Shown here: positions 1 through 64,000 of the stretch, one piece after another
Numbering within the stretch: position 1 is the first letter of the stretch
How the letters are laid out: each line of letters begins with the position of its first letter
Source: Psammoneis japonica
Lineage: Eukaryota
Length of the DNA stretch: 64,000 nucleotides
Assembly (NCBI GenBank): GCA_008632985.1
Contig: QPGO01000140.1
Location: forward strand, 1-64,000
Direction: 5' to 3'
Position numbers and translations under genes: made by a program
Notes under the pieces: generated by a model
The model's input: the letters and a program-made list of their open reading frames with translations, nothing else
The model's database searches: none
What the model was told of the DNA's origin: nothing

Positions 1-1299
1 TCTCTGCATGCCACACCCCAATGATGGCAACCCATCATGTCTGCAGCTGATTTTGTTTGAGACATGCCCTCACAGCAGAGGAGCACATTGTTGTCTCTTT
101 GGTGGCTGGCCTCCTGTGTGATGAACAGCTCAGCTTGGTTGGCTCAGCACAGCTCACTGCAGCACTTCTTTGCACGTCAATTGATTGTCCTTGCCTGGTG
201 CCTTCTCTGGCTCTTGTCTTTGTCACTGGCAAACAGAGAAGAACAAAGAGTGCTTGGCAACAGACTCCATGTCAGCTCTGCATGCCACGCCACAATGACG
301 AGGGCAACTCATCATGTTTGCCACCCAAAAAGGAAGAAACTTGTGTGCACACAGGGCCAGCCAATCTCTGGGTCAGTGATCAAGAATGACCTTGGCGCTG
401 CTGCAGCAGTCAGTGGTTCGCAGCTGCAGACCAGCTGGTGTGTTGCATCACCTCATCACATTTTTTCCAGCTCATTTCTTGACTGGCAGCAGAGCTGGAA
501 CAAAAAATGAGAACTTCGCCAGTGCACTTGGGTGTCTTTTGGCAGGTTTGCCCCAAAAAGAAAGAGCTTGCTTTGTGCAGCTGCGCACTTTTTGTCTGGC
601 CCACCTGACTGTCACTGACTGACACATGTGGTGTGTGGCTGGTGCTGGTGGCAGAAACATGTCAGAGTGGATTTTGGACCCCAAGTCGAGTCTCAACTTG
701 ATGTGACATGCAAGATGCACAATCGGCAAGGGGCAGTCAATTTCATTTTTTCCAACACACACCTGCTTGTCCCAGTGCAGCAACAACTGTGCTGAACAAT
801 TGAGTGATGCACAATGCTGTTTGATTGCAGCACCCTCCACAGCCAGAGGGCTCCAGGCAATGCTGCTGCACACTTTGTTTTTGGGTGCGCTCAGAATCAT
901 GAAAATTGAGCTGGGAGCACTTTTGGGTGCACTCAGAATCATGAAAATTGAACAAACAACTCAAGAGATCTTTGCATGAAATTAAAAAAAAATGACAACA
1001 AAAATGACTCCTGGGGCAGCACCAGCTTGGACTTGTTGTTGATGCCATCACTGACAACAACAGAAACAAGAAAGGTGTTGTTGTGTTTTTGACTTTTGGC
1101 GCTCAAAGATTGAAAGAAAAGCTCCACAAATCTTTGCACATTGGAACATCCACAAGAGCAGTGCTCCTGGCATGGCGCCAACTCGGGCTTGTTGTGCACG
1201 CTGTCACCAACCGGCATCATGCAACGCGTCTGTTGAGTTGGTTTGCTTGACATTGTGCCAGCTCTTGCTTGTTCGTTCGTTTGATGCTTGTGGCTGCTG
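1..1299. other. TpA-depleted hypermutated domain 1 (open at window start)
   Basis: Only one TA found by eye in about 1.3 kb (983-984, in ATTAAAA). CG is also rare and TG/CA is abundant. TA returns abruptly at 1300 (tgtatgtacgtcgtacgtag). Confidence 0.9.
878..951 (+). repeat. Two-copy direct repeat, 42-bp period
   Basis: ttttgggtgcgctcagaatcatgaaaattga and ttttgggtgcactcagaatcatgaaaattga; the copies differ by CG versus CA. Confidence 0.85.
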
Positions 1300-1377
1300 T
1301 ATGTACGTCGTACGTAGACAAAACAAATGATATACTGTATATTCATGATTTATAACTTTTAATGCTTTGGTCCCTCC

Positions 1378-1397
1378 ACCACGTAGCTTTCTACGCA
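1378..1397. promoter_or_regulatory. Palindromic motif CGTAG-N4-CTACG upstream of tepsin
   Basis: ACCACGTAGCTTTCTACGCA; 19/20 identical to 62501-62520. Regulatory role is inferred. Confidence 0.5.
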
Positions 1398-1625
1398 AGA
1401 CCCAATGCCGAAGATTTGAACATATAAAAATATGTACAAGTATGTAGACAATCGAATATATCCGTTGAAACATACCGCTTTACCACGCACCACGCTTCTC
1501 TCGTCACCTCTCTCTCTGCATCGCTGCTCGCCATGACCCGATCGTAAACGAGTTGCCGTTGCCAACACCACTCTACTCTACTGTACCATCCATACTGTAC
1601 AATACCAACATACAGTAACATCACC

Positions 1626-4116
1626 ATGGCCAACAGATCCCTTCTGTCCCGCGCCACGGACTCCTCCGACGCTCCTACACCGGGTTATCTGTATCTCGAC
1701 ATTGCCAAGAATGCCGCTTCGAGTCCAGCCGCATGTTCTGAGATTGCCACGTATTTGACGCGTCGTCTCTCCTCGAAGCAGAATCCCAACATCAAGTACA
1801 AGTGTTTAAAGGTGATTGCCAAGACGGCCGAGTCTCCCGTGACGCGCGGTCAGTTCAAACGCATCCTTAGTCAAGATGCACAGGCGATGAGTTGCATCAA
1901 GGAGGCGTTGCAATTTCGAGGTCAACCCGATCCGGCGCGGGGAGATGAACCCAACAATCGTGTCCGTGTGGCCGCCAAGGAGGCACTGGATGCTGTGTAC
2001 AGTGACACACCCTCGTCGGCACAACACACGTCGGCCAATGCGGGATTAGCCGGAGGAGGTATGTCTGCATCGTATAGTAGCAATGCGTACCAGCAACAAC
2101 AGCATCAAGCACAGCAGCAACAACAACAAGCACAACAACCGAAAATGGAAGGCATTGGGAATCCCATGTTTGCTGATCCACGTCTTGCGGCTCAGAACGA
2201 AAAGAATATTGGAAACATGACGTTGACGGAAGTGGTGAGTGTTGCAGGAGAAACGATTGCCGGCATGATTAAGGATCCACTTGCGCGTAATGTCGATACG
2301 TCGCATGCACCTCGTAGTAGCAGTGGAATGCCTGGATATGGAAGTCATTCGTCGACTGGTGGATATGGAGCACCACCACCGGGAAGTGCACAATTGGCAC
2401 AGCAAACGGGAGGACAATGGACCATGGCGTCCAACCGTGGACCCAATTCGGAATACTACAAGGCACGTGATGCGTCCAATGCTTGGAAGGCTAGTAGTAC
2501 CAGTGGTGGTACCAACAATACGGATGCGGCGGCGCCATCTACCATGGGCGGTGTCGGTGGTTCTTGGGGTGCAGCACCAGCAACAGCCAAACCATCGGTT
2601 GCGTCACAGTCGCGTGCGGCAGCACATGGCTTTGCTCCCACCACTACTACAGGATCGGGTGGTACGGCCGTTCAGGATGGTTCCTTTGAAAAGAATTTAA
2701 TCATGGAACTATGTCCACCCGGTGGACTCCGAGCGGAACCACCACCCGACAAGTTGGCATCCTATGCCCGATCGGTCCCGTCGCTCAATCCCGATTTGGT
2801 GTGTCCCGCACTCTTGGATGCACTCGAAGATGGACAACCGTGGATTATTCGAGCCAAGGCGCTTTGTGTCATGGAAGTTACCATTGTGGAGGCGGAAAAA
2901 CACAAGCAGCATGAGCACAATGCCTATGCGGATTTCTTTCATGCCTGTCGGGCCGAAATTGAACCGCTGGCGCATCATGCTCGTGCGGCGATTCGGGATC
3001 CTGCCAAGCGGGTCTTGAAGGCATTGGGGATTGAGGAAAGTGCTCAAGTTGCAACCGCAGCAGCTGCGCCTGTGGCGGCTCCGCCACCTGTTCCGAATCT
3101 ATTGGATTTTGACAATGACGCTCCGACGGAACCGGCTGTGCCACCACCGGCTTCGGCTCCTCCTCCGCCAAAGCCGAGTCCCACTTCGACTAGTACTGGA
3201 GATTCGTTGTTTGGAGGAATGAAGGTCAAATCCACGACGGGTACTCCTTCTACGGTTGCATTGAAAACGACTACTAGTGCACCGGCAGCAGCCACGAGTT
3301 CTACTCCAGCGACGGATACGCTCTTGGGAGCCACGGCACCCGCTGCTGCGACTGTCTGCTCCGTCCACGTCAGCCGCTGGTGCATCGCTCTTTGGAGATG
3401 TCCAAGTCAAACAGCACCAGCAGCCACCACTACTACGTCTGCTACTACTACTAGTGCTGCGTCTGAGGCAAAGGTGAGCACTTTAGTTTGTATGATGTTG
3501 TGTTGCTTGTTTGTGTCAATTGTCTAACCCATGATTCGCTGCAAATCATCTCGTTACTCTACAATATATACAGGACGTTGGAACGGCGGTGGCAACGAGT
3601 GGATCGGCGTTTGGGTTCATCAATGGCAGTGGTACTACAGCCACCAACACCACGACTGAAGCTACTCCGACACCCGCACAAGCCACCACGAATAAGGAAC
3701 CCAAAAAGTCGACACCAAGCAAGGAATCGTTTGATCCACTTCTTTCGCTCGATATGAATTCACCGTCTCCCAATACGGCTGCCAAGCAAACGATGCAATT
3801 GTCTACAGCACAAATGCAAGCCATGGCTTACCAACAAATGATGATGCAACAACAGATGCAAATGCAACAAATGCAAATTGCGTACGCCATGCAACAACAG
3901 CAACAACACGGTGGCGCTGTTCCGGGTGGCATGATGCAACAACCGCCACAATCACTACAGCGTCCAGGATCCAATCGCAATGTCATGAGTCTTCACAATG
4001 CTAATGGATCGGCGGCGTTTAGCTTTTTAGATACGGGAACCAAACCACCACCCAAGGAGGAGGATAAAAAGTTTGATTTTGTCAAGGATGCTCTCAAGAA
4101 TGAATCGAAAAAGTAA
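1626..4116 (+). CDS. TEPSIN: Tepsin (AP-4 accessory, ENTH/VHS-like domain protein), 2 exons
   Basis: N-terminus LLSRATDSSDAPTPGYLY...IKYKCLKVI matches the tepsin ENTH pattern; second helical domain around WIIRAKALCVME. Phase-0 intron 3474-3573 (GTGAGC...TACAG) joins ORF 1626 to ORF 3589. Probable compensating indels at about 3350-3410. Confidence 0.8.
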
Positions 4117-4443
4117 AAAGAACAAAGTAAAATAGTAGTGAATGTGAAAGTAGAACTGACATGCTATGGCTTATCATTGAAGCTGAATCAAAATTCATGC
4201 CTACAGTACCCACCTTGGATTCTAGAGTAGTCACTGGTTTGTCCACTCGCCTCGTCCTTGTGGTATGCTACCGGTAGTGTTGTTGTGTTATGATATACCG
4301 GTAGTGTAGACGGTAAACTGGCAAACCATGGCTGGGTGACCAGCACGACGCAGTGAAATACGGACCGCCACGTGATGCGCGCACGCGGTTTCCAAAATTT
4401 CCCTCCGACATGACGCCATCATCATCCAACTTGACACCACAGT

Positions 4444-5535
4444 ATGACACCGCATCACATTTCGGTCGTTGGCTTGCCGACATTGTTCACCATGTTTTTT
4501 GGTTCACAGCTCAAAGTATTGCTGAGTTTCTCGCTGTTCAGTCATACAGCATCTGCCATTGCTGTTCCCGCAGCATCGACGACTTTTCCTCCCGTGCTTC
4601 GTGATGCCCTTGCCGTCGCGGGCTTTTCCAACGATGAAATCAAACGAGTCCAAAAGGGCGAGATTCTCAGGACGGTGCGAAAGTCACCGCACGAGAGGGA
4701 GATTGTACTGTCGTTTGCTTGCCTTATTGAAAACATGACGCCCGAAGAATGCAAAGACATTTTCTTGAATTCACACAAATATGAGGACCTCGACCCGACA
4801 ACGACTTCTTGCGGCCTTTTCCAAGAGGGAACAGTCGACGAACTCAAGAAACTAAAGCTTCATCCTAACGGAAAGAAATGGGCAGCAAAGTATTCCAATG
4901 CCAAGCCTGGAACCGAGATCAATCTGTCCCAAGAAGAAATTGATTCCTTCAACGAGGTCAAGGGCAGCTCACCTAGTGATCAAATCAAGGCTGTGGAGGA
5001 ACGCTTGCGCAAGATGCTTTTCAAGAGATATACTGCCTATCGTGAACGAGGCATGGGTGGGATTGTGCCCTATGCGAGAGCACAGGGTGATACACTGGAT
5101 ACAGCCCAGAAGCTTGGTTCTCACAAAACGAAAATATCGGAAATGATTGAAAAGGAATGCCCAGCCTTCTATCGCTTTTTCCAAGAATACCCAAACAACC
5201 GACCTGATGGTGTGGAGGAGAGCTTTCTGTGGTATAACCTCAATGCTGACGGTACACCCACATATAATCTCAATCATCGAATGGCTTGTCTCCTTGACGA
5301 CGGAGTTGAAGTCATGTCAGAGAGAGTATTTTACAACAGCTGCATTCTCAACTACGTCCAAAACACGGGTGTTGCGTTTCCCGTTGAAAATGGTGGAACT
5401 GCACTAGTCTTTTCCATGAGAGCTTCTACCGATATGGTTACAGGCTTTGGGGGTGGAGCCAAGCGGACTCTGGGGACCAAAGTACTTGGAAATACAATGA
5501 CGGAGCAGCTAGAAAACATGCGTAAACTCGCTTAG
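4444..5535 (+). CDS. Hypothetical protein (true start uncertain, possible 5' intron)
   Basis: 363-aa ORF with normal globular composition; family not recognised. Confidence 0.7.
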   Translation: MTPHHISVVGLPTLFTMFFGSQLKVLLSFSLFSHTASAIAVPAASTTFPPVLRDALAVAGFSNDEIKRVQKGEILRTVRKSPHEREIVLSFACLIENMTPEECKDIFLNSHKYEDLDPTTTSCGLFQEGTVDELKKLKLHPNGKKWAAKYSNAKPGTEINLSQEEIDSFNEVKGSSPSDQIKAVEERLRKMLFKRYTAYRERGMGGIVPYARAQGDTLDTAQKLGSHKTKISEMIEKECPAFYRFFQEYPNNRPDGVEESFLWYNLNADGTPTYNLNHRMACLLDDGVEVMSERVFYNSCILNYVQNTGVAFPVENGGTALVFSMRASTDMVTGFGGGAKRTLGTKVLGNTMTEQLENMRKLA

Positions 5536-6315
5536 ACGAACGTAAAAAAAGAAAGTGGCAGGGAAAGCTGAAATAGCACGACCATGACCCGACTCTTCGT
5601 GATTTGCGCGTAGGGCCCTACCGTATGCATGTGCTGTACTTGTTCGGCGTCTGACGTCCTCTAGAGAAACCCTTATTGACTGAGCGGGATGTCCTGCTTC
5701 ATCATTTTGTACCCCTCTGAGCGTTTGAATGTGTGCATTTTATTCTAGAGAGTGGTCCCCCTTCCCTTCATCTCTGTGGGGTTTTCGTGAGCATACGCAG
5801 GTCGAACTCGGGGTCGACTGCAGCGAGATTGCCATTCCCACGTTCAACGGAACTTGCTACCAAGTACGTCCCGAGAGAGTACTCTAGAGAGTAAACTGTT
5901 AGTAGGAGGTTCGTAAAGAGCACTAACTAGAACTAGAGAGTACGATCTAGAGTATGAAGAATTCAATTCGATCAAATCTTTGCGTTCAATATCCATGAGC
6001 CTCATGCATCAGATGAGGAAACAAAACATAATGAATACAGTCAGAAACAATATCCAATGGGAACTCTTCATGGTTTAGGTCCCTACAATCTAGGTTCCTA
6101 CCTACAACAATCAGGATTGTGATCCTTGTCGGAGGTTAGAAGCTCGACGGTCGACGGCTTGACTTCAACACGATATCCGCCACCACGATTGAATCAAGAC
6201 TGACGGACGGACAGTCAATAAATATTTATTCAGCCACGTATCTTTTCAATTTCGGCGAAGATGCCTCACTCTTCATCGCTCGTCGCATCGACCATGACAA
6301 ATCATAACAATCGAA

Positions 6316-7791
6316 ATGCGTTCCTCACTGCATAGTCGACGGACTCCCAAGAAGTTCAGCTTCCGCTATGTGATTGTATGTCTATCCTGTTTTATGCTAT
6401 TCCCGCTAGCATTTAATGTCTTGGTTGTTCTAAGGGGATTGAATAACAATTCGATGACAACCAGTATTTCGTCAGAACTGGATTCAACAATGCCTCTGAA
6501 GCAAAAGCCATCCGTGGCAGCAAAGGCGACCGTGGGATATGCCATTTCACTCATAAAATGCAGCGATTTTCAGAGTAGTACCGCTGGAATGATAGATGCC
6601 GCCCTAGTTATGCGACACTCTATTCATAAGACATCCATTCGTAATCCCGAATCGGGGAGCCAGTACGATTACAAAATGTATGCGCTGGTTCACAGACAAG
6701 CCGCGAGTTGTTCTCAGGTCTTGCGAGATGTAGGATTCGAGGTTCTTGTCGTGGATCCACCTATTCAACCAAAGGATATCAAGGGTGAATTCCTGGCACA
6801 GCGCATACATCGCGAATGGTGCTGTGGCCATGATGAGTTCATCAAACTATACGCATACACAAACATACCTCATCCGATTGTCGTCCATGTCGATATTGAC
6901 TTTGTCTTTTTGAAACCCATGGACGAATTGTTTGATGCCATGCTTTACGACTCAAAGTCGAAAGAGGGTCAAGCGGCGCGACAGCGCATTCCAATCGAAA
7001 CTAACTTTCTGCAAGGTTCCGAAATGCCAGATCGCATCGATGCCTTTTTTACCAAGGACTGGCCCCAAGTGATTCCCGGGCGTAAGGCAGCATTCCAAGC
7101 AGGGTTCATTGTGCTGCGTCCGGACAAAACAGTATATGATGAAGTCATAAACGTGATTCTAGAAGGAAATTTCACGGAAGGTTTCAGTCGCCATAACGGC
7201 TGGGGAGGCATGGGGTACGGAGGTTTTGTTGGGGCTATGGCGATGCAGGGACTCATGGCCTACTACTATGATGTGGTTCGCCCAAATGTTGCGGTCGAAG
7301 TGAATCAGTGCCGATACAATTGGATGGGTATGGATGTAAGATACAACGCCCAGCCCAACTTTCAGAAGCGTTTCAAACTTACTGGACGCTGTCGCAACAA
7401 TGAAGAATCGTGCGAAGATTGTCGGTATACTGACTTGTCACTAATAAAAAATGTGCATTTTACACAATGCCGCAAGCCATGGAACTGTATGGGCGAAGGA
7501 AACAAAGGCGGGGGTAGAGACGAGTCGAAAAAAGGTTATATCGATCTTAACGCCGGGGACTTGCAGCAATGCCTAAAGGTGGTTCGAAAATGGCATGAGA
7601 TTCGGACTGAGTTTGAAGACTTGTTTTATAAGGAAACTGGGGACGAAACGATACTGGGTAGCCGATCAGGAACATACATGCCCGATGTATTCATGGGGCA
7701 CTGTAACGAGATCTTTCAGAATGGATACAACGCCATTGCTGCAAAGCCGGAATCCTTTCAAAAAGTAGCGCATTTGTATTCGTCAGATTAA
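6316..7791 (+). CDS. Type II membrane glycosyltransferase, GT8/glycogenin-like
   Basis: N-terminal TM helix, EFIKLYAY, DxD (VHVDID), AGFIVLRP, QGL, and HFTxCxKPW motifs. Confidence 0.8.
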   Translation: MRSSLHSRRTPKKFSFRYVIVCLSCFMLFPLAFNVLVVLRGLNNNSMTTSISSELDSTMPLKQKPSVAAKATVGYAISLIKCSDFQSSTAGMIDAALVMRHSIHKTSIRNPESGSQYDYKMYALVHRQAASCSQVLRDVGFEVLVVDPPIQPKDIKGEFLAQRIHREWCCGHDEFIKLYAYTNIPHPIVVHVDIDFVFLKPMDELFDAMLYDSKSKEGQAARQRIPIETNFLQGSEMPDRIDAFFTKDWPQVIPGRKAAFQAGFIVLRPDKTVYDEVINVILEGNFTEGFSRHNGWGGMGYGGFVGAMAMQGLMAYYYDVVRPNVAVEVNQCRYNWMGMDVRYNAQPNFQKRFKLTGRCRNNEESCEDCRYTDLSLIKNVHFTQCRKPWNCMGEGNKGGGRDESKKGYIDLNAGDLQQCLKVVRKWHEIRTEFEDLFYKETGDETILGSRSGTYMPDVFMGHCNEIFQNGYNAIAAKPESFQKVAHLYSSD

Positions 7792-8269
7792 CATCTCGGA
7801 AATTGTGTAGAATCACGGTTCAAGAGCATATCATCCCCAGGTACAATGCAGTACACGAATTATAAACTACTCTAGAATGTGTCACTTCGTTCTCAAAAAT
7901 CTTTATTATACCACTACCGAATTGCGCCACACCATTTAGAGGCGAAACCAAAAGATTATTGGGTCAGATTCTCAACGCGATTCTAAAACCAGTCTGTTTT
8001 GACGAGGGAGCTTGACTGTTCCGCTCGGAGTCTCATGTCTATGCCACCAGCCTCGAGTGATAACCGTAGTGAAAGGAGCTTCCGCTCGTATTCAAGCCAC
8101 ACTAGCGACAAGTCATCTACACAAAGCTCCGATATTCGGCTTTACAAGACAGTCAAGGGTAGTCGAGCGTGCATATATCGCCAGTCAAGTGTCTTTATGT
8201 TTTGGGTGTAGTCTACCACATGCTTCAAGAAATGTGTTCGTCCTTTCCATTCGGTGCTCATTAGCTTGT

Positions 8270-10640
8270 CAACATTGATCAACACAAGTTTTACAGAAGG
8301 ACCAGGTTTTCCTTTGGAAGACGCAATGTAAACAAAAAACAAGCACTGAACACAGGAGAGCAATGGCGCAGTCTGCATTCTGCATTGGCATTCGAGGACT
8401 CGTGATTAATGGAGAATGCCAACGAAGTTCATTTTCATGCCGTGCTCATGCTCAAGAACTGTCCGGAATGAGTTGCGATGGGGGCACTCCGATGAGTGGT
8501 GTGCCTTTGTGGTCTCTCATTGGTGCCATTGGGCAATCATTCTTTGGTGCGATCGCGATTGCGGTTGGATGCCTCGCGGTTGTTGGCGACATGGGTCATG
8601 GGAAAATGACATTCTTCCTTTGTTGTGCTGTTCAGCTTGCATGGATTCCCTGCATTGCAGGTGTGATGGGTGTTGGGCAACAGACCACCAATCCTGAGAC
8701 ACAAACCTTTGTCCCAGCCGATCTCTCACCAACGGAGAGTGACGTTCGATTTGTCAGGTCCACGGGTGTGTCAACTGTCCTTGCTCACAGATTTGCTTTC
8801 ATCGAGTCTCTGTCATTTGCCACTTTTGGTCTCCTTGCCTGCCAAAGTGGCAAGCCACAAGACAGGTCAGCAGGACATTGTCATGGATGCCTTGTTGTGT
8901 GTGCAGTGCTGTCGTTCTGCTTGCCGGTTTTGCCCAGCTCACCCTTGGATCTTTCATTCTCGGCAACTGTCAGAGTGGCCCTCTGGACAACCCTGTGTTG
9001 GTTGCCATCTACACCATTTTCTTCCCTGAGATCAGTGCATTTGTTGGGCTTGTCCAGCTGTTCACTGGAGGAATGCGCATTTTCAGGTGAACTTGCCATG
9101 ACTGTGAATTGTGCATCACTTTGCTCATTTTTGCACGAAGCACACAAAAATCTCCATTTGACTTTTTGAAACAAATCGTCATCTTTGTTGTTGCCATGGT
9201 TTTTGTCAGCTCTCTTCTGCTGAAGGTGAGTTGATCGTCTCGTTCTCGTTGCGAATTGGATCTGCTGGAGTCAAGTCATTGCATGTCGTCTGCACACAAT
9301 TGCCACACAGACCTGAAGGCTTGGGTCCTTGATGGTTTTCCTCTGTGTGTTTGATTGTGTGCATCTTTGGAAGTTGGTTTGAGGCAAAATGATGATTGCC
9401 TGTCAAAGCAGTCCGTGGCTCCGATGGAAATGCACCACGATTGTCAGCAAACTTGCTTCTTGCATGTGCACTGAATGTTTGTAAATGTCCAATGTGGCAG
9501 TGAACCACAGCCAACCAATGCACTTTTTAGTGCAACAGTTGTTGTTTGATCAGGAACAAGATTGGGGCCAGCCCCTGCTTCATTTTTTTAAATGCACGCT
9601 GAAGGCCCTTTGATGTCGTGGACCAAGATGGTGTGCTTGACAGCACCACAAAGGGCAGCCTTTTTTTTTAGGTTGCAAGGTGGTTCAGACCACTTGAGTT
9701 GCTCACTGAGCATCTCACAACTGATCCCTCACAGGTTTGACACTCCTGTGGGTTGCTGGCTCACAATGTCAGCTGCACTCTCCATGTTCCACAGTGTTTG
9801 AAGATCTGTTTGTGTTGTTCGTTCATTTTGATCTTCTCACTGAGTGATGCTTTGCAACTCACACTCTTTTTTAGATTTTGATTTCCATTTTTTAACAGAT
9901 GACATGAATGGAGAAGTGCTTTGTTTGGAAGCTGTGCTGACACTTGCGTCTGCATTTGCTCTGGACAGCGACATTGAGGTGTCATTGTTGTGGCTCTTTG
10001 GGGGGCTGTTGAAGTTGCTTGCAAGAAGCCCATGCATTGGGTCAGATTGACAAGAGTTTGCTCAAGCTCCTCCAAGCATCTGTCATTCAAGTCACTTGGG
10101 CACAAAACATGCCACCCAATGTGCATTTCCCCATCTCACTCACGTCCCAGCAGCCAACGACACTCCTGTGCAACAGGTGCATCTCTGCGCTCAGTCGCAT
10201 TGACGGGGCTTTTTTGTGCTTTTCCAGGCACTCTGTCTGACACACAGAAAAGTGCATCAGCCCACAACCTCCATCAAGTCTCAGCAACAATGATGCTCCT
10301 GCTCAACTGAAGTGTCCATGAGCCACTTTGGTTGCTGAGCTTGACCTGTTCCCCAAGGAACACAAAAATGGCTGGCAAATGCTCCCTCCCACAACTCGAC
10401 ATGACTTTCCAAGATCCGGCATCAGTCATGATTTGTGCAAAGCCCATGACCATGTGTGCCCAATTGTTGGCGCAGGCATGATTCCCAACATCGAGAGTTG
10501 CTTTCATCATCAAAGTGGGGCTTGCCTCATGTGTTTTCCTGTTTCCTTGTCTGAAGCGGGACAGTCTCATTTGCCAAGGCCAAAAACCGCCACGACGGAG
10601 TGACGCATTTGCTGCAACTCCCGTCACAATCGGGTGCTGC
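8270..10640. other. TpA-depleted hypermutated domain 2
   Basis: Very few TA, mostly in TTTA/TAAA/TTAA (e.g. 8292, 8329, 8407, 9482, 9528, 9589, 9669, 9872, 9893). Many overlapping Tyr-free, Cys/His-rich spurious ORFs. Confidence 0.9.
8465..9090 (+). pseudogene. Decayed paralog of the membrane protein at 41482-42633
   Basis: GVPLWSLIGAIGQSFFGA...NPETQ...FAFIESL...YTIFFPEIS aligns with the intact gene. Frameshift near 8900 (TG slippage), truncated at both ends, Tyr->Cys/His and Arg->Cys/His changes. Confidence 0.92.
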
Positions 10641-11207
10641 TAGAGTGCCAAGATGTCATCTTTAACAAGCCAAGATTCCTTGTTGTATGTTGGCTGCGAC
10701 CATCCCTTTGTGGCCCCAAGTAAGCGTGTGGCCTTGAAGCTGTCAGATGTGACGCCGCAGTCTTGTCACACCATCAAGAACGCGTGTCGCGCCAAAGCGT
10801 CCTTTGTAGCAATACAAACACGAGAACTAAGCCCAAACTCGAGCGACGGGAAAGCAGAAGTAATAGCTCCTCTAGATAGAAAACCCGCAACAGCTAGAGC
10901 TTTATTCTATCTTGGCACCAAGGCATCCTAGTCTAGTTTTTGCCCGATGAAGTATGACTACTTTTTGAACTCCTACCTCTGCAGACCACACTCTAGTGGA
11001 GGGACTCTTGATTTGAGGGGATTGCTTCCGGTGGTTGGAAAACTCTAATACAGACTACATATTTATCGGCACTGCACTGACAGAATGTGGATCCTCGGCA
11101 TTGATGAAAACGTACTACTCTTGCGACGACCGGAAGATGACAACTACAAAACACTATTTTTACAAATCACAAATGTTGCAGCAATTCTAACAATCCTGCG
11201 TCGCCTG

Positions 11208-14200
11208 CTAGTCAAGCGTCTGCTGCTGCGGTCCACCGACATTGGCGCTTCGTGCAGGTGGCTTCATTTTGATAATCTTCAGCATCGGATCAGCCTGAAG
11301 AAACGACAAATCTTGAGGGGTGAGGAAGATGAACTGGCGATGTTCCATGGACTTCGATACTTGGACCTGGAAGAAACGAAATGAGCGCAGACACAGGTGA
11401 AATTACATTGACATGCAAGCAGAAATGCACATAAGAATCGTCTTCCATGCCGTACCAGTTGAGTCAATGCAATCGCACGAGACATGTTATCCATAAAAAC
11501 ATCGAATTCATCCATGACACGAAACGGAGTTTCGAGTTGTTCACCTAGCGCTAAAAGCAATGACAAGGTGGTAAAGCTACGCTCGCCTCCACTGCGGTAA
11601 CGGAAGTAAACAGATATTGGTTAGGGAAACTGGCCAGTCATTCCTCTCACAACAGCGGCACCAGCATACCTCAACGCCTTGACGTCACTAGTTTGACTCA
11701 TATCGTTCATGTTGTCCTTTTGAACGCTAAGATCCAGCGTCTTGGACTTATGGTCGAACTGCAAGTTACCGGCGCTGCCTTTCTTCTGAAGCATTTCGTC
11801 AAAGGTAACATTAGTCATGTCCTCGATGTGCCTACGCCACTGCTTCCAGCGAATCTGTCGTTCTTTCATGTCGTGTTTCAAATTAGCTATGTTCTCGTCG
11901 ATAGCGTTTATATCCTTCATCTTTGCTTCCAAGGCTTCCTGAGCATTCCTGTACTTCTGGTAGACTTCATCGGGGTCCACATCTGATAAACTTCGCCGCT
12001 CGCGTTCCTCCGCGATCCTTTTCTTCGCTTTTTCGATGCGGGTCCGGTAGTACGAAGGCTGCTTGCGGGTTCGCTTTGGCTCAATCGCGTCCAATACTTC
12101 ATCCGACGGTGTCAAAGTTTCTTCCTGTGACGAGAAAGAAATGCGCATATCTCCGTTTTCATCGTCAGACAGAGCCTCCTCTTTCTTCTTGGCGGAAGAA
12201 TCCCTCGTGTACGTCAGGTGTCTGGCTTTGCGAAGTAACTTGTCATGTTGGTCGTTGACGTCCTTGAGTTTCTCCTCGTGCTCCGAGAGCATTGCTTCTA
12301 GCTGTTGGAGTTTCGCAGCCTTCTTCTCGACGAGCTCCTGTCTCTGAGAAAGCGTGCTGTAATACTGCTCAAGCTCGACTTCGGCGTGTTCCAAGTCTGC
12401 AAGGACCTTTTGGTTTCTCGCGGCGACTTCCTCCAATCTCTTCTTGACCTCATCAATGCCGGGGCTCATTTCCTTGATTTCCTGGACGACTTCTTCGCGT
12501 TGCGTTTCCAATGCTCGAACGCGAAGCTCTGCGTTGCTCACATCCTCTTCGAGTTCTGTCGTATCCAGAGCTTCGTTCTCCTCGGCATCATTGACCTCTG
12601 CTTGAAGCTCCTCGATGGTGATGGTGAGCTGTTCAATGCGCTTCGCATTGGCGCGAGCCAACTTGCTACTGCTGTTCCACTGGACCTTGGACTCATGATA
12701 CTGCTTCTTCAAATCCGCCTCCTTGGCTCGGGACTCTTCAAAGTCTCTCGAGAGCTGCTCAAGTTCTTGTTTGGCGTCCTCGATCGCCTTCGACTTATCC
12801 ACCCCGATTGTTTGACGAAAGCTGCGTTCGTTCGACACAATCGTACGGGATCCTAGTTTGTTGATGGACCAGTGATCCCCCTGGGGCAGAAAGAACACTT
12901 TTTTCAACTTGCCCCCGCGAATCGAATACGTATGATTGGCTGCCTCCACTAGAAGCGCCTGCTCACTGACTTGCTTGGACTCTGCCAACGCAAGCTGGTC
13001 AATGTTAGCCGTGTCTACCAACGTGTTGAAGACCAAGTCATCTGATACCTGCAAGACACTCGTTACAGTCTCGATACCTCTCGCCGGAGGAGCCGGAACT
13101 TGGTAGCGACCCACGGACTTGACTTGAGTAATTCCGCATTCATGAGCTGAACATCCAGCATCTCGACGAATCTTCATCATGACCTGACGATCCTCGTGGT
13201 TGGTGACAACAAACCTGTCCAAACCGACGCCAAGAGCCAGCTCTGCAATTTGCGCAAATTGTTCTTTACCCGGAGCCACCTTGATGTACGCGCCAATGGG
13301 CCCAACAACCTTGCCGCGAAACTTACGGTTCCTGCGAGCGGCCTCTACCATCTTGTGGACCGTGGCGCACTTCTTGCCAAAAACAAGGAGAGAATTGTCC
13401 CCAGACTTCTCAAGATCCCTAATCTTATAAGATACGGCCTTCTTCTGCCTGTCCAGGCTGGAAGAATTCGCCGCAGCTTGCTTAACATGTGGCTCAAGGT
13501 CTTCGTACTTGCGTAGCGATTCCGATATGGCCTGGCGCAACTGGGGATTTTCCGCTCGAGCATCTGCCAAATCCTTCTCGGCCTGTTGGAGTTTTTGGGT
13601 ACGACGGGCTTTATCAGACTCTGCGGATCCCGCTGCTTGTAGAATCTGCTCACGAGTTTCTTGCAAGAATTCCTTGGCCTTTTCATGTTCCTTGACAGCA
13701 TCCTTCAGGTCCCTCGCCAAGTTGTGCAATTCTCGCTCCTTCGCTTTGACGGGGACCTTGGCGTGTTTGAGTTCCGCTTCCAGGTCCTTCTTGGCAGAAG
13801 CCGCTTGTCTTGCTTCCTCCGTCAACGTCCTCATTGCAGCCTGTTTCTCCTTCTCTTCCTCCGATCCCGACTCGCTTTTCGCCTGAGCTTCAAGCAATTC
13901 CTTGCGCCGCTTTTCGCATTTCTGATTTAAAATCTCTACATTGTTCTGGAGCTGCTGCCGCTCGTCATCACACTGATTGTATAGAGCCCACGCCTGTCGA
14001 AAGAATAATTGTGGTGCGAACAACAAGACGCAAGGTGAGCGACGACAAGAAATGAGAAAGTATACGCAATCCCATATAGATATTGAAAACTTACATAACC
14101 CTCTTGGTGCTCCACCACTTTATCTTCAAGTTTGTCTAATTCTTGAAACTGTTTCCATTCATGCTTGAGTTGCTTGACGTGTTCAACCGCATCTTGAAGC

Positions 14201-15101
14201 GACTCCTCGACACGTCCTTTGCCTTCATCCAATTCCGCAATATTGTCCACAATAGATGTATAGGTATGATTGAGTCGCTCGAGTTCCGTCGCCTTGTGGA
14301 AAAACTGGTACTTGTCTTCGGGTTTACCAGTAAGAAACTTTTTGGATTCCTCTTGATCCATCACCGCAACGGGGTTCTCCACCTGAATATTGAGCTGATC
14401 CAGCATCATATCCAAGTCTTGTTTCTTGCGACTCTGCTCCACACCGTTTTCATCCAAAAGCTTATAGCCATTGTATCCACCACCCTTCGAAATAGAGCGC
14501 TCTACCGTAATAGTATCACCATATATACTGAAACGAGAAAAGATTCGCGCGATAGGTATGTTAGCATAGATGCGTAAAAACCTGACGAGACAACAACCAA
14601 ACACTCAGAACAGCAAACCACTTACTCCGGTTGAAACCCATCTCCCCCCTTGTTTAATAAAGTCACTCGGACCTTCGCTCCGTTGGTGTTAGCCTCCTTA
14701 CGAATTAGTTCTTTTAGGTTACGCGCGCGGTGTGTCCTTCGCGCACCAGCACCGAGACAGATTTGCACGGCAGCCAAAATGGCCGATTTGCCGCTACCGT
14801 TCTGGCCGTGGATAAAGTTGACGTTGCGACAAAGGTTGACGGTAAGCTTCTTGTGGCACATAAAGTTCTCGACGTGAATGCGTACAATAATGCCGGCCTC
14901 TGGAGGTTTGCCGGGAGCGTTGACTCGGCGCACGGGCGACTCGACTGCAGCAGCAAAGTTCGATCGGTTCTCCTTATCGTTGTCGTTGTTGCTTTCGCGG
15001 CGCTTCTTCTCACGAACAATTGGGGTCATCGCAGTGTCATCAGAAGACTCCTCAGCGTGGGAGGAACGCTTGCGGTTGCGGTTGCGGTTGCGGCTTCCCA
15101 T
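11208..15101 (-). CDS. SMC6: Structural maintenance of chromosomes protein 6, 5 exons
   Basis: ENFMCH, Walker A GQNGSGKS, long coiled coil and hinge (GPIG), spliced signature LSGGERSF, Walker B MDEFDVFMD, QFIFLTPQD. Introns at 14528-14625, 13994-14094, 11592-11669 and 11367-11455; stop TAG at 11208-11210. Confidence 0.93.
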
Positions 15102-15436
15102 GGTGAAGCGACTGTGTCGAAGCGAAGTGTTGTTGTGCGTTGTGTGCTTCCGACTTTAGCGCTGCGAAGCGCTGTCTCTCTCTGGCTTTCGGCATGTTTT
15201 CATGGTACAAAAAATCATGTGGAATGTACTGGGAAATTTTTATAAACGATAAGAATACATTGATTTTTGGCGCACTTTCTTGTCAATGGTCGAACTAATC
15301 GATTAGAATAATCTTCCTATGGCTACGTAGAAATATATGAACGACGTCATTGTCACGTCATAGGAATTTAAATCCGGCCGGGGGGGCGGGAGGCGCGCGC
15401 GCATCAATGTGCATGCTCTCTCTGATAAGAGTGCAG

Positions 15437-15640
15437 TGTAGCCTAGCTAGGCCTCTACTCTACTAGCTAGAGTAGCTACATAGTAGAGGTCTATAATGAC
15501 TGTACCTCTAGCTAGAGAGACTCTCTACTCTCTACTAGAGAGTAGAGCCTCTCTAGAGTAGATAGCTAGCTACTAGCTCTAGAGAGTAAAGAGAGAGACT
15601 CTAGGCTACTAGAGTAGAAGTACTTTCTACTCTCTAGTGA
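15437..15640. repeat. Low-complexity TAG/CTA/CTCT/AGAG-rich patch
   Basis: tagcctagctaggcctctactctactagctagagtagctacatagtagag...ctctctagagtagatagctagctactagctctagagag. Confidence 0.85.
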
Positions 15641-15767
15641 AGAGATCGTAACTGTGAGCAGACCATGATGATTTTCATCCCGACAACAACTTGGAAGTGT
15701 CAGTAATAATCTGCAGTATGAGCGTGCGATTCAGGTCTATTTTTTGCTGCACACAGTACCTAATCGC

Positions 15768-15800
15768 TCTCTCTCTCTCTCTCTCTCTCTAGAGAGAGAG
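15768..15800. repeat. (CT)n microsatellite followed by (AG)5, forming a palindrome
   Basis: ...ctctctctctctctctctct|agagagagag. Confidence 0.9.
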
Positions 15801-15930
15801 ATGTCTGTCTTTCGATTTTTCTGGTTCTAGCGCGTCAAACTGGCTTGACGGAAAAACTCACACTTTTCAGTCTAAACGTTGTGTTCACTCTCTAGGGTTA
15901 CTAGCCCTACTTTGCTGCGTCTGCTGCTTC

Positions 15931-16980
15931 TTATCCTTCTGAGGTGGAGTCTTCTTCTTCTTCTTGGCCTTCCCCCCCCCCAAGCCCCCAAAGGATTGCT
16001 CGTTTCCTTGGTTCCCTGCGCGGCCTTCGTGTCGCGTTCAGAGGGGCTTTTCTTTTTGCACTGGACTTTAGAGGCTGGCTGGCGGGGACGCTGGTGGCCA
16101 AATTGCGCCTTTGGGCTTGCGCCAGTTGTTCCTGTAGAGCCGCAACTTCACGCCGAAGTGCATCTGTTACATCATCTTCTGCTTCATTCGCAGTGTTAAT
16201 GACTCCTTTTTCTTCTCCCGTTTCTTTCGAACCAGCGTCAAACTGTGCCTTTATCTCTGACAGTTCCTCATGCAGCACATCCACGTCTGCATCTTTCAGA
16301 CTGCGACCGCCTTGCCCTGCTGCCTCCCTTCGGAAATCAGCATCTTCTTGTCGAAGCAAGGCCGTTGCAAGAGCTTTTCGAAAGTAACTCCACTGCCGCA
16401 CAATACATTGCTGCAAAATCATTCAATTCGGCACGCGAGCTGGCAGTTTCGTCGTTACCGCGGATTGAAACAATCCGATATTCACCGTATTCAAGCGAAT
16501 CAGCTGTTCCACCATTGCCTCCAGGCGGGCCGAACGACCAGCTACGTCAGGACCCTCCTCACCGTCGGCCTCCTCCTCGCTAACCTCCATGGGAGGTTCA
16601 TCGTTACCTTCTAAAGGTACTATTGCGCGACTATCAGATACCTCAGTTTTCGCAGAAATCATAAACCCGTCATCACTATCACTTGGCTTGGGAGATATTT
16701 GTTCCTCGCTTTGTTCTGGGGATGTGAGCCTAGATTGAATTTGGGAAGAAACAAGACTTCCTTGCTTAGCCTCGTAGGCAACGTCCTCATCATCAAGAGG
16801 TGCTTCGTCTCTTCGCATGGGCGAGTGACTCCTCGAAAGCAACTTGTGAGAATTTGACACCGAAATATCATCATGGCCAGCACTACATGTGCTGGCTTCA
16901 TCGCGTTCGCTCTCGTCCTCCTCGCTGACACTATCGACTCTTAACTGAAACTGGTGACATGAAGCCAAGACTTTCGTCAT
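15931..16980 (-). pseudogene. Acidic/coiled-coil reading frame split by one in-frame TGA (pseudogene or mobile-element remnant)
   Basis: ORFs 16423-17157 and 15931-16422 are in the same frame and directly abut (CCG AAT TGA ATG). No family recognised. Confidence 0.4.
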
Positions 16981-17086
16981 CAGTTTTATCCTGCAATGCG
17001 ATCGGAAGAGACGTTCGAGCCGAATCAAACTCGCTGTTGCTTTCAGGTGGTAGAGAAACTTCACGAGATCGCTGCACGCTGCCCTC

Positions 17087-17138
17087 CTGCGTCCCATTGG
17101 ACACTGATCTGGCTGCGTCCCATTGGACACTGATCTGG
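17087..17138 (+). repeat. Perfect 26-bp tandem duplication
   Basis: ctgcgtcccattggacactgatctgg x2 (17087-17112, 17113-17138). Confidence 0.95.
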
Positions 17139-17167
17139 AAGCCGAACGCCCAAGCACACGTCGCGAA

Positions 17168-20100
17168 CTATGTTTTTATAGCACAGATAGAGTTTTCCAA
17201 ACTCCCGCCGGGCTTTGGTGCCACATCGTAAGGCCCACACTTGTAGGATCCGTCTCTCAGTACAGAGAAATAGCCAAGGCAATTGATTCGTTCAATACAC
17301 TTCTCTTCGCAAAGATTGGGGTCCAAGTTGTACCACTTTGGCGGTGAAGCAGCTTGACACCTGTAATTCGTGTACGTGAGGAAAGGGGAAGAGGCAGGAG
17401 TCTCTGGCAATGGAGCATCATCTCGGATTGCGCAAGCTGCACCTTCGAGTCTGACGCCAACTTGAGGAGTCACACTGTAATGTCCGCACTTGTAGGATCC
17501 TTCCCGCACGACAGAGAAATATCCGAGGCAATCGTCGATGCGTTCGATACACTTTTCTTCGCACTGCATGGGATCCAGATCATACCACTTGGGACGCGAG
17601 GTCATGTCGCATCTGTAATTGGCGTGTACGGTGAAAGAAATGGGTGGAATGGAAGGGAAGTCCGTTGGCTGTCTCGAAACGATCTTTTTGATTGCGCAGA
17701 TAGCCCCTTCCAAACGGAGACCCCGTTCAGGCGCAGTGGTGAGATGTCCGCATTTAGAAATACCATCTCTCACCACAAAGAAGTAGCCAAGACAAGTCTT
17801 TCTTTTTAAACAGTTCCGCCGACATGGACGAGCTTCGAGGTTGTACCATTTGGGAATGGAATGAAGTTTGCATCTGAAGTTCCTGTACACTGTAAAGTCC
17901 ACCGTTTGACCTTCCGGGTCTTCGTCTGTCGGCAGCGCTGTTGGTTCTGGAGAAGGAGTTTGTGGTTTACTCAAATCTTGCTCTGTAGGCGACATTGTTG
18001 GCAAAGATGGGAGCAACGTTGGGGATAAAGTCGGTATTGGTGTATCTTGCATGGTTGGCGTCGCAGTGGGCGTCGCAGCCAACGTTGGCGACGAAGATGG
18101 CATCCTTGTCGAGATTGTAGGCTTCGCCGTTGGCGCTCGAGTTGATCCGGACGTCGCCTTTGAGAGCCTTGCAATTTGACGTCGCGTCAAGCTGTCTGCC
18201 CAAACGTAGACTTCATCAATAAGCCCAACAAACTGAACGTGGCCCCGAAACACCTTTTGGTAGAAGTTAGGGTGACTATGACCAAATCCACCAATACTCA
18301 CACTTCCCGAGGTGGTAAAGAATAAACGTCCGTCTTTTCCTTCCACTTTCGAAGTAACCCTTGCACCATCGACGTACATGTCGACTTCGGAAAGCCGACA
18401 ACTATTTCTTGGCATTGAAACCGCTATGTGGTGCCATTTATTATCTGCCAAATTTTTTGTAAGGCCCGAAGGAGAGAGAGTTTGACCTATTCCAGCATAC
18501 AGTACAGGCATTCCCTTGTTCAGCGTCAACGAGAAAGCTGGATTCCTTGATCCCGCTGCTGCACTGTATACTTCCCCAAAGTGCAGCAAAACCTGGTTTT
18601 TCCCGTCGCGTGCCGTCTTGAACCAAAGTGAATACGACACTTTCAAGCCACCACTGTGGGGGCCGTATCTAAAAGTGCAACAAAAGCCTGTGCGTGAGAA
18701 ACAACAATGCGAAATGCGATGTCGAATCTGTAAAACTGTTTCTTACCCAAACACGGCAATCTGACTTGTCGCATTCAGTAGAGCTGCTTTCCCTTTGACG
18801 CCGTTTCGAAGGACAACGTGTCCAACTTGAGCATCGTAAGGCTCTGATAAAAAAGATTGCAGGCAAAGTGTGAGGCACGCTTACGAAACAACGTGGTGTG
18901 CTCGTTGTTTCTGTTGCAACTTACGCCCATACGCTCCAACGTTTGGGAACGATCCCCGACACTCCACGCCGTTGAATGTGATTGAGCTTTGGATGAGACT
19001 GGTTTGAATATCGTCGTGGGTCAACGCTAGCACCGGGCGCTCCAATAACGTTGACATTTCATCAAACGTGAACCTTATCATTGGCTGCTGCCGATCTAAA
19101 AGTTCGAGAGAACCACGTGATGAAATTATGGTTTGCGCTCCGGATTTGTCAATGATGAGCTGACCATAGAATTCGTATTCTCTATCGCTGCGTCTCTCTG
19201 TTTCGATTTCGTTGTATTGTGTCACAGAAATAGCATCATCGGTAATGTCCATGGTGAGAAAGTTCTCCACAGCATTGCCTCTCGAAACTATCTGCACTAC
19301 GTTGGATTCCTTTGCTTTTGTTGCCGTATTTGCGTGGACCTGGTAGTGAAAACGAGTCCAACGAAAAAGTGAGCCTTTTGTGTAGAGGTGGAAACAAGAA
19401 AGAGTGAGGAGGGACAGGGAGAGCTTACTTCTCCAGCCAAATACAAGTCGACATCATAGTCCTCCATCACTTTGAAGAAGGCCGAGTCTTCAGCTCCATC
19501 AAGAAACTGCCCAGTACACCTGACTTTTCGCACGGGTTGCATTATCGGTGGGTGAGCTTGAACAATAATATGCTTGATTGTCTTGTCTTTTCGGCCTTCC
19601 GATAGCACGCTTTCAAACCACTGCAAATGGCGGCCAGTTACATCACAGGTAATAGCGCCTGCACCTCCTCGTCCTCGTTCCGTATCCAAAAAGTTGTCAT
19701 CCAACTGGTCGTAAACGTCCACAGTGACAAACAGCACATTCTTGTGACGGTAGGCGAAGGACGTTGTTTTGAATATGGTTCCTACCGGACGGGATTCCGC
19801 TTCTAAATGAAGAAACGATTCACAGGGGTGAGTAAGCTAGTGTAGTGCGCCACAAGAGGGAAAGTTTTGGCGAGGTAATCTGCACTTACTTCCAATTGGA
19901 TCACTGTATCGAAAACGTCCCTTTGTATCCATGTTGAAGCCTTCGTAGAATGCCTCTCGAAAAGTAGGTACCAGGTTCGTTTTCAAGTCACCAAGGACCC
20001 AAGGGTTGCTGTGGTTCGTCGAACAAGCAAGTCACGGTTTAGGTGTATTTTAGATATAGACTACTCTTGTTCAATTGAATGACTTACCCTCCAATCTCAT

Positions 20101-20482
20101 GATCTCCAACCGCCATGAGCAATTCGGGGTAGCCCGCTTCCTCGAATACAATTTTCATCCCATTGTAGCATTGTTCCCCGGCTTTACGAACAGCTTCTTC
20201 TGGCGTCGCCACGTTGAGTGCTCGAAGCAAGCTCGATTTATACCATTTTCCAGCCTCTGCGTCTCCTGGAAGGACCACTAGCTCTCCACCATAGTTTTCT
20301 TTAATGTGTTTGATTGCGTCGACTTTTACCTTTACTGAAATCTTGTTTAGATCTTTTTCGCTCAGAATTGGTTTCGTTGCAAACGGCTCGGCTCCGTGCC
20401 AGTCAGCAATGGTAATGAATCGCCATGGATCCTCACCGAAAGCGGTCCAAAAGAGCAAAACCAGTGTCAGCAATCGAGGCAT
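17168..20482 (-). CDS. Secreted calcineurin-like metallophosphoesterase + LamG/ConA-like domain + P/T linker + 3 Cys-rich (PAN/apple-like) repeats; paralog A, multi-exon
   Basis: Signal peptide, ADWH, PGD, VGDHE, QAHPP and AGEVH motifs across ORFs 20084-20482, 19297-19737 and 18881-19297. LamG pattern WHHIAV...MYVDG...GLIDEVYVW and three PKWYxL..C...C repeats in 17168-18646. Confidence 0.8.
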
Positions 20483-21259
20483 GATCCATTAGAAAAATGA
20501 AAATGACGAGCAGAATTGCATTGCTTCATTGGATGGATGAGCCAATCGGTCACGAGTAACATAGGCCCTAAGAAGAATGTCATGGCCAGTCTTGCAGGAC
20601 AACGCGGTTTTCGCCGATTCGGTCTTGTTTCGCTGTGAGTAATAATCATAAGCGTTTCCTCTGTTTGTTATTTGATCGAGGTGGGATGCGGTGAACACTT
20701 TAGTTGCGTCCATTTCGTTGTCGCGCACTTGCTTTGGCTGAGAAAGGAAAAGAGGAGGGCAAATCCTGTCGATCACTTTGAGCGTTGAGTCGTGACCGGC
20801 CTGATGGTCGTGATTTGACGTTTGCTTGATAACTATTACTTAACAAATGTCTTATATGAGACATTTTATTGGGTCATTTTTTTTAATTACACAGTCATTT
20901 AGATTTTTCCGCGGACTCGACCGTGACAGGGAGGCTTGAACAATGGCGCATTCTTGACGATATCGGCAGAGATAACCTCAAACTCTGTGTCTGTTGTCGA
21001 CTTGATGAGGTAAAGCAACGGCTACATCAGTAAGTTGCTTCATTTCTATTTCATAACGACCGAGCAAGAGGGTCAGTTTGGTGCCCCTCGTGATCTCCCG
21101 TCTGCCATAAAAAACGAGAACTCCTCTCTGCTTCACGATGATTGCTCACTACAATCAACGATTTCAAATAAGGAGGTGCATAAAACCGAGCTAACTGACC
21201 ACATGACCACGACAACTCCTTTCTACAACAAACGAACTGACGATACGACCACGTGACAA

Positions 21260-24013
21260 ATGCTGTTGACCTTTACGTTGCTGTCATTGTTGCACTTTAC
21301 AAGCTCTGTCGCCGGCGAAGATCCGTGGCGCTTCCTAGTTCTTGCGGATTGGCATAGTGCTGAGCCGTTTGTGCAACACCCCATTCTCGACGTGAACGAT
21401 CCTCCACGTCAATCTGGAGGTGGTAAAAAGATCAAGACCTTCAAGCACATTAAAGAAAAGTATGGAGGCGAGTTAGTATTATTGCCAGGGGATGCCGAAA
21501 GCGGAAAGTGGTATCGACCAGAGCTACTCGAGGAACTCAACGTGAGCACACAGGAAGAAGCGGTTCGCGAAGCAGGGAGACGCTGCTACAATAGTATGAA
21601 GCTGGTGTTTAAGGAAGGGGGGTATTCCAAGTTGCTGATGGCAGTCGGCGATCATGAACTGGGTGGGTACGTTGAAACGAACGTGACGAGTCTCTCTTTT
21701 CGTCCAGTTCGCATATAACCGTGACTTGTGTTTGTACCACAGAAATATGTGGTTCTTGGGGCTTCCCAAAACTTCTTTGGTCCCAACCTTTCGACAAATC
21801 TTTTATGAGCAATTCAACAGAGACGATCAAGGAGAATTCCTATACCAAGATCCCATTGGAAGTAAGTGAAAAGGGAATCGGCTCGTTTTGAAATGATCTC
21901 ATGGTCTGACTCTTGCACTGTCGCCATGCTTGACTTTAGATGCCGACTCTCGCCCCTTTGGGACTATATTTCAAAGAACGTCCTACGCCTATAGGCACAA
22001 GAATATTCTGTTCGTCACGGTCGACGCTTTTACGTCTCGGCCCTACGATTATCATGACCTTGAGAGAGGTAGGGGTGGCGAAGGTACCATCACCTGTATT
22101 GTCACCGGCAAGCATCTGAGGTGGTTCAAGAGGTAAGAGCATCTTCTACTCATTTCTTTTTCATAAGCGGTTTGTGATTTCGTTCAATCTCTCACCTTCT
22201 GAACTTACGCGTTGTCAGTGTGTTGTCGGAGGCTAGAAGGGATCCTGGCATCAAACACATTATGGTGCAAACGCACTTACCAATTTTGCAGCCGGTTCGT
22301 AAAATCCGATGTACTGGTCAATACATGGACGGCGCAGAAAACTCAGACTTCTTCAAGGCTATGCGAGAGTACAACGTGGATGTCTATTGGGCTGGAGAAG
22401 TAAGTGACTAAACAATTATGGGAAATAGTTCAAGTGGTATCTCACCGATGCCTTTTTCGTTCAGGTACATGCCAACACTGCCACCAAAGACGACAAGTCA
22501 AACGTTCTCCAGGTTGTGTCTAGGTGAGGAAATTGTGTGAACAGTACTGCACTTGACCTTTTTGATGCGATATGAAACCAGCGTTTTCAACTCTTGGATG
22601 TTTTGATTTGTCTGTTTCGCAGAGGAAACGGTGCGCAGAATATTATAGTAGTAGACGTGTCCGACGAGATTATCAATATCACTCAGTACAACGACGTCGG
22701 GACTAAGCCATCGCATAACAGGAACTATGAATTCTACGGCCAGGTCATCGTTGATAAATCTGGCGAGACGACCAGAATTGAGTCAACTGGGTCTCTGGAA
22801 CTCTTGAATCGAAAACGTGCCATGTTGTATTTCCCTCTTGAAAACACGGTAAAACTGTCCGAGAATCCAGTCCTTGGTCTGTATCATGACGATAAGGACT
22901 CGACTCTGATGCAACGCAAGGTTACCATTCTCGGGACTGAATGTTGGGATTCTTTTCCCAACATGGGCGCTTATGGACGTACGTTTTCATCTCGCCTTTC
23001 ATTCTTTTACGTTTGCTTTCACTCACCTAGAGTCCCTTCGATTATGTAACAGAATCATACGATGCTCAGACTGGGCAAGTTGTTCTTCGAGAAGGAGTCA
23101 TTGGTAAAGCGGCCGAATTCAATTTGAGTAGTCGGGTTGCCATTGAAGCGTACGTGCTAGTTTCTGTAATGCTTGTGATGGTGATACGTTTTATGTATCG
23201 AATTCCCTTTCACTGTGTTTCTGACGATTGCCATTCTCCATGCGCATTGGACAGATTCGGTCCTCATAGCGGTGGTGTAAACGTTGCCTACGCTCTCTGG
23301 TTTAAGACGCAGCATGCGCATCGAAACCAGGTTCTTATTCATTACGGCAGTCATCGTAGCATAAAAGACGACAGATACAGGAACACCGTGTTTACGCTGT
23401 CACTTGATCGTGGCGGCGTTCTTGCACTTCATGCCAATAAGAATATGACTTTGACCGGGATTCCCGCCGATGAAGGTTTGAATATGGCAGACGACGAATG
23501 GCATCACGCGGCGATAGCAATGCCGAGAAATAGCTGCCGTCTGTCTGAGGTAAGGATGTACATTGACGGAAAAGAGGTCGAGACTCGAGTTGATGGAGTC
23601 GACAACTATTTGTTTCTTGACTTGGCGGGGTCAATAAGCGTTGGGGGGTTCGGCTATAGCAAACCTGCCACCTACGAGAAGATGCTAGAAAGGCATGAAG
23701 CCTACGTTGGCCTCATTGACGAGGTATATGTTTGGGCGGGTACTAGTTTGTCATCCGAGCAGGTTGCGGCACTTGCAGAGAAGCCATCCCTGCTATTTTC
23801 ACCTTGCATCAGCATTACACATGCGAAGGTGCTTCGTTCAAGAAAGTTAAATTGTCCAGGAGTCGGTGCAACGAAGAGTGCCTACAGTCCGACTCATGCA
23901 GGGGCTACGATATTACGCTGAACCAGCATGGCATGTCTATTTGCCGCATCTTTCAAGTCCAACCTCGGCGTGGCATTTGGAGCGATCGCCATGTCTGTGC
24001 GGTAAAGAAGTAG
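21260..24013 (+). CDS. Secreted metallophosphoesterase + LamG + one Cys-rich repeat; paralog B, multi-exon
   Basis: Same motifs (ADWH, PGD, VGDHE, WHHAAI, GLIDEVYVW). The C-terminal Cys repeat (23804-24013) is out of frame by one base at the T-run near 23797-23800. Confidence 0.78.
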
Positions 24014-24788
24014 TAACGACACCAAGGAACGAGTGCGATATTTTTTAAGTATTCAATAAGTGGTTTTGTTGGATGATATTCTCTTGTAAATTTTTCTCAA
24101 CGACCGAACTCAGCTCCTCTCACTAATGCGTACCATTGTTAAGCCACAACGAAGCAACATTCCCATGCCCATGTTGGTTCCCCCCCCTTATCTTACTTCT
24201 AAGCAGGTAGAAAGAGAATGCACTTGCTCATACCTAAGTCATCACGAGTTGCTGTGCCTTTTCTGTCTTGCTGCTAATCGGATAGCATCAATAAATACTA
24301 ATGTACCATACCATCTATCTGTCGAACAAAGGCGTGCATTTGGGGCGCGGGAAGAACATTTCCAATGATAAAACGATTAGTCGCAGTAGTCGTATTGCGT
24401 TGACGATGCGAGGCGAGTGATGAATTGTTTCCCTTAAATAAAATTGTCCCATTAAGTATTAGAATGACTTATAACGATGGTTTGTTAGGGATGAGGCTAT
24501 AGACAAAATGTAATTAGTGTTAAGTGACTTTTTTCACACGATTTAACGCAATAATTGTTTCGAAGCCGACCGCCGACCGCCACAACATGGCCACATTCAT
24601 CTCAGTCCGTTGCTTTTGTTGTGTTCACGCTCACATAACAGGGATGGACTGAAACTGGTCTCGCCATCCAAATCTGGAACTCTCACCATAGACGCTACGA
24701 CTACTTTCGAGCAAGCTCACAGCGATAAACGAGAGAGCGCATCCATTAGCAGCTCTCAGAAGCCGCCACACAACGTTTGCAATAAAGG

Positions 24789-27720
24789 ATGCGTGCTTTC
24801 GCGACTTGTTGTACGTGGCTTTTGCTTTCGCTGTCTCTTAGCCATGCTGCCAAGACAAAAAAAGGAGCCTTTTGGCGCTTCATAGTCCTTGCGGATTGGC
24901 ATGGTGCAAAGCCTTTCGTGATTACGCCTGTGAAGAGCAAGCAGGCTTTTGGACGAAACGACGACGCTGTCAGGAAAGCCCGAACTTTCAGATACATAAA
25001 GGACAACTATGGAGGCGAATTAGTGGTACTTCCGGGCGACTCCAACGCTGGGAAGTGGTACAAGAAGGAGTTTCTCAAAATTTTGAATGTGACAACTGCT
25101 GAGGCGGCCGTGAAGAAAGCAGGGCAGAGATGTTACCAGAGCATGAAACATGTCTTTCGTGAAGCGGGATATAACAGGTTGTTGATGGCGGTTGGCGATC
25201 ATGAATTGGGTGGGTAAGTGAAATAAAGAAGAAGAGCCTTTTTGATATCCAATGCACAAAAACTCGATTGCCTCACCGGATTTTTCTACAGCAATTCTTG
25301 GCCAATAAAGGAGCTAAAGACTGGCCTCTTGCCGGATTTCAGAAAAACCTTTTACGGCGAATTCAACAAAGACGCGAAAGGAAAACCAACGTATCGAGAT
25401 CCAATCGGGAGTAAGTATGTGGTGGTTCCCAAATATAACACCACCACCTAATTCTTTCTTTCTCACAGGCCTTTCGTGATGTTCATGACCAAATCAGAAG
25501 CAGATTCTCGTCCCTTCAATACTACCTATGAGACAACATCTTATGCGTACCGCCATAAGAACGTTTTGTTTGTGACCGTAGATGTATTCAGATCTATGCC
25601 GTCAGACTTTATTGACAAGGAAAAGGGCCTCGGTGGCGAGGGCTCGGTGACTTGCGACGTGACGGGAAAACATTTGAAGTGGTTCAGGGAGGTTTTATCG
25701 GAAGCACGCAAGGATGCTACTATCAAGCACATTTTCGTTCAAGGGCACCCGCCGATACTGCAGCCCGTACGAAAGATTCGATGCACTGGTCAGTTCATGG
25801 ATGGGGCTGAAAACTCCGACTTCTTTCAAGCAATGCGCGATTACAACGTGGATGTCTATTTTTCCGGAGACGTAAGTGTTGCTCGCCGCAGCGCTACCGA
25901 CGCAAATGCTCAAGATTGTGGTCCTCACCCACAGTTGCTTTCTATCAATGTCTTTTGGAGCAGGTCCACGCTAATACTGTCACCAAAGACGATAAATCAA
26001 ACTTAGTCCAGGTAGTGTCAAGGTGAGCGCACTCTGACAATACATGGACCAATTATAAGTATTCAATGCGTCCCTGTTCTAATTTTGCTTCGATTCATTC
26101 ATCATCTCGCTTGTTACAACAACAGGGGAAACGGTGCCCAGAATTTTCTAGCCGTAGACGTATCCGACGAAATCATCCGAATTGACCAATTCAACGAAAT
26201 CGGACCGAAACCGAGACGGAACGACAACTATGAATTCTACGGCCAAGTTGTAATCGACAAGTCCGGAGTGAGATCTTCGTACGAGTCCGGTGGCTCGACA
26301 CAGGAACTTCCTACTTACAACTATCAGTCTAGCGGCTCACTGAAAATTTTGGACAGGCAAAAGCCAATGATCCACTTGTCGTTCGACAAAACAGTTCCTT
26401 TGTCTCAAAGACCCGTCCTCGCAATGGCACATGATGATATCGACAAGACATTGAAGCAGAGAAAGATCACCATTCAGGGGGTTCAATGTTGGAATTCGTT
26501 CCCAAATACGGGAGAATTCGGCCGTAAGTTCTCCTTTTTTGGATGAGTTCGGCTCTCTGATATTCTATTCACCTTGTTGATGTCTATTTCGCCGTGTGAT
26601 ACCAACAGAGCAATACGATGCACAAACTGCAAATGTTGGCCTTTACAAGGGTGTGCAAGGCAAAGCCGCAGGCTTCAATAGCACTAGTCGGGTTGCTATT
26701 TTTGCGTAAGTCTGTTCGCTTTCTTTCTTGCTCGCATTGCTGTCAAGCCTAACTCTGTAGCCTTATCTATTTAACCTACAAAAAAGCATGGGCCCGCATG
26801 TCGCAGGTCTGAAGGTGTCCTATGCCCTTTGGTTTAATACGAAAGTATCAAAAAGGAACCAGGTTCTCCTTCACTTTGGCGAATTCTTTGTGTTCACGGA
26901 GTTTACGAAAAATCAGATATTTACACTGACGCTGGACAAGGGCTTGCCTGCTCTCTATGCTGGAACCGACATGAAGCTGGAGCCAGTTAAAAAGTCCATA
27001 AAACTGTCGAATGCAAAATGGCAACATCTAGCAATTTCAATGCCAAGAAACAGTTGTCGTTTATCAGAAGTTGAAATGTTTATCAATGGCGAGCGTGTTG
27101 AGACAGAGGTTAAAGGAAAGGACGACTATTTGTTCTTCACTACCTCTGGCACCATGAGTGTCGGCGGGTTTGGGCATAGTGACCGGAAAACGTATCAGAA
27201 GTTGCTTCCGAGCCACGAGTCTTATACCGGACTCATCGATGAAGTGTATGTCTTTTCTGACAGTTTGTCACAAGGCCAAGTCGCAGTACTGGCAGAGAAA
27301 CCTTTGACAAAGTTTAAAACTGCTGGTGCTGGTTCAACTACCCAGTCGCAAACTACTCCGTCACCGACTGGTGCGCCTACTCGAGTTTCACCGACTAGCT
27401 TCCCAAGTTCAAGTCCGTCTTTGGAACCTTCCACCAGTATCTCTCCATCATCGGTGCCCAGTGAGATACCTTCCCCATCGCCATCGAACGACCCATTCAC
27501 AGAACACTCCGACTATCGGTGTGAAGGCAAATACTTCTACAGAACTGAAGCTGGGCCAGAGGATTGCAGGACACGTTGTCTAACTTCAGAAATTAACATC
27601 TGCATGGGATACGAAGCGAGACTGAATCAAGATGGCATATATATTTGCAAAGTGTTTTACGTGACACCCGAGATCGGCGACAAGAAGCTCAACTCTGATT
27701 GTTTTGTGAGAACCATGTGA
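24789..27720 (+). CDS. Secreted metallophosphoesterase + LamG + P/S/T linker + one Cys-rich repeat; paralog C, multi-exon
   Basis: ORFs 24789-25217, 25476-26006, 26085-26546 and 26788-27720 are collinear with paralogs A and B and share intron positions (e.g. after DHELGG). Confidence 0.8.
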
Positions 27721-27871
27721 TGATATCGAGAGAGCAAAGGATAACGGGGACATAAAACTAAATATTTGGAATGTATCTGAAGTGATGATAAAACGCAAAT
27801 CTGTATAAGTACTGAACGTAGTTGCTCCTCCACAAAACTGCGTCATTCACAAGTATCTCGACAACTGTATT

Positions 27872-29752
27872 CTATCTGCGTCCACTTGCGCCAGGAGGAG
27901 GCATACCTCCCATGCCCATGCTTTGCATCATTTGCGCCATGGACGCCATATCCGGCATGCCACCGCCGCCGCCAGCACCGCTCATCATGGCATCGAAATT
28001 GGGTGGAGGGCCACCGCCGCTCATCCCAGGTGCGCCACCACCTTTGGACATTTGTTGCATCTAATGATATGATGGAACAGGTATCATTGAAATATTAGAA
28101 GTACATTCACACTTCAAGGAACGTAACACACGACTCCTTTCGCTTCTCTCACCATGTTCATGACGTTTTCAGCTCCTCCCATTTGTTTCAAGAGCGCTGG
28201 ATCCATTTGATTGAGCCGTTGCATGACTTGACTTGGATTTCGTCTCATGGCTTGCAACTGCTTTTGGTGTTGAGCTCCAACGCCGCCGGGTCCGCCCTTG
28301 CCCATGAGACCCGACTTTCCCATTTTGCTCACCACTTGTTCAAATTGCGCGTGGCATTGAAGTAGCATTTGCACTTCGAGCGGGTCCACACCCGATCCGG
28401 CCGCAATGCGGCGAATTCTCGTCTTGCATTGCGGGTCATTGTGTTTCAAAACCACCTTGCCATCCAATTCGGCATCCGTCATGCTGTCCATCATGTACAT
28501 GAACTTGCGTAGTCGGCGATTTGACTCCTCGTCGTTTCCTCCCTTTGGAATCAAGTATTCGGGAACACCCGGTAAGGACCCCATGACTTTATTGAGGGGA
28601 CCAATCTTCATGATGTTTTGAAACTGTGAGTACATGTCCCTTAGAGTAAACTGTCCCTTGGACATTTTCTGGTAAAGCTCCTCTTGCGACTTTCCGTCCT
28701 TGCCTCCCGAAATGGATTTCATTTCCTCCATGAGTCCACGGACATCGCCAAATCCCAACAGCCTGGAGAAATGATGTGCAAGAGACAACAAAAGTGAGAT
28801 CACTATAAAGTACATGAAACAGTTATCGTCTGTAGAACCACCATGCTATGGATACTCACTTGGACACAAAGGACTGCGCGTGAAATGGATCCAAATCATC
28901 AAAGTGCTCTCCGCTTCCGAGAAAGATAATGGGCGACTCGGTCGCAGCCACAGCCGAGAGCGCACCTCCACCCTTGGCGTGTCCATCGAGTTTTGTAACG
29001 AGAATGGATCCTACATTGACGCTCGAGCTAAACGCCAAGGCTTGGTCGTGTACGGCTTGACCCTGCGTCGCATCCACTACAAAGATGATATTGTGCGGTT
29101 GAATCGCTCCGGCAATCTCTTGCATTTCTTCCAACAAGGAGGACTCTTGCAAATGCCTTCCCGACGTGTCTACCAAAATGATTTCGTATCCGTCCTTCTG
29201 AAACTGTTCGACTCCATCCTGAGCAATTACAACGGGATCCGCTTCTGTATAGGATCCATAAAAGGGAACTCGCAGTTTGGTTGCGTTTTGCTTGAGCTGA
29301 TCAAAGGCCCCCGCACGGAATGTATCAGCGCACACCATGGCTGTCTTCCATCCTCTCCTCAGGTAATAATTGGCCACCTTGGCAATTGATGTTGTTTTCC
29401 CAGATCCCTGCAGTCCCACAAACAGAATAATGTTGCTCTTGCCCGAGCGCTTGGGCACAAACGCTTTTTTCTTGGGAACCGTCAAGAGCGCCGTAAGTTC
29501 GTCTACAACTGCCTTTTGGACCAACCGTGATGTATTCACATTGTCGGTTGACTTTTGGACCAGAGGCAACACTTTCTTCTTGATATTGTCACGTACGCCC
29601 ATGACGAGTTTCACATTCACGTCGGCTTCAATCAGAGCGCGACTAATTTCACTCAGGAGCGCATTCAACAAGTCCTCGTCGACACGTCCGCCCGAAGCGT
29701 GCAATTTGCGTAACGAGTCACGGAGTTTGCCTCCTAGTTCTGCCAACACCAT
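27872..29752 (-). CDS. SRP54: Signal recognition particle 54 kDa subunit, 3 exons
   Basis: MVLAELG, GLQGSGKTT, DTFRAGA, DTSGRH, TKLDGHAKGGGALS and a Met-rich M domain. Introns at about 28763-28859 and 28061-28152. Confidence 0.96.
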
Positions 29753-30104
29753 GATGTAGTAGTAATGTAGAGTAGTTGTTTACTTGTATAGTAACAACAG
29801 CAACAACAAGTCAGTGTGTCAGCTGCGATAACAACGTGCTGAAAAAGGAAGTCCTGATGCATGCACCATGCACGTTGCCATCCGCTCGTTGTTTCGTCCG
29901 CATAACATTCCGTATTCCAAACATGATTGTCTGTCTTCCGCTTGTCTGTTCCGAAGGTGTGATTAAGTCTCAAAATGTCATACTGAAGAATACGCGTACA
30001 TTGCTACGCAATGGTGCTTTCATGCGTCGCCATTTTCCATTTTCACGACCACCTGCCTTCTCATTCAGATTCTTCTCTCATTCTTCCGAAGAAACAACAG
30101 CACC

Positions 30105-30695
30105 ATGGCGGAAGTTTTAATGCCGCTACAGCCACTATCTGGCAGCGTGTTTGGAGACGAATCCAAGTACAATGATGAAGATGGAACGTTTCATGCTGAA
30201 CCGTGTTTGACAGAGAAGAGTCGTTCTAAGCTGGAGACGGAAACGAGTAGCAGTAGTAGCAGGTCGGTGTCGGTGGTGCAACAAGCGTCAGGATCGGCAA
30301 AGAAGTGTTCTGTAGTGACGTTTGGATCCATTGTGATTCGAGAGTACAGCATGACTCTTGGTGATAATCCGTGCGTCTCGTATGGTGCTCCGGTTCAGCT
30401 TGACTGGGATTATCACGAACACGAAAGTCTGTCATTGGATGATTATGAAGAGAATCGACAGACGCGTCGAACCATGCGTCAAATGATTTTGAATTATTAC
30501 AAGCGATGTGAAATTCTCCAAGACGCAGGCTTTACAGCGAATGACATGAGAAAGGCTCAGTTACAAGTCAATCGAGACAAGCGTCGACGGTCACAGACTA
30601 GAGCCATGCAACCGCCGAGTGAGCTGACGATAGCAATTGAGGCCATTAAGAAACTTTTTGGAGAATGCAAAAGCAAAAAGGCCGTTCGAGAATGA
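30105..30695 (+). CDS. Diatom-type hypothetical protein (VxFxxVxIREY...LGDNPxVSxGxPxxLxW family)
   Basis: VTFGSIVIREYSMTLGDNPCVSYGAPVQLDWDY...SLDDYE is a pattern I recognise as common in diatom proteomes; function unknown. Confidence 0.8.
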   Translation: MAEVLMPLQPLSGSVFGDESKYNDEDGTFHAEPCLTEKSRSKLETETSSSSSRSVSVVQQASGSAKKCSVVTFGSIVIREYSMTLGDNPCVSYGAPVQLDWDYHEHESLSLDDYEENRQTRRTMRQMILNYYKRCEILQDAGFTANDMRKAQLQVNRDKRRRSQTRAMQPPSELTIAIEAIKKLFGECKSKKAVRE

Positions 30696-31269
30696 AAAAG
30701 AGGGGAGTGGTGACAATTTTGAATTTTTGCGTGTATTCTACATTTCACTCAATGCTACTTTCAAGCTATCGATTGACATCACGACATGGTTGCGATTTAT
30801 GGTGGGTGTTGCGGTTTCGTTTCATGCTTCTACTTTGCACTCTATTTTAGCTATAAAAGTGGATTTCTGCCGGTGAACACCAAACTGTGACAACTGTCTG
30901 TGCAGCTCTTCCTAACTACTTTATTTTAATACACCATTTTGTATTGTGGAGAAGATTGTAGCAAGTCGTTCGGATGCTTCACTTACCGAAGTACCCGAGC
31001 CACCGTACGCACACCCGACTCTCTAGTAGGGTCTAGACTACACGAACACTAGTTACAATCAAGGCTTTGGTGATAGAAAACTTATTACAGTAGATATTGC
31101 GGGGACTCCGTGTAAAGGTCGGCACACTCGGCACGGCCGATGGACGCCACCTTACAACAACTAAGGTTGTCGACGAGATCACCAAAACTCACACGATGCC
31201 ACACTGCAGGAAAGCTTGACAATGCTGCCAGCCTCCAAAAATGATATGATACGAATCTATAACGCTCAA

Positions 31270-31790
31270 TTTCACATTTCTGCCCGCATCCCAACCAATC
31301 CTCCCACGAGATCCATTCTTGCTTGAACTTTAAATCAGGACGGAACGGAAGACAGCTTGCTCGTTCATCACAGTCCTTCATTGCTTCCAAGTCATCCTTT
31401 TGCTTTACGAGTGTCATAGAGTCCTCTTGAGCATTCAAGGAGAGCGTTTGAGCCACTGCTTGAGCTTCTGAGAACGTCAAAGGTGTGCCGAGAAATCATC
31501 CCATCCACCTCTCCATTCCTTTTCCCACACCTCGCCCGCATTCTTGAGCAACTGGCCCTGCTGATGAGTTCCTGCGCATCAGTGAGAAATTTGCAAGAAA
31601 AAGGAACTTTTCACAGTGTGTGCAGATGATTGCCACAAGCAGTGCCCAACAATGGTGTGTTGCAATGCTGAGAAAGCCCTTGCATGCCTGGACAAGAGCA
31701 CTCTCAACTCTTCTCGTGACCCAAGCCTGCATCCACTGGCATTTTCCTTGCTTTCATGTGAAATGGAAACAAACTTCTTCATGTTGCTGC
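31270..31790 (-). pseudogene. Decayed gene with repeated W-x-x-W-x-D-(F/W)-L-G units
   Basis: Joining frames gives GLGSREE..CSCP / QLLKNAGEVWEKEWRGGWDDF(fs)LGTPLTFSEAQAVAQTL...LPFRPDLKFKQEWISWEDWLG, with frameshifts. Lies on the edge of domain 3. Confidence 0.6.
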
Positions 31791-32083
31791 TGCTTGACAT
31801 TTTCTTCTTCTCTGCAAGGCCATTGCTGCCACGCAGAGTTGTCTTGGGATTGCGCATGTGAAGGTTGTTGTTCCCAAAGGGCTGCTGCATGCCACAGACT
31901 TTCAATGAGGAGTCAGCATGGAGAAGCTGCGGGACAATTCAACAAACCCAAGTGACAGCTGCTTTGTCACAAGAAAGATCTGCCACAAAGGCAACACCAT
32001 GGGTGCAGGTCTCCCATGATGAAGAGTTTGATGAAACACTGCCACTCTCACTCTCTCTCTTTCTCTGTCTCTCTGTCTCTCTT

Positions 32084-32151
<68 letters not shown>

Positions 32152-35100
32152 AAAGGACCAGGCAACCCACAGTTCTTCTTGTGTTCCTTCCAAACAGTTT
32201 GCTGCAGACCCTTGGGATCTGCCAGGTCACCCAGGCAAGGAGACTTTTTGGCAGTGGGCTCCACAGTGATCATCTGCTGCAGTCTCTTGAGAGAGAGAGA
32301 GACTGGGAGAGCATTTTTTGGTGGGTCTTGGTCTCAAATTGTGCTCAGTGTGGTCAAGGACAAGAAGCCAATGGCTCCATGCAGAGGTGAGGGTGCTCAC
32401 CCCAAGCATCTTCTTTTTGTCCTCTTGCATTGTGTGCTCTGCAACCTGGGCCTGTTCCATGGGCTTGTTGTGGCTGAAATTGCAAGGCTCTGACCCTTGA
32501 CATGAGGCCAGCCACAGAGTCATGAGCTGTTGAAAGCTTTGACAAGGACATGGCACTGTGGTGGTGGAAGACTTTCCCACAGTCTTCCTCTTGCTGCTTG
32601 AGCTTCCAGACTGGGCCCACTTTGTCACCTCAAACTGACTTGCCTTGACTTGACTTGCCAGTTTGCTGCCTTTGCATTCAGCAGATTCTTGCTTGTCAGT
32701 TGCTTCAGGCTGACTTCCCCATGGAGATTTGAGAAGACAGCCAAAAAGTTTGGCGCCAGCAAATTCTTGTGGCCACAACCAAACACATCTTGGCCAATGT
32801 CATTGAGGACTTTAGCAAGAAAAGAAAGTCCTTCACCTGTTGGCTGTTGTGCACAGTGTGACACATTTCTTGCTGTGGTTGGCCCACACACCAGTGGCTG
32901 GCTCTGAGTGGCAACAGAGTTTTTTGCCCTCAGCAGTTGCAAGCAGACTGAAAATGCTCTTGACTTGAAACAAGAGAGAATTGGCTGGTGTGGTTGGCTG
33001 AACAAGCTTTGTTCCATCATCTTCTTGTGATGTCTTTGTCTGGTGGAGCTTTCCCTTTTTTGCCCACAGGTGCAAGCATGTTGGCTGGTGCCCAAGCACT
33101 CTCATTGTCTTTGCTTGCAGTGTGTTGCTGCCACATTGCCTTGCTTGAGGACAACCAAGCACCAAAACTTGTTCTCTTGGCATTTCTCAAAGGGCTGGGG
33201 AGCAAGATCTGAGAGGCCAAAAGGTGCAGCCAGAGCACCACTTGCAGCATGTGTGAAGCAACCTTGTCTCAAAGTTGTTTGTCCTGCTTTTTCCTCTGGG
33301 CAGCCATGTCAACTGGCATGTTCAAACCAGAGGTGCATTTTGAGTTTGGCAACAATCAATGTGATTCCTTGCTTGCATGGCTGCATGGGCTGCAACTCCC
33401 AGAGGCGCCAGCTGTCTCATTCGGCACTGTGAATTTCTTGCAGAGCTCTTTGAAGCATCGAAAGATCTCTGTGTTTGCCACAGCACTTGGGGAGAAGGCT
33501 GGGATCCTGTGCACAATGTCCCATGGAAGCATGGCAACCCACACCAGCACAGGTGGTTGCCAGCTTTGCACTTGCAGACCAGCCACCCATGCCCAGGATC
33601 ATCTTGCTGGGTGACAATGAGTGGTGTGAGAGAGAAGTGGTTGCTCAGAGATCCATTGGGTGCCATGCCTGCCAACCCCACTCAACCTGGGGGCGCAATC
33701 TTCTCCACATCTGAGGGTCATTTAGAGCCCTTGCAATGCTGTTTCAGGACAGGATGCTGATGATGCCCAGGGTCTTGAAGAGGTTCTCTGGGTTTTTCAG
33801 TGCCAGGCAAGCATCAAAAGAACCCACACCAGTCAAAACAGCACGGAACAACTCTGCTGGTTGAAATGGTGCATCTGTCGCTGCTGTGTGGCCATGAAGC
33901 AAGGTGGGGTCTCCTCCTGTGACATGGCAAATGCCCGGGAAAACACTGGGTCTTGTTCTTGTTTTGCTGGCTGGCACCTGCAACATGAACCCACAGGAGA
34001 GCAATGTGGAGTCAAGCACAGCAAATCAAGCTGAAGATTTGTGCTGTTTTGTTTGATGGCTGACTTGGGAAAGATTGTCTCCAGCAGTTTGCATGAAGCA
34101 GCATTGTCAGCAGGCAGCCACTGTTTTGAAGATCTGGCACAGTTCTTGAGCTGCAACACATGATGCAGATTCATTGTCACACTTGCCAAGAGAGCAACCC
34201 AGTTGATGATGTGTGGCACATGAGCCCAAGGATCTTGACACATTTGTCCACTTGTGTGCTTGTCCAAATTTTGCACAATGCTGGGTGCAAGTTGCTCTGA
34301 CTTGCAGGGCCAAAACAAACAGGTGCGCTGCTCCTTTCTCATGCTCCTTTAAGACAGACGTCATCTCAGGGAGCAGCAACTCAGTCTGGTGCACTGTCAA
34401 AATCCTTTGGCTGCAACTTGGCACCTGACCTTTGATCTTTTTGTTTTCCCACACAGTGTGATCATGGCACCCCCACTGCAACTTGTGCACCACATTTTGC
34501 AGCACTCTTGTGTTGTGCCTTTTCTTGCTGCACCAAGTTTTGGCATTTTGCTGCTTTGAAAATTGCAGGGCACCATGCTGCTGTGCATTTACAAGAAACA
34601 CATGAGCAAAAGTCATTGTGTTGGAAAAACATGATTTGAGCTTCAGGCCAGCCTGCCATTTCACCCAACAATTTTGACACACTGTGTGCCATCCAGAACA
34701 AGCAGGAGGGCAATCAAAGGCTCCACTGGTGCTGCACATGGAGCACCTTGCTTTTCTGAGTTTTGTGCCTCCTGCAACCAGTCAGACAGGGCACACAATG
34801 CAGGATGAAAGTGATGCCCAACGGCTGCTGTGTGGACCTTTCATGGTTGAAATCTTTCTTGGGAGGCAGCCAGGGGGTTCTTGCCAATGCCAAAAGTTCT
34901 TGATGGAAGGAAGGCATGGCCTGCACAACCACCACACCTGCAAGAGCAGCCACAACAGCATTGCCACTTGGTTTTTTAGAAAATGTGTTGTGACAACTTT
35001 GTTTTTTCTTCTTTGCTGTTCTTTGGTGGTGCATTCTTTGGTGGTGCAGGGAAATGGTGGTGCCCCCCAGGTGACAGGAACAACAAGGGCCACACAACAT

Positions 35101-37385
35101 TGGCAGAATGAGCAGAGCAAGAAAAGCTTTCAGCATTCTCAGATCTTGCGCAAAGAGTTGCACTGACAACAAAGCAAGAGCTGCCCTGCAACTCCCAGAG
35201 AAGAGAGCTTGTGACATGCTGTGGCATCTGGCTCTGCTTTCTGGCAAAGAGTCACAGCAGGAGATTTGCTGGAGGAAGATTGCAGGTGCAGCACATGCAA
35301 TTGTGTCTGGTGTGGCATTGGAAAAGATGGGTTGGCAAAGCAACAAAGTTTTTCAATGCAATGAATGTTGGAGCTGCTCGTGGTGGTGAGGACGAGAGTG
35401 CTTTGTTGTTGCCAGCAGAGAGTTCCACAGAAAGCAATGGTCACAGTCATGCTTGCTTCAAATTTTTGTCAGATGTTGCCACATTTGAAATGCCAGGGCC
35501 CAAGCTGGCAGACAGCAGCTTCATCCACAATGAGCATCATTTGGTCAGAAGTGTTCTCTGCCATGGCTGTGGCAAAAAACACTCCTTTTGGACAGAGACC
35601 ATTGCACACACTGATGTTGCCACTGCACCCCTGAGATGCTAAAAAAAAGAGTGCATCACAAGCCAAAAAAAAAAAAACAGGGCACAAAAATGCTGCTCAA
35701 CCTGAGCAGAAAATTTGCTTGTTCAAAGCCATTGCAAGCCACAAAGAAGGACAAACCTTCAGCTGCCTCCATTGCAACAGCACTTGCTCCTGCTGTGCTG
35801 TGTGCCAAGCTCCAAATTGGATGAGCTGTTGGCTTGAGAAACACTGCTGTTTGCTGCAATCTCTCATGCCCTGTGGTCAACAACAAAAAGGTGCTCTTTG
35901 TCCTGATCAAGGAACATCCTTTTGAGTGTCCCTGGGAGCATGTGCTGCACATCAGTGTTGCCAGCCCCCCCCTCATGCACACATCTCAGGCAGACCAAAC
36001 CCAACTTCACTTGCATTGTCACAGCTGCATTGAAAACTCCAGATGACATTTGTCTCTGCACTCATGATGCTCAAGCAAAGTTGCTTGGCCATGAGATGAA
36101 TCATGCCTGGGTGTCAAAATTGATGCAAAGTTTGTTGCGCACTGCTCTTGCAAGCAGCATCTGGCACACAGCAGCCAGTGTGAGCAATCAGCGATGGTGT
36201 GTCACCAAACTGCACTGGCTGTTGTTTTTTGCCAAGTGCAGCACTTCAAAACTGCTGCCATGAGTCCTGGGTGTTTGCAGGGTTGAGCACTTTGCCCAGC
36301 CACATGCCACATTGGGGCACTCTTGGATTGTCCTTTCACTCCCGCATCACACACAATTTGTGATCATGTGTGGTGACTGACACCATGCATGCACCCACAT
36401 TGTTGTTTCTGCATTTGAGGATGCAAGACTCTGGCAGGTGAAAACCATGTCACACACGGTTTGCTCCAAACAATGCCCTCCCAGCAGCTCAAAGACATTT
36501 GGCAGCACCAGCACATGACAGAGCTGCGGCACAAGTGCCAATGGCCCCTTGCCATTGCAACATGCATTGCAGCCACACAGCAAAGCAGCATGGCACCACA
36601 CAGATGCAACAGTTGTGCACTTCCATCAGGAGGCTGACCCCTGCTGCATTTTCCACCTGCTTTCTTTGGCGCATGTCTGGGAGAGGAGATGTTCACTGGA
36701 CAGTTTTTCCCACAATCACTGTTGCTCTTGTCAACCACAAACAGCATCGCCTGGCAGACTTTGATGTTTGGGTGAAGAGCTGGAGAATGAAAAGCACTTT
36801 GCAGCATCTTTGGTTGCGCGCGCCAGCATCTCGAAGAATGCTGCCAGGCAAGGCAAGATGATGCATCCCTTGCTGAGACACTCCATTTTAAAAATGATTT
36901 TAAAACAGCCAGATCATGCTCATGTGGCAGGCCCAATCTTCTTTCAGATGGTTTGACACAAGCTTGTCAACTGCTGCTTGGACATGTGGCCAAGGGTCTG
37001 CACAAGGTTTGAGAAGGGGCAGAGCTGCTCCAGCGCTGAGCACTTTTTGGTCATCCTGAAGTTGCAAAAGAAGAGCTCCAACAACAGGCAGCCAACAAAG
37101 AGCACACATTTGATGGTGGAGAAGAGATCGTCTTCCTGATCTCTTTGACAAAGATTGCAACAGAAGTTGTGCAAGGTTTTTTTTGGTGGTGATGCCAGGC
37201 GGTGGCTGCTCGGGCCCACCAAACAAATCGAGAGGGTTTGTCCGAAGTCGCACTCTCTGTTTTGTGATTGGTCAGAGTGATAGATCCTGAGAAGGAAGGG
37301 TTCTCGTTGTCAATCAAAAGGCCTTCGGACAAACTGGGTTGCGGGGGGGCCTTTTTCTCCAGAGGTCACCCCGCGCAAGGCAGTC
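31420..37385. other. TpA-depleted hypermutated domain 3 (strongest; CpG also largely lost)
   Basis: About nine TA found by eye in about 5.9 kb (32813, 33723, 34350, 34590, 34977, 35640, 36889, 36901, 37281). Dense six-frame spurious ORFs lacking Tyr. Confidence 0.92.
32045..32146. repeat. Interrupted (CT)n microsatellite
   Basis: ctctcactctctctctttctctgtctctctgtctct...ctctctc. Confidence 0.95.
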
Positions 37386-37836
37386 ATGTAGAATGCATGC
37401 AGTAACCCGTTGAGGGGCTCCCCGTCTTTGCACGGGGAAGCCCGATTTTTTATAGGGAGATCGCCCCGTCATGTCCATCCACAGGCCTTGCCTTCATTCA
37501 AGAGACCACAGACCAGAACACGCAGAGATGATAAAACAGAAAACACAAAAAAGAAACCAAGAAACGCAATGCACTCATCTGCTGTTGCACTACGAACTGT
37601 TCGACAGCACGAACACTCTCATTTTTTGGTAAGCATCGATTTACGCTCATTTTGCTGACATTTGTCTTTCTTTGGAGAGCCTTAAAGGCATTATGGCTTC
37701 GCGCCTTTCATTTTCACCATTTGCCTTTGAAGAGAATCTCAGAAATTCTTCTTCTTTTTGTGCTTGCTGTTTTAGGGACCTCATTTGCTTTGACTACCCG
37801 CTACCAAGGAGTGTATAACTCAGCACTTAAAGAGTC

Positions 37837-38976
37837 ATGTCGAGAATCTTGAGTCTGTTTCTGATCTCTCTGTCGGCTGCCAGTAGCGTGGATATTCAAC
37901 CCGACGCGTTGTATGCGAAACTCGTCAACAATGAGCTCGACTTGGTACTTGATGTTCGAACCCAAGCTGAGTGGGACTTGGGTCACATTGAAGGCGCAAC
38001 TTTTGCTGAATCGCTTCATAATCAAACAAAGCTCCCATCGATCATTGACGGGTGTCAAGGAGAGTGCCGCGAGATTGTCGTGTACTGTAATTCAGGCAAT
38101 CGTGCGAGTCTTGCCATTAAGAAACTGATGGACGAATTCGGATTCAAAGGGAATATTTCGAATGGATTCGGCGTGAAGCAGTGGACTGCAGCTGGATACA
38201 GCTTGATTAATGGGACATCGGTTGATCCTCCTTGCGCTGGGACCGACAATGTCTCTGGATGCAGCAAGAACCCGCCACCGCCACGCTTGAAAGTTTCGAA
38301 AGCAATACTCGATCCAGTGCCAGCCGTAGCTGGGAAGGGCGTTGCTGCCAAAGTTATTGTAAGGGAGAGTGGATCAGGTGGTAGCACTGCAACTTTCGAT
38401 TGGGGTGGTGGTGCCAAGCATACGGTATCAGTCAGACCAGAAGATTCCGGTGTGGCTGTCAGTCGGCACGTATACAGGAATCCTGGCATCTACAAGGTTC
38501 GCGTGAAGGTAAACGATAAAACCGGACGCATCAAGAGTTCACCCAGTAAATTGGTCTTTGTCGTTGCAAGCAATGGCGAAAAGGCTAGAATTATTGGGCA
38601 AGCGGGAGATATTTTTCTCAATGCCATGGTTAAGCATCGCGCGTCAGGCGGCTTTGACGGGTTTGTCAAAGCGAGAATCAAAGACAGATACCATCTACAT
38701 TTTCAGTCCACCGTCATTGAGCAACTGATGTTCTTTTCTGATTGGGTCTTTGCTACCGGCAGAGGCGTAACTCGAAAAGGATTAGAAGTTGGGTGGGACC
38801 TTGTTCTGTCGGATGGGGAGTTGAAGACAGGAAATATCAAGGATGTTGTCCGTCTTGTGATCTTCAAGGCTGGAACGCGTTCGGAAGTTCTCTACGATAG
38901 TCAACCGAGGACTGCTCGCTATTCAAGGCCAACCCGCGAATTAGCGTCAGGCTTCGTTAAACTGAAATATTCTTGA
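37837..38976 (+). CDS. Secreted rhodanese-domain + PKD-like domain protein, intronless
   Basis: Signal peptide; LDVRTQAEWDLGHIEGA, VVYCNSGNRA and GVKQW (rhodanese); FDWGGG...HVYRNPGIYKVRVKVND (PKD-like). Confidence 0.8.
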   Translation: MSRILSLFLISLSAASSVDIQPDALYAKLVNNELDLVLDVRTQAEWDLGHIEGATFAESLHNQTKLPSIIDGCQGECREIVVYCNSGNRASLAIKKLMDEFGFKGNISNGFGVKQWTAAGYSLINGTSVDPPCAGTDNVSGCSKNPPPPRLKVSKAILDPVPAVAGKGVAAKVIVRESGSGGSTATFDWGGGAKHTVSVRPEDSGVAVSRHVYRNPGIYKVRVKVNDKTGRIKSSPSKLVFVVASNGEKARIIGQAGDIFLNAMVKHRASGGFDGFVKARIKDRYHLHFQSTVIEQLMFFSDWVFATGRGVTRKGLEVGWDLVLSDGELKTGNIKDVVRLVIFKAGTRSEVLYDSQPRTARYSRPTRELASGFVKLKYS

Positions 38977-39625
38977 GAATGAGGACGTTTTCCGCCGGGC
39001 GGAGCTTTCCGGTTGCATGTCACTAGAGAAATCAATTATGCGCCTGAAAAGAAGATTGTGACATCTCTACTACCGGTACACATCTTTTGAGAGTAAATTA
39101 GATCTAGCTGATATTGATTCTTGCTCATGACATTCTCTTGATATCTTTGTGTAGCAAGCGCACAGTCTCAGATATTTATCTAATCCCTCTGAAGCAAGTG
39201 TTGGTGTATACTTCGAATGTGACCGATTGAACGTGCGATTCTCCAGTTAAATGTTCTTTTGTGGATGCTTGGGGCTGGAAACATTGGAGTGACGAGACGG
39301 CGAAGTTCAATTTGATGCTTCTCTCTGCTCGTTCGCGACGTGGGCACATTTCTCACGTCAATGCATGTGTGATGGATTTACAATGGAGAACATTTAACGA
39401 GGACAGATTGGAAAGTCCAGTAGATTAGCTATTGGTAGACCTGGCTGTAGTTCCCGCTCACAACTTGGTCGCATGATGATGCCGTTGCCCTACGGATGGG
39501 GCCTAACCTAGTCGCCCGCATGCTGCAAAAGAAGCCGTTCTCGATACTTGCCATGCATGTGGGCGCCTTGTATCAGACGACTCTTGAAAAAGAAATAGAT
39601 AAAGAAAAACATACTACGCGACGGA

Positions 39626-41164
39626 TCAGAAGCAAGCAGGGCGACCCCGACATTCTGCCTCTCTGTTCTTTTCGTTGTCCCGGAACTCTTCAAGCTTGGT
39701 CTCCCAAGAAGCTGTACGGTCAAAGAAAACCCCAAATGGCCGATAGTTGTGGTAAGGCACGGCGCCTCTCTTCCACCGACGTACAAATTTGTCATGAATA
39801 TTCCGCATTGACTTGAGCTCATTACCAGTGTAATTAAGAATGAGATTGTTCAATTCCAGTGGGTCCTTCCTTTTGCGATATAGTTCCTCAGATGGCTTCA
39901 AGCCATCTCCAGCCCAAGGCCAATGAATGTACTTGTTGAACTTTGTCACCACCCCGAGGCTGTGGACCTGCCCAGGACCCCACACATTTATCAGTGGTAG
40001 AGCTTTATGGGTGGTGTTTGATGGATTATCATATAGGGGCAACAAACTCTTCCCATCCATTCCTTTGGGATGTTTAACTCCAGCCAGGTCCATCAAGGTT
40101 GGAGCGAAATCGACGTTGCCCGTCAACGATTTGCACCTCAACTGCTTACCGCTGTTGTTGTGCCTGGGATCATACATTATCAGCGGTACTCGAGATGCTT
40201 CTTCATAGGGTAATACCTTCCCTCCAAATCCGTGCGAGCCTGAAAAGTAGCCATTATCCGAAGAAAAGATAATCACCGTATTGTTTGCCACTCCGTGCTT
40301 CTCGAGTGCGTCTCGTACCATACCTATCGCAACGTCCACCGCATAGACTTGCTGGTGGTACTTCGCCATGACGTTGTCATACCGAGTGTCATAACCCCAT
40401 TCGTCAAAAAACTGTAAATACTGCCTTCCCTGTCGAGCCTGCTCGGCAAAGTGCTCCCCTGCCTGGCGCCCAAAGTTGCCCGGCTTTGTGAATTTCTTTC
40501 CCTTATAGACTTCATCATCCAGTGGATCGGGATAGGGCGGTCGGTGGGGTGCCTTGAAGCTGATAGACAGACAAAAAGGCTTATTCACAGCCACAGCTTC
40601 CTCGACAAAATCGGCACCAAACGCCCCGTACGCACGCGTTGAGTGAGGGTATTTCTCAGCGTAGGCTTTCATTGATTCGTTCTCCTCCGTTAGATAACTT
40701 GTCTGCCCATCGCTTGCGCCCCACTTGTCAAAGTCATTTTCTGGAACATGGCCCCATTCGTCAGCTCTGTCTGCCACCTTGAACCCGATCTTTCCGGCCA
40801 TGGCGACAAAATAGCCCGCCCGACGCAGCAACACCGGATAGGACCGCTTCCAGTGCTTTCGCAGCAATGCCATGGTGCCATGCATGAAATTACAACCGGT
40901 ACGAAACTCAAACTTTCCTGTCATTATGTTTGCCCTACTGGCCATACAGATTGCCGTCGTGACGTAATGGTTATCAAAGACCATGCCGTCCCGTGCGAGA
41001 GCATCCATGTTGGGTGTTTGAACGTCATCATTTCCGTAGGCACCCACCGAAAATGTGGACTGGTCGTCGGTAAGGAAAAAGACAATGTTTGGGCGCTCGT
41101 CGGCATCAGCAATGACGATCAGGTGTGATAATACGAATAATACAGACGTGAGACGGAGCTTCAT
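39626..41164 (-). CDS. Secreted formylglycine-type (S1) sulfatase, intronless
   Basis: RPNIVFFLTDDQ, catalytic CxAxR (CMASRANIMTG), PH, SSDNG, GKVLPYEEASRVPLI and ELY..DPLELNNL. Confidence 0.92.
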   Translation of the reverse strand: MKLRLTSVLFVLSHLIVIADADERPNIVFFLTDDQSTFSVGAYGNDDVQTPNMDALARDGMVFDNHYVTTAICMASRANIMTGKFEFRTGCNFMHGTMALLRKHWKRSYPVLLRRAGYFVAMAGKIGFKVADRADEWGHVPENDFDKWGASDGQTSYLTEENESMKAYAEKYPHSTRAYGAFGADFVEEAVAVNKPFCLSISFKAPHRPPYPDPLDDEVYKGKKFTKPGNFGRQAGEHFAEQARQGRQYLQFFDEWGYDTRYDNVMAKYHQQVYAVDVAIGMVRDALEKHGVANNTVIIFSSDNGYFSGSHGFGGKVLPYEEASRVPLIMYDPRHNNSGKQLRCKSLTGNVDFAPTLMDLAGVKHPKGMDGKSLLPLYDNPSNTTHKALPLINVWGPGQVHSLGVVTKFNKYIHWPWAGDGLKPSEELYRKRKDPLELNNLILNYTGNELKSMRNIHDKFVRRWKRGAVPYHNYRPFGVFFDRTASWETKLEEFRDNEKNREAECRGRPACF

Positions 41165-41481
41165 CGCTTCGATGCACCGTGCATGGGCATATTTCCAATT
41201 TTGTGGAGTTTCTTATGAGAAACAAAATGCGCTTTTGATGACCCGTGGATGACCCGACGCATGACTTTTGGTCGTAGAGGCATATGAAAAGATAACTAAC
41301 AGCGTAGGGACCTGCCTAGAATAGGACCACAAGTTCAAGTTGATGACCGCACGTCGGAGGGAAATTCTGAATATATTTGTTATTCATTCATGAAGTTATC
41401 ATTTTCATCTCAACGGTCGCGCTGCTGACACCATTTTACCATTTTCCGCATTCGAGTTCAACCCAGGAGAAGAAGTCGACC

Positions 41482-42633
41482 ATGGCAACGACTGAAGGTG
41501 ACAAGGCACAGAATAACTATGTCGACCTTATTGGCAGCCAGCGTCTTATTGCTGACATGCGTCAATACGGCGGGTTAGTTCTTGCGCTAGGAATTTGCGC
41601 AATGTTTGGTGCGTTGGCTGGCGTGGCGAGTGGAGTGGGTCGCGATGGTGGCAATCCTACGAGCGGAGTTCCATTGTGGTCTCTGATTGGAGCTGTTTGT
41701 CAGTCGTTCTTTGGAGCTGTCGCAATTCTGGTTGGCTACTTAGCTGTAGTAGGAGATACTGGTCACAGGCGCTTGACATTTTTTCTCTGCGGGGCCATTC
41801 AACTTTCCTGGATTCCTTACGTCACCGGCATGACAGCGATTGGAAAACAAGCTGCGAATCCTGAGACCCAGAAATTCATTCCAGATTACCTGGATCCCAC
41901 CAATAGCGAAATACGGTTCGTTGGTGCAATGGGCATATTAACGGTCCTTGTCCATGGCTTCGCTTTTATTGGGTCCCTGGCTTTTGTATCGTTTGGCCTC
42001 CTTGCCTACCAGACTGACAGGCACCATGAAAGGTCAGCTGGATACTTTCGCAGTAGGCTCATCGCATACAGTTTAGCTGTCTTTGTGGCAGGCTGTACTC
42101 AGCTTTCTCTTGGAGCCTTTATTCTTGAAAAGTACGGCAGTGGCGCTCTTGATGAAGCGATCAATGTTGCTGTTTACACAATATTCTTCCCTGAAATCTC
42201 GGTTGCTGTGGGATTCATTCAGCTACTGACAGGAGGAATGGGCATAGTAAGGTACTTTGGGAGCGAATATAGCTCATCAGATTGGACTTATCAGGGATTG
42301 TGTTTCTTCATGTGGCTCATGATGATGATTCTCCAACTCATGGTGCAAGTTTCCTTCGCACCTGGCGGTCAATATGCAGCCGCGGCACCATCACGCGCTT
42401 GTGTATTCTTGGGGTTTTCACTTATGCCTGCCTATCTTGACTACAAAATGCGCAACACTCCGATCGTTTTCGAACCAAGTTATTATGGTAATTTTACTGA
42501 ACATGCCCCGATTGCGGACTCAGATAAAGCAGAAAGAGGATACGAGGCTCAGGCTGCAGAGGATATTGATAGAGAGACGGGAGAAGGTGAAGCTACGCGG
42601 GTGAAGCACGAAACCTTCGTGGATACAACATAA
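41482..42633 (+). CDS. Polytopic membrane protein of unknown function
   Basis: Intact ORF from ATG 41482 with about 7-8 hydrophobic segments; paralog of the pseudogene at 8465-9090. Confidence 0.85.
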   Translation: MATTEGDKAQNNYVDLIGSQRLIADMRQYGGLVLALGICAMFGALAGVASGVGRDGGNPTSGVPLWSLIGAVCQSFFGAVAILVGYLAVVGDTGHRRLTFFLCGAIQLSWIPYVTGMTAIGKQAANPETQKFIPDYLDPTNSEIRFVGAMGILTVLVHGFAFIGSLAFVSFGLLAYQTDRHHERSAGYFRSRLIAYSLAVFVAGCTQLSLGAFILEKYGSGALDEAINVAVYTIFFPEISVAVGFIQLLTGGMGIVRYFGSEYSSSDWTYQGLCFFMWLMMMILQLMVQVSFAPGGQYAAAAPSRACVFLGFSLMPAYLDYKMRNTPIVFEPSYYGNFTEHAPIADSDKAERGYEAQAAEDIDRETGEGEATRVKHETFVDTT

Positions 42634-42832
42634 GGTCCTCTTCAACAAGTACATGTCAAAATGTAGCATCATGAACGTAAATTAATTTAAGTCCCATTTC
42701 TTTCGTGAAGCGATTCTTCCTCATTCCGGACAAACACATGATGTGAGTAGTGAGCACGGTATGTCTTTTCGCGGACACCAGACTTCATGTATACGATGAC
42801 ACTCCAACACTGCAATTCTGAAGACAAAAAAG

Positions 42833-45800
42833 TCAAGGTTTCGGCTTGAATTTTTCATAACCCAATTCGCAAAGCTTCAATATCTCCGCGACTGTCGAAT
42901 TGCTCTTGATGTCTGCGACTGGGCTGCTGCTCCAGCGAGTCCAAGCTGAAGCATTGGAAGAGTGAAACTTGGACAAGAGTTCCACAACTTTTGCGCCTGA
43001 CCTTGTTGACTTGCTCTCCTCCCCGGAAAGATATCGAAGATATGAAAGGCGAAGGCATACATTCAGAAGATCTGGCAAGCCCATTGCAAGCCCGCAGGTG
43101 AACAGAACCTGCGGTGGAACCATAAGCACAATCTCAAGTACAGCTACCCAAAGAGGTTCGCTGAAGCTACAGCCCCAATGAAAGACGGTCACCTTCACGG
43201 CTTTTTTGTTGAATATTGCAACTGCCTGCGTATCCAGATGACCTGTTTGAACATGACCTCGTCTATCTAAGGCAGGACTACCTGGTTGGCCATTGCTGAA
43301 TTCTCCGCCATCTTGATTAAGAATTTCGACCAGCCTTGCCAACTTCCGTAGCAGCAACAATGGGTAATCTTTAGCCATTTCACTGAGAGCCTGGATGATT
43401 CTGTTGGTCGGGTTTGCTCTTAGAGACGCAATCATGTCCTCCACTTGTTCATCAAACGGCGATCGCCATCGTAGCCAAACTTGCGCCAGAGAATCAGCTG
43501 CTTCCACAAGCAAAGAGCGCAAAGCGGAGTTCCTCAACTCCATCGAGCCAGGAAAGTACGCATACAGACGCAGAACCGCAGAACATAGGAAGCGACGAAC
43601 GCGTTTATCTTCTTGCGAACTGAGCTGGACAATAACATCCGTTACACATTTCATTTGTTTTTTCCCTTGGTTGGAAAGTAATAGAAGAAGGAGAAGCCAA
43701 TCAGGGATGCTGTCTCTTGAATTCACGCAAACCACATCATTGCCCTCATCGTTTGACTGCTTTACGCATTCGAGGGCAAGCACAGTTCCCTCCGTAGTTT
43801 CCCTGTCGGTAAAAGGAACCCCCGTTGGTCGAGGGACACTTGCAAGCGCACGACGGTGCACTGAGAGTTGCGGTAATGTAAGCACGAGAAATTTGGTCAT
43901 TCGATGCGGAGAGAGAGACTGGCGCATTTCTTCGTGGCTTAGAATCCATTTCCTGCATGATAATGTATGGTCTTCACACCAAGTCGATGCGCATCTGACG
44001 AGCAATAGCGACCAAACCTCGTTGAAGGATTCGGATGAAGGCATAAACAACGAGGTCCAAAGAGACTGAGACCCACGAAGCCGCGATAAGAGCGGCACCC
44101 ACTTTGTTACGAATGCTGTCATTGGTTCATGTTTCTCTACTGTTTTTGAGAGTGTTTCGAGTATGAGGACGGACAATCCAGTCAAATCGTCTCGACTTGT
44201 CGCCATCAGCCCCCCAGAAGTCGCAGCTGCATTCATTTTGGAAGTCATTCCGTCGTTGTATATCTCTTCGAGCCATTCTTCGAGCGACTCGAAGTGGCTG
44301 TGACGAAAACATGTTGAGACGAAAACCTTGACTGATTCCTCGTCAGAGCCGGCTTTGGGGCACGTGATCTCGCAGACGGCGGTGCTACCGACAAGGGAGG
44401 CATCCTTGTCGTCAGTTTCTGGCTTCATTCCTTCGCCCCTGACTGCTCTCAGTTCGCCAGAAATATCGGGCAAAATTTGCCTTAACTTGATCAAATTGGA
44501 AAAGTAGCCAACATTTTGAGGACCTTCTCGGCGATTTCTCTTCGTTTGCGGTTTCCGCCCCATGTCAGGACCACGGCACTCTTCGTTTAACCAACGCAGA
44601 AAAATACTGGTAGAACAAGTCTCACTCTCGATATGCTTAGCCCGAAGGTACGCAGCGAGCCTTCCACGAAGCTTACGGGCGATCTCACGCTTGCCTCCGA
44701 CGAAACTGACTCCCCATTCAGCTGTGACAGAAGGCATCAGAAGCTGATCAAAATGTTTGTTTGGGTCGGCAGCCTGAAGTCCGAGCTTTTCCACTCGGTC
44801 GAACATTGTAGACAAAGAAGCACGAGGCAGACCGGAGCACAGGAGCAAACGAGGGAGAATCGCGTTAGGTGCGGACAAGGCGGCGCGGCGTGCAATATAG
44901 TCGCTGCGAGACTTCGCCAGCATAACCCACTGTGCAAAGAAAACAAAACTGAGTGAAATGTTGTGTCGAACATTGTGTCCACAGATGATGTGTTATGACA
45001 AAACCTACCATGTCGACTGTGACTGCCTTCCGACCGCTAGAAAGATAAGTAGCGCCCTGAAGACCAGCCAGAGTATCCGGACTTGTTTCGGGGCAGTTAC
45101 AACAAAGAAAAAGAGAGGCCATGTCCCGTATTGCGCTCCTCGTATCGCGTTGCGACGGGTCGCTATCGTCTTTATCCCTCCAATTGCTTAGTAGCACACA
45201 AGCTGCGTGAATCAAAGTAAACGGAAGCGCAACAGATTTCTTTTCATCTTCGGCGAGGGTTCCCTCCGTGGCACATAAAATAACTTGGACTGCTGACTTT
45301 GCACCCCCCTGATGTGAGAGCTTCTCATCTGAGAGCCCTCCAAGGTACTCGTGCAACTCTTTCTGGATAGTCGCCACCGTAAGCACACGTAGGTCTGTGT
45401 AACGATCCATAGATTCCGAGTAGACATTGTGGCGGCTAGAGACTAGTGTGTAAACAATGGATGCGAAATCCCAATGGCCGCTGATATCGTGTTCTTCTGC
45501 ATAAGTTATATATCTGTTTACCGCAAGAACAAAAGCTTTAAGGACCCTGCCGCGTTCAAAGGCAAGCGCACGAGACTTTGTATGGCAACGGCGAAAGGTT
45601 AGCAAGGATAGCAGGGTCAAGGGAAAACATAGAAACAAACCACTCACAATGTACTGTATGCAAACAGATACAAGAGCCGAGGCGTGCTGCAGGCTGATAA
45701 CGCTAAAAAGCCACGAATGGCCATCCGAGTTTGACTGCTCGTCGGTGACGGGCTTATGAATAGCACTCAGGGCTTCTTCGAGAACTCTACGGGCGCAGCG

Positions 45801-48800
45801 ACGTCGATCGGGGTGTTGATCGGCTACGTCAGCAAGAAGAAGATCGGCTGCACGAACCGCATCCTGTTCACCAAACTTTCCCATTAAGGATTCCCTCACA
45901 TGAACCAACAATGGAGAAGAGAGCTCACGCAAATCAGACCTCCCGCCTTCTTCCATCCCGTAAGCCTGAAGGAGTAAAAAGCAAGAAGCGCTTGATGGTA
46001 GACGATTGATAATTTCGGGATGAGATGAAGTGACAGGAATAAGCCAATCATATGCGCGTTCAATCGACTGGCGACCAGACTTGCCAATTGATAAAAGGAC
46101 AAAGTCTGGGTCAACGCTTTGCTGAAAGACATCGGCGAGACCAAAAGATTCTTCAACCGCATGTATGAGCGCCACAGATTCTGGCGGCGGTTTGCGAGCA
46201 GCGCATTTAGGATCCCACAGCATTATTGACTTGAGAGCAGCTCGAAATTCCTTCTTCCTCCTGTTCGCTTCTGAAACGCGGTAAAGTCAAGTATAACAAT
46301 GAGAAGAGGACATAACACAAGGAGATTCAATTACAGGACGAGGGGACGTACCTGCGATAGCTTCAGCTTCCTCTTTCTCTCGTTTAAGTCTGAGGATTCG
46401 TTCCTGCTTTGCTCTTTGCCTAGCAGAAGTCCGCGACCCACGACTGCTTGACGCCACGGGGGTATCTTTGCGGTCCAACTTCTTCGTTTCCACAGTTTTC
46501 TTTTTTAGGAAAAGTAATTCTGCTACGTTAGACTCCTTCACACGAAAATGCAAAAAAAAAAAACGGGGTTGAGTCAATAGAAATAGATAGCATGACAGCA
46601 GTATCGACAGCAATCCTCACCATGTTTCTCAGATCGGCCTCAGACTTCTTCATCCCTCTCGCGAGACATCATCGCAATCCACTGTCGGAAACCTGTACCT
46701 GTTCGAGGTGACCATTTTTATGAGAGCCTTCAGCGTGGGATGTGCCAGCGACATTGCTGCGCCAATTCTGTCCGGTGATACCCCGCACATGATCAATGCA
46801 AGAGATGTAGCACGCCACCACATGCCTGGATACGCAAGGCTGGCCCATAACAATGTGAAAGAATTAGCAATCAGCACGTCCGACGGTAGTGAGCACGTCG
46901 TGAGAATAACTTACCGTGGAATGTTAGTCTCTTTTGAGTCTGAGGTTCTCAATCCGTCGTCCCCGTTTTCAATAGTTGGAGCTGCGCCTAAAACACCTGA
47001 AATCAGCTTCTGATATGCGTTGATGTCAGTAGCAGGCTTTGAGGCCGGCGGGAGAGTTGGTTTGTACTGTGTCAGCTCGTACAAGTCCCAAACAAGCTGA
47101 GGGTCTGACAGCCGTAATGCTGCAGCACGACCCTTTCTACAACAGTGAAAAAGGTGCTCAAGAAGAGTCAATGCAATTTCAGGATCAAGTCCAGACGAAA
47201 CAGATCGCAATACAATAGACATCATTTCATTGTCGAGGTCAGCTCCGTACTCGTGACAAAGTTTATTACGATTGCGTTCCTCAGAAAAGCTTGCTTCAAG
47301 TGCAGAGTCTGAAGACCCATCAGCTGGGTGCTGAAACGAGTAAAGCAAGGGTGAATCTGGTTCCTCCATAAACAGCACGCATCGCATTGTATCGATGCAC
47401 GGCTGTGAACCAAAGGACATGTTGCATTCGCCATCAAGAATGCTGGAGTAGTTTGGAACTCCTGCACCCACTGGGACGGTTGTTTCCGAGGTTGAGCGTT
47501 TCGTTTCACGCGAACGTTCTCGTTCATTCGACTGTGTTCCATATTCCTTTTGGTAGAAAGCGCATAGTCAGCACAGCACCAAGAGAGCATAAGCTTTCTG
47601 GCAGTTGCAAGTTTCTTTCGGAGCTGCAATATAGCATCGTCCGACAGATTTCTGTCAGCGATACGTGCAGCTGCCGATCTTTGTCCGGTAGACTGATGAG
47701 GACGGGAGTCACCAGTCAGCTCCGTCGCGAGGAGTGTGACGCACTCGAACATTATTCGTCCTTTGTCCTCTTCGTCGTTCACTGACCATGATTCAACATC
47801 AACGTCAAAAGATAACAACGACTCAATTGTCTGACAGCAATCAAACTGAGACGCCCCCAGCGCGGAGACCAGTCTTCGAAGCAGCTGTCTTATCTTGTCA
47901 ACAACCCGACGGCGCTCCTGCAATGGCATGACTCTCTATCTTTTGCCGTTTCATGTTCAATGGGATGCGCCAATATTGTGAGCAAAGCCGCCGCAATAGC
48001 GTCAGAAGCGACACTTGGAGATGTTACCGATCTGATCGCCTTAATCATACGAAGCTGGTCAGACATCGCTGACGGCATTACTTGGTCCTTGATACTATTG
48101 TCCATGTCTTCGAGTTCACTTCGGAACAATCTGAGGAAAAGCTTACGGGATATAGTCACCGTTGGTATGTTCCGTGCAATGGCCATCACGTTCTCCACGT
48201 GTGCGTTTAATTGGTTTGCTTTCAGTCGCATTCGCAATATTGAGTCAATTGCCTCGACGTCTGCAGAAAGTGGCGGCTCTATGTTACGCATATGGCTCAC
48301 GGTAGCGCCAAAGAGAGTGCGTGCGGGGCCTGAAAGTGCTGGAGACTGTAACCAGCGCTCTAAATGCCGTGCCGATAGACGACGTACTTCAGGAATAGCG
48401 ACAAATTGCGGCAGACACGAGAGTAGACGGGAGTTCTGTTTCGATTTCTTGTCTAATCGATTGGATAAGGCGTCGGAAATCCGGGATTGCGCTTGGCGCA
48501 AGTTTTCACCAAAGTATCTCGGTCGAACTCGCTCACGTTTCAGGAATGGCTGTTTGATCGGATAAGAATGCTTTGGCGGTGCGTGAGAAGCACTCGAAAC
48601 ATTTGCAACGTTAGGGTTTGAGCCCGGGGTTTCGCCATCAATAAATGATCCGGCCATCGCAACGACCTCCATTTCAGATCCACCAGAGCTTGATGAGTCA
48701 TCTTGACCGGCGTTAGGCTTTGAAGGATCACCGACAGTGACACTTCCGGCAGAAATCTCAAGGAAGCCCTCGTCCTCGTCCCCAGAATCAGAGTCTGAAG

Positions 48801-49950
48801 AGACGGCCTCAGCACTCGCTACGTCATGTGACTCGATAGTTACGGTCCTTGTTTCTGGTGATGTCTCTAGAAGTGATCCGTTCGTAGAAATCTGGTCATC
48901 CTCAAAAGAGCCAGAGCGCATTGGTCTGGATTTTGTTGCACTTAAAAATTTGAAACCTTCGTAAAAGGACGAGACTTTGTTCGCGTCCTCGAGTAGATCA
49001 GAGGAACAGTCATCGTTTGGCTGACTTTTTCCGATAGACGAGTGAGCCAATGACAAATTGTCAACGAGCAGAGCGCAGTTGGCGTCGTCAACCCATAGTC
49101 GTGGACCGAAACAGTCCTCTGCGTAAACTTGAACAAGTGATGCAGGCCAATGGTCGAGGTGCTCAAAGGCGATGTAAAGTATGGTGGCCGCAATCACACG
49201 TACATTTAGATCAACATCACGCACTCGTTTCTCGCTGCCATCTGGATGAGCAAATGTATTGTTAACTTTCTTTTTCATATTGGGAACAGGCGAGTGATGT
49301 AGCTTCAGTGACTTGTGAGGGTGAGAGTCAGCGTCGCTGCCCGAAAAGCTTAATGTGCGCTTACGGCTCATTTGTTGCGCTGATGAATTGGGATCATGGA
49401 CTGCTTGATACGTTCGATCATGCGAAGTATGCTCTACCAGAGTCAATGCAGAGCCATCTTGCTCTGGTGGGACTCGCAAGCACGCAAGCAGCGCTTGGAA
49501 GAGATCTGGATCTTGTATAACTGCAGATATAGCCGGAAGCCTGTCTAGTGATGGGCACGGTATCTTGTCATTGTCTTCGTTCCTGCGAAACAATCAACGG
49601 CAGGGGAAAATAATCACAAGTTAGCTACCAACATTCGGTTCTGCGTTTTATTTTGTGAACAAAATGCTCCGTGATCCTTGATCCTTCTGAATGAAAAATG
49701 TTATCCAGCGCTGTATACAATATAAATCTCACGTAGGATTCTACGTGAACAAGTACGACTGATGCAAGCTCACCGGGTTGGATGCAGCGTCGATTGGTCG
49801 GCCTTCAAATGGCACAAAAAACCAATCACCGCCAGGTAAAGTCGAGAGTTTTGTTTTACGGAGTTTGTTTGGGATGCATGTAATGGCAGTGTTTTCAAGG
49901 ATTGGATGCAGATATCCAGCGGTGGCGGTTCGACGACGGGAACCATCGTG
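42833..49950 (-). CDS. INTS1: Integrator complex subunit 1-like, multi-exon (5' end uncertain)
   Basis: WPASLVQVYAEDCFGPRLWVDDANCALLVDNL, LERWLQSPAL, HPTLKALIKMVTSNRYRFP and WDPKCAARKPP resemble conserved INTS1 blocks as I recall them. Collinear ORFs 47890-49593, 47222-47929, 46911-47471, 46650-46877, 46287-46613, 44865-46223 and 42833-44923; apparent indels near 47930 and 47470. Confidence 0.75.
49729..49748. promoter_or_regulatory. Palindromic motif TCACGTAG-GATT-CTACGTGA
   Basis: Perfect 8-bp inverted repeat with a 4-bp spacer; two more overlapping copies of the core at 50003-50027. Confidence 0.5.
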
Positions 49951-50444
49951 CCTTCGATTCAGCGCCTTCTGCGCATCTGAAGTACATGGGAGGCAAGTTG
50001 CCCGTAGAATCCTACGTAGGTTTCTACTGACTCGGGACGTCACACACTGATTGCATGAGCAATCCGACAATGAAACGATTAGCAAGGAAGAGGCACTCAT
50101 CCCTCATACCAACGCCAATGACTTTCGCTGACGGCCTTAGCTCGTATTCAAGTCACCTCGTGTAAAAGATTGAGAGCTCTTCCGTCGAAAATCGAGTGAA
50201 AACTGAGGATTTCGTACTTGCTGCGGCATGCAAGGAAGTGATGTGCGGGTTTGACATCATAATATTATCTGTGCGGTATGATTATGTGCAGCTACATCTG
50301 ATTACTGGTAAATACTATTTGCTCTGGCAATGCCATCCTCCAATACAGTTTTGTGCATTATGTTAAAATTAAAAGAGATATCGCTAGCGCATGCGAGGCT
50401 CTGAAACAAGAAAGAATCTTGATCCTTGTGGAAAACTGTATCTT

Positions 50445-51450
50445 TTATGTCACCAACGACACCACTCCCACTGTAACCAGTGCCGCAGCTACCGCTAGCA
50501 TAATGACTTGCGTCATGTCTCCACTATTACCCAAGTTTGCAATATCTGATGCGGACACGGCGCGATTGTACCAGCCCACAACAGCGACCCGCTCCGAGTT
50601 TGTATCCAGAACCTCGTGTGGGACCAGATCTGACTTGAACAAAACCAGCGTCCCGCCAGTGGGGGCAACATCAATAAAGTCCGGTTTTTCCCCTTCAGGT
50701 AAAAAGTCTCCGCCACTATCAAAATGCATTCGCAACTCCCCAGCGTCTTGCTTGCTCCAATCCTTATTGAGATAGAGCAAGAGAGAAAACTCCTCAACAC
50801 AGACGCAGACCCAGGAATAGCATCACGATGGCGACGGTAAAGCCTCCACTTGGGTAATATGCGTACAGCATTTCTGATAAGGATGCATCCAAGGCAGGTA
50901 CACTCTGGGTAACCGTACCTTCTTTTTGAAGGATTCGATTCTGAGACAAGTCGTCACGAACTTGATCCAGTACCTTATAAAGCTGCGTCCGTGCTTCGCT
51001 TGGTACATCTTTTAATTTAGTTGGCCCAATAAAGCACGTTTCCGCTACTCGAATGTCTTGGTTCAGAGCGTTTGTGGAGTCTTGTCCAATCTTTGCAATC
51101 TTGAATTTGCTCTCCGATCGAAGGTTTTGAACATCACTTCTCAAAGCTTCTTGAAGATCCGAAGGAAGAAAGCTTTCCATAACAACATAGCCCTTGGAAG
51201 CCAACTGTTCTAGATCCGATGAAGAAATGCGAGGGATGATTCTGCTGTCAAATGACACGGCTGACAATTGAAGAGAAGTTTCAACGGACGCACGACAACA
51301 GGCCTTGAACGCCTTCTTTTGGTTGACCAGTCTTGGCAATCTGTTCGGATCTGTAAATAAAGGAGGGGATACAAACCCGAAGCATACCAGAGGAAGCTGA
51401 GAAAGTGCAAGCAAAATCCATACCCCAATCTTCAAGATCCCAGCACTCAT
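50445..51450 (-). CDS. 2OG-Fe(II) oxygenase (prolyl-hydroxylase/EGLN-like), probably organelle-targeted
   Basis: Signal-like N-terminus. After restoring two single-T deletions (about 50841 and 50788): YAYYPSGGFYRRHRD...SLLLYLNKDW...GELR...P.GGTLVLFKS...HEV...R.AVVGW, then a C-terminal TM helix. Confidence 0.85.
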
Positions 51451-51834
51451 TTTCTACTTTTTTCTTTGAAATCCACGCAAAATGTAGAAGCTAGAGGGTA
51501 TATGTTTTGATGAAGAATCACGAGGCACCGATACCCGATACCAACGCTCGAGATGGCAAAGATACTGTTTGTGAATAAGCAAAACAGGAAGGTCTTTTAT
51601 GAGCACAGAGAACCAGAGACAACAGTCCAAAGCTCGTTGGAAGATCGCAGATCGCAATCACAGCACACACTGAGAACACCAAACACCAAATTCAAAAACA
51701 TCAACACAATCGCACATCAGTGGTCAGAAGGACGGACGATGATCTTCAGTCGACCGATTCAACGCCGGATGACGAACGTACGGGCATCGATTTTCTGGGT
51801 TCGGGTTGTCATTGGATGTGATCACATCAACACC

Positions 51835-52466
51835 ATGATTATCTACAAGTGCCGCTTTACCGGAGATGAAATGCTCTCCGATGCCTTCAAGCCTCATCCT
51901 ACTGTAGACGAAGAAGGTAACGAGGTTCCTGGATTGTTTGAGATTGATTCCACAAAGGTGAACAAGGTACAGTATGCTTTGTGTTTGGTCCTCTCTCTTT
52001 TGTTTCCTTTTGCGCAAGTCAAAGCTCACAAACTCAAGAAAACGAAAATCAGGATTCTGGTGGCTCCGTTGATATTGGCTGTGGAAACGAATTTGGTGGA
52101 GGAGACGCTGATCACGATGACGGGGCCGAGTTCGTAAACAATGTAGTGGATGAAACGATTGGATTCGATTTGCACGAGATCCCCCTTAGAAAAAAGGATC
52201 TCAAAGAGTACTTGGGAGCATACTGCAAGGCACTTCGATTGAAACTGAAGGAGGACGAAAATGTTCCGGGACCACAAGTCAAGGCCTTTACACAAGCCGC
52301 TCCAGTCTTTTGCAAGTATTTGCTCAGCATGTACTCGGAGCTTGAATTTTATACATCTGCCTCAATGGACCCCGACGGATCCATGGCCTTTGGGCTGTAT
52401 AAAGGAGCGAGTACCAATCCCACTTTTATTTACATCAAGGCCGGGCTTCTCGAAGAGAAGTGCTAG
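51835..52466 (+). CDS. TCTP: Translationally controlled tumour protein, 2 exons
   Basis: MIIYKCRFTGDEMLSDAFK...VDIG...EFYTSASMDPDGSMAF...FIYIKAGLLEEKC; intron 51967-52052. Confidence 0.93.
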
Positions 52467-52953
52467 GATTTACCCTTTGATTTCTCAGATTCTTATTCGA
52501 TACTGCAACACGATTTCTTTCGCATGACTTGCTGTGGTTTAAGCTTTCGGTTTTGTAAATTATGTGACTCGCGACTGTGAAAGACTCTCGCATGAATTCT
52601 ATTTCGGGTGTTTGCCAATTCCAAACCTATCTTATCTTATGTATGCAGAGCTAATGTTTAGAATATAGTTCTTTGCTTCGCTGGGAGAAAGCTAGAAGTT
52701 GTGCGTTGAACATAGAGAAGACTGCTTCATCGTTGAAAGGAACAATACCAGCTCATTCACAAGAAGCACCCTAAACAATACCGATGTTCAAGAGTATATC
52801 TTGAACGTCTTCAGAATCGACAGTCAAAAGGAAATACAGTAGAGTCTAAATCTCGCCCGCACCTCATACCTTACGCATAACACCAGCTTTTCACAAGGTC
52901 GGAGCAAAGTTATTATTGTTTCAGCATAACCATGACATCACGACGACACACAC

Positions 52954-53532
52954 TTATGCACAATCTTCTTCCTCCAACATCATGTTGGGTATCCCATTGG
53001 TTACAGGAAACTCTTGTCCGGTTTCGGGACATGTCAAAACACCTTGAATCAAATGAACATTCATCAGTACATGATAGAGAGCTCGAAGAAACTCATTGTC
53101 GTTTGCCATTTCCTCCGAAAGTGTGGGTGGCAAAGTGCTCAAACCCATTTCAGATGCGCCCTGTGAGTAAAAAATCAAGCAGTTCAGCAATTGTAAGAAC
53201 TTTGAAACAGAGTCAACAATGAGATCAAGAATGAAAAAGACATGTCGGAGCAGTAAGATCAAAGCGAAACACGGCGAACTTCATGACGAGAAGCGCACAC
53301 AATTTACACACTCCTAATTCTGTCTGTATTGCGGTCTACATACCTGAACAAGCGCTGGCCAATTAAGCATTCCCAACACGCCCTTTACAAACTCGGTTTG
53401 CTGCTCGACATCTTCACCGACATCATTGCTATCGTCGACGCGAATTTCGGTTGCGGTAATTTTGAGAGGGAAACCTTTTCCATTTGCATCTGCTGCATTA
53501 TTCATCAAGGCATTGTGCGTCAAAAGTCTCAT
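52954..53532 (-). CDS. TRM112: TRM112 methyltransferase activator subunit, 2 exons
   Basis: MRLLTHNAL...FPLKI...WPAL / HVLMNVHLIQGVLTCPETGQEFPVTNGIPNMML; intron 53161-53343. Confidence 0.93.
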
Positions 53533-53879
53533 TCTGAATTGCAATACAACCTGTGTTGTGGTTGTTTCCTTGTAACACTCTTGAGTTGCGATAGTCATCG
53601 TTCGTTGGCGGGAAAAGCATGGAATCACGGAACAGGTTATGAGGTCGGAGGGAGAAATGAACAAATACAGTAGTATCCATCCTTGAGGGTTTTCAAAAAA
53701 ATTTACGCAACCCACGCAACACATTGCATCGCTCACTCACACATTCGATGCCCATTGGCAAGTGCTTGTTCTCTTGATTCGTTTCTCCATTCTCCAGTTC
53801 CGGCTTTTATCACGCGTGTTTTGTTGCTGGCCACTGGGATCATGCTGGAGGCAGACATGTTTATGTCCCTGGCTGGAGG

Positions 53880-55270
53880 CAACACTGGCTGGCTGAACAA
53901 CAACTGCCCAAGACTGCCAGACAGAGTTGGAGTTTTTGGTCTCTTTGCCTTGGTCCAGAGAGGAAAATTCCAATGATCAACCCCACTCTCAAGGATGGCA
54001 ACAAGGTGACATTTGGGGGTGAGGAAGCCACTGTTGTGCATGTTGTTGGCGGGCATGCATGGGGTCACGTTTGTGCGCCACTTTTCTGGGCAGGCGTGAT
54101 GGCATTCGTGTTGGCAAGAGATTCCTTGCTTGTGTGCGATGGAGTGTCTCGGGCGCCTGTTTGAGGGCACTGCCACTCAGTTTTGGAAAAGTCTGTGGGG
54201 TCTGTGTGGCCTTCTGGGCAACACATCAGCACGCTGGCAGGAATTTTGATCTGGCTTTGTGAGTTGAAAAGGCTCTGAGGAGAGCTGCTGACAGTCCCAA
54301 GCTTGATGATGATGGGGAGAATGAGAAGAAGACCAATCAGTTTCTGCAGATTCAGGTGCAGGTGCACTTGCCAAGGTGTGCAAAGCAAAAGACAGGTTTT
54401 AAAAGCTCTGCTGCAGGGAGCTTTTTTGTGACACTCCTTTTTGCAACAAAGTGAGCAGCTGCACTTTGAGCAACATGTTGTGGCTCCCCCCTTGTTCTTG
54501 CCAAGGAAAAAGCAAAAACACTGTGCTGCCAGAGAGACTGCGGAGCTTGGCTGTCATCATGCCCCACTCCATGTTGAGTGTGCACTGGCAAAAGTGGCTG
54601 CACTTTGCTTGTTGCTGTGCAGAGTGCCCCATCGTCTGTGAACAAGTTTCCAAAAGTGCCAGCACCCTTGTGCCAAGGACACTGGCTCCCAAGATGTTGG
54701 TGAAAAAATGCACAAATTCAGATTTGGCAGCAGTGCAGCTGGTTGTTGCTCAGCTGGATCTGTTTGAGTTCACGCAATGCACTGGACTTGTCTGGGATGG
54801 TTCCAGCAAAGTTGTTTTCACATCCAGTGAAAGCATCTCCAAAAAGAGCAAATGAAAATTGTCATCAGGAATGGCTGAGTTTGTGCAGTTGTTCCAGGAC
54901 AATTCAAGGTGCTTGAGCTGCAACACGCTCAATGCCAGATGCAGCAAGAAGGACAAATGTGCAGGGAAACACAAGCAGGAAGAAATGAGCAAGATGAGCA
55001 TGCATCCTTGAGAGATGAAAGATCAAGGCACAGCAGGCTTGCCACATCATTCGCACGCCCAACAAACGGCATTCTTCAAGGTCTGGAAGAGGGCCAATGA
55101 ATGACACAGTGTTGCGGGACAACAAAGTCAAAGAAATCCCAGGAAGTGTGCATTCTTTGGTGGGAAAAGCCAGCCCCAGAATGTTGGTTCACGTGCTGCT
55201 TTTGTTGGGGGGGCTTGTCAAGAGGATCATGCCACAACATGAGAACTTTCAAGCCTTTGTCAAATGAAAG
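53880..55270 (-). pseudogene. Decayed leucine-rich-repeat (LxxLxLxxNxLxGxIP-type) gene fragments
   Basis: Across frames: LKVLMLWH, SFIGPLPDL, LKHLELSWNN..SAIPDD, LEMLSLD(fs)ENNFAGTIPDKSSALRELKQIQLSNNQL, TLSGSLGQLLF; several frameshifts. Confidence 0.55.
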
Positions 55271-55939
55271 TGGAGGCCTCTGCTGCTTCGTGCAGTGTCT
55301 GAGGACTCTCATGAATGCAAAAAGCTTGATTGCAAGCTTTGTCTGAGAACATCATTGTGTGATGGTCGCATTGGTGGTGCGCCATTGACAGCTGTCATGG
55401 TTGCTGGTGGCGGGACTTTTTCTCTTTTTTCTAGATTCAAAGAGAGATGGCATCAGAGCCATTTGCCTGATCCAAAATTCTGGAGTGACCAACTGAAAAC
55501 ATGGACACTGGAGAAGAAACCAGAAATCAATGGTGGCTTGTTTGTGCTTCCAGCAGGGTCCTTGCTGTTTCACCTCACACATGAGACAGAAAACAAAACA
55601 GGACAAAAGAAAATGAGTCAAGATGATGGAGAAAGAATTTCGAAATTCCGGAGCTTGTCGGCGGCAGCTTTTTTCCGTTTTGCATGGCTGCCGCAAGGCG
55701 TGCACAGGAATTGGCAACAACTTTGAAACTGCCAAGTTCCAACGAACTTTCTACATGCAGCGACGTGGTGTTAATTCTGCTGAGATGCACAAACAGTGAC
55801 AGTGATTGAGAAATTTTGCAACGGTCACAACACAGCAAAATCTCTGCAGCACCAGCTCCGCTGCACTCTGCTGCAGACAGAGAGAGACCACACACGAAAT
55901 CTTGCGCTCGATTCTTCCAGATTTTTGATCACAACTGGT

Positions 55940-56229
55940 CGTCTTGCACGATGTGTTGTTGTTTGCCAAGCCAGAAGCCGCAATCTCCAAGGATGGCTTG
56001 CCCTTCCTCTGGATTGAGAGCTCGCTCTTGTTTGGCATTCCACAACTCATTTTGCTTGATGGTGTGTTGTCTCTCTTTTTTGACTCATCGTCTTGCATGA
56101 TGTGCTTGTTGTTTGCCAAGCCTGAGAGTGCCGGAGTCGCCAAGGATGGATCGCCCCTTCTCTGGATGACAGAGACCTTGCTCTCACTTGGCATTCCACA
56201 ACTCATTTTGCTTGATGGCGTGTTGTCTC
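55940..56229 (+). repeat. Diverged two-copy tandem repeat, about 150-bp period
   Basis: cgtcttgca(c/t)gatgtg..ttgttgtttgccaagcc...caaggatgg...ttggcattccacaactcattttgcttgatgg(t/c)gtgttgtctc at 55940-56073 and 56089-56229. Confidence 0.85.
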
Positions 56230-56859
56230 AAATGGTGGAGCAGGTGTTGCCAGTTGAGTCCGGAGGTCGGGGCAAATCGAACGCATCTCTCCGGCCTTGA
56301 GTCCATGTCACTCTCGTGCCTTTGAGTGCAGGAAGTTGCCCGCTCACTTGGTCAGTCAAGACCATGGCTGTTGAAAGAGACAGCAAGTGTTCGTCTGCAA
56401 AGCAGCAAGAGCTCGCCGAGCAGATCACGCCGTTGATGGAACGCTGAATCGGGGTTTCGCCATGCCGGCAACACGGCAACACGGCAAGCCTTCACTCGCA
56501 GGGAGTGTTGATTTAGAATGTGGTCGACTTGCAAAATTTCTTGTTGTCTCCACATTGCGTCCCCCCTTTTTTCTTTTTTGCAGTGATGTTTCACTCTGAA
56601 GATGCGAAAAAGCTTGAGCGCCATCTTTTGATGGCACTCTTGAGGCAACATTGCCCTGCGCGACCGATTTGTCTTTGTTGGCATGTTTTTCATCCCGCAC
56701 ACACATCAATGACTGCGATGGCGGTTGCAGCATGTTCTCGGTCCTCGTGCTCCATTGTCACGTCAAACGCGAGGATTGTGCATGAGATTTTTGTCACGCA
56801 TCGCACTTTTGCATCTTGTTGGACAAGGTGTCACAAAAACACTTTGTTTCGACAGAGTC

Positions 56860-58574
56860 TGTCAGAAGAATTTGTCCAAGGAATGGACAGGTGCATTGTC
56901 CTCAATTGGACAGAGTGGTTGACCGTTCATGGCACAACAACAACACAACCTGGAAGTTGCTCGCATGCACCCAAAGACCCTGTTTGGACTCGTGTGGTTT
57001 GTCCACCGACCCAATGGACCGGTCAATTGCCTTGCCTCACAAATGCTTGAGCTCCGTTTGAGTGTCTTCCGACATGTCAGGAGAAAAGGTGCTGTCGTCT
57101 TCCCAAAGTTCCTTGATGCATCATCCAACGAGTCCCAGACACCCGCTGACAAACCCGTGGCGCAGGCGGCTCTGGCGGTGGCATTTTCGAGACCAATTGG
57201 GCGAAGGACACTGGGTCCCAAGATGTTGGCCAAGAATTGCACAAATTCAGATTTGGCGGACATGCTGCCATCCACACGAAGTTCTGAAACAGGAGCTCCC
57301 GAGTCAGCAGAGACAGGACCAATCTTTCACTCCAATCATGCGTCCTTCAGCTGGCATGCCATCATCCAAATGTGCCTGAATCGGACAACTGTGTGTGAAC
57401 ATGCCCACTTGCAGAGCTTGCATCATTGAACACACAGGAATGAGAACAGCAAAATCGAGTGTTTCGATTGCTTTGCGACCACAACAATGAGCCACGACAG
57501 CGCCCAGCATTGGATCTTTACATTGGGGATTGGATTTGCCCAACAAAGCCATGTCTGATGATGAATCATTCAGCAGGTCAAGCACATGTGAGAAAAGGTT
57601 CAACTTCTTTGCAGCTTCAGAGGTGAATGACGCCAAGGGTGAGCACAATGTGCGATTTGCCGTCACAATGATGTGGCTCCCATTGCAAAGCAGTTTGTTC
57701 GTTGGATTGCCTTTCATTTCTTCAGGCATCTCTGCTGTCATCAATTCATCAATGATCAAATCGAAGAGCAAAAAATCCAGAACCATGCACTCAAGGATGG
57801 AGGGGTTGTGCACTTCACGCAGAAAGGCTTGTCTGGCAAAATCAAAAAGCTGTGGCTCTTCAATGTTGGCTAAAAACTCACATGTCCCACTGCCGATGGC
57901 CACTCTGCGCCAATTCCCATGAGAGCCATAGACCGGATCATCAATCGTGCTGTTGACAAACTGAAACGGAGTCTTCCAGACGAAGGCGAGAACAACAAGA
58001 GCACGGCAGGCTCTGACTTTCGCGGCGTTTCACCACACCTGCAATTCAGCCAAATTGTCAATTGATTTCTCTCTTCTGCAGCTCGAAATGGCTCTCGCAG
58101 GCTGTGGCCATGGCATGGCACTGCAGTGTCGATTTTTGGTGAAGGGAGCACCTCGTGCCGTGTGACGCAGCCACGTTGAATGACGTTCACGTTGGAAAAC
58201 TGACCAGGAAGAGCGATGCCCACTGAATTCACGAAGCACCGGCAAACAAGAAGCCAGTCAGACGTTTCGCTTCCTCTCATGCCTGCGCCAACAGTGGCAG
58301 CATCCCCCCTTGGGACGCAGCTGGAAGGGCACTCTTCTCCTGACGATGCAAGGAGAGGTTCTTGCGTGGCTTCCTTGATGCAAATCTCTGCAGTGTTGCA
58401 ATGAACAGGCCAGGGAAACAGCAGAGGCACTGCTTGGTCCAACTGTAAGGTGTTGTTGGTGATTGTTTCAATCAACTCGGCATCATCGCATTTAGCGTTG
58501 TGGTGACTGCGTTTACAGTTTACAGTGATGTCGCCTTGACGTCTGGCGCGATCTATTATTTCCAAAAAGCTCAA
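56860..58574 (-). pseudogene. Decayed unidentified coding sequence
   Basis: ORFs 57870-58574, 57304-57903 and 56862-57275 read as protein-like (EEPQLFDFARQAFLREV...) but contain no Tyr and change frame. Confidence 0.35.
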
Positions 58575-58861
58575 GTTGTGGTTGTACTGTACATTGCTGA
58601 AGTGAGTCGTAGGTTTCTACAGTAAGTACCGAACGGATGAAACCGCGAGCTAGCCGCACTCGCAAGACTCAGAGCATTGAATTATGTAAATGCTTGAAAT
58701 ATATTATAAGTTCCCTCCAACAGTGAGTATCAACATTTGAGAGCGATGCCAAAGTGTACGACGCCCTACGACCAACGAAAAACGTGGCGTCAAAGTCTCG
58801 CATTACGACGCATTACAAAACTTTGCAGCCACAGCAATTGACAACTCTAAGAGCAGTAATA

Positions 58862-60593
58862 ATGCCGAGAAACTGTGAAACAAGTGCATGTCTTATACGG
58901 CTTTTGGTCTGGCACTTGAGTGTCTTTGCTGGAGTTCTTTCAATAACCGCGGGAGTGTCGGCGGCAGCAGCAGACACGACGTGTCCGTCGGGAGTCGTCG
59001 GGACGTGTCGCGGTGGGAGTGCGACGGATGGCACGTCACGTGATGCAGTCCTGGACGACATTGCAGAATCCATGGCGGAAACCAACAGTGAAAGTTTGCA
59101 GAGTGACGCGTTGGGATTCCATTGCAATGTAGACAAAGCGGCCAAAGACTTTTCTGTCGGCGACGACGACAACAGTGGTATTCTCGCCTTTCAGTTTCTC
59201 CGTGGCCTTGCGACATCCCAACGATTTGCCGAAGAGTATTGGCACAAGCGTCCACTTCTCATTCGAGCCAAAGATACAGGTGGATGGGTTGCTGGAGCTT
59301 TTACAGTGGATCGGGACTTGCGTTTGGTTGGTGACTCGTACATTACTGGGCACAGAACCGATGATGGGTTTAGACTGGGAGAAAAAACAAATAAGACTTG
59401 GGCTTTTCGACAGCTCAAGGATGATCCAACCCGTAAGACAACGTGGGAGGAAGTAGAAGAAGCTCTCAAGGGTGGGACGATTTACTTTAACACGGCAGGA
59501 AGTTTGTGGCCGAGATTAGGTGGTCTCTGCAGACTCACGAACGCAGCGTTTGGTATTCCTTCAAATGTCAACGTTTATGTCACTCCGCCAGGTACCGACG
59601 TTTCTGTCCCCCCTCATACCGACAGACAAGACGTGCTGGTAAGATTCTCCTGTGGCGTAATGCGTCGATAGTTTGTGATGCTATTCACGTTAATTGTGTC
59701 ATGATTCAATCTCGTGCTTGATTCGCATACACTGGCAGGTATTCCAAACCGCTGGTGCTAAGCGTTGGCGCGTGTTTGCTCCTCCCGCTCGTCGAAAAGG
59801 TCCTGATCCTCTGAATAGAGGCAAGGCTGGTGATGTCTTGTCTTTTGAAGAACTGGGGGAGCCTTTGATTGACACTGTGGTTCAAAACGGTGACGTCTTG
59901 TATGTTCCCACGGGCTTTCCCCACACGACAGACACGTGCACAGTCGTGGACATTGCCGAAAGCGATGCGGACGAGGTGGAGGATGTGTTTCATGAGACAT
60001 CTTGTCACATGACAATGGGCTTGGATACCCATGTCTGGGCCTTGACCTATGCTCACATTAGATGGGCTGTCTTGCAACGTTGTGGAAAAGACTTTAATCT
60101 TCAAATTACAGATGATGAAGCATATTGGGATGCGATGGATACGATACCAATTGGATTCCTGGGTCTCAATATTGGTTGGAGACAATGTCTGGAGAGTATC
60201 CGTGATAGTAATAGCTTGCATGAGGAGTTTCGAAAAAGCGTGATTGATGATACCAAACGCATAATGATTAGACTCGAGCCTAGTCGTTGGCGTGTTCCAT
60301 GGACCGACACTTTTGAGGATAAAGCACGAGAAGATCTTCCAACAGATGAAGATTTTGGTCAAGTTGTGGATTTCATGATTAGGGATCATTTGCTGCCACT
60401 CATGAAAGCTCAAGAGGAAATGTTCAGTGACAACGATCCGCATAGCGAAGAATCTCTCATCAAATCCTTTCATTGTATTCAGAAGCAGAACAAAATTATG
60501 GAGAAGTTCGGAGAGTTCTGTAAGAATGAGGCAATGAGACAAATGTTTCAACAGAAACGAATGGAGGGCGAAGAGAAGGCGAAGTATTTGTAG
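58862..60593 (+). CDS. JmjC-domain (Cupin_4, NO66/MINA/ROX-like) hydroxylase, 2 exons
   Basis: FAEEYWHKRPLLIR, NVYVTPPG, PHTDRQDVLVFQTAGAKRWRVF and GDVLYVPTGFPH; intron 59639-59738; N-terminal signal-like segment. Confidence 0.88.
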
Positions 60594-60919
60594 TACTCCT
60601 ACTTGAATAGCAATGGCTGGTGGTGGTGCATATCAATCCTGAAACTACGCTGGAAAGCTGGTTTGTTTTCTTCGAGGTAATGAGACGTTGATATTACAAT
60701 ACTAGATGACAGTGCGGATTAGATTGAAATTGCGAAGTTAATGATTGCGGATCGATTCACGGGCCCAATGAGGCTATGTGTCCAGTTGTGTTTTAACACC
60801 ATAATAAGATACCGACCTGGCTTAGCCGTGTGGTGCAATCTTCTACATTGCGGTGCTGTATCTTTACGAAATCTCAGGAGCAACAGCATGCTTTCTCGGA
60901 AGCTAGTGACACCATGACA

Positions 60920-62184
60920 TCAATCACCGTCGTCCTTAACATTCACCCGCTCCAGCAAAACGTAGCTCTTGGGACCAAGGAACATCTTGTCAAGATTGCC
61001 TGCATCCGTACTCTGCGCAACCCAACCGTAGCGGTCCGCCGTTGCTTGTAAAGCTGGCCACATGCGATTGCTAGAGTCCGTGCAGATCATGATTGATGAC
61101 TGCTTGGCAGATTGTAGGATCGAGAGCACTGCTCCTCCAATCTCTTTACCCGACTCGGAAAGCAGGGACGAGGCATTCTCATGCAAGACGAACTGAAACA
61201 CAATGATATCAGCATTTTGAATCGCGTCGCCGAGTTCTCCTTCCAATCTTTCGGTCGATCGAATATCACCATAATGCATTGTCATTGTCGAAGCATTGTA
61301 GCGGGGCCCTAGTCCATACAGCATAGCGTCCTGCATTTCCATCATGATTGGCTCCCACTCGCGATTGTACAAGTCAAACACTTGAGTTTGAATTAGTTGG
61401 GGCCACTCTTCCTCTTGACAGTTTTTCATCCTGAAGAGATACTCGACAACTATACAGAGAGCAATATGATCGTATCCTGGCCCCCCACCCATGCTGCATA
61501 CATGAACAGTTCCTCCTCTTCTCATAGCCTCGTTGTTGAGATGCTTTGGTTGGAAAAGGAGAGTTCTAATCTTGTTGCATATCGTATTTTCTTGCAGAAC
61601 CAAATCGTACAAGTACCGACATCTAGGAATAAGCTTGTTGTCAGCGTAGATTCTATTTTCATGCATTCCGGAAAAGTCCGCGGGTCGTCCCATTTTGACA
61701 GCCTGACATAAGGACACCTGCCAATGTTGATCATGTAGTGCTTTCCTCACTTTGCTGCTGCCATTGCTGCTGCTGCTACTGCTGCTTGAAGAAGCAACTA
61801 CATCGTTGGCATTGAAACGATCTCGTATTCTTACAATTACATCATTGAAGAACTCCCGATGCGAGCGTTGAAAATCCTTCTGGAGCTGCTGCGCTTTGCT
61901 TTCGTCCTGTAGGTTCCTGCATGCGTCTGAAACAAGCAAGACCGGGTCCATCGTGCAATTGGGCTCCGCGTTATTTTCTTGGATCCGCGCTTGCATCTTG
62001 CACAAGTAATGGAGTTTTTCCTTTGGCTTTTTCTGCATCGTGTATGTCTCTCGCTTTTTGCGGAGTCTGCCTTGTACTTTCTAAAAGCCTCAATGCCTTT
62101 GGCATTTCGATTTGTCAGCTTGCAACCCGATCGCTCATGCCCACTCTCACCGCATTGAAAACAAAGTCTGTCAGCGGCAGACAT
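60920..62184 (-). CDS. Hypothetical SAM-methyltransferase-like protein with N-terminal CCHC zinc knuckle (frame break near 62040)
   Basis: CFQCGESGHERSGC in ORF 61837-62184; VCSMGGGPGYD, VFD, GDIR and DIIVFQFVLHE in ORF 60920-62038. Confidence 0.6.
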
Positions 62185-62500
62185 CTTTTCTTACGAGTTA
62201 ATGGGGCTTTGTACAGAGTGACGCTGTCGCGCTGTGTTGTCGGTGCACCAAGTACCTGCCCTTCTCTAGTTTATTGATTTATCATTATTTATTCTTTGAT
62301 GCACTGTTTGTCAGATTAGCGTCTCTGTAAATAACTGGCGATACTAACGACTTCAGCCTTCCCATCACCGTGCTTCGGACATTTTTGATCGGCTGAAGGA
62401 CATGTCTGAAGGCACTGAGTTATATGGGTAACTGGAAAAGCAGGATCTTATAACTGGATATATCTATAAGAGACAGTCGGAGTAGCCAATGCTCGTACTT

Positions 62501-62520
62501 ACCACGTAGGTTTCTACGCA
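62501..62520. promoter_or_regulatory. Palindromic motif CGTAG-N4-CTACG upstream of the 62184 gene
   Basis: ACCACGTAGGTTTCTACGCA. Confidence 0.5.
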
Positions 62521-63862
62521 TCAGTCACAATTTGAATCGATTTCCCGGGACCGCTTTTCGGCGCAGAATTTCACACACACAACACTCACTTTCACGACGA
62601 CGACACGCCATGGACTCACGGCCGCTTATAAATCGACTGACGCACCGCAATTCGAGAGGTAAGAGCAATGCGTATGACTAATTTTGATGTGAATGATTCG
62701 TTGGGAGCGTTGGTTTTTTGCTGTTGCGTTGCGTTGCGCTGTTTTGATGCCGTTTTCGACGAGTTTCGTGCTTGGTGCGTGTCGCTTGTTGCTTTTGTTC
62801 GTCGCGGCGTGCCTCGTTCTTTCTCGCTTTGACTACTCATGGTGGTGCAACGACACCCCATTGTTGTGCTTTTGTGTTGCGTTTTGGCTCACTGTTGTTG
62901 TTTTACGGCGCTTTGGGCGTCATCGTGGTTCAGCCCGGTTCGTCGGACGCATCATTGTCGTGACGACGACCAGCACTGCATTCGTGCATGGCTTTTTACC
63001 GTTGGCATTTCAACTGCATATTCCGTAGACATGACAACATATGTGAGTTAGCTGGGTGGGGCTAGTTGGTCACGCACGTTTGGGTTCGATGCAGCCGTGC
63101 AACTGGCCACACCCTGCAGGAAGAGCTGTTGGTGGCGCGCGAGCAGAAGCAACAAAGCAAAGAAAATGGCGTGGGTCAAAACGTTGTAAAATGACGCAAC
63201 AACAAGCAGCAAGAAGAAACCCAATTTGACCCATGAATGCAGCGCATGCATGTTGTCCAACCACTTCAATGGTGTCTTGCATTCCCAGCTTGTAGATGAG
63301 GGGACGGCGTTCGCGTTTCTCGCCATGGTGTTGTTGTGCGTTGTCGTGTTGTTTGCGCGCGAAGAACACGGGATCTATTTATCCGACAGTGACTCTGTTT
63401 TTCTAATGGCAAATGTTTTGCTGTGTCCAATCTGAAGACATTTTGAGAAGCGCTTCGGGGCGACCCTGTTCGGACCGTTAAAAAGAAATGTTTTTTGTTC
63501 ATCCTCTAAAACATGTTTCGGGGTGTTCCTCACTTTTTTTGAATTCGGGCATGTGTCTCTTCAAGATCATAGAAATTTCAATGATGTGCAAAACCCCAAG
63601 AGACCAACACAAATTTGTCTTCCATGCAGACCGTGTAGATTGTGCACCGGCGGAAAATCCACCGCCTGTCAACTCATCAGCAGCAATTCTACGCATGTTC
63701 TGCTTGCACCTCACACACGCACACACGCCTGCACAGTCTAACAACCGCGCACACGTGCGCGAGACAAATTCAAATTGCCTGAAATGAACATTGATGGGCA
63801 TGCACAGTGCAGCGCTGTTCGGTCATTGTCTCCAGTTGAAGGCTCCGTCATGCAAACATGTG

Positions 63863-63992
63863 ACTCGCCCCGTTGCTCGGTCACAAGGCTCNATTGCTCG
63901 GTCACAAGGCTTGTTGCTGATGTCACATTCGGGTCACAAGGCTTGTCACTCGGTCACAAGGCTCGTTGCTCGGTCACTCGCCCCGTCACTCA
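63863..63992 (+). repeat. Degenerate minisatellite of about 20 bp (gttgctcggtcacaaggctc) containing an N at 63892
   Basis: ggtcacaaggct occurs four times with variants; the N suggests a gap or ambiguous base. Confidence 0.8.
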
Positions 63993-64000
63993 ACAACCCC

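Follow-up and report, generated by a model that had tools for sequence, protein, structure and literature searches.

Near-complete loss of TpA in sharply bounded domains of a diatom-like nuclear genome is consistent with in-place TpA-to-TpG/CpA hypermutation

Four kilobase-scale domains of a 64,000-nt stretch of DNA (the whole sequence analyzed, hereafter the window) have lost nearly all of their TpA dinucleotides: 24 are present, compared with approximately 570 expected. The original prediction had described these domains as TA-poor and TG/CA-rich and the process as running to near exhaustion; both observations were confirmed, with the edges slightly shifted. The pattern probably results from hypermutation of TpA to TpG or CpA acting in place, accompanied by a slower CpG decay of silent domains, with adenine deamination as the most likely chemistry. 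The features referred to below are as follows; strand is given for the two coding features.

1–1299: domain 1, truncated where the window begins; CpG-poor and with TA erased.
8351–9129, + strand: decayed, frameshifted pseudogene of the gene at 41479–42633, recognized by phmmer, tblastn, and paralogue alignment.
8408–10640: domain 2, TA-erased.
30858–31340: variable zone bordering domain 3 on its left, where contigs of public run X1 differ in structure.
31418–37280: domain 3, larger and more decayed than the other three.
41479–42633, + strand: intact membrane-protein paralogue, a 384-aa ORF with normal TA; the unmutated reference for domain 2.
53863–55500: left half of domain 4; TA o/e 0.02, CG o/e 0.22.
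55501–58445: right half of domain 4; TA o/e 0.03, CG o/e 0.66.

In the pooled domains (13,978 bp), the observed/expected ratio (o/e) of TA was 0.03, compared with 0.59 (2030 sites) outside. The o/e of CA and TG rose to 1.80 and 1.71 (1.18 and 1.17 outside), and that of CG was 0.30 (258 sites; 0.99 outside). The GC content was roughly flat, at 49.4% in the domains and 47.7% outside. When 500-bp windows were monitored, the TpA o/e was 0.00–0.17 within the four domains and mostly 0.3–1.0 elsewhere. The longest TA-free runs were 1396, 1249, 1032, and 1005 bp, and the longest run lying entirely outside the domains was 288 bp. Domain 1 contained 1 TA against 53 expected (CG o/e 0.24; TG 1.90; CA 1.88), domain 2 contained 7 against 91 (CG o/e 0.40), and domain 3 contained 8 against 238 (CG o/e 0.12; TG 1.78; CA 1.85). 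The Poisson log10 P of the TA deficit was −21, −29, −89, and −67 for domains 1, 2, 3, and 4, respectively. The depletion of CpG, on which the original prediction had laid little stress, varied, from the low ratio of domain 3 to the unequal halves of domain 4. Among the genes elsewhere in the window, a bacterial-like sulfatase gene, likely acquired by transfer, is not TA-depleted.

Pol eta makes A-to-G changes at WA motifs in somatic hypermutation, which favors one candidate route of the original prediction, namely that a Pol eta-like polymerase is brought to methylated chromatin and carries out error-prone repair synthesis there. However, WA covers AA, yet AA/TT was not depleted (o/e 1.25 in the domains and 1.13–1.14 outside). 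The AT ratio was just mildly lower (0.78 versus 0.93), and the loss was TpA-specific and approximately 97% complete. Furthermore, the mutation spectrum of the alga Bigelowiella natans is exclusively TpA in the available text of a recent preprint (Mettrop et al., bioRxiv 2026, 10.64898/2026.01.13.699255). The Pol eta-like route is thus disfavored and hardly credible.

The edges were set at 1–1299, 8408–10640, 31418–37280, and 53863–58445; domain 2 was started at 8408 because TAs are present at 8292, 8329, and 8407. All seven edges lying within the window were steps inside a single 100-bp bin (<100 bp). The right edge of domain 1 was very sharp, with no TA in the last 316 bp and 13 in the next 100 bp. 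Since the loss of TpA and the loss of CpG both end at these step-like edges, targeting would act on a discrete unit rather than along a gradient, and this unit may be a domain of silenced chromatin or a segment selected by sequence guidance.

As originally predicted, no intact gene was found inside the domains. The 119 stop-to-stop ORFs of at least 70 aa drawn from them gave no Pfam match above the cut-off, and a period-3 test detected no codon periodicity, apart from a weak residue of 1.0–2.8 confined to the right half of domain 4. No mutual match was found when the four domains were compared with one another, and domains 1, 3, and 4 had no relative among Pfam, viral contigs, or protein databases. 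These three domains are assumed to be silent or foreign.

Domain 2 provided a reference for the direction of change. Its pseudogene had 69 phmmer matches (best E 6.7e-27), and tblastn with these 69 proteins matched it in frame 2 and then in frame 1. All 69 family members also matched the intact paralogue over the full length (best E 5e-105); the latter lies 33 kb from domain 2 in a region with a TA o/e of 0.55–0.73. The two copies share 57% amino acid identity (87/153) and 65% nucleotide identity over 627 aligned columns. Judged by these alignments, the domain 2 target is a paralogue belonging to a host-type family of protist genes.

The pseudogene ORF contains no Tyr. Columns were regarded as Tyr-conserved when Tyr occurred in at least 40% of 13 homologues, which were the aligned subset of the 69 phmmer matches. 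At the eight such columns, the pseudogene has Cys (TGC/TGT) in five, His (CAC/CAT) in two, Leu in one, and Tyr in none. At three Arg-conserved columns, AGG was retained once, and His CAT and Cys TGC occurred once each. Conservation was 0/7 for Tyr, compared with 43/63 for other conserved residues (Fisher p = 7e-4). When the pseudogene was aligned with the intact paralogue at the nucleotide level, the 26 TA sites of the latter corresponded to TG in 8 cases, CA in 5, TA in 1, and other dinucleotides in 12, and the 24 CG sites included 7 now TG, 3 CA, and 3 still CG. These comparisons polarize the change as TA to TG or CA on both strands, in agreement with what had been proposed.

The overall accounting was then compared with this direction. 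The deficits of TA (504) and CG (583) add up to 1087, against a TG plus CA excess of 1014, and the TG and CA excesses were balanced in each domain (62/55, 78/84, 235/238, and 131/132). When the DNA of the window outside the domains was converted in silico, CA and TG reached 1.81 and 1.79, close to the observed ratios, and the 14 unfitted dinucleotides correlated with r = 0.94. TG and CA were not strongly clustered by strand (runs-test z −1.97 to +1.14). Strand-asymmetric tracts of the ADAR/APOBEC type were rejected on these grounds, the TG excess equaling the CA excess in 4/4 domains.

A decay signature of the 5-methylcytosine (5mC) type is present, with CG o/e values of 0.12–0.66 and changes of Arg CGY to His CAT and Cys TGC. 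However, CpG decay as the whole cause was rejected, as the original prediction had held, because it leaves the TA deficit of 504 unexplained and because the right half of domain 4 lost TA and kept CpG; the loss of TA is therefore independent of the loss of CpG. Judged by CpG decay, the left half of domain 4 is probably its older part. Internal repeat copies in the right half differ by changes between CG and TG and by one flip between TG and CA.

Public run X1 served as a second sequence source. The TA-free sequence of domain 3 was also present in X1 contigs at approximately 99.5% identity, which argues against an artefact, with the proviso that X1 may share its sample with the assembly. Mismatches between the window and X1 numbered 25/4995 (0.50%) in domain 3 and at most 2/3610 (<=0.06%) in the flanks (p = 1e-4); record 5, which is 90–95% alike and adjoins a microsatellite, was excluded from this count. 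Part of the excess divergence is expected because selective constraint is absent in domain 3. The variable zone at its left edge showed alternative joints, loose ends, and contigs of about half depth in X1. The 33 difference events compiled, covering 40 of the 60 differences, included at least four double changes between CA and TG and at least seven single steps between CG and TG/CA. Among these events, the CpG steps went both ways, with four from CG to TG/CA and three from TG/CA to CG. The flips between CA and TG suggest, from the sequence comparison, that the activity is recent.

These data also bear on whether a mutational process is needed at all, since the domains could be foreign DNA natively without TA and CG, or modified DNA could have caused errors in base calling or assembly. 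Domains 1, 3, and 4 have no identifiable source, and the small insertions and deletions between the window and X1 are typical of assembly error, both of which would fit. Nevertheless, domain 2 derives from a normal Tyr-containing family with a TA-normal paralogue nearby, the mass balance holds in 4/4 domains, the TA-free sequence recurs in X1, and the differences from X1 are bidirectional. For domain 2, the alignments largely refute a native or artefactual origin, and for the window as a whole we give it almost no credence.

Editing before integration was also considered. ADAR-like A-to-I editing with a 5′ U preference would act on the RNA or cDNA of a retroelement, virus, or retrocopy, which was then inserted, and the sharp edges would be insertion junctions. 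The step-like form of 7/7 boundaries agrees with this, and the domain 2 copy could be a retrocopy because its parent gene in the window is intronless. ADAR prefers U 5′ of the edited A, according to the available text of the B. natans preprint (10.64898/2026.01.13.699255). However, a single-stranded intermediate should yield TG or CA alone, and the two excesses were equal in each of the four domains. On its left, domain 2 begins approximately 45 bp within the pseudogene reading frame, not at the end of the copied coding sequence. In addition, the flips between the window and X1 at one locus indicate that changes went on in place, and the B. natans mutations, as described in the same preprint, arose in place during mutation accumulation. 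Editing before integration is thus very improbable, and we infer that the hypermutation acted at the resident locus.

The TpAs that remain are not a random sample. A TTTA/TAAA context was found for 19/24 residual TAs, compared with 300/2033 outside (p = 5e-12), and TpA abutting T or A tracts is protected by an estimated 22-fold or so. The residual context could alternatively mirror the origin of new TAs instead of protection.

We propose that the domains belong to a diatom-like nuclear genome and are transcriptionally dead, that they comprise one or more decayed gene duplicates along with wreckage of unrecognizable origin, and that two context-specific transition processes would mutate them in place. 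The dominant, faster process would convert TpA to TpG or CpA, on both strands equally often and at each site independently, until about 97% of sites are lost, sparing chiefly TpA next to a T-tract or A-tract. The slower one would be ordinary decay of CpG to TpG/CpA, as expected if the domains bear 5mC like the silent DNA of diatoms. The original prediction had the process targeted to silenced, duplicated, or repeated DNA. Targeting agrees with the sharply bounded, gene-free domains and the one decayed paralogue. However, duplication as the trigger is unproven: TA is normal in three LamG-domain ORFs located elsewhere in the window, and the k-mer depth of the domain 3 contigs in X1 equals that of the flanks. 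The silencing function that had also been suggested is putative, and the earlier interpretation is partly supported overall.

As for the chemistry, we favor adenine deamination, in which adenine in 5′-T-A-3′ would become inosine, which is read as G, while the DNA is in duplex form or transiently open. A candidate enzyme would be an ADAT2/TadA-type deaminase drawn to silent chromatin; as had been foreseen, the responsible enzyme is not encoded within the window. The lesion could also lie on the thymine side, with a TET/JBP-type dioxygenase oxidizing the T of TpA in silent DNA; 5-hydroxymethyl- or 5-formyl-uracil would mispair with G, giving T-to-C changes and thus TpA to CpA on one strand and TpG on the other. 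Adenine and thymine-side lesions are inseparable by sequence alone because their outcomes are complementary, so that the symmetry, the Tyr columns, the paralogue alignment, and the simulation fit both equally. Dinoflagellate 5-hydroxymethyluracil (5hmU) has a TpA/TpC bias, and base J occurs at TpA of trypanosome telomere repeats. Nevertheless, 5hmU is weakly mutagenic next to inosine, so that 97% conversion would need long exposure, we know of no 5hmU in diatoms, and no TET/JBP-type enzyme is encoded within the window. Although dinoflagellate TET/JBP enzymes make repeat-enriched 5hmU, according to the available text of one report (PMC11572971), we consider a thymine-side origin unlikely and retain adenine deamination.

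A broader proposal can be made tentatively, and we rate it as doubtful. TpA erasure may be an old defence or heterochromatin system across SAR (Rhizaria, stramenopiles, and perhaps wider), coupled to cytosine methylation and reading duplex DNA. TpA and CpG, both self-complementary pyrimidine-purine steps, would be converted to TpG/CpA in durably silenced segments by one dual A/C DNA deaminase or one targeting machinery, and silenced host paralogues would be targeted as well as viruses. Duplex reading is suggested by the escape of TpA steps that flanking A/T tracts would stiffen.

Before the 2026 preprint on one rhizarian alga, programmed A:T-to-G:C hypermutation of resident nuclear DNA was unknown. 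If it is true in a diatom-like stramenopile, the process is no single-species curiosity and may be widespread among marine protists. The saturated end state is simple to screen for in any assembly, as kilobase TA-free islands with sharp edges and balanced TG/CA gain. Because CRISPR and methylome maps are available for model diatoms, the process may become testable and the enzyme findable; a natural DNA adenine editor specific to TpA would be of interest in itself. The islands hide their own source, since Tyr is replaced by Cys or His and the stop codons TAA and TAG vanish; they also bias annotation and skew estimates of mutation spectrum and GC equilibrium.

Among known systems, fungal RIP likewise wrecks silent or duplicated DNA through regional hypermutation, in the form of context-specific transitions, and in Neurospora it is coupled to the methylation of cytosine. 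However, RIP turns CpA into TpA, whereas the window loses TpA and gains CpA/TpG without a fall in GC content. RIP was therefore rejected, as in the original prediction; the ratios reported above for TA (0.03), CA (1.80), and TG (1.71) are the opposite of TpA enrichment. In parasitic nucleic acids, APOBEC3 and ADAR also produce clusters of context-specific transitions of the deaminase type. Their substrates are single-stranded cDNA or dsRNA, edited either prior to integration or independently of it, and the resulting tracts are strand-asymmetric. The changes in the window are instead strand-symmetric and not strongly clustered by strand, and they apparently continue at a resident locus.

According to the available text of PMC12344493, only transposons and silent genes carry 5mC in Phaeodactylum tricornutum, where it occurs together with H3K9me3 and H3K27me3; PMC9998398 is a further listed report on this subject. 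DNMT5-dependent CpG decay in diatoms resembles the window in its range of CpG depletion, in the TpG/CpA gain, and in its restriction to silent DNA. Nevertheless, it cannot remove TpA, the loss of which was faster and independent. Dinoflagellate TET/JBP thymidine hydroxylases, also of the SAR lineage, produce 5hmU, which is concentrated on repeats and keeps transposons silent (PMC11572971). This is likewise an enzymatic, silencing-linked modification of A:T pairs, but in the available text it is an epigenetic mark without a demonstrated mutational footprint or a reported link to TpA erosion.

The closest system is that of B. natans, and it provides a precedent where the original prediction had named none. 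The following statements rest on the available text of that preprint (10.64898/2026.01.13.699255), which describes hypermutation specific to TpA in NCLDV and virophage DNA that has integrated. In mutation-accumulation lines, 230/231 viral-region mutations were A to G or T to C, all of these GC-biased mutations fell on TpA according to the authors, and the local de novo mutation rate was up approximately 1000-fold. Genome-wide, there are 124 TpA-poor, CpA+TpG-rich clusters, and an adenine deaminase was proposed. The window shares with B. natans the conversion of TpA alone to TpG/CpA on both strands in discrete regions, and clusters of the same composition in which genes are mostly unannotated. 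The host lineage differs, the SRP54 of the window being closest to diatoms (72–76% identity). The proteins of the window gave no self-hit in the databases, and the TA frequency is 4.1% outside the domains, compared with 6.0% in B. natans. CpG is co-depleted in the window, whereas the term "CpG" is absent from the preprint text, and the escape of TpA beside T/A tracts is absent from its main text. Furthermore, the domain 2 target, as a host-type gene paralogue, fits poorly with the viral or foreign framing of the B. natans targets. What the window adds is thus a second lineage, TpA saturation, coupling with CpG decay, a host-type paralogue as target, and T/A-tract protection. The four domains are saturated (TA o/e 0.03), whereas the B. 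natans NCLDV region has a Rho(TpA) of 0.45. The domains described here probably represent the long-term end state of the B. natans type of TpA hypermutation.

The window (64 kb, 48% G+C) contains 2057 TpA in total. When the observed/expected ratio (o/e) of TpA was calculated in 500-bp windows, it was 0.00-0.17 over four blocks and mostly 0.3-1.0 elsewhere. With their limits drawn from TA-free runs, these blocks, termed domains 1 to 4, are as follows.

1-1299, domain 1
8408-10640, domain 2
31418-37280, domain 3
53863-58445, domain 4

These limits are near those of the original prediction, whose observation of TA loss is borne out by the pooled counts; a depletion of CpG is added to it here.

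Pooled dinucleotide composition of the four domains and of the rest of the window (outside)
TA: domains, 24 sites, o/e 0.03; outside, 2030 sites, o/e 0.59
CG: domains, 258 sites, o/e 0.30; outside, 2811 sites, o/e 0.99
CA: domains, o/e 1.80; outside, o/e 1.18
TG: domains, o/e 1.71; outside, o/e 1.17

The TA deficits of domains 1 to 4 had Poisson log10 probabilities of -21, -29, -89, and -67, and TA-free runs reached 1396 bp in the domains compared to at most 288 bp wholly outside them. The TA-erased domains are real and striking. Their edges were abrupt: all 7 that lie within the window were steps inside one 100-bp bin, and at the right edge of domain 1, 0 TA over 316 bp was followed by 13 TA in the adjoining 100 bp. 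The CpG depletion was uneven, with an o/e of 0.12 in domain 3, and of 0.22 in the left half of domain 4 versus 0.66 in its right half. Since TA o/e in that right half was 0.03 despite the CG o/e of 0.66, TA loss outpaces CpG loss and is independent of it. Neither LTRs nor terminal inverted repeats were found bordering domain 3 or 4, and no tRNA or Rfam features were found as possible boundary elements. The last 261 bp (63740-64000), which include the sole N of the window at 63892, are also TA-free; they were rejected as a fifth domain, being CpG-rich (18 CG) with ordinary TG/CA counts, and are probably low-TA coding sequence.

For a mass balance, the ancestral state was approximated by the o/e values outside the domains. 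Deficits of 504 TA and 583 CG sum to 1087, compared to a TG+CA excess of 1014; the deficit/excess sums for domains 1 to 4 were 107/117, 155/162, 526/473, and 300/263, respectively. CpG decay alone leaves the TA deficit of 504, so that CpG loss is insufficient, as had been anticipated. The TG and CA excesses were equal in every domain (62/55, 78/84, 235/238, and 131/132). Since the two fluxes oppose each other, G+C was nearly unchanged (49.4% in the domains and 47.7% outside). An in silico conversion of the window's own outside DNA, in which TA and CG were set to match the domains, yielded CA 1.81 and TG 1.79, compared to the observed 1.80 and 1.71, and the 14 unfitted dinucleotides correlated with the domains at r = 0.94, versus 0.77 for the unconverted sequence. 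AT was below and GC above the prediction, a residual that is not fully explained by the simulation.

The direction of change could be read from a decayed gene copy in domain 2. Searched with full HMMER, the longest domain 2 ORF (8279-9166) had 69 relatives (best E 6.7e-27), which are multi-pass membrane proteins of roughly 350 aa from marine protists, without a Pfam model. When the 69 relatives were compared with the window by tblastn, two loci were matched.

8351-9129, plus strand, domain 2 copy, matched in two frames (8351-8989, then 8815-9129) and therefore frameshifted
41479-42633, plus strand, intact full-length paralogue with normal TA content

The intact paralogue has no database representative above 50% identity, and its protein atlas scores (at most 0.85) were uninformative. 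The domain 2 copy is nearer to it than to any database member (57% protein identity, 87/153; 65% DNA identity over 627 aligned columns). No environmental copy of the family was found in metagenome contigs with a 5-sequence alignment as the query.

In an amino-acid column test, 13 of the 69 homologues were aligned, and a column was called Tyr-conserved if Tyr was present in at least 40% of homologues. At none of the 8 Tyr-conserved columns does the domain 2 copy carry Tyr; five hold Cys (TGC/TGT), two hold His (CAC/CAT), and one holds Leu. Conserved residues were retained at 43/63 non-Tyr columns compared to 0/7 Tyr columns (p = 7e-4). Three columns are Arg-conserved; one keeps Arg (AGG), and the other two hold His (CAT) and Cys (TGC), the outcomes that would be expected of CGY codons. 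At the nucleotide level, the intact paralogue has 26 TA sites, at which domain 2 reads TG (8), CA (5), TA (1), and others (12); of the paralogue's 24 CG sites, 7 are now TG, 3 now CA, and 3 still CG. The Tyr and Arg columns, together with the nucleotide evidence, therefore fix the direction as TA to TG/CA, along with CG to TG/CA. This is the predicted direction, and it is opposite to that of RIP, which was rightly set aside as the explanation. The Tyr-bearing family and the TA-normal intact paralogue refute the idea that domain 2 came from natively TA-free DNA.

The remaining domain content yielded little. Pfam gave no match over cut-offs for 119 stop-to-stop domain ORFs of at least 70 aa. Long ORFs occur in the domains at about chance level because TGA is the only stop codon left, and codon periodicity is missing (median period-3 signal 0.78, versus 2.25 outside). 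Three ORFs of domains 3 and 4 (57307-58029, 34110-34781, and 36367-36966) had no relatives in viral contigs, and the first of them had none in the protein database. When 189 non-domain ORFs of the window were compared with the domains by tblastn, the domain 2 paralogue was the only match. Moreover, a similarity comparison found the four domains mutually unrelated, with only short internal repeats. In domain 4, these are a tandem duplication of roughly 150 bp at 55956-56229 (copies 90-95% alike) and a 72-nt repeat at 54668-54739 and 57197-57268 (2.5 kb apart, 83% alike).

The genes between the domains bear on what triggers the process. The window is eukaryotic and intron-poor, and it encodes SRP54, an Integrator-1 fragment, TCTP, LamG and PKD proteins, and a sulfatase.

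28856-29752, minus strand, SRP54 N and G domains
28114-28815, minus strand, SRP54 M domain; the split into two ORFs is consistent with one short intron
39626-41164, minus strand, single-exon sulfatase, 512 aa
17168-18646, minus strand, LamG/concanavalin-like domain ORF, TA ordinary
23124-23921, plus strand, LamG/concanavalin-like domain ORF, TA ordinary
26788-27720, plus strand, LamG/concanavalin-like domain ORF, TA ordinary

The SRP54 NG domain showed 72-76% identity to its best database matches. Two Vicia matches (50% identity) aside, the named matches were all diatom but one ('Flore...', name incomplete) and included Thalassiosira, Epithemia, Seminavis, Fistulifera, Discostella, Stephanodiscus, and Amphiprora, in a search that spanned proteins of 523-2000 aa only and favours long diatom SRP54 forms. 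On these matches, the window is treated as that of a diatom-like stramenopile; as neither the sulfatase nor the intact paralogue has a close match, its proteome would be missing from the protein collections searched, and it is no annotated reference organism. The sulfatase had no match above 70% identity among 5.8 billion proteins; its best named matches were in Verrucomicrobia and Planctomycetota (58-67% identity), with no eukaryotic-looking self-hit, making it a candidate horizontal transfer. Its TA content is normal, and it is not a hypermutation target. With this bacterial-like gene TA-normal, foreign origin seems not to set off the process. Nor, it seems, is duplication enough by itself, because the three LamG ORFs, which sit within 11 kb, also keep normal TA, and the four domains are unrelated. 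Of the proposed targeting to duplicated or repeated DNA, what stands is that domain 2 has an intact paralogue.

The domains were then compared with public sequencing runs. Of the 31-mers sampled from 30500-38500, 79% are present in run X1, whose contigs reproduce domain 3 in its TA-free form. That the domains are of native composition, or that they are an artefact, is in each case unlikely given the polarised test in domain 2, the mass balance, and these contigs. The X1 k-mer depth, a figure that is no copy number, was 54-61 in domain 3 and 54-58 in the flanks, giving no hint of a high-copy repeat at domain 3. Within domain 3, X1 contigs break at a (CT)n microsatellite (32029-32160), which is imperfect and about 130 bp long. 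A short inverted partner, rich in GA, follows some 150 bp downstream (32288-32311). Just left of the domain, at 30858-31340, the X1 contigs are joined in several alternative ways, skipping 61-379 bp; loose ends occur as well, and some contigs have about half the depth (30-38 versus about 58). Haplotypes or copies may thus differ in structure at this edge of the domain. Run X2 covers just 29500-29832, 30142-30871, and 39424-39500 of the compared stretch and X3 none of it, which says nothing on expression.

The window and X1 are not identical, and X1 is possibly from the same sample as the assembly. Omitting record 5, a poorly matching contig adjoining the microsatellite, they differed at 25/4995 bases in domain 3 compared to at most 2/3610 in the flanks (p = 1e-4), a contrast that is partly expected, the flanks being coding and the domain unconstrained. 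The 33 listed difference events, beside which stand 20 further differences, include 4 adjacent CA<->TG double changes and 7 single CG<->TG/CA steps running both ways (4 and 3), and no TA<->TG/CA change. A CA<->TG flip has to pass through TA or CG, and since domain 3 retains 42 intact CpGs, few flips should come from two successive CpG hits. A TA would instead be created by an ordinary C->T or G->A change and then quickly be resolved to TG or CA. If the flips arise via new TA in this way, the TA process would have been active since the window and X1 sequences diverged. Such flips recur at 17 sites between the domain 2 copy and the intact paralogue and once between two internal repeat copies of domain 4, whose differences are partly CG<->TG.

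The conversion is strand-symmetric and site-independent. When the succession of TG and CA was examined by a runs test, z ranged from -1.97 to +1.14, like the controls and without strong strand clustering, so that long single-strand tracts are unlikely; processive single-strand tracts were rejected on this basis. Editing before integration would place the change ahead of the sequence's arrival; it is unlikely in view of the strand symmetry, the CA<->TG flips, and the left edge of domain 2, which does not coincide with an end of the copied stretch but lies ~45 bp within the pseudogene reading frame. The conversion apparently happened in place.

Residual TAs lie in TTTA or TAAA at 19/24 sites in the domains compared to 300/2033 outside (p = 5e-12). 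With an estimated 528 ancestral TAs, survival in these contexts would be about 24% versus 1.1%, roughly 22-fold. Since TA is palindromic, its persistence requires escape of the A on both strands, and a property of the duplex (stiff A-tract DNA, nucleosome-free poly(dA:dT)) may account for this more simply than a single-strand motif. Error-prone synthesis by a Pol eta-like polymerase had been put forward as a candidate, and its WA signature should deplete AA/TT. However, AA/TT o/e was 1.25 in the domains and 1.13 outside, and Pol eta is unlikely.

The domains have therefore undergone a domain-limited, strand-symmetric, and nearly complete conversion of TpA to TpG/CpA, plus a slower decay of CpG to TpG/CpA. 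We infer that they consist of silent chromatin with methylated cytosines. Phaeodactylum tricornutum is described as confining 5mC to transposons and silent genes, where it co-localises with H3K9me3 and H3K27me3 (PMC12344493). The TpA step would be enzyme-driven. Tentatively favoured is an ADAT2/TadA-type enzyme that deaminates adenine to inosine; this may well be the route, albeit short of an even chance. The natural substrate of these enzymes, tRNA A34, is generally described as always preceded by U33, which corresponds to a TpA context. A thymine-side route, in which a TET/JBP hydroxylase yields 5hmU or 5fU that mispairs with G, is rather improbable, but the sequence cannot separate it from adenine deamination, and TET/JBP enzymes are reported to mark repeats in dinoflagellates (PMC11572971).

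Literature searches on TpA depletion and A-to-G hypermutation among diatoms, and on TpA/TpG/CpA in connection with genome defence, brought up no description of the signature besides one preprint, on Bigelowiella natans (Mettrop et al., bioRxiv 2026, 10.64898/2026.01.13.699255). According to its accessible text, 230/231 mutations in the viral regions of the mutation-accumulation lines were A->G or T->C, the GC-biased mutations were all on TpA, and the genome holds 124 clusters of TpA-poor, CpA+TpG-rich 1-kb windows; a DNA adenine deaminase resembling ADAT2 is what the authors put forward, likening the process to RIP, and the word 'CpG' does not occur in that text (10.64898/2026.01.13.699255). 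The core of the predicted 'reverse-RIP' is correct, but it has a precedent in a different supergroup, and the finding is no longer categorically new. The domains of the window share both the TpA context and the regional restriction, and the process appears to work like the B. natans hypermutation. The two differ in TA frequency (6.0% reported for B. natans versus 4.1% outside the domains here). As to targets, which are foreign in B. natans, domain 2 holds a host-type paralogue, and the ORFs tested in domains 3 and 4 had no viral relative. Compared with the main text of the preprint, what is new is the stramenopile host, the saturation to an o/e of 0.03 with single-bin edges, the CpG decay that is coupled to it but runs at another pace, the targeting of a host-type paralogue, the escape of TpA sites abutting T/A tracts, and the CA<->TG flips, from which ongoing activity can be read.

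Follow-up and report, generated by a model that had tools for sequence, protein, structure and literature searches.

A decayed gene copy in a diatom points to loss of TpA to TpG and CpA in sharply bounded tracts

Which mutations destroyed the tyrosine codons of a broken gene copy in Psammoneis japonica, and in which direction did they run? The window that we analysed (64,000 nt, the start of contig QPGO01000140.1) holds this copy together with an intact paralog. The initial annotation had proposed that the decayed paralog records conversion of tyrosine to cysteine or histidine and thereby fixes the direction of mutation. This observation was confirmed and the interpretation is supported by our analysis. 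All seven codons named at the outset, six tyrosine conversions and one retained tyrosine, have the letters and coordinates given for them (7/7; Table 1).

Table 1. Features of the window, with positions counted from its first nucleotide
Feature	Position	Strand	Remarks
Tract 1	1..982		0 TA, ~37 expected; continues beyond window start
Tract 2, around the fragment	8408..10640		7 TA in 2233 nt, ~84 expected; CpG O/E 0.40
Tract 3	31418..37280		8 TA vs 220 expected; CG O/E 0.12
Tract 4	53863..58445		8 TA vs 170 expected; CG O/E 0.51
Truncated decayed paralog	8465..9090	+	BLASTP, blastn, tblastn in two frames, tree
Y86>C	TGC 8570	+	securely ancestral Tyr
Y113>C	TGC 8651	+	securely ancestral Tyr
Y176>C	TGC 8840	+	securely ancestral Tyr
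Y188>H	CAT 8876	+	securely ancestral Tyr
F189>C	TGT 8879	+	ambiguous (family Y 15 / F 10); absent from the initial annotation
Y196>C	TGC 8902	+	securely ancestral Tyr; in frame after the +2 nt shift
Y218>C	TGT 8968	+	ambiguous (family majority Phe, 17/25)
Retained Tyr, TAC	9010..9012	+	sole Tyr codon and sole TpA of the fragment
(TG)4 run with net +2 nt frameshift	8896..8903	+	Gly-to-Leu aligned codons: 68 nt vs 66 nt
Multi-copy repeat	9080..9930		adjoins the fragment at its 3' end; contig depths sum to as much as ~2700 vs ~56 in flanks
Intact paralog	41482..42633	+	383 aa; ~8 hydrophobic segments by eye; membrane-protein gene
Glycerol kinase relic, C-terminal ~75 aa (FGGY_C)	57102..57323	-	inside tract 4

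Named members of the intact protein's family come from diatoms only, and neither Pfam nor a PDB profile search with the family gave a relative. For the window's SRP54 ORF, too, the best named matches are from diatoms. The intact gene has no intron, nor does the decayed fragment. The copy aligned to residues 50-257 of the intact protein, while residues 1-49 and 258-383 were absent from it by tblastn, which found no N- or C-terminal remainder anywhere in the 64-kb window. In BLASTP, 86 of 152 residues were identical (57% aa, E=3e-61), and blastn gave 407/627 identical nucleotides (65%). The copy reads in frame 1 up to 8899 and in frame 3 from 8902, ending at TGA 9088-9090; a net +2 nt frameshift between 8879 and 8902 is needed to read the codons at 8902 and 8968 in frame, and would most simply come from one extra TG within the (TG)4 run. 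The frameshift region lies within a 5446-nt contig of sequencing run X1 (k-mer depth ~56) that covers 7900-8991 with 0 differences and is perhaps the assembly's own source. Four family-invariant residues are replaced (G164E, Y188H, R192C and Y196C). The tree placed the copy as sister of the intact gene (support 100/98) on a branch of 0.52 vs 0.25 for the intact sister. Synonymous sites between the two are saturated (pS 0.73, dS ~2.6) and dN is 0.28; with the sister position, these values bear out the claim that the fragment derives from a distinct, once-functional paralog and is no fresh copy of the gene at 41.5 kb. Homology to a functional paralog, truncation at both ends, a frameshift, loss of invariant residues and a long branch are all present, and on its sequence 8465-9090 is best described as a gene fragment, now dead, from a lineage-specific paralog of the intact membrane-protein gene (41482-42633).

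We find it hardest of all to believe that the copy is instead a functional, divergent paralog in which Cys and His were selected, the frameshift being an error or a tiny intron. Frame 8363-9169 is indeed open, and a public 402-aa ORF, P0169, which is encoded on a 1475-nt contig, has Cys or His at several matching columns. An open frame is no evidence here, since TA>TG/CA is incapable of creating stop codons and removes TAA and TAG. P0169 is no ortholog of the copy (33% identity, vs 71% to P0190), and the two show opposite outcomes at columns 188 and 196 (C/H in P0169 vs H/C in the decayed copy). A functional product would also have to do without both terminal parts and the four invariant residues, and with a +2 nt shift that is present in the run X1 contig too. 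A frame score from codon usage, trained on genes of the window, misjudged even the intact control gene and was not used.

The 24-25 other family members served as outgroups for polarisation. At columns 86, 113, 176, 188 and 196 the family has Tyr in 18-25 of 24-25 members; the decayed copy has Cys or His in 5/5 of these columns, and none of the 24-25 family members has either residue there. The PDY/PAD position had been called uninformative, rightly so, the Tyr of the intact gene being one column off the family Tyr. Beside it, both copies have Leu at a column where the other family members carry Tyr (24/24). Among 76 columns in which the intact residue equals the family majority, the copy retained 0/5 Tyr vs 52/71 other residues (Fisher p=0.0023). 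TA is part of any Tyr codon, and hence a conserved Tyr becomes Cys (TGY) or His (CAY) under TA>TG/CA. Polarisation against these outgroups, with substitutions tabulated by dinucleotide context as had been suggested, gave Tyr as the ancestral and Cys/His as the derived state, which polarises the process as TA>TG/CA.

Cys and His are also the two transition products of TAY, and could be products of ordinary neutral pseudogene decay with a general transition bias. Transitions make up 19/24 of the polarised changes on the decayed lineage. If a residue is replaced at all and transitions are strongly favoured, Cys or His in all five columns has p=0.03-0.33 (0.13-0.33 at per-path ts:tv ratios of 4-8) and is not significant alone. 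The case rests on these outcomes taken together with two further observations: no conserved Tyr was kept, and TpA is missing throughout the tract.

The substitution spectra of the two lineages differ. On the decayed lineage, changes at first and second codon positions that could be polarised number 24: 10 A:T>G:C at TpA, 5 of CpG type and 9 other; the 11 on the intact lineage comprise 0 of TpA type, 2 of CpG type and 9 other. The TpA-type share is thus 10/24 vs 0/11 (Fisher p=0.015), and the surplus replacements of the decayed lineage belong to the TpA and CpG context classes, with other changes at 9 vs 9. T precedes the changed base in all seven A>G changes polarised to the decayed lineage (p ~2e-4 at T=0.30), and three of the four T>C changes precede A. 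TpA reads the same on both strands, so that A>G and T>C within it are indistinguishable. As had been claimed, TAY->TGY and TAY->CAY are the two strand outcomes of change at TpA, and the fragment contains both. Over the aligned 623 nt, from intact to decayed copy, TA fell from 27 to 1, TG rose from 54 to 79 and CA from 40 to 54.

This depletion extends beyond the fragment. Four TpA-free tracts of 1-5.9 kb, with edges sharp to <100 bp, make up 21% of the window, with 23 TpA in all vs ~511 expected. The observed-to-expected ratio of TA is 0.00-0.05 in the tracts vs 0.59 outside. CA and TG are raised in all four (O/E 1.66-1.96 and 1.60-1.90, respectively), and the deficit of TA and CG (1058) compares with a surplus of TG and CA of 984 (TG +486, CA +498). 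Tract 2 is bordered by TA at 8407 and at 10641. The surviving TpA sit in TTTA/TAAA. Neutral decay leaves unexplained a single TA in 623 nt where the intact gene has 27, the 7 TA in 2233 nt between sharp edges, the T before every A>G and the equal numbers of non-context changes on the two lineages. In practice the tract-wide dinucleotide counts refute it, and we give neutral decay very little credence.

Superimposed CpG decay, also part of the earlier proposal, is seen in R54>C (CGC>TGC), R190>H, T118>M and, after C, G148>R and G159>R. CG O/E ranges across the tracts from 0.12 to 0.51. Within the fragment TA fell from 27 to 1 but CG only from 24 to 19 (p=1e-4), and CpG>TpG/CpA decay is, by these counts, separate from and slower than the loss of TpA. 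This bears on the possibility that TpA loss is a by-product of CpG methylation, in which deaminated 5mC gives a T:G mismatch and error-prone patch repair mutates nearby TpA. Polymerase-eta-like repair, known from somatic hypermutation, makes A>G changes at WA motifs, and the TpA and CpG losses share tracts. The loss of TpA is nevertheless complete where that of CpG is slight, not only in the fragment but also in tract 4 (TA O/E 0.03 vs CG 0.51), and P0169 lost 14/18 Tyr and 0/10 Arg. There would be too few CpG events for mutation at every TpA, and we regard a methylation by-product as highly improbable.

The repeat that adjoins the fragment adds copies to compare. The read evidence consists of contigs of one DNA run, possibly the assembly's own source, and is not independent of the assembly; loose contig ends fall in the repeat at 9115, 9216-9218, 9670 and 9872. 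The TG or CA of the window at positions 9361 and 9362 is TA in most copies of the repeat. Within the fragment, a variant contig at 8695-8711 differs from the window by two TG<->CA doublets, as would follow from separate resolution of one ancestral TA in each of two copies. Short variant contigs give the only glimpse of the other haplotype. Among 24 variants listed in 9100-9900, 3 sites keep TA in other copies (a transition difference) and 12 keep CpG, the window having TG or CA where those copies have CG. With 3 TA-keeping vs 12 CpG-keeping sites listed, most repeat copies share the TA-free state; part of the TA loss of tract 2 may predate the arrival of the repeat, rather than reflecting action in situ on the whole tract.

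The contigs also speak to a sequencing or assembly artefact, in which base modification in heterochromatin, at sites such as TpA and CpG, led to systematic miscalls of TG or CA. In its favour, the library types went unrecorded, and the two dinucleotides that are depleted, both palindromes, are candidate sites of base modification. A 5446-nt contig with 0 differences at depth ~56 is not expected from error-prone reads, and if the two strands were miscalled, TA and CG would persist in a mixed consensus instead of vanishing. Differences between repeat copies fall on single CpG and TpA sites, which is how real mutations behave, and P0169, from another data set, has the same pattern at the protein level. 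An artefact is therefore scarcely credible.

Editing could have acted on RNA instead, with ADAR-like A-to-I hyperediting followed by reverse transcription and insertion. ADAR-type enzymes favour a 5' U, as noted in the available text of a preprint on the alga Bigelowiella natans (Mettrop et al. 2026, bioRxiv 10.64898/2026.01.13.699255), and the fragment is partial and intronless, the latter like its parent gene. Yet the single fragment shows TG as well as CA, the outcomes of both strands, and the TA-free state extends with sharp edges over unrelated neighbouring sequence. The TG<->CA doublets indicate that two copies of one locus were resolved independently, once they had parted as DNA, and neither a poly(A) tail nor a target-site duplication was seen. 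In B. natans, as far as the available preprint text goes, the mutations arose in chromosomal DNA during clonal growth (bioRxiv 10.64898/2026.01.13.699255). Hyperediting of RNA is thus very unlikely.

One multi-copy repeat lies in tract 2; what the tracts otherwise contain gives little hint of foreign origin. We found no sequence similarity between the tracts and no terminal repeats at their ends; tract 4 has short internal repeats. None of their 123 stop-to-stop ORFs of >=70 aa had a transposon or viral domain above Pfam cutoffs, relaxed Pfam scans of tract 4 ORFs on the minus strand (14 in one, 26 in the other) gave only a weak FGGY_C match, and an atlas search with the longest ORF of tract 3 (recognition 1493) returned no family. 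The FGGY_C match, at 57102-57323, falls below the Pfam cutoff (E=6e-4). The domain is present in 29/30 of its atlas matches, the best of the PDB glycerol kinases is 2d4w_A (E=5.4e-9), and identity to 5 database glycerol kinases is 44-53%. This relic and the paralog at 8465-9090 are the only recognisable ones, both gene fragments of cellular type, and with no transposon or viral domain beside them a defence against foreign DNA fits poorly.

P0169, with its selective loss of Tyr, appears to be a second Tyr-to-Cys/His victim in public data. One metagenome scan for its DNA found only L001, a 44% relative with normal TpA.

Taken together, these results make it very probable that the fragment lies in a tract where a context-specific process turned nearly every TpA into TpG or CpA. 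The changes are A:T>G:C at TpA on either strand, in the four sharply bounded tracts, with the slower CpG>TpG/CpA decay laid over them; the tracts themselves, the direction and context of the changes and their separateness from CpG decay are shown by the sequence. By analogy with B. natans, it would be a regulated hypermutation at the DNA level whose target is silenced, repeated or foreign DNA, and the gene fragment may have been hit because it lay inside such a domain beside a multi-copy repeat. Most simply, a base in 5'-TA-3' would be enzymatically modified or deaminated. The primary lesion might be one of thymine and not of adenine, the T of TpA being, for example, oxidised or hydroxymethylated and then mispairing with G. 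TpA being palindromic, T>C and A>G have identical outcomes in duplex DNA, and thymine modification with a TpA preference is known from dinoflagellate DNA. The sole published proposal is adenine deamination, which in the available preprint text comes from an ADAT2-like candidate without an assay (bioRxiv 10.64898/2026.01.13.699255). A thymine lesion seems to us a real but lesser possibility.

On balance we lean towards a broader reading, a tract-targeted heritable TpA mutator in diatoms ('reverse RIP'). Such a mutator would kill genes by missense changes only, hit host copies as well as repeats, spare TTTA/TAAA, act ahead of and independently of CpG decay, have widespread victims in sequence catalogues and form, with the chlorarachniophyte case, an old defence or silencing system of the SAR lineages. 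If so, the sparing of TTTA/TAAA would be the footprint of an enzyme's sequence or structure preference; Tyr codons would be erased and stops never made, with TAA and TAG removed; TpA editing would be an old means of genome defence or gene silencing in SAR; and victims such as P0169 would stand in public catalogues as Tyr-poor, Cys-rich 'hypothetical proteins'. Because the process leaves reading frames open, the gene catalogues of organisms like this one will list hypermutated relics as proteins, to be recognised by their few Tyr and many Cys/His residues. This matters for the annotation of diatoms and metagenomes and for composition-based screens for foreign DNA. Short of a mutation-accumulation experiment, the dead paralog offers the cleanest evidence on direction, through outgroup-polarised codons in which TA is obligatory.

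To our knowledge, fungal RIP and the animal deaminases are the only well-established cases of genome defence by context-specific hypermutation. RIP of ascomycete fungi changes C>T at CpA/TpG to give TpA, which raises TpA and makes stops; it depends on a RID-type methyltransferase and on duplication. Both RIP and the process considered here ruin genes by dinucleotide-context transitions limited to tracts with sharp borders, and RIP may reach single-copy DNA beside repeats. The chemistry is opposite: here TpA gives way to TpG/CpA, TpA vanishes and no stop arises, and the RIP signature of C>T at CpA, raised TpA and new stops is absent. As to duplication, the paralog pair is only 65% identical and its intact copy untouched, the tracts resemble one another nowhere, tract 2 has the multi-copy repeat and tract 4 its short internal repeats. 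DNMT4 of diatoms is related to RID, according to the available part of the source (PMC9998398). Methylation-driven CpG decay of silenced repeats resembles the CpG>TpG/CpA changes in these tracts and would cover that part only, since it is slower and incapable of removing TpA.

The animal deaminases APOBEC3 (C>U) and ADAR (A>I) act on single-stranded cDNA or double-stranded RNA during replication. Like them, the process here makes clustered, context-dependent transitions; theirs are directed against selfish nucleic acids, and ADAR, in the source text available, has a 5' U preference. Here, by contrast, chromosomal DNA including a host gene fragment is affected, on both strands and near saturation.

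The closest likeness is to B. natans, where integrated viral DNA undergoes TpA hypermutation (Mettrop et al. 2026, bioRxiv 10.64898/2026.01.13.699255). The available text of the preprint describes solely A>G/T>C at TpA, to TpG or CpA depending on strand, and a long-term signature of depleted TpA with gained CpA and TpG in clustered 1-kb windows (bioRxiv 10.64898/2026.01.13.699255). We found no report of TpA>TpG/CpA tracts in diatoms in the literature searched; TpA-directed A:T>G:C hypermutation is otherwise known from this single 2026 preprint on one alga, and its signature is here near saturation in a diatom. The two cases differ in several respects, taking the B. natans side from the available preprint text. 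A chlorarachniophyte and a diatom belong to different branches of the supergroup. Depletion here reaches an O/E of 0.00-0.05 vs a Rho of 0.45 for the B. natans NCLDV region. Our polarising victim is a paralog of a host gene, whereas that of B. natans is viral DNA. CpG decay is superimposed here, and that text mentions CpG 0 times; nor does the bias of survivors towards TTTA/TAAA have a counterpart in it. Activity in B. natans was seen as mutations during clonal growth, while the signature here is known from sequence alone. New here are the surviving TpA in TTTA/TAAA, the lack of stop-codon creation and, if P0169 is read correctly, a second victim in public data. Shared by the two, as far as the same text goes, are A>G/T>C on TpA in discrete regions, depletion of TpA coupled to a gain of CpA and TpG, and many victims that are unannotatable ORFs; in these features the signature in the window matches the TpA hypermutation of B. 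natans.

The stretch at 8465-9090 is a pseudogene fragment, and it records the direction of a mutational process that turns TpA into TpG or CpA. It matches residues 50-257 of the protein encoded by the intact paralog in the window (BLASTP, 86/152 identical, E=3e-61; blastn, 407/627, 65%). Homology ends at 8462 and at a TGA at 9088-9090, and tblastn found no trace of the first 49 and last 126 residues of the intact protein elsewhere in the window. The fragment spans two reading frames (tblastn), with a net shift of +2 nt between 8879 and 8902, most simply explained by one additional TG within the (TG)4 run (8896-8903). Four family-invariant residues are replaced (G164E, Y188H, R192C and Y196C, numbered as in the intact protein). 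Both copies have Leu, His and Leu at columns 137, 158 and 174, where the family has Tyr in 24/24, 19/25 and 15/25 members, which already suggested that they are sisters; a maximum-likelihood tree paired them with support of 100/98 and branch lengths of 0.52 for the decayed copy and 0.25 for the intact protein. Synonymous sites are saturated (pS 0.73, dS ~2.6) with a dN of 0.28. Hence, as the initial annotation had held, the fragment derives from a distinct, once-functional paralog, which for most of its history evolved under constraint as a gene of its own, and the context-specific mutations reached it late and fast.

To polarise the changes we used an alignment of the family with 24-25 other members per column. 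At columns 86, 113, 176, 188 and 196, the intact gene and 18-25 of the 24-25 relatives have Tyr and none of these relatives has Cys or His, while the decayed copy reads C, C, C, H and C. All five secure Tyr columns are thus converted, with Tyr ancestral and Cys or His derived, as had been proposed. The codons and coordinates named in that proposal were all correct, and its PDY/PAD position is indeed uninformative. Polarity is ambiguous at column 218 (decayed Cys, intact Tyr, family Phe 17/25) and at column 189, absent from the original list (decayed Cys, intact Phe, family Tyr 15 and Phe 10); column 232 is still Tyr (TAC at 9010). Across 76 columns in which the intact gene carries the majority residue of the family, Tyr was retained in 0/5 and other residues in 52/71 (p=0.0023). 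The view that the fragment represents an adaptive, Cys-rich paralog fails.

In the alignment, the intact gene has 27 TA, 24 CG, 54 TG and 40 CA over 621 nt, and the decayed copy has 1, 19, 79 and 54, respectively, over 623 nt. We tabulated substitutions by dinucleotide context, taking polarised first- and second-position changes only. The 24 changes on the decayed lineage comprise 10 A:T>G:C changes in TpA context, 5 CpG-type transitions, in line with the superimposed CpG decay claimed earlier, and 9 others; the same classes on the intact lineage number 0, 2 and 9 (TpA-type, 10/24 versus 0/11, p=0.015). Other changes are equal on both lineages, so the surplus replacements of the decayed branch belong wholly to the two context-specific classes. 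T precedes 7/7 A>G changes on the decayed lineage, and A follows 3/4 T>C changes; plain transition-biased decay fails as an explanation. Conversion of TA to TG in the Tyr196 codon helped to build the (TG)4 run in which the frameshift most simply lies, and hypermutation may seed TG/CA microsatellites prone to slippage.

The decayed copy lies in one of four TpA-free tracts that make up 13,661 of the 64,000 nt, and TA dinucleotides at 8407 and 10641 directly bound its tract.

Features of the window, with observed/expected (O/E) dinucleotide values
Feature	Position	Strand	TA observed/expected	TA O/E	CG O/E	Remarks
Tract 1	1-982		0/37	0.00	0.17	
Tract 2	8408-10640		7/84	0.05	0.40	contains decayed copy
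Tract 3	31418-37280		8/220	0.02	0.12	
Tract 4	53863-58445		8/170	0.03	0.51	
Outside tracts				0.59	0.98	
Laminin_G_3 (concanavalin-like) ORF	17171-18742	-				
Laminin_G_3 (concanavalin-like) ORF	23031-23918	+				
Laminin_G_3 (concanavalin-like) ORF	26761-27717	+				
SRP54 ORF	28859-29779	-				best named matches are diatoms
Intact gene	41482-42633	+				encodes 383 aa; ~8 hydrophobic segments (judged by eye)
Copy of glycerol kinase relic stretch	54668-54739					72 nt
Glycerol kinase C-terminal relic (FGGY_C)	57102-57323	-				~75 aa; inside tract 4

Within the tracts, O/E is 1.66-1.96 for CA and 1.60-1.90 for TG, and the summed TG+CA surplus (984) matches the TA+CG deficit (1058). TG and CA gain almost equally (+486 and +498). 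TpA is converted on both strands, within tract limits and in one direction. RNA editing followed by retro-insertion fails as a source of this pattern. Across tracts, TpA loss is always near total and CpG loss is widely variable, and in the decayed copy CG fell from 24 to 19 against 27 to 1 for TA (p=1e-4), which makes these two distinct processes with the TpA one the faster. The TpA process is independent of CpG decay and ahead of it, and an origin in errors of repair triggered by CpG deamination fails to account for it. Surviving TpA lies in TTTA or TAAA at 18/23 sites in the tracts versus 301/2034 (15%) outside (p=3e-11); TpA within T/A runs seems to be protected from the process or regenerated after it. 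Tract 3 also holds a (CT)n-rich microsatellite of ~130 nt at 32029-32160.

Exhaustive enumeration showed that TA>TG/CA never makes a stop from a sense codon and turns TAA into TGA or CAA and TAG into TGG or CAG, while CpG decay creates stops through CGA>TGA only. ORFs of 150-240 aa are numerous in the tracts, in many frames and on both strands (e.g. at 32-37 kb and 54-58 kb), because the process strips TAA and TAG and makes no stops. An open frame in a tract is therefore no sign of function, and gene finders will call these hypermutated relics as proteins.

One DNA sequencing run, possibly the assembly's own source, covers the stretch as contigs, one of which matches 7900-8991 with 0 differences, frameshift included; a base-calling artefact fails as an explanation. 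A variant contig of single-copy depth, either a second allele or a second copy, skips 171 nt (8748-8920) and is thus also decayed. Compared with the window, it has TG and CA exchanged at two dinucleotides, 8695/6 and 8710/1 (TG<->CA doublets within 8695-8711), as would be expected if an ancestral TA had been resolved independently in two alleles or copies. The two tandem copies at 55930-56235 differ by one further such doublet. A multi-copy repeat (9080-9930; summed contig depth up to ~2700 versus ~56 in the flanks) begins just past the end of the decayed copy (~25 nt). At 9361 and 9362 most repeat copies have TA and the window TG or CA, but of the 24 variant rows shown for 9100-9900, only 3 are sites at which other copies retain TA and differ by a transition; most copies are therefore TA-free too, and the repeat lost TpA largely before its spread. 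At 12 sites shown, most or many copies have CG and the window TG or CA, so in this repeat CpG decay came after the spread.

The window is diatom nuclear DNA. The SRP54 ORF matches Thalassiosira profunda at 72%, Epithemia and Seminavis at 71% and Fistulifera at 69%, with lower values for non-diatom ochrophytes (Florenciella and Tribonema, 65%). The intact protein has 25 database homologs, the named ones all from diatoms (Attheya, Cyclophora); neither a Pfam family nor a PDB relative was found for it. The tracts occupy intergenic space among ordinary genes, their neighbours encoding SRP54, a sulfatase, a rhodanese-domain protein, Laminin_G_3 proteins and JmjC and Integrator-1 domains. The three Laminin_G_3 ORFs lie inside 10 kb, form a local family and have a normal TpA content. 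None of 123 tract ORFs passed a Pfam cutoff, and no transposon or viral domain was detected. The glycerol kinase relic was recognised in PDB (2d4w_A, E=5.4e-9; 25 glycerol kinase rows at E<=0.1) and in an atlas search (FGGY_C in 29/30 matches), and is 44-53% identical to five database glycerol kinases; one of its Cys residues stands opposite a Tyr in 2d4w_A. We found nothing of the remainder of the enzyme.

We also searched an in-frame piece of the decayed copy against 1.84 billion representative proteins. The intact gene stands as the sister copy, and the best identity in this library was 48%, so a nearer ortholog is absent from it. Of 72 matches, 61 were aligned for the column count and 11 long multi-domain proteins left out. 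One of the aligned matches, P0169, stands out: this 402-aa JGI/IMG 'hypothetical protein', a family member encoded on one contig of 1475 nt, contains 1.0% Tyr and 3.5% Cys, and its residues at the eight columns inspected are C, C, F, C, Y, H, C, C. Over 18 columns with Tyr in at least 4/5 nearest relatives, its residue is Cys at 9, Tyr at 4, His at 2, Phe at 2 and Leu at 1, and it retains 10/10 Arg; Cys or His occupies 10/425 cells at family Tyr columns in all other sequences. Compared with P0190, to which it is closest (71% identity), P0169 shows Y>C/H 15 times and the reverse 0 times, and replacements compatible with TpA>TpG/CpA number 33 forward and 10 reverse, versus symmetric counts in three control pairs (23/23, 14/12 and 15/17). 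P0169 is not an ortholog of the decayed copy, and at columns 188 and 196 its Cys/His outcomes are the other way round, which argues for an independent victim rather than an intact ortholog carrying Cys/His. We regard it, from its protein sequence, as a lead: probably a victim of the TpA process in another organism.

Overall, the observation behind the initial annotation is confirmed and its interpretation supported, with the decayed copy serving as the internal control it was claimed to be. The tracts probably reflect a regulated process acting on the DNA itself, which would be directed at silenced or repeated sequence; the gene fragment would have been caught through its place in such a domain beside the repeat. 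TpA is palindromic, and the lesioned base could be its A, through deamination to hypoxanthine, or its T. Our full-text literature search returned no diatom report of a TpA>TpG/CpA signature and one description, in Bigelowiella natans in 2026. According to that preprint, 230/231 mutations in B. natans mutation-accumulation lines were A>G/T>C, all on TpA, and sat in an integrated giant virus and virophage; windows poor in TpA and rich in CpA+TpG form 124 clusters in that genome, and the defence suggested by its authors is a DNA adenine deaminase (bioRxiv 10.64898/2026.01.13.699255). As far as the text consulted goes, the two systems have TpA context, direction and tract structure in common, whereas the diatom lineage, near-complete depletion, a host-gene victim and TTTA/TAAA survivors are features here; CpG decay is coupled here, while the B. 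natans text never mentions CpG. Fungal RIP is the chemical opposite, since it makes TpA and stop codons. The phenomenon is genuine and rare, and it has only very recently been described elsewhere.

Follow-up and report, generated by a model that had tools for sequence, protein, structure and literature searches.

The DNA examined here, a 64-kb window of contig QPGO01000140.1 of Psammoneis japonica (positions 1-64,000), a diatom-like stramenopile, contains blocks in which the dinucleotide TA has almost disappeared. The question raised by this locus is why the few TA sites still found in these blocks were left, and what their sequence context says about the agent that removed the others. An initial annotation had pointed out that the surviving sites lie almost entirely within TTTA or TAAA tracts.

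TA-erased domains in the window

Five TA-erased domains, D1 to D5, were delimited (Table 1). In D3 a total of 8 TA was observed where approx. 350 would be expected from composition, and the observed/expected (o/e) ratios were 0.02 for TA, 0.12 for CG, 1.85 for CA and 1.78 for TG, compared with 0.60, 0.99, 1.18 and 1.17, respectively, outside the domains, where base composition is nearly equal to that of D3. The distance between TA sites in D3 was 240-1396 bp, against a median of 16 bp for the whole window. The depletion was strand symmetric, CA (653) and TG (678) occurring in D3 in similar numbers, which indicates that the two strands were hit equally. The four larger domains gave TA o/e values of 0.01-0.05 and CA/TG values of 1.6-1.9 with almost the same base composition as outside, and GC content was 0.48-0.52 within domains and 0.45-0.49 elsewhere. 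Of AA, CA, GA and TA, only TA was depleted.

Table 1. Domains, surviving TA sites and paralogous genes in the window. X1 is a DNA sequencing run represented by its contigs.
Feature	Position	Strand	Remarks
D1	1..1299		Truncated by window start; single TA at 983, context ATTAAAAA
D2	8409..10640		7 TA left
D3	31419..37280 (5862 bp)		TA-erased, CG-poor, CA/TG-rich block with gene regions on either side
D4	53864..58445		8 TA, 4/8 in TTTA/TAAA; right half (55600-58400) has lost TA and kept CG
D5	63741..64000		Truncated by window end; 0 TA in 260 bp
Surviving TA, D3	32813..32814		CTTTAG (TTTAR); same in X1 contigs
Surviving TA, D3	33723..33724		ATTTAG (TTTAR); same in X1 contigs
Surviving TA, D3	34350..34351		CTTTAAG (TTTAR); same in X1 contigs
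Surviving TA, D3	34590..34591		ATTTAC (TTTAY), sole D3 survivor off the sharper motif; same in X1 contigs
Surviving TA, D3	34977..34978		TTTTTAG (TTTAR); same in X1 contigs
Surviving TA, D3	35640..35641		GCTAAAAA (YTAAA); same in X1 contigs
Surviving TA, D3	36889..36890		TTTTAAAAA; same in X1 contigs
Surviving TA, D3	36901..36902		TTTTAAAAC; same in X1 contigs
TA after T runs of 5-9, D2	9528, 9589, 9669, 9872, 9893
Remaining TA, D2	9482, 9010		GTAAA (9482); CTAC (9010)
Hypermutated ORF in D2	8363..9169	+	Paralog of the 41377-42633 gene; Tyr changed to Cys or His
Unmutated paralog	41377..42633	+	TA content normal; no family assigned

Searches for the identity of the domains revealed no Pfam family above the curated cut-off among 133 of the 158 stop-to-stop ORFs (the shortest were omitted), no LTR, TIR or other terminal repeats in D3, no second copy of D3 within the 64-kb window and no relative of its longest ORF in a viral_contigs scan. 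This ORF extends over 224 aa from stop to stop, and TGA is the only type of stop codon remaining in D3. Neither D3 nor D4 carried a recognised viral or transposon signature.

D2, judged by comparison with a gene of normal TA content in the same window, is a duplicate of a host gene. The products of the D2 ORF and of the 41377-42633 gene were 57% identical over 153 aa (BLASTP, E = 6e-61), and the DNA was 64% identical between 8440-9100 and 41607-42270. Of 26 aligned TA of the normal paralog, 8 were TG, 5 were CA and 1 was TA in D2, the other 12 being replaced by other dinucleotides. We considered this pair as a record of the sequence before and after erasure and rejected it, the two copies being too diverged at 64% identity and offering only three TTTA sites with a mixed outcome. 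The two changed TTTAT sites of the paralog are TTCAT in D2, the opposite of the product inferred for TTTAY (TTTGY). For the normal paralog, no match at or above 0.9 was obtained in an atlas search.

Contigs of X1, in which rare variants are invisible, differed from the window at 27 bases between 31000 and 38000 (X1 gave no cover at 32170-32403). None of these differences fell on the eight D3 TA, and none created or removed a TA. The surviving D3 sites are not an assembly artefact, X1 contigs agreeing at 8/8. Two other sequencing runs made from this sample contained next to no window words.

The domains have also lost CpG, with CG o/e ranging from 0.12 to 0.51. Between 55600 and 58400 TA is gone while CG is still present at 5-14 per 200 bp, indicating that TA loss and CG loss are two processes. 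The latter is the slower one and probably represents decay of methylated CpG, in line with its features as read from the sequence: the CG remaining after each 5' base amounted to 31-43% with no TCG bias (hand-summed), and 7 of the 27 differences between window and X1 were CpG/TpG or CpG/CpA, as in ongoing, flank-independent loss of CpG to TpG and CpA. The CG-poor D3 is presumably the older domain. The only TA kept there are flanked by runs, and all four D4 survivors outside the motif lie in the part of that domain which has retained CG.

Sequence context of the surviving TA sites

All eight D3 survivors were found in TTTA or TAAA (binomial p = 2e-7 against a background of 14.8%), at exactly the coordinates listed by the initial annotation, and the first TA past D3 is, as it had also recorded, a GATAG at 37281 on the domain border. 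The same context had been claimed for the first, second and, mostly, fourth domains. This was borne out for D1 (1/1) and D2 (6/7), and "mostly" proved too generous for D4, where only half of the sites conform. Taking the five domains together, 19 of 24 survivors were TTTA/TAAA compared with 300/2033 (14.8%) outside (Fisher p = 5.3e-12), the whole context analysis comprising these 24 sites in one 64-kb window.

A match between survivor contexts and the background frequency of TA contexts, once composition is accounted for, would speak against a context effect. No such match was obtained, as every null expectation gave a TTTA/TAAA share of 12-16%. The share was 12.4% for composition alone, 14.5% (452/3112) for re-creation of TA by one transition from the CA/TG of the domains themselves, 15.2% for any single substitution, 16.2% (108/668) for outside TA beyond ORFs of at least 120 aa, and 14.6% (2001/13690) for 29 related metagenome loci. 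These loci, which surround homologues of the Integrator-subunit-1 gene of the window and total 257 kb, served as background only; TA o/e fell below 0.15 in none of their 500-bp windows, and their biggest TA gap was 280 bp. A definition free of domain boundaries (sites having no more than 3 further TA in the 300 bp to either side) agreed, with 17/22 in TTTA/TAAA, and zones of intermediate TA density had an intermediate share (14/52, p = 0.017). The earlier view that uniform GC-biased drift cannot produce the pattern was thus upheld, in that the survivor contexts reflect context-dependent mutability and neither composition nor drift.

Run length, flanking bases and locality

Survival rose with the length of the T or A run abutting the TA. 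With expected numbers taken from the counts outside the domains, there were 4 survivors for 348 expected at runs of 1, 1/148 at runs of 2, 7/57.5 at runs of 3, 2/20 at runs of 4, 3/5.4 at runs of 5 and 7/2.9 at runs of at least 6. This corresponds to an estimated survival of approx. 1% for runs of 1-2, 10-12% for runs of 3-4, 55% for runs of 5 and approx. 100% for runs of at least 6, the values for long runs being overestimates, and that for the longest class exceeding 100%, because the expected counts presume the mostly coding composition outside and long runs are denser inside (runs of at least 5 are 1.9 times denser per kb, 70 in 14.2 kb vs 129 in 49.8 kb). When T runs followed by A were counted directly, the inside/outside ratio was 0.02, 0.03, 0.14, 0.25, 0.33 and 0.99 for runs of 1, 2, 3, 4, 5 and at least 6. 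Survival differed between runs of at least 3 and runs of 2 (p = 1e-7) and between runs of at least 5 and runs of 3-4 (p = 1e-5).

Survival depended as well on the base that follows the TA on the side away from the run. TTTAR/YTAAA sites gave 16 survivors for 26.3 expected and TTTAY/RTAAA sites 3 for 59.5; TTTAT accounted for 0 of 23 strand-symmetrised survivors compared with 103/306 outside. Away from runs the order of survival was RTAY (0/174), YTAY/RTAR (3/254, 1.2%) and YTAR (2/67.5, 3%). The difference between TTTAR and TTTAY had p = 5e-6 and that between RTAY and mixed sites, non-significant alone, p = 0.09, both p-values being optimistic since the TTTAR/YTAAA refinement and the purine/pyrimidine ordering were found post hoc. 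A hazard model based on the 3' flank only was rejected: CTAG had 1 survivor for 28 expected and TTTAG 9 for 13, although they share G at +1, and a contribution of the 5' run is therefore required.

Sparing was strictly local, being confined to TA that touch a run. Ten TA abut the 70 runs of at least 5 inside the domains, and no more than 3 further TA lie within 15 bp of these runs, where approx. 93 are predicted from the ratio outside (171 other TA within 15 bp of 129 such runs). The proposal that the mutator disfavours TA beside A/T tracts therefore stands as far as the graded and local sparing is concerned. It does not extend to runs of exactly two, which were unprotected, or to TTTAY, which was hardly spared.

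Proposed mechanism

We take the 24 survivors (8 in D3 and 16 in the other domains) to be the slow-reacting residue of a local, TpA-specific A:T-to-G:C hypermutation, and put the probability of this reading at roughly 0.7. The mutation would act on either strand of silent DNA and turn TpA into TpG or CpA. TA flanked as RTAY would be lost first and TA flanked as YTAR more slowly, while TA abutting at least 3 T on the 5' side or at least 3 A on the 3' side with a purine beyond the TA (TTTAR, equivalent to YTAAA) would be largely immune, the more so the longer the run. As erasure is near saturation, the survivor contexts would serve as a read-out of the sequence preference of the agent. That the changes are A:T-to-G:C transitions confined to TpA was judged indirectly, from composition and from the D2 paralog.

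The target A on each strand may be hit more easily when a pyrimidine follows (T-A-Y), and A-tract geometry or additional contacts with the flanks could bar access at TTTAR. Relative to the baseline outside, the strand-symmetrised product excess at YTAY was +443 for YTGY and +123 for YCAY in all domains, an asymmetry confounded by CpG decay, whose products are TG and CA as well; in the parts that keep CG it was +69 and +29, estimated at approx. 1.5 standard errors.

As to the agent, we tentatively suggest a DNA-acting enzyme, most likely one that deaminates adenine and, like the TadA/ADAT family, requires a 5' T, and the restriction of depletion to TA among AA, CA, GA and TA matches the T or U before the target A which is the signature of that family. 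Oxidation or modification of T in TpA would give the same sequence outcome. The context data fit an effect of duplex structure and the flank preferences of a single-strand enzyme alike and cannot separate them. It is conceivable, if rather doubtful, that diatoms carry a chromatin-directed mutator which reads the duplex TpA step and is blocked by A-tract geometry, leaving TTTAR/YTAAA immune and RTAY most exposed.

Alternative explanations

The strongest alternative, to which we give a minor but appreciable chance, accepts the pattern and replaces the deaminase by repair synthesis of the Pol eta type, perhaps triggered by deaminated methyl-CpG, or by modification of the T of TpA (e.g. to 5-hydroxymethyluracil) which is then read as C. 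TA being self-complementary, TA-to-CA by T-to-C is indistinguishable from A-to-G on the opposite strand, and the same domains lose both CpG and TpA. Pol eta prefers A-to-G at WA motifs. An agent with this preference, as the motif is generally defined, should strike AA as well as TA, and AA/TT was undepleted, with o/e of 1.23-1.30 inside the domains compared with 1.13 outside. The complete erasure of TA in the stretch at 55600-58400 where CG persists argues against CpG deamination as the trigger, and the lack of TCG bias in CG loss is likewise unfavourable to this option. No evidence obtained here counts against a T-modifying enzyme.

Selection could in principle retain TA within functional signals, for instance regulatory or polyadenylation elements rich in A/T, or 3' splice sites in which a T-rich stretch ends in TTTAG; we regard this as improbable. 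TTTAG does occur at 7 of 24 survivors, resembling a polypyrimidine tract followed by AG, and D2 contains a gene copy. However, TTCAG is still a YAG acceptor, so that selection for splicing would leave the route from TTTAG to TTCAG open. The absence of Pfam families above the cut-off from the 133 domain ORFs scanned, the length of the longest D3 ORF (224 aa, in DNA retaining only TGA stops), and the gradient reaching T9 together with the TTTTAAAA sites, which do not resemble a single signal, also speak against it.

Even less probable, if slightly, is that the survivors are TA made anew after erasure by ordinary C-to-T or G-to-A changes at CA/TG, their context then marking the sites of mutation origin. 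The domains offer 3112 CA/TG sites that a single transition would turn into TA, and substitution is ongoing in D3, as the 27 X1 differences in 7 kb demonstrate. Such re-creation would place TTTA/TAAA at the 14.5% given above, far from the 19/24 observed (p = 2e-12), and none of those differences makes or removes TA. Moreover, were erasure still in progress, TA made anew would last only in slow contexts, which leads back to the residue explanation.

Regional protection, in which poly(dA:dT) excludes nucleosomes (more strongly with longer runs) or binds proteins, so that nearby TA escape a mutator that needs packaged DNA, accords with the higher survival at longer runs but has equally little chance of being correct, given that the effect stops at the abutting dinucleotide, that runs of 3 suffice and that the far-side base separates TTTAR from TTTAY.

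Implications

So far, the record of TpA-erasing hypermutation consists of a single preprint from 2026 dealing with an unrelated alga. The flank rule provides a falsifiable signature for candidate enzymes, allows TpA erasure in other genomes to be told apart from drift and selection, and gives a clue to what the agent reads, single strands or duplex shape. Domains could be dated by the context classes still surviving in them. The rule also implies that a TA-free domain is never perfectly TA-free, which is relevant when domains are mapped by TA density.

Comparison with known systems

The closest known case is that of Bigelowiella natans, in which mutation-accumulation lines were used to measure TpA-restricted A:T-to-G:C hypermutation of integrated giant-virus and virophage DNA (Mettrop et al., 10.64898/2026.01.13.699255). 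As described in the main text of this preprint, the changes are local, consist almost entirely of A:T-to-G:C transitions and convert TpA only, to TpG or CpA, windows low in TpA being high in CpA and TpG, and an ADAT2-like A-deaminase is suggested as the agent (10.64898/2026.01.13.699255). A:T-to-G:C transitions at TpA, their locality and the rise of TpG/CpA are common to both systems. The hosts differ, B. natans being a chlorarachniophyte and the present host a diatom-like stramenopile, and so does the degree of saturation, with TA o/e of 0.02 here compared with a Rho of 0.45 in the B. natans NCLDV region (10.64898/2026.01.13.699255). Foreign DNA (integrated viral, transposon or other) is the target in that account; D3 and D4 have no recognised viral or transposon signature, and D2 is a host-gene duplicate. 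The present domains also lose CpG, unlike the B. natans DNA as described there. The words "context", "flanking" and "trinucleotide" are absent from the main text of the preprint, and the rule combining run and purine is therefore not described in that text (10.64898/2026.01.13.699255). A literature search for a diatom account of the process or of the context rule returned this preprint as its only result.

Deaminases of the TadA and ADAT2-ADAT3 type share with the proposed agent A-to-I chemistry and a U or T 5' of the target. For native TadA a dependence on UACG has been reported, and for TadA-8e a preference for UA (PMC12296453), which fits a strict T at -1 and the suggested advantage of a pyrimidine at +1. 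A single natural ADAT2 has been shown to edit DNA; its preferred contexts in E. coli are GAA for A and TCG for C (PMC10354150), whereas the target here is TA. Immunity beside T/A runs is not mentioned in the corresponding portions of these two sources (PMC12296453, PMC10354150). The known enzymes of this type act on tRNA/RNA or single strands.

The process also resembles repeat-induced point mutation (RIP) of Neurospora and other Pezizomycotina, in which silent or duplicated DNA undergoes a local hypermutation by transitions that is dinucleotide-specific, sharply bordered and ordered by context preference. RIP converts CpA to TpA and renders the DNA AT-rich and TA-rich. In the present domains TpA is destroyed instead of made and GC is barely shifted: the C-to-T changes at CpA, rising TpA and falling GC of RIP contrast with near-absent TpA, raised CpA/TpG and GC of 0.48-0.52. 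As for duplication within the 64-kb window, D2 has its paralog at 64% DNA identity and D4 contains internal duplications.

APOBEC3 and ADAR offer the parallel of host deaminases that mutate foreign nucleic acid and can be identified by a flanking-base signature. Known cases take place during replication and alter C (single-stranded DNA) or A (double-stranded RNA), while the DNA affected here is resident and chromosomal with both strands equally hit. If the less probable reading of a mutator acting on duplex TpA were true, the extended motif would be an enzyme fingerprint comparable to the TC or CC of APOBEC3, and could be used to locate the responsible protein and to reveal the system in other eukaryotic lineages, including B. 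natans.

TA-depleted domains and their content

The window was eukaryotic and gene-dense, with Integrator-subunit-1, sulfatase, laminin-G, PKD and JmjC domains, and of the 105 homologues of its Integrator-like protein the only two with a named organism came from the diatoms Cylindrotheca fusiformis and Attheya sp. Per-kilobase counts revealed five stretches (D1–D5) in which TA was almost gone while A and T contents were unchanged. Observed/expected ratios (o/e) in D1–D4 were 0.01–0.05 for TA, 0.12–0.51 for CG and 1.6–1.9 for CA and TG, compared with 0.60 (TA), 0.99 (CG), 1.18 (CA) and 1.17 (TG) outside. The near-equal counts of CA (653) and TG (678) in D3 indicate that both strands were equally affected. 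AT was mildly depleted in the domains (o/e 0.71–0.90; 0.93 outside), and T or A runs of at least 5 numbered 70 in the 14.2 kb of domains and 129 in the 49.8 kb outside, a density per kb about 1.9 times as high in the domains.

Coordinates of domains and other features (fractions, TTTA/TAAA share of surviving TA)
Feature	Position	Observation
D1	1–1299	1/1
D2	8409–10640	6/7
D3	31419–37280	8/8
D4	53864–58445	4/8
D5	63741–64000	
Reduced-TA zone next to D5	62990–63740	mixed survivor contexts (o/e 0.25 for 63001–64000)
(CT)n microsatellite in D3	32045–32147	about 100 bp; run contigs break here
D4 dispersed duplication	54513–54739, 56834–57268	about 79–88% identity
D4 tandem repeat	55939–56229	156-bp unit, 1.9 copies, 83%
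D4 right half	55600–58400	TA 0–2, CG 5–14 per 200 bp
D2, CG-retaining part	8400–8600	TA erased, CG density normal
D2 ORF	8363–9169	
Normal copy of D2 ORF	41377–42633	
Sulfatase gene	39626–41164 (−)	Pfam Sulfatase and SGSH_C
D3 left border	31234–31467	contig depth 95 (about 40–60 elsewhere)
CA/TG double differences	34779–34780, 36959–36960	

Both copies of each D4 repeat were already TA-free, and the reduced-TA zone may be a partly mutated border. The sulfatase shared 58–70% identity with the best 120 matches listed; the few named ones were bacterial (Roseibacillus, Verrucomicrobiales, Akkermansiaceae, Puniceicoccaceae, Planctomycetota), and the gene may have been transferred from bacteria.

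The D2 ORF was 57% identical over 153 residues to its normal copy, in which Tyr at four aligned positions corresponded to Cys or His in D2. At 26 aligned TA of the normal copy, D2 read TG at 8 and CA at 5, and by this alignment the D2 copy appears to be a TpA-to-TpG/CpA rewriting of the gene.

Context of surviving TA sites

The initial annotation had placed eight TA in D3, each within TTTA or TAAA, and a ninth within GATAG at 37281. The eight were found exactly where placed and the ninth marks the domain edge. Its extension of this context to the other domains stood for D1 and D2, but "mostly" in D4 proved to be half. Overall, TTTA/TAAA accounted for 19 of 24 survivors in this single window, versus 300 of 2033 TA outside (Fisher p = 5.3e-12). 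The background share did not depend on how the background was chosen: 14.1% of outside TA within long ORFs, 16.2% beyond them, and 14.6% of 13,690 TA in 29 related metagenome loci. Composition alone predicted 12.4%, TA re-created from the domains' CA/TG via one transition 14.5%, and any single substitution 15.2%. When no domain limits were drawn, sparse TA (up to 3 neighbouring TA within ±300 bp) were TTTA/TAAA in 17 of 22 cases, those of intermediate-density zones in 14 of 52 (p = 0.017) and those of dense zones in 14–15%. Survivor contexts thus departed from the 12–16% seen under every background, and the enrichment is real and far beyond chance.

Protection of whole regions, either nucleosome-free or protein-covered, is argued against by how local the sparing was. 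The 70 runs of at least 5 inside the domains had 10 abutting TA and only 3 others within 15 bp, versus 29 abutting and 171 others for the 129 runs outside. Splice-acceptor selection is unlikely to have preserved the TA, as a YAG acceptor remains when TTTAG becomes TTCAG; no Pfam family scored above cut-off in the 133 domain ORFs scanned of 158 listed. Homopolymer assembly error is also unlikely, since contigs assembled from a public DNA sequencing run, possibly the source data of the assembly itself, showed 27 base differences from the window across 31000–38000, none at the eight TA.

Run length and far-side base

Survival was estimated from outside counts scaled to the 14,235 bp of the domains, with TA sites classed by the length of the longest adjoining run of T or A.

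Survival of TA by context
Context	Survivors/expected	Survival	T runs then A, inside relative to outside share
Run 1	4/348		0.02
Run 2	1/148		0.03
Run 3	7/57.5		0.14
Run 4	2/20		0.25
Run 5	3/5.4		0.33
Run 6 or more	7/2.9		0.99
TTTAR/YTAAA	16/26.3	61%	
TTTAY/RTAAA	3/59.5	5%	
Other YTAR	2/67.5	3%	
Other YTAY/RTAR	3/254	1.2%	
RTAY	0/174	0%	

Two T gave no protection, three gave some, and long runs protected almost fully (at least 3 versus 2, p = 1e-7; at least 5 versus 3–4, p = 1e-5). Survival also depends on the base that flanks TA opposite the run, as strand-symmetrised TTTA was followed by G, A, C and T in 9, 11, 3 and 0 survivors versus 46, 52, 105 and 103 sites outside. Context-dependent sparing therefore holds under a sharper rule than TTTA/TAAA, which we offer as a hypothesis: a run of at least three T or A plus a far-side purine, graded by run length. 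The motif was refined post hoc from the same data, so that the ordering of site classes is hypothetical and the p-values are optimistic.

Loss of CG and possible relative age of the domains

TA and CG are lost by separate, uncoupled processes, as both were lost in D3 while CG in the right half of D4 was outside-like. CG retention was 31–43% after each 5' base (table summed by hand), without 5'-base dependence, and 7 of the 27 differences from the run contigs were CpG/TpG or CpG/CpA. In our reading, CG is lost because methylated CpG decays slowly, and TA is erased faster, in an event of its own. On this view D3 would be old, the right half of D4 would be young, and the two losses may serve as a relative clock. 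The survivor classes fit these ages: D3 kept only run-flanked TA, and the non-motif survivors of D4 (55432, 55752, 55772, 57929) lay within or beside its CG-retaining part.

At the two double differences the window had CA and the run contigs TG, both bases having changed together; such a trace would be expected if two haplotypes or strains had been hit independently, on opposite strands, at the same ancestral TA or CG. At the D3 left border, where depth was roughly doubled, three contigs diverged into unlike sequence (31254, 31291, 31323), a sign that the haplotypes may differ in structure there or that another, diverged copy exists.

Possible mechanism

TA is self-complementary and therefore offers one target per strand. 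Hitting A on the top strand would turn TA into TG, and hitting A on the bottom strand would turn it into CA; equivalently, either change can be ascribed to a hit on the opposite-strand T. At YTAY the excess over the outside baseline was +69 YTGY versus +29 YCAY in CG-retaining parts and +443 versus +123 in all domains, which suggests, with the baseline assumed and CpG decay a confounder, that there was a two- to fourfold preference for A before a pyrimidine. In the D2 pair, both TTTAT sites that had changed gave the opposite product. A T-A-Y preference fits the order of loss, in which RTAY (T-A-Y on both strands) would vanish first and YTAR (T-A-R on both) last.

The run effect is not due to the base after A alone, because CTAG and TTTAG share G at +1 and yet survived at about 4% and 68%, respectively; one T added to VTTAR, giving TTTAR, raised survival from about 3% to 61%. 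The agent, which we infer to be an enzyme, might sense both flanks of its target or read duplex shape, with A-tract geometry blocking it, as the initial annotation had proposed. The agent may also be a T-modifying enzyme. The lack of AA/TT depletion in the domains speaks against a process of the Pol eta type.

Comparison with known systems

We found no description of TpA erasure in diatoms in the literature. A single natural ADAT2 is known to edit DNA, with a preference for GAA and TCG (PMC10354150), and the present signature is therefore without a known enzyme. The UACG target of native TadA resembles the T-A-Y preference suggested here (PMC12296453). The logic of RIP is analogous, but its chemistry is opposite. 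The closest case is hypermutation in Bigelowiella natans, where, according to the main text of a 2026 preprint (10.64898/2026.01.13.699255), a TpA-to-TpG/CpA process was measured directly and an ADAT2-like deaminase proposed. The words "context", "flanking" and "trinucleotide" are absent from that main text, although the supplements may hold a context analysis; as described there, the dinucleotide, the products and the local-domain pattern are shared with the present case.
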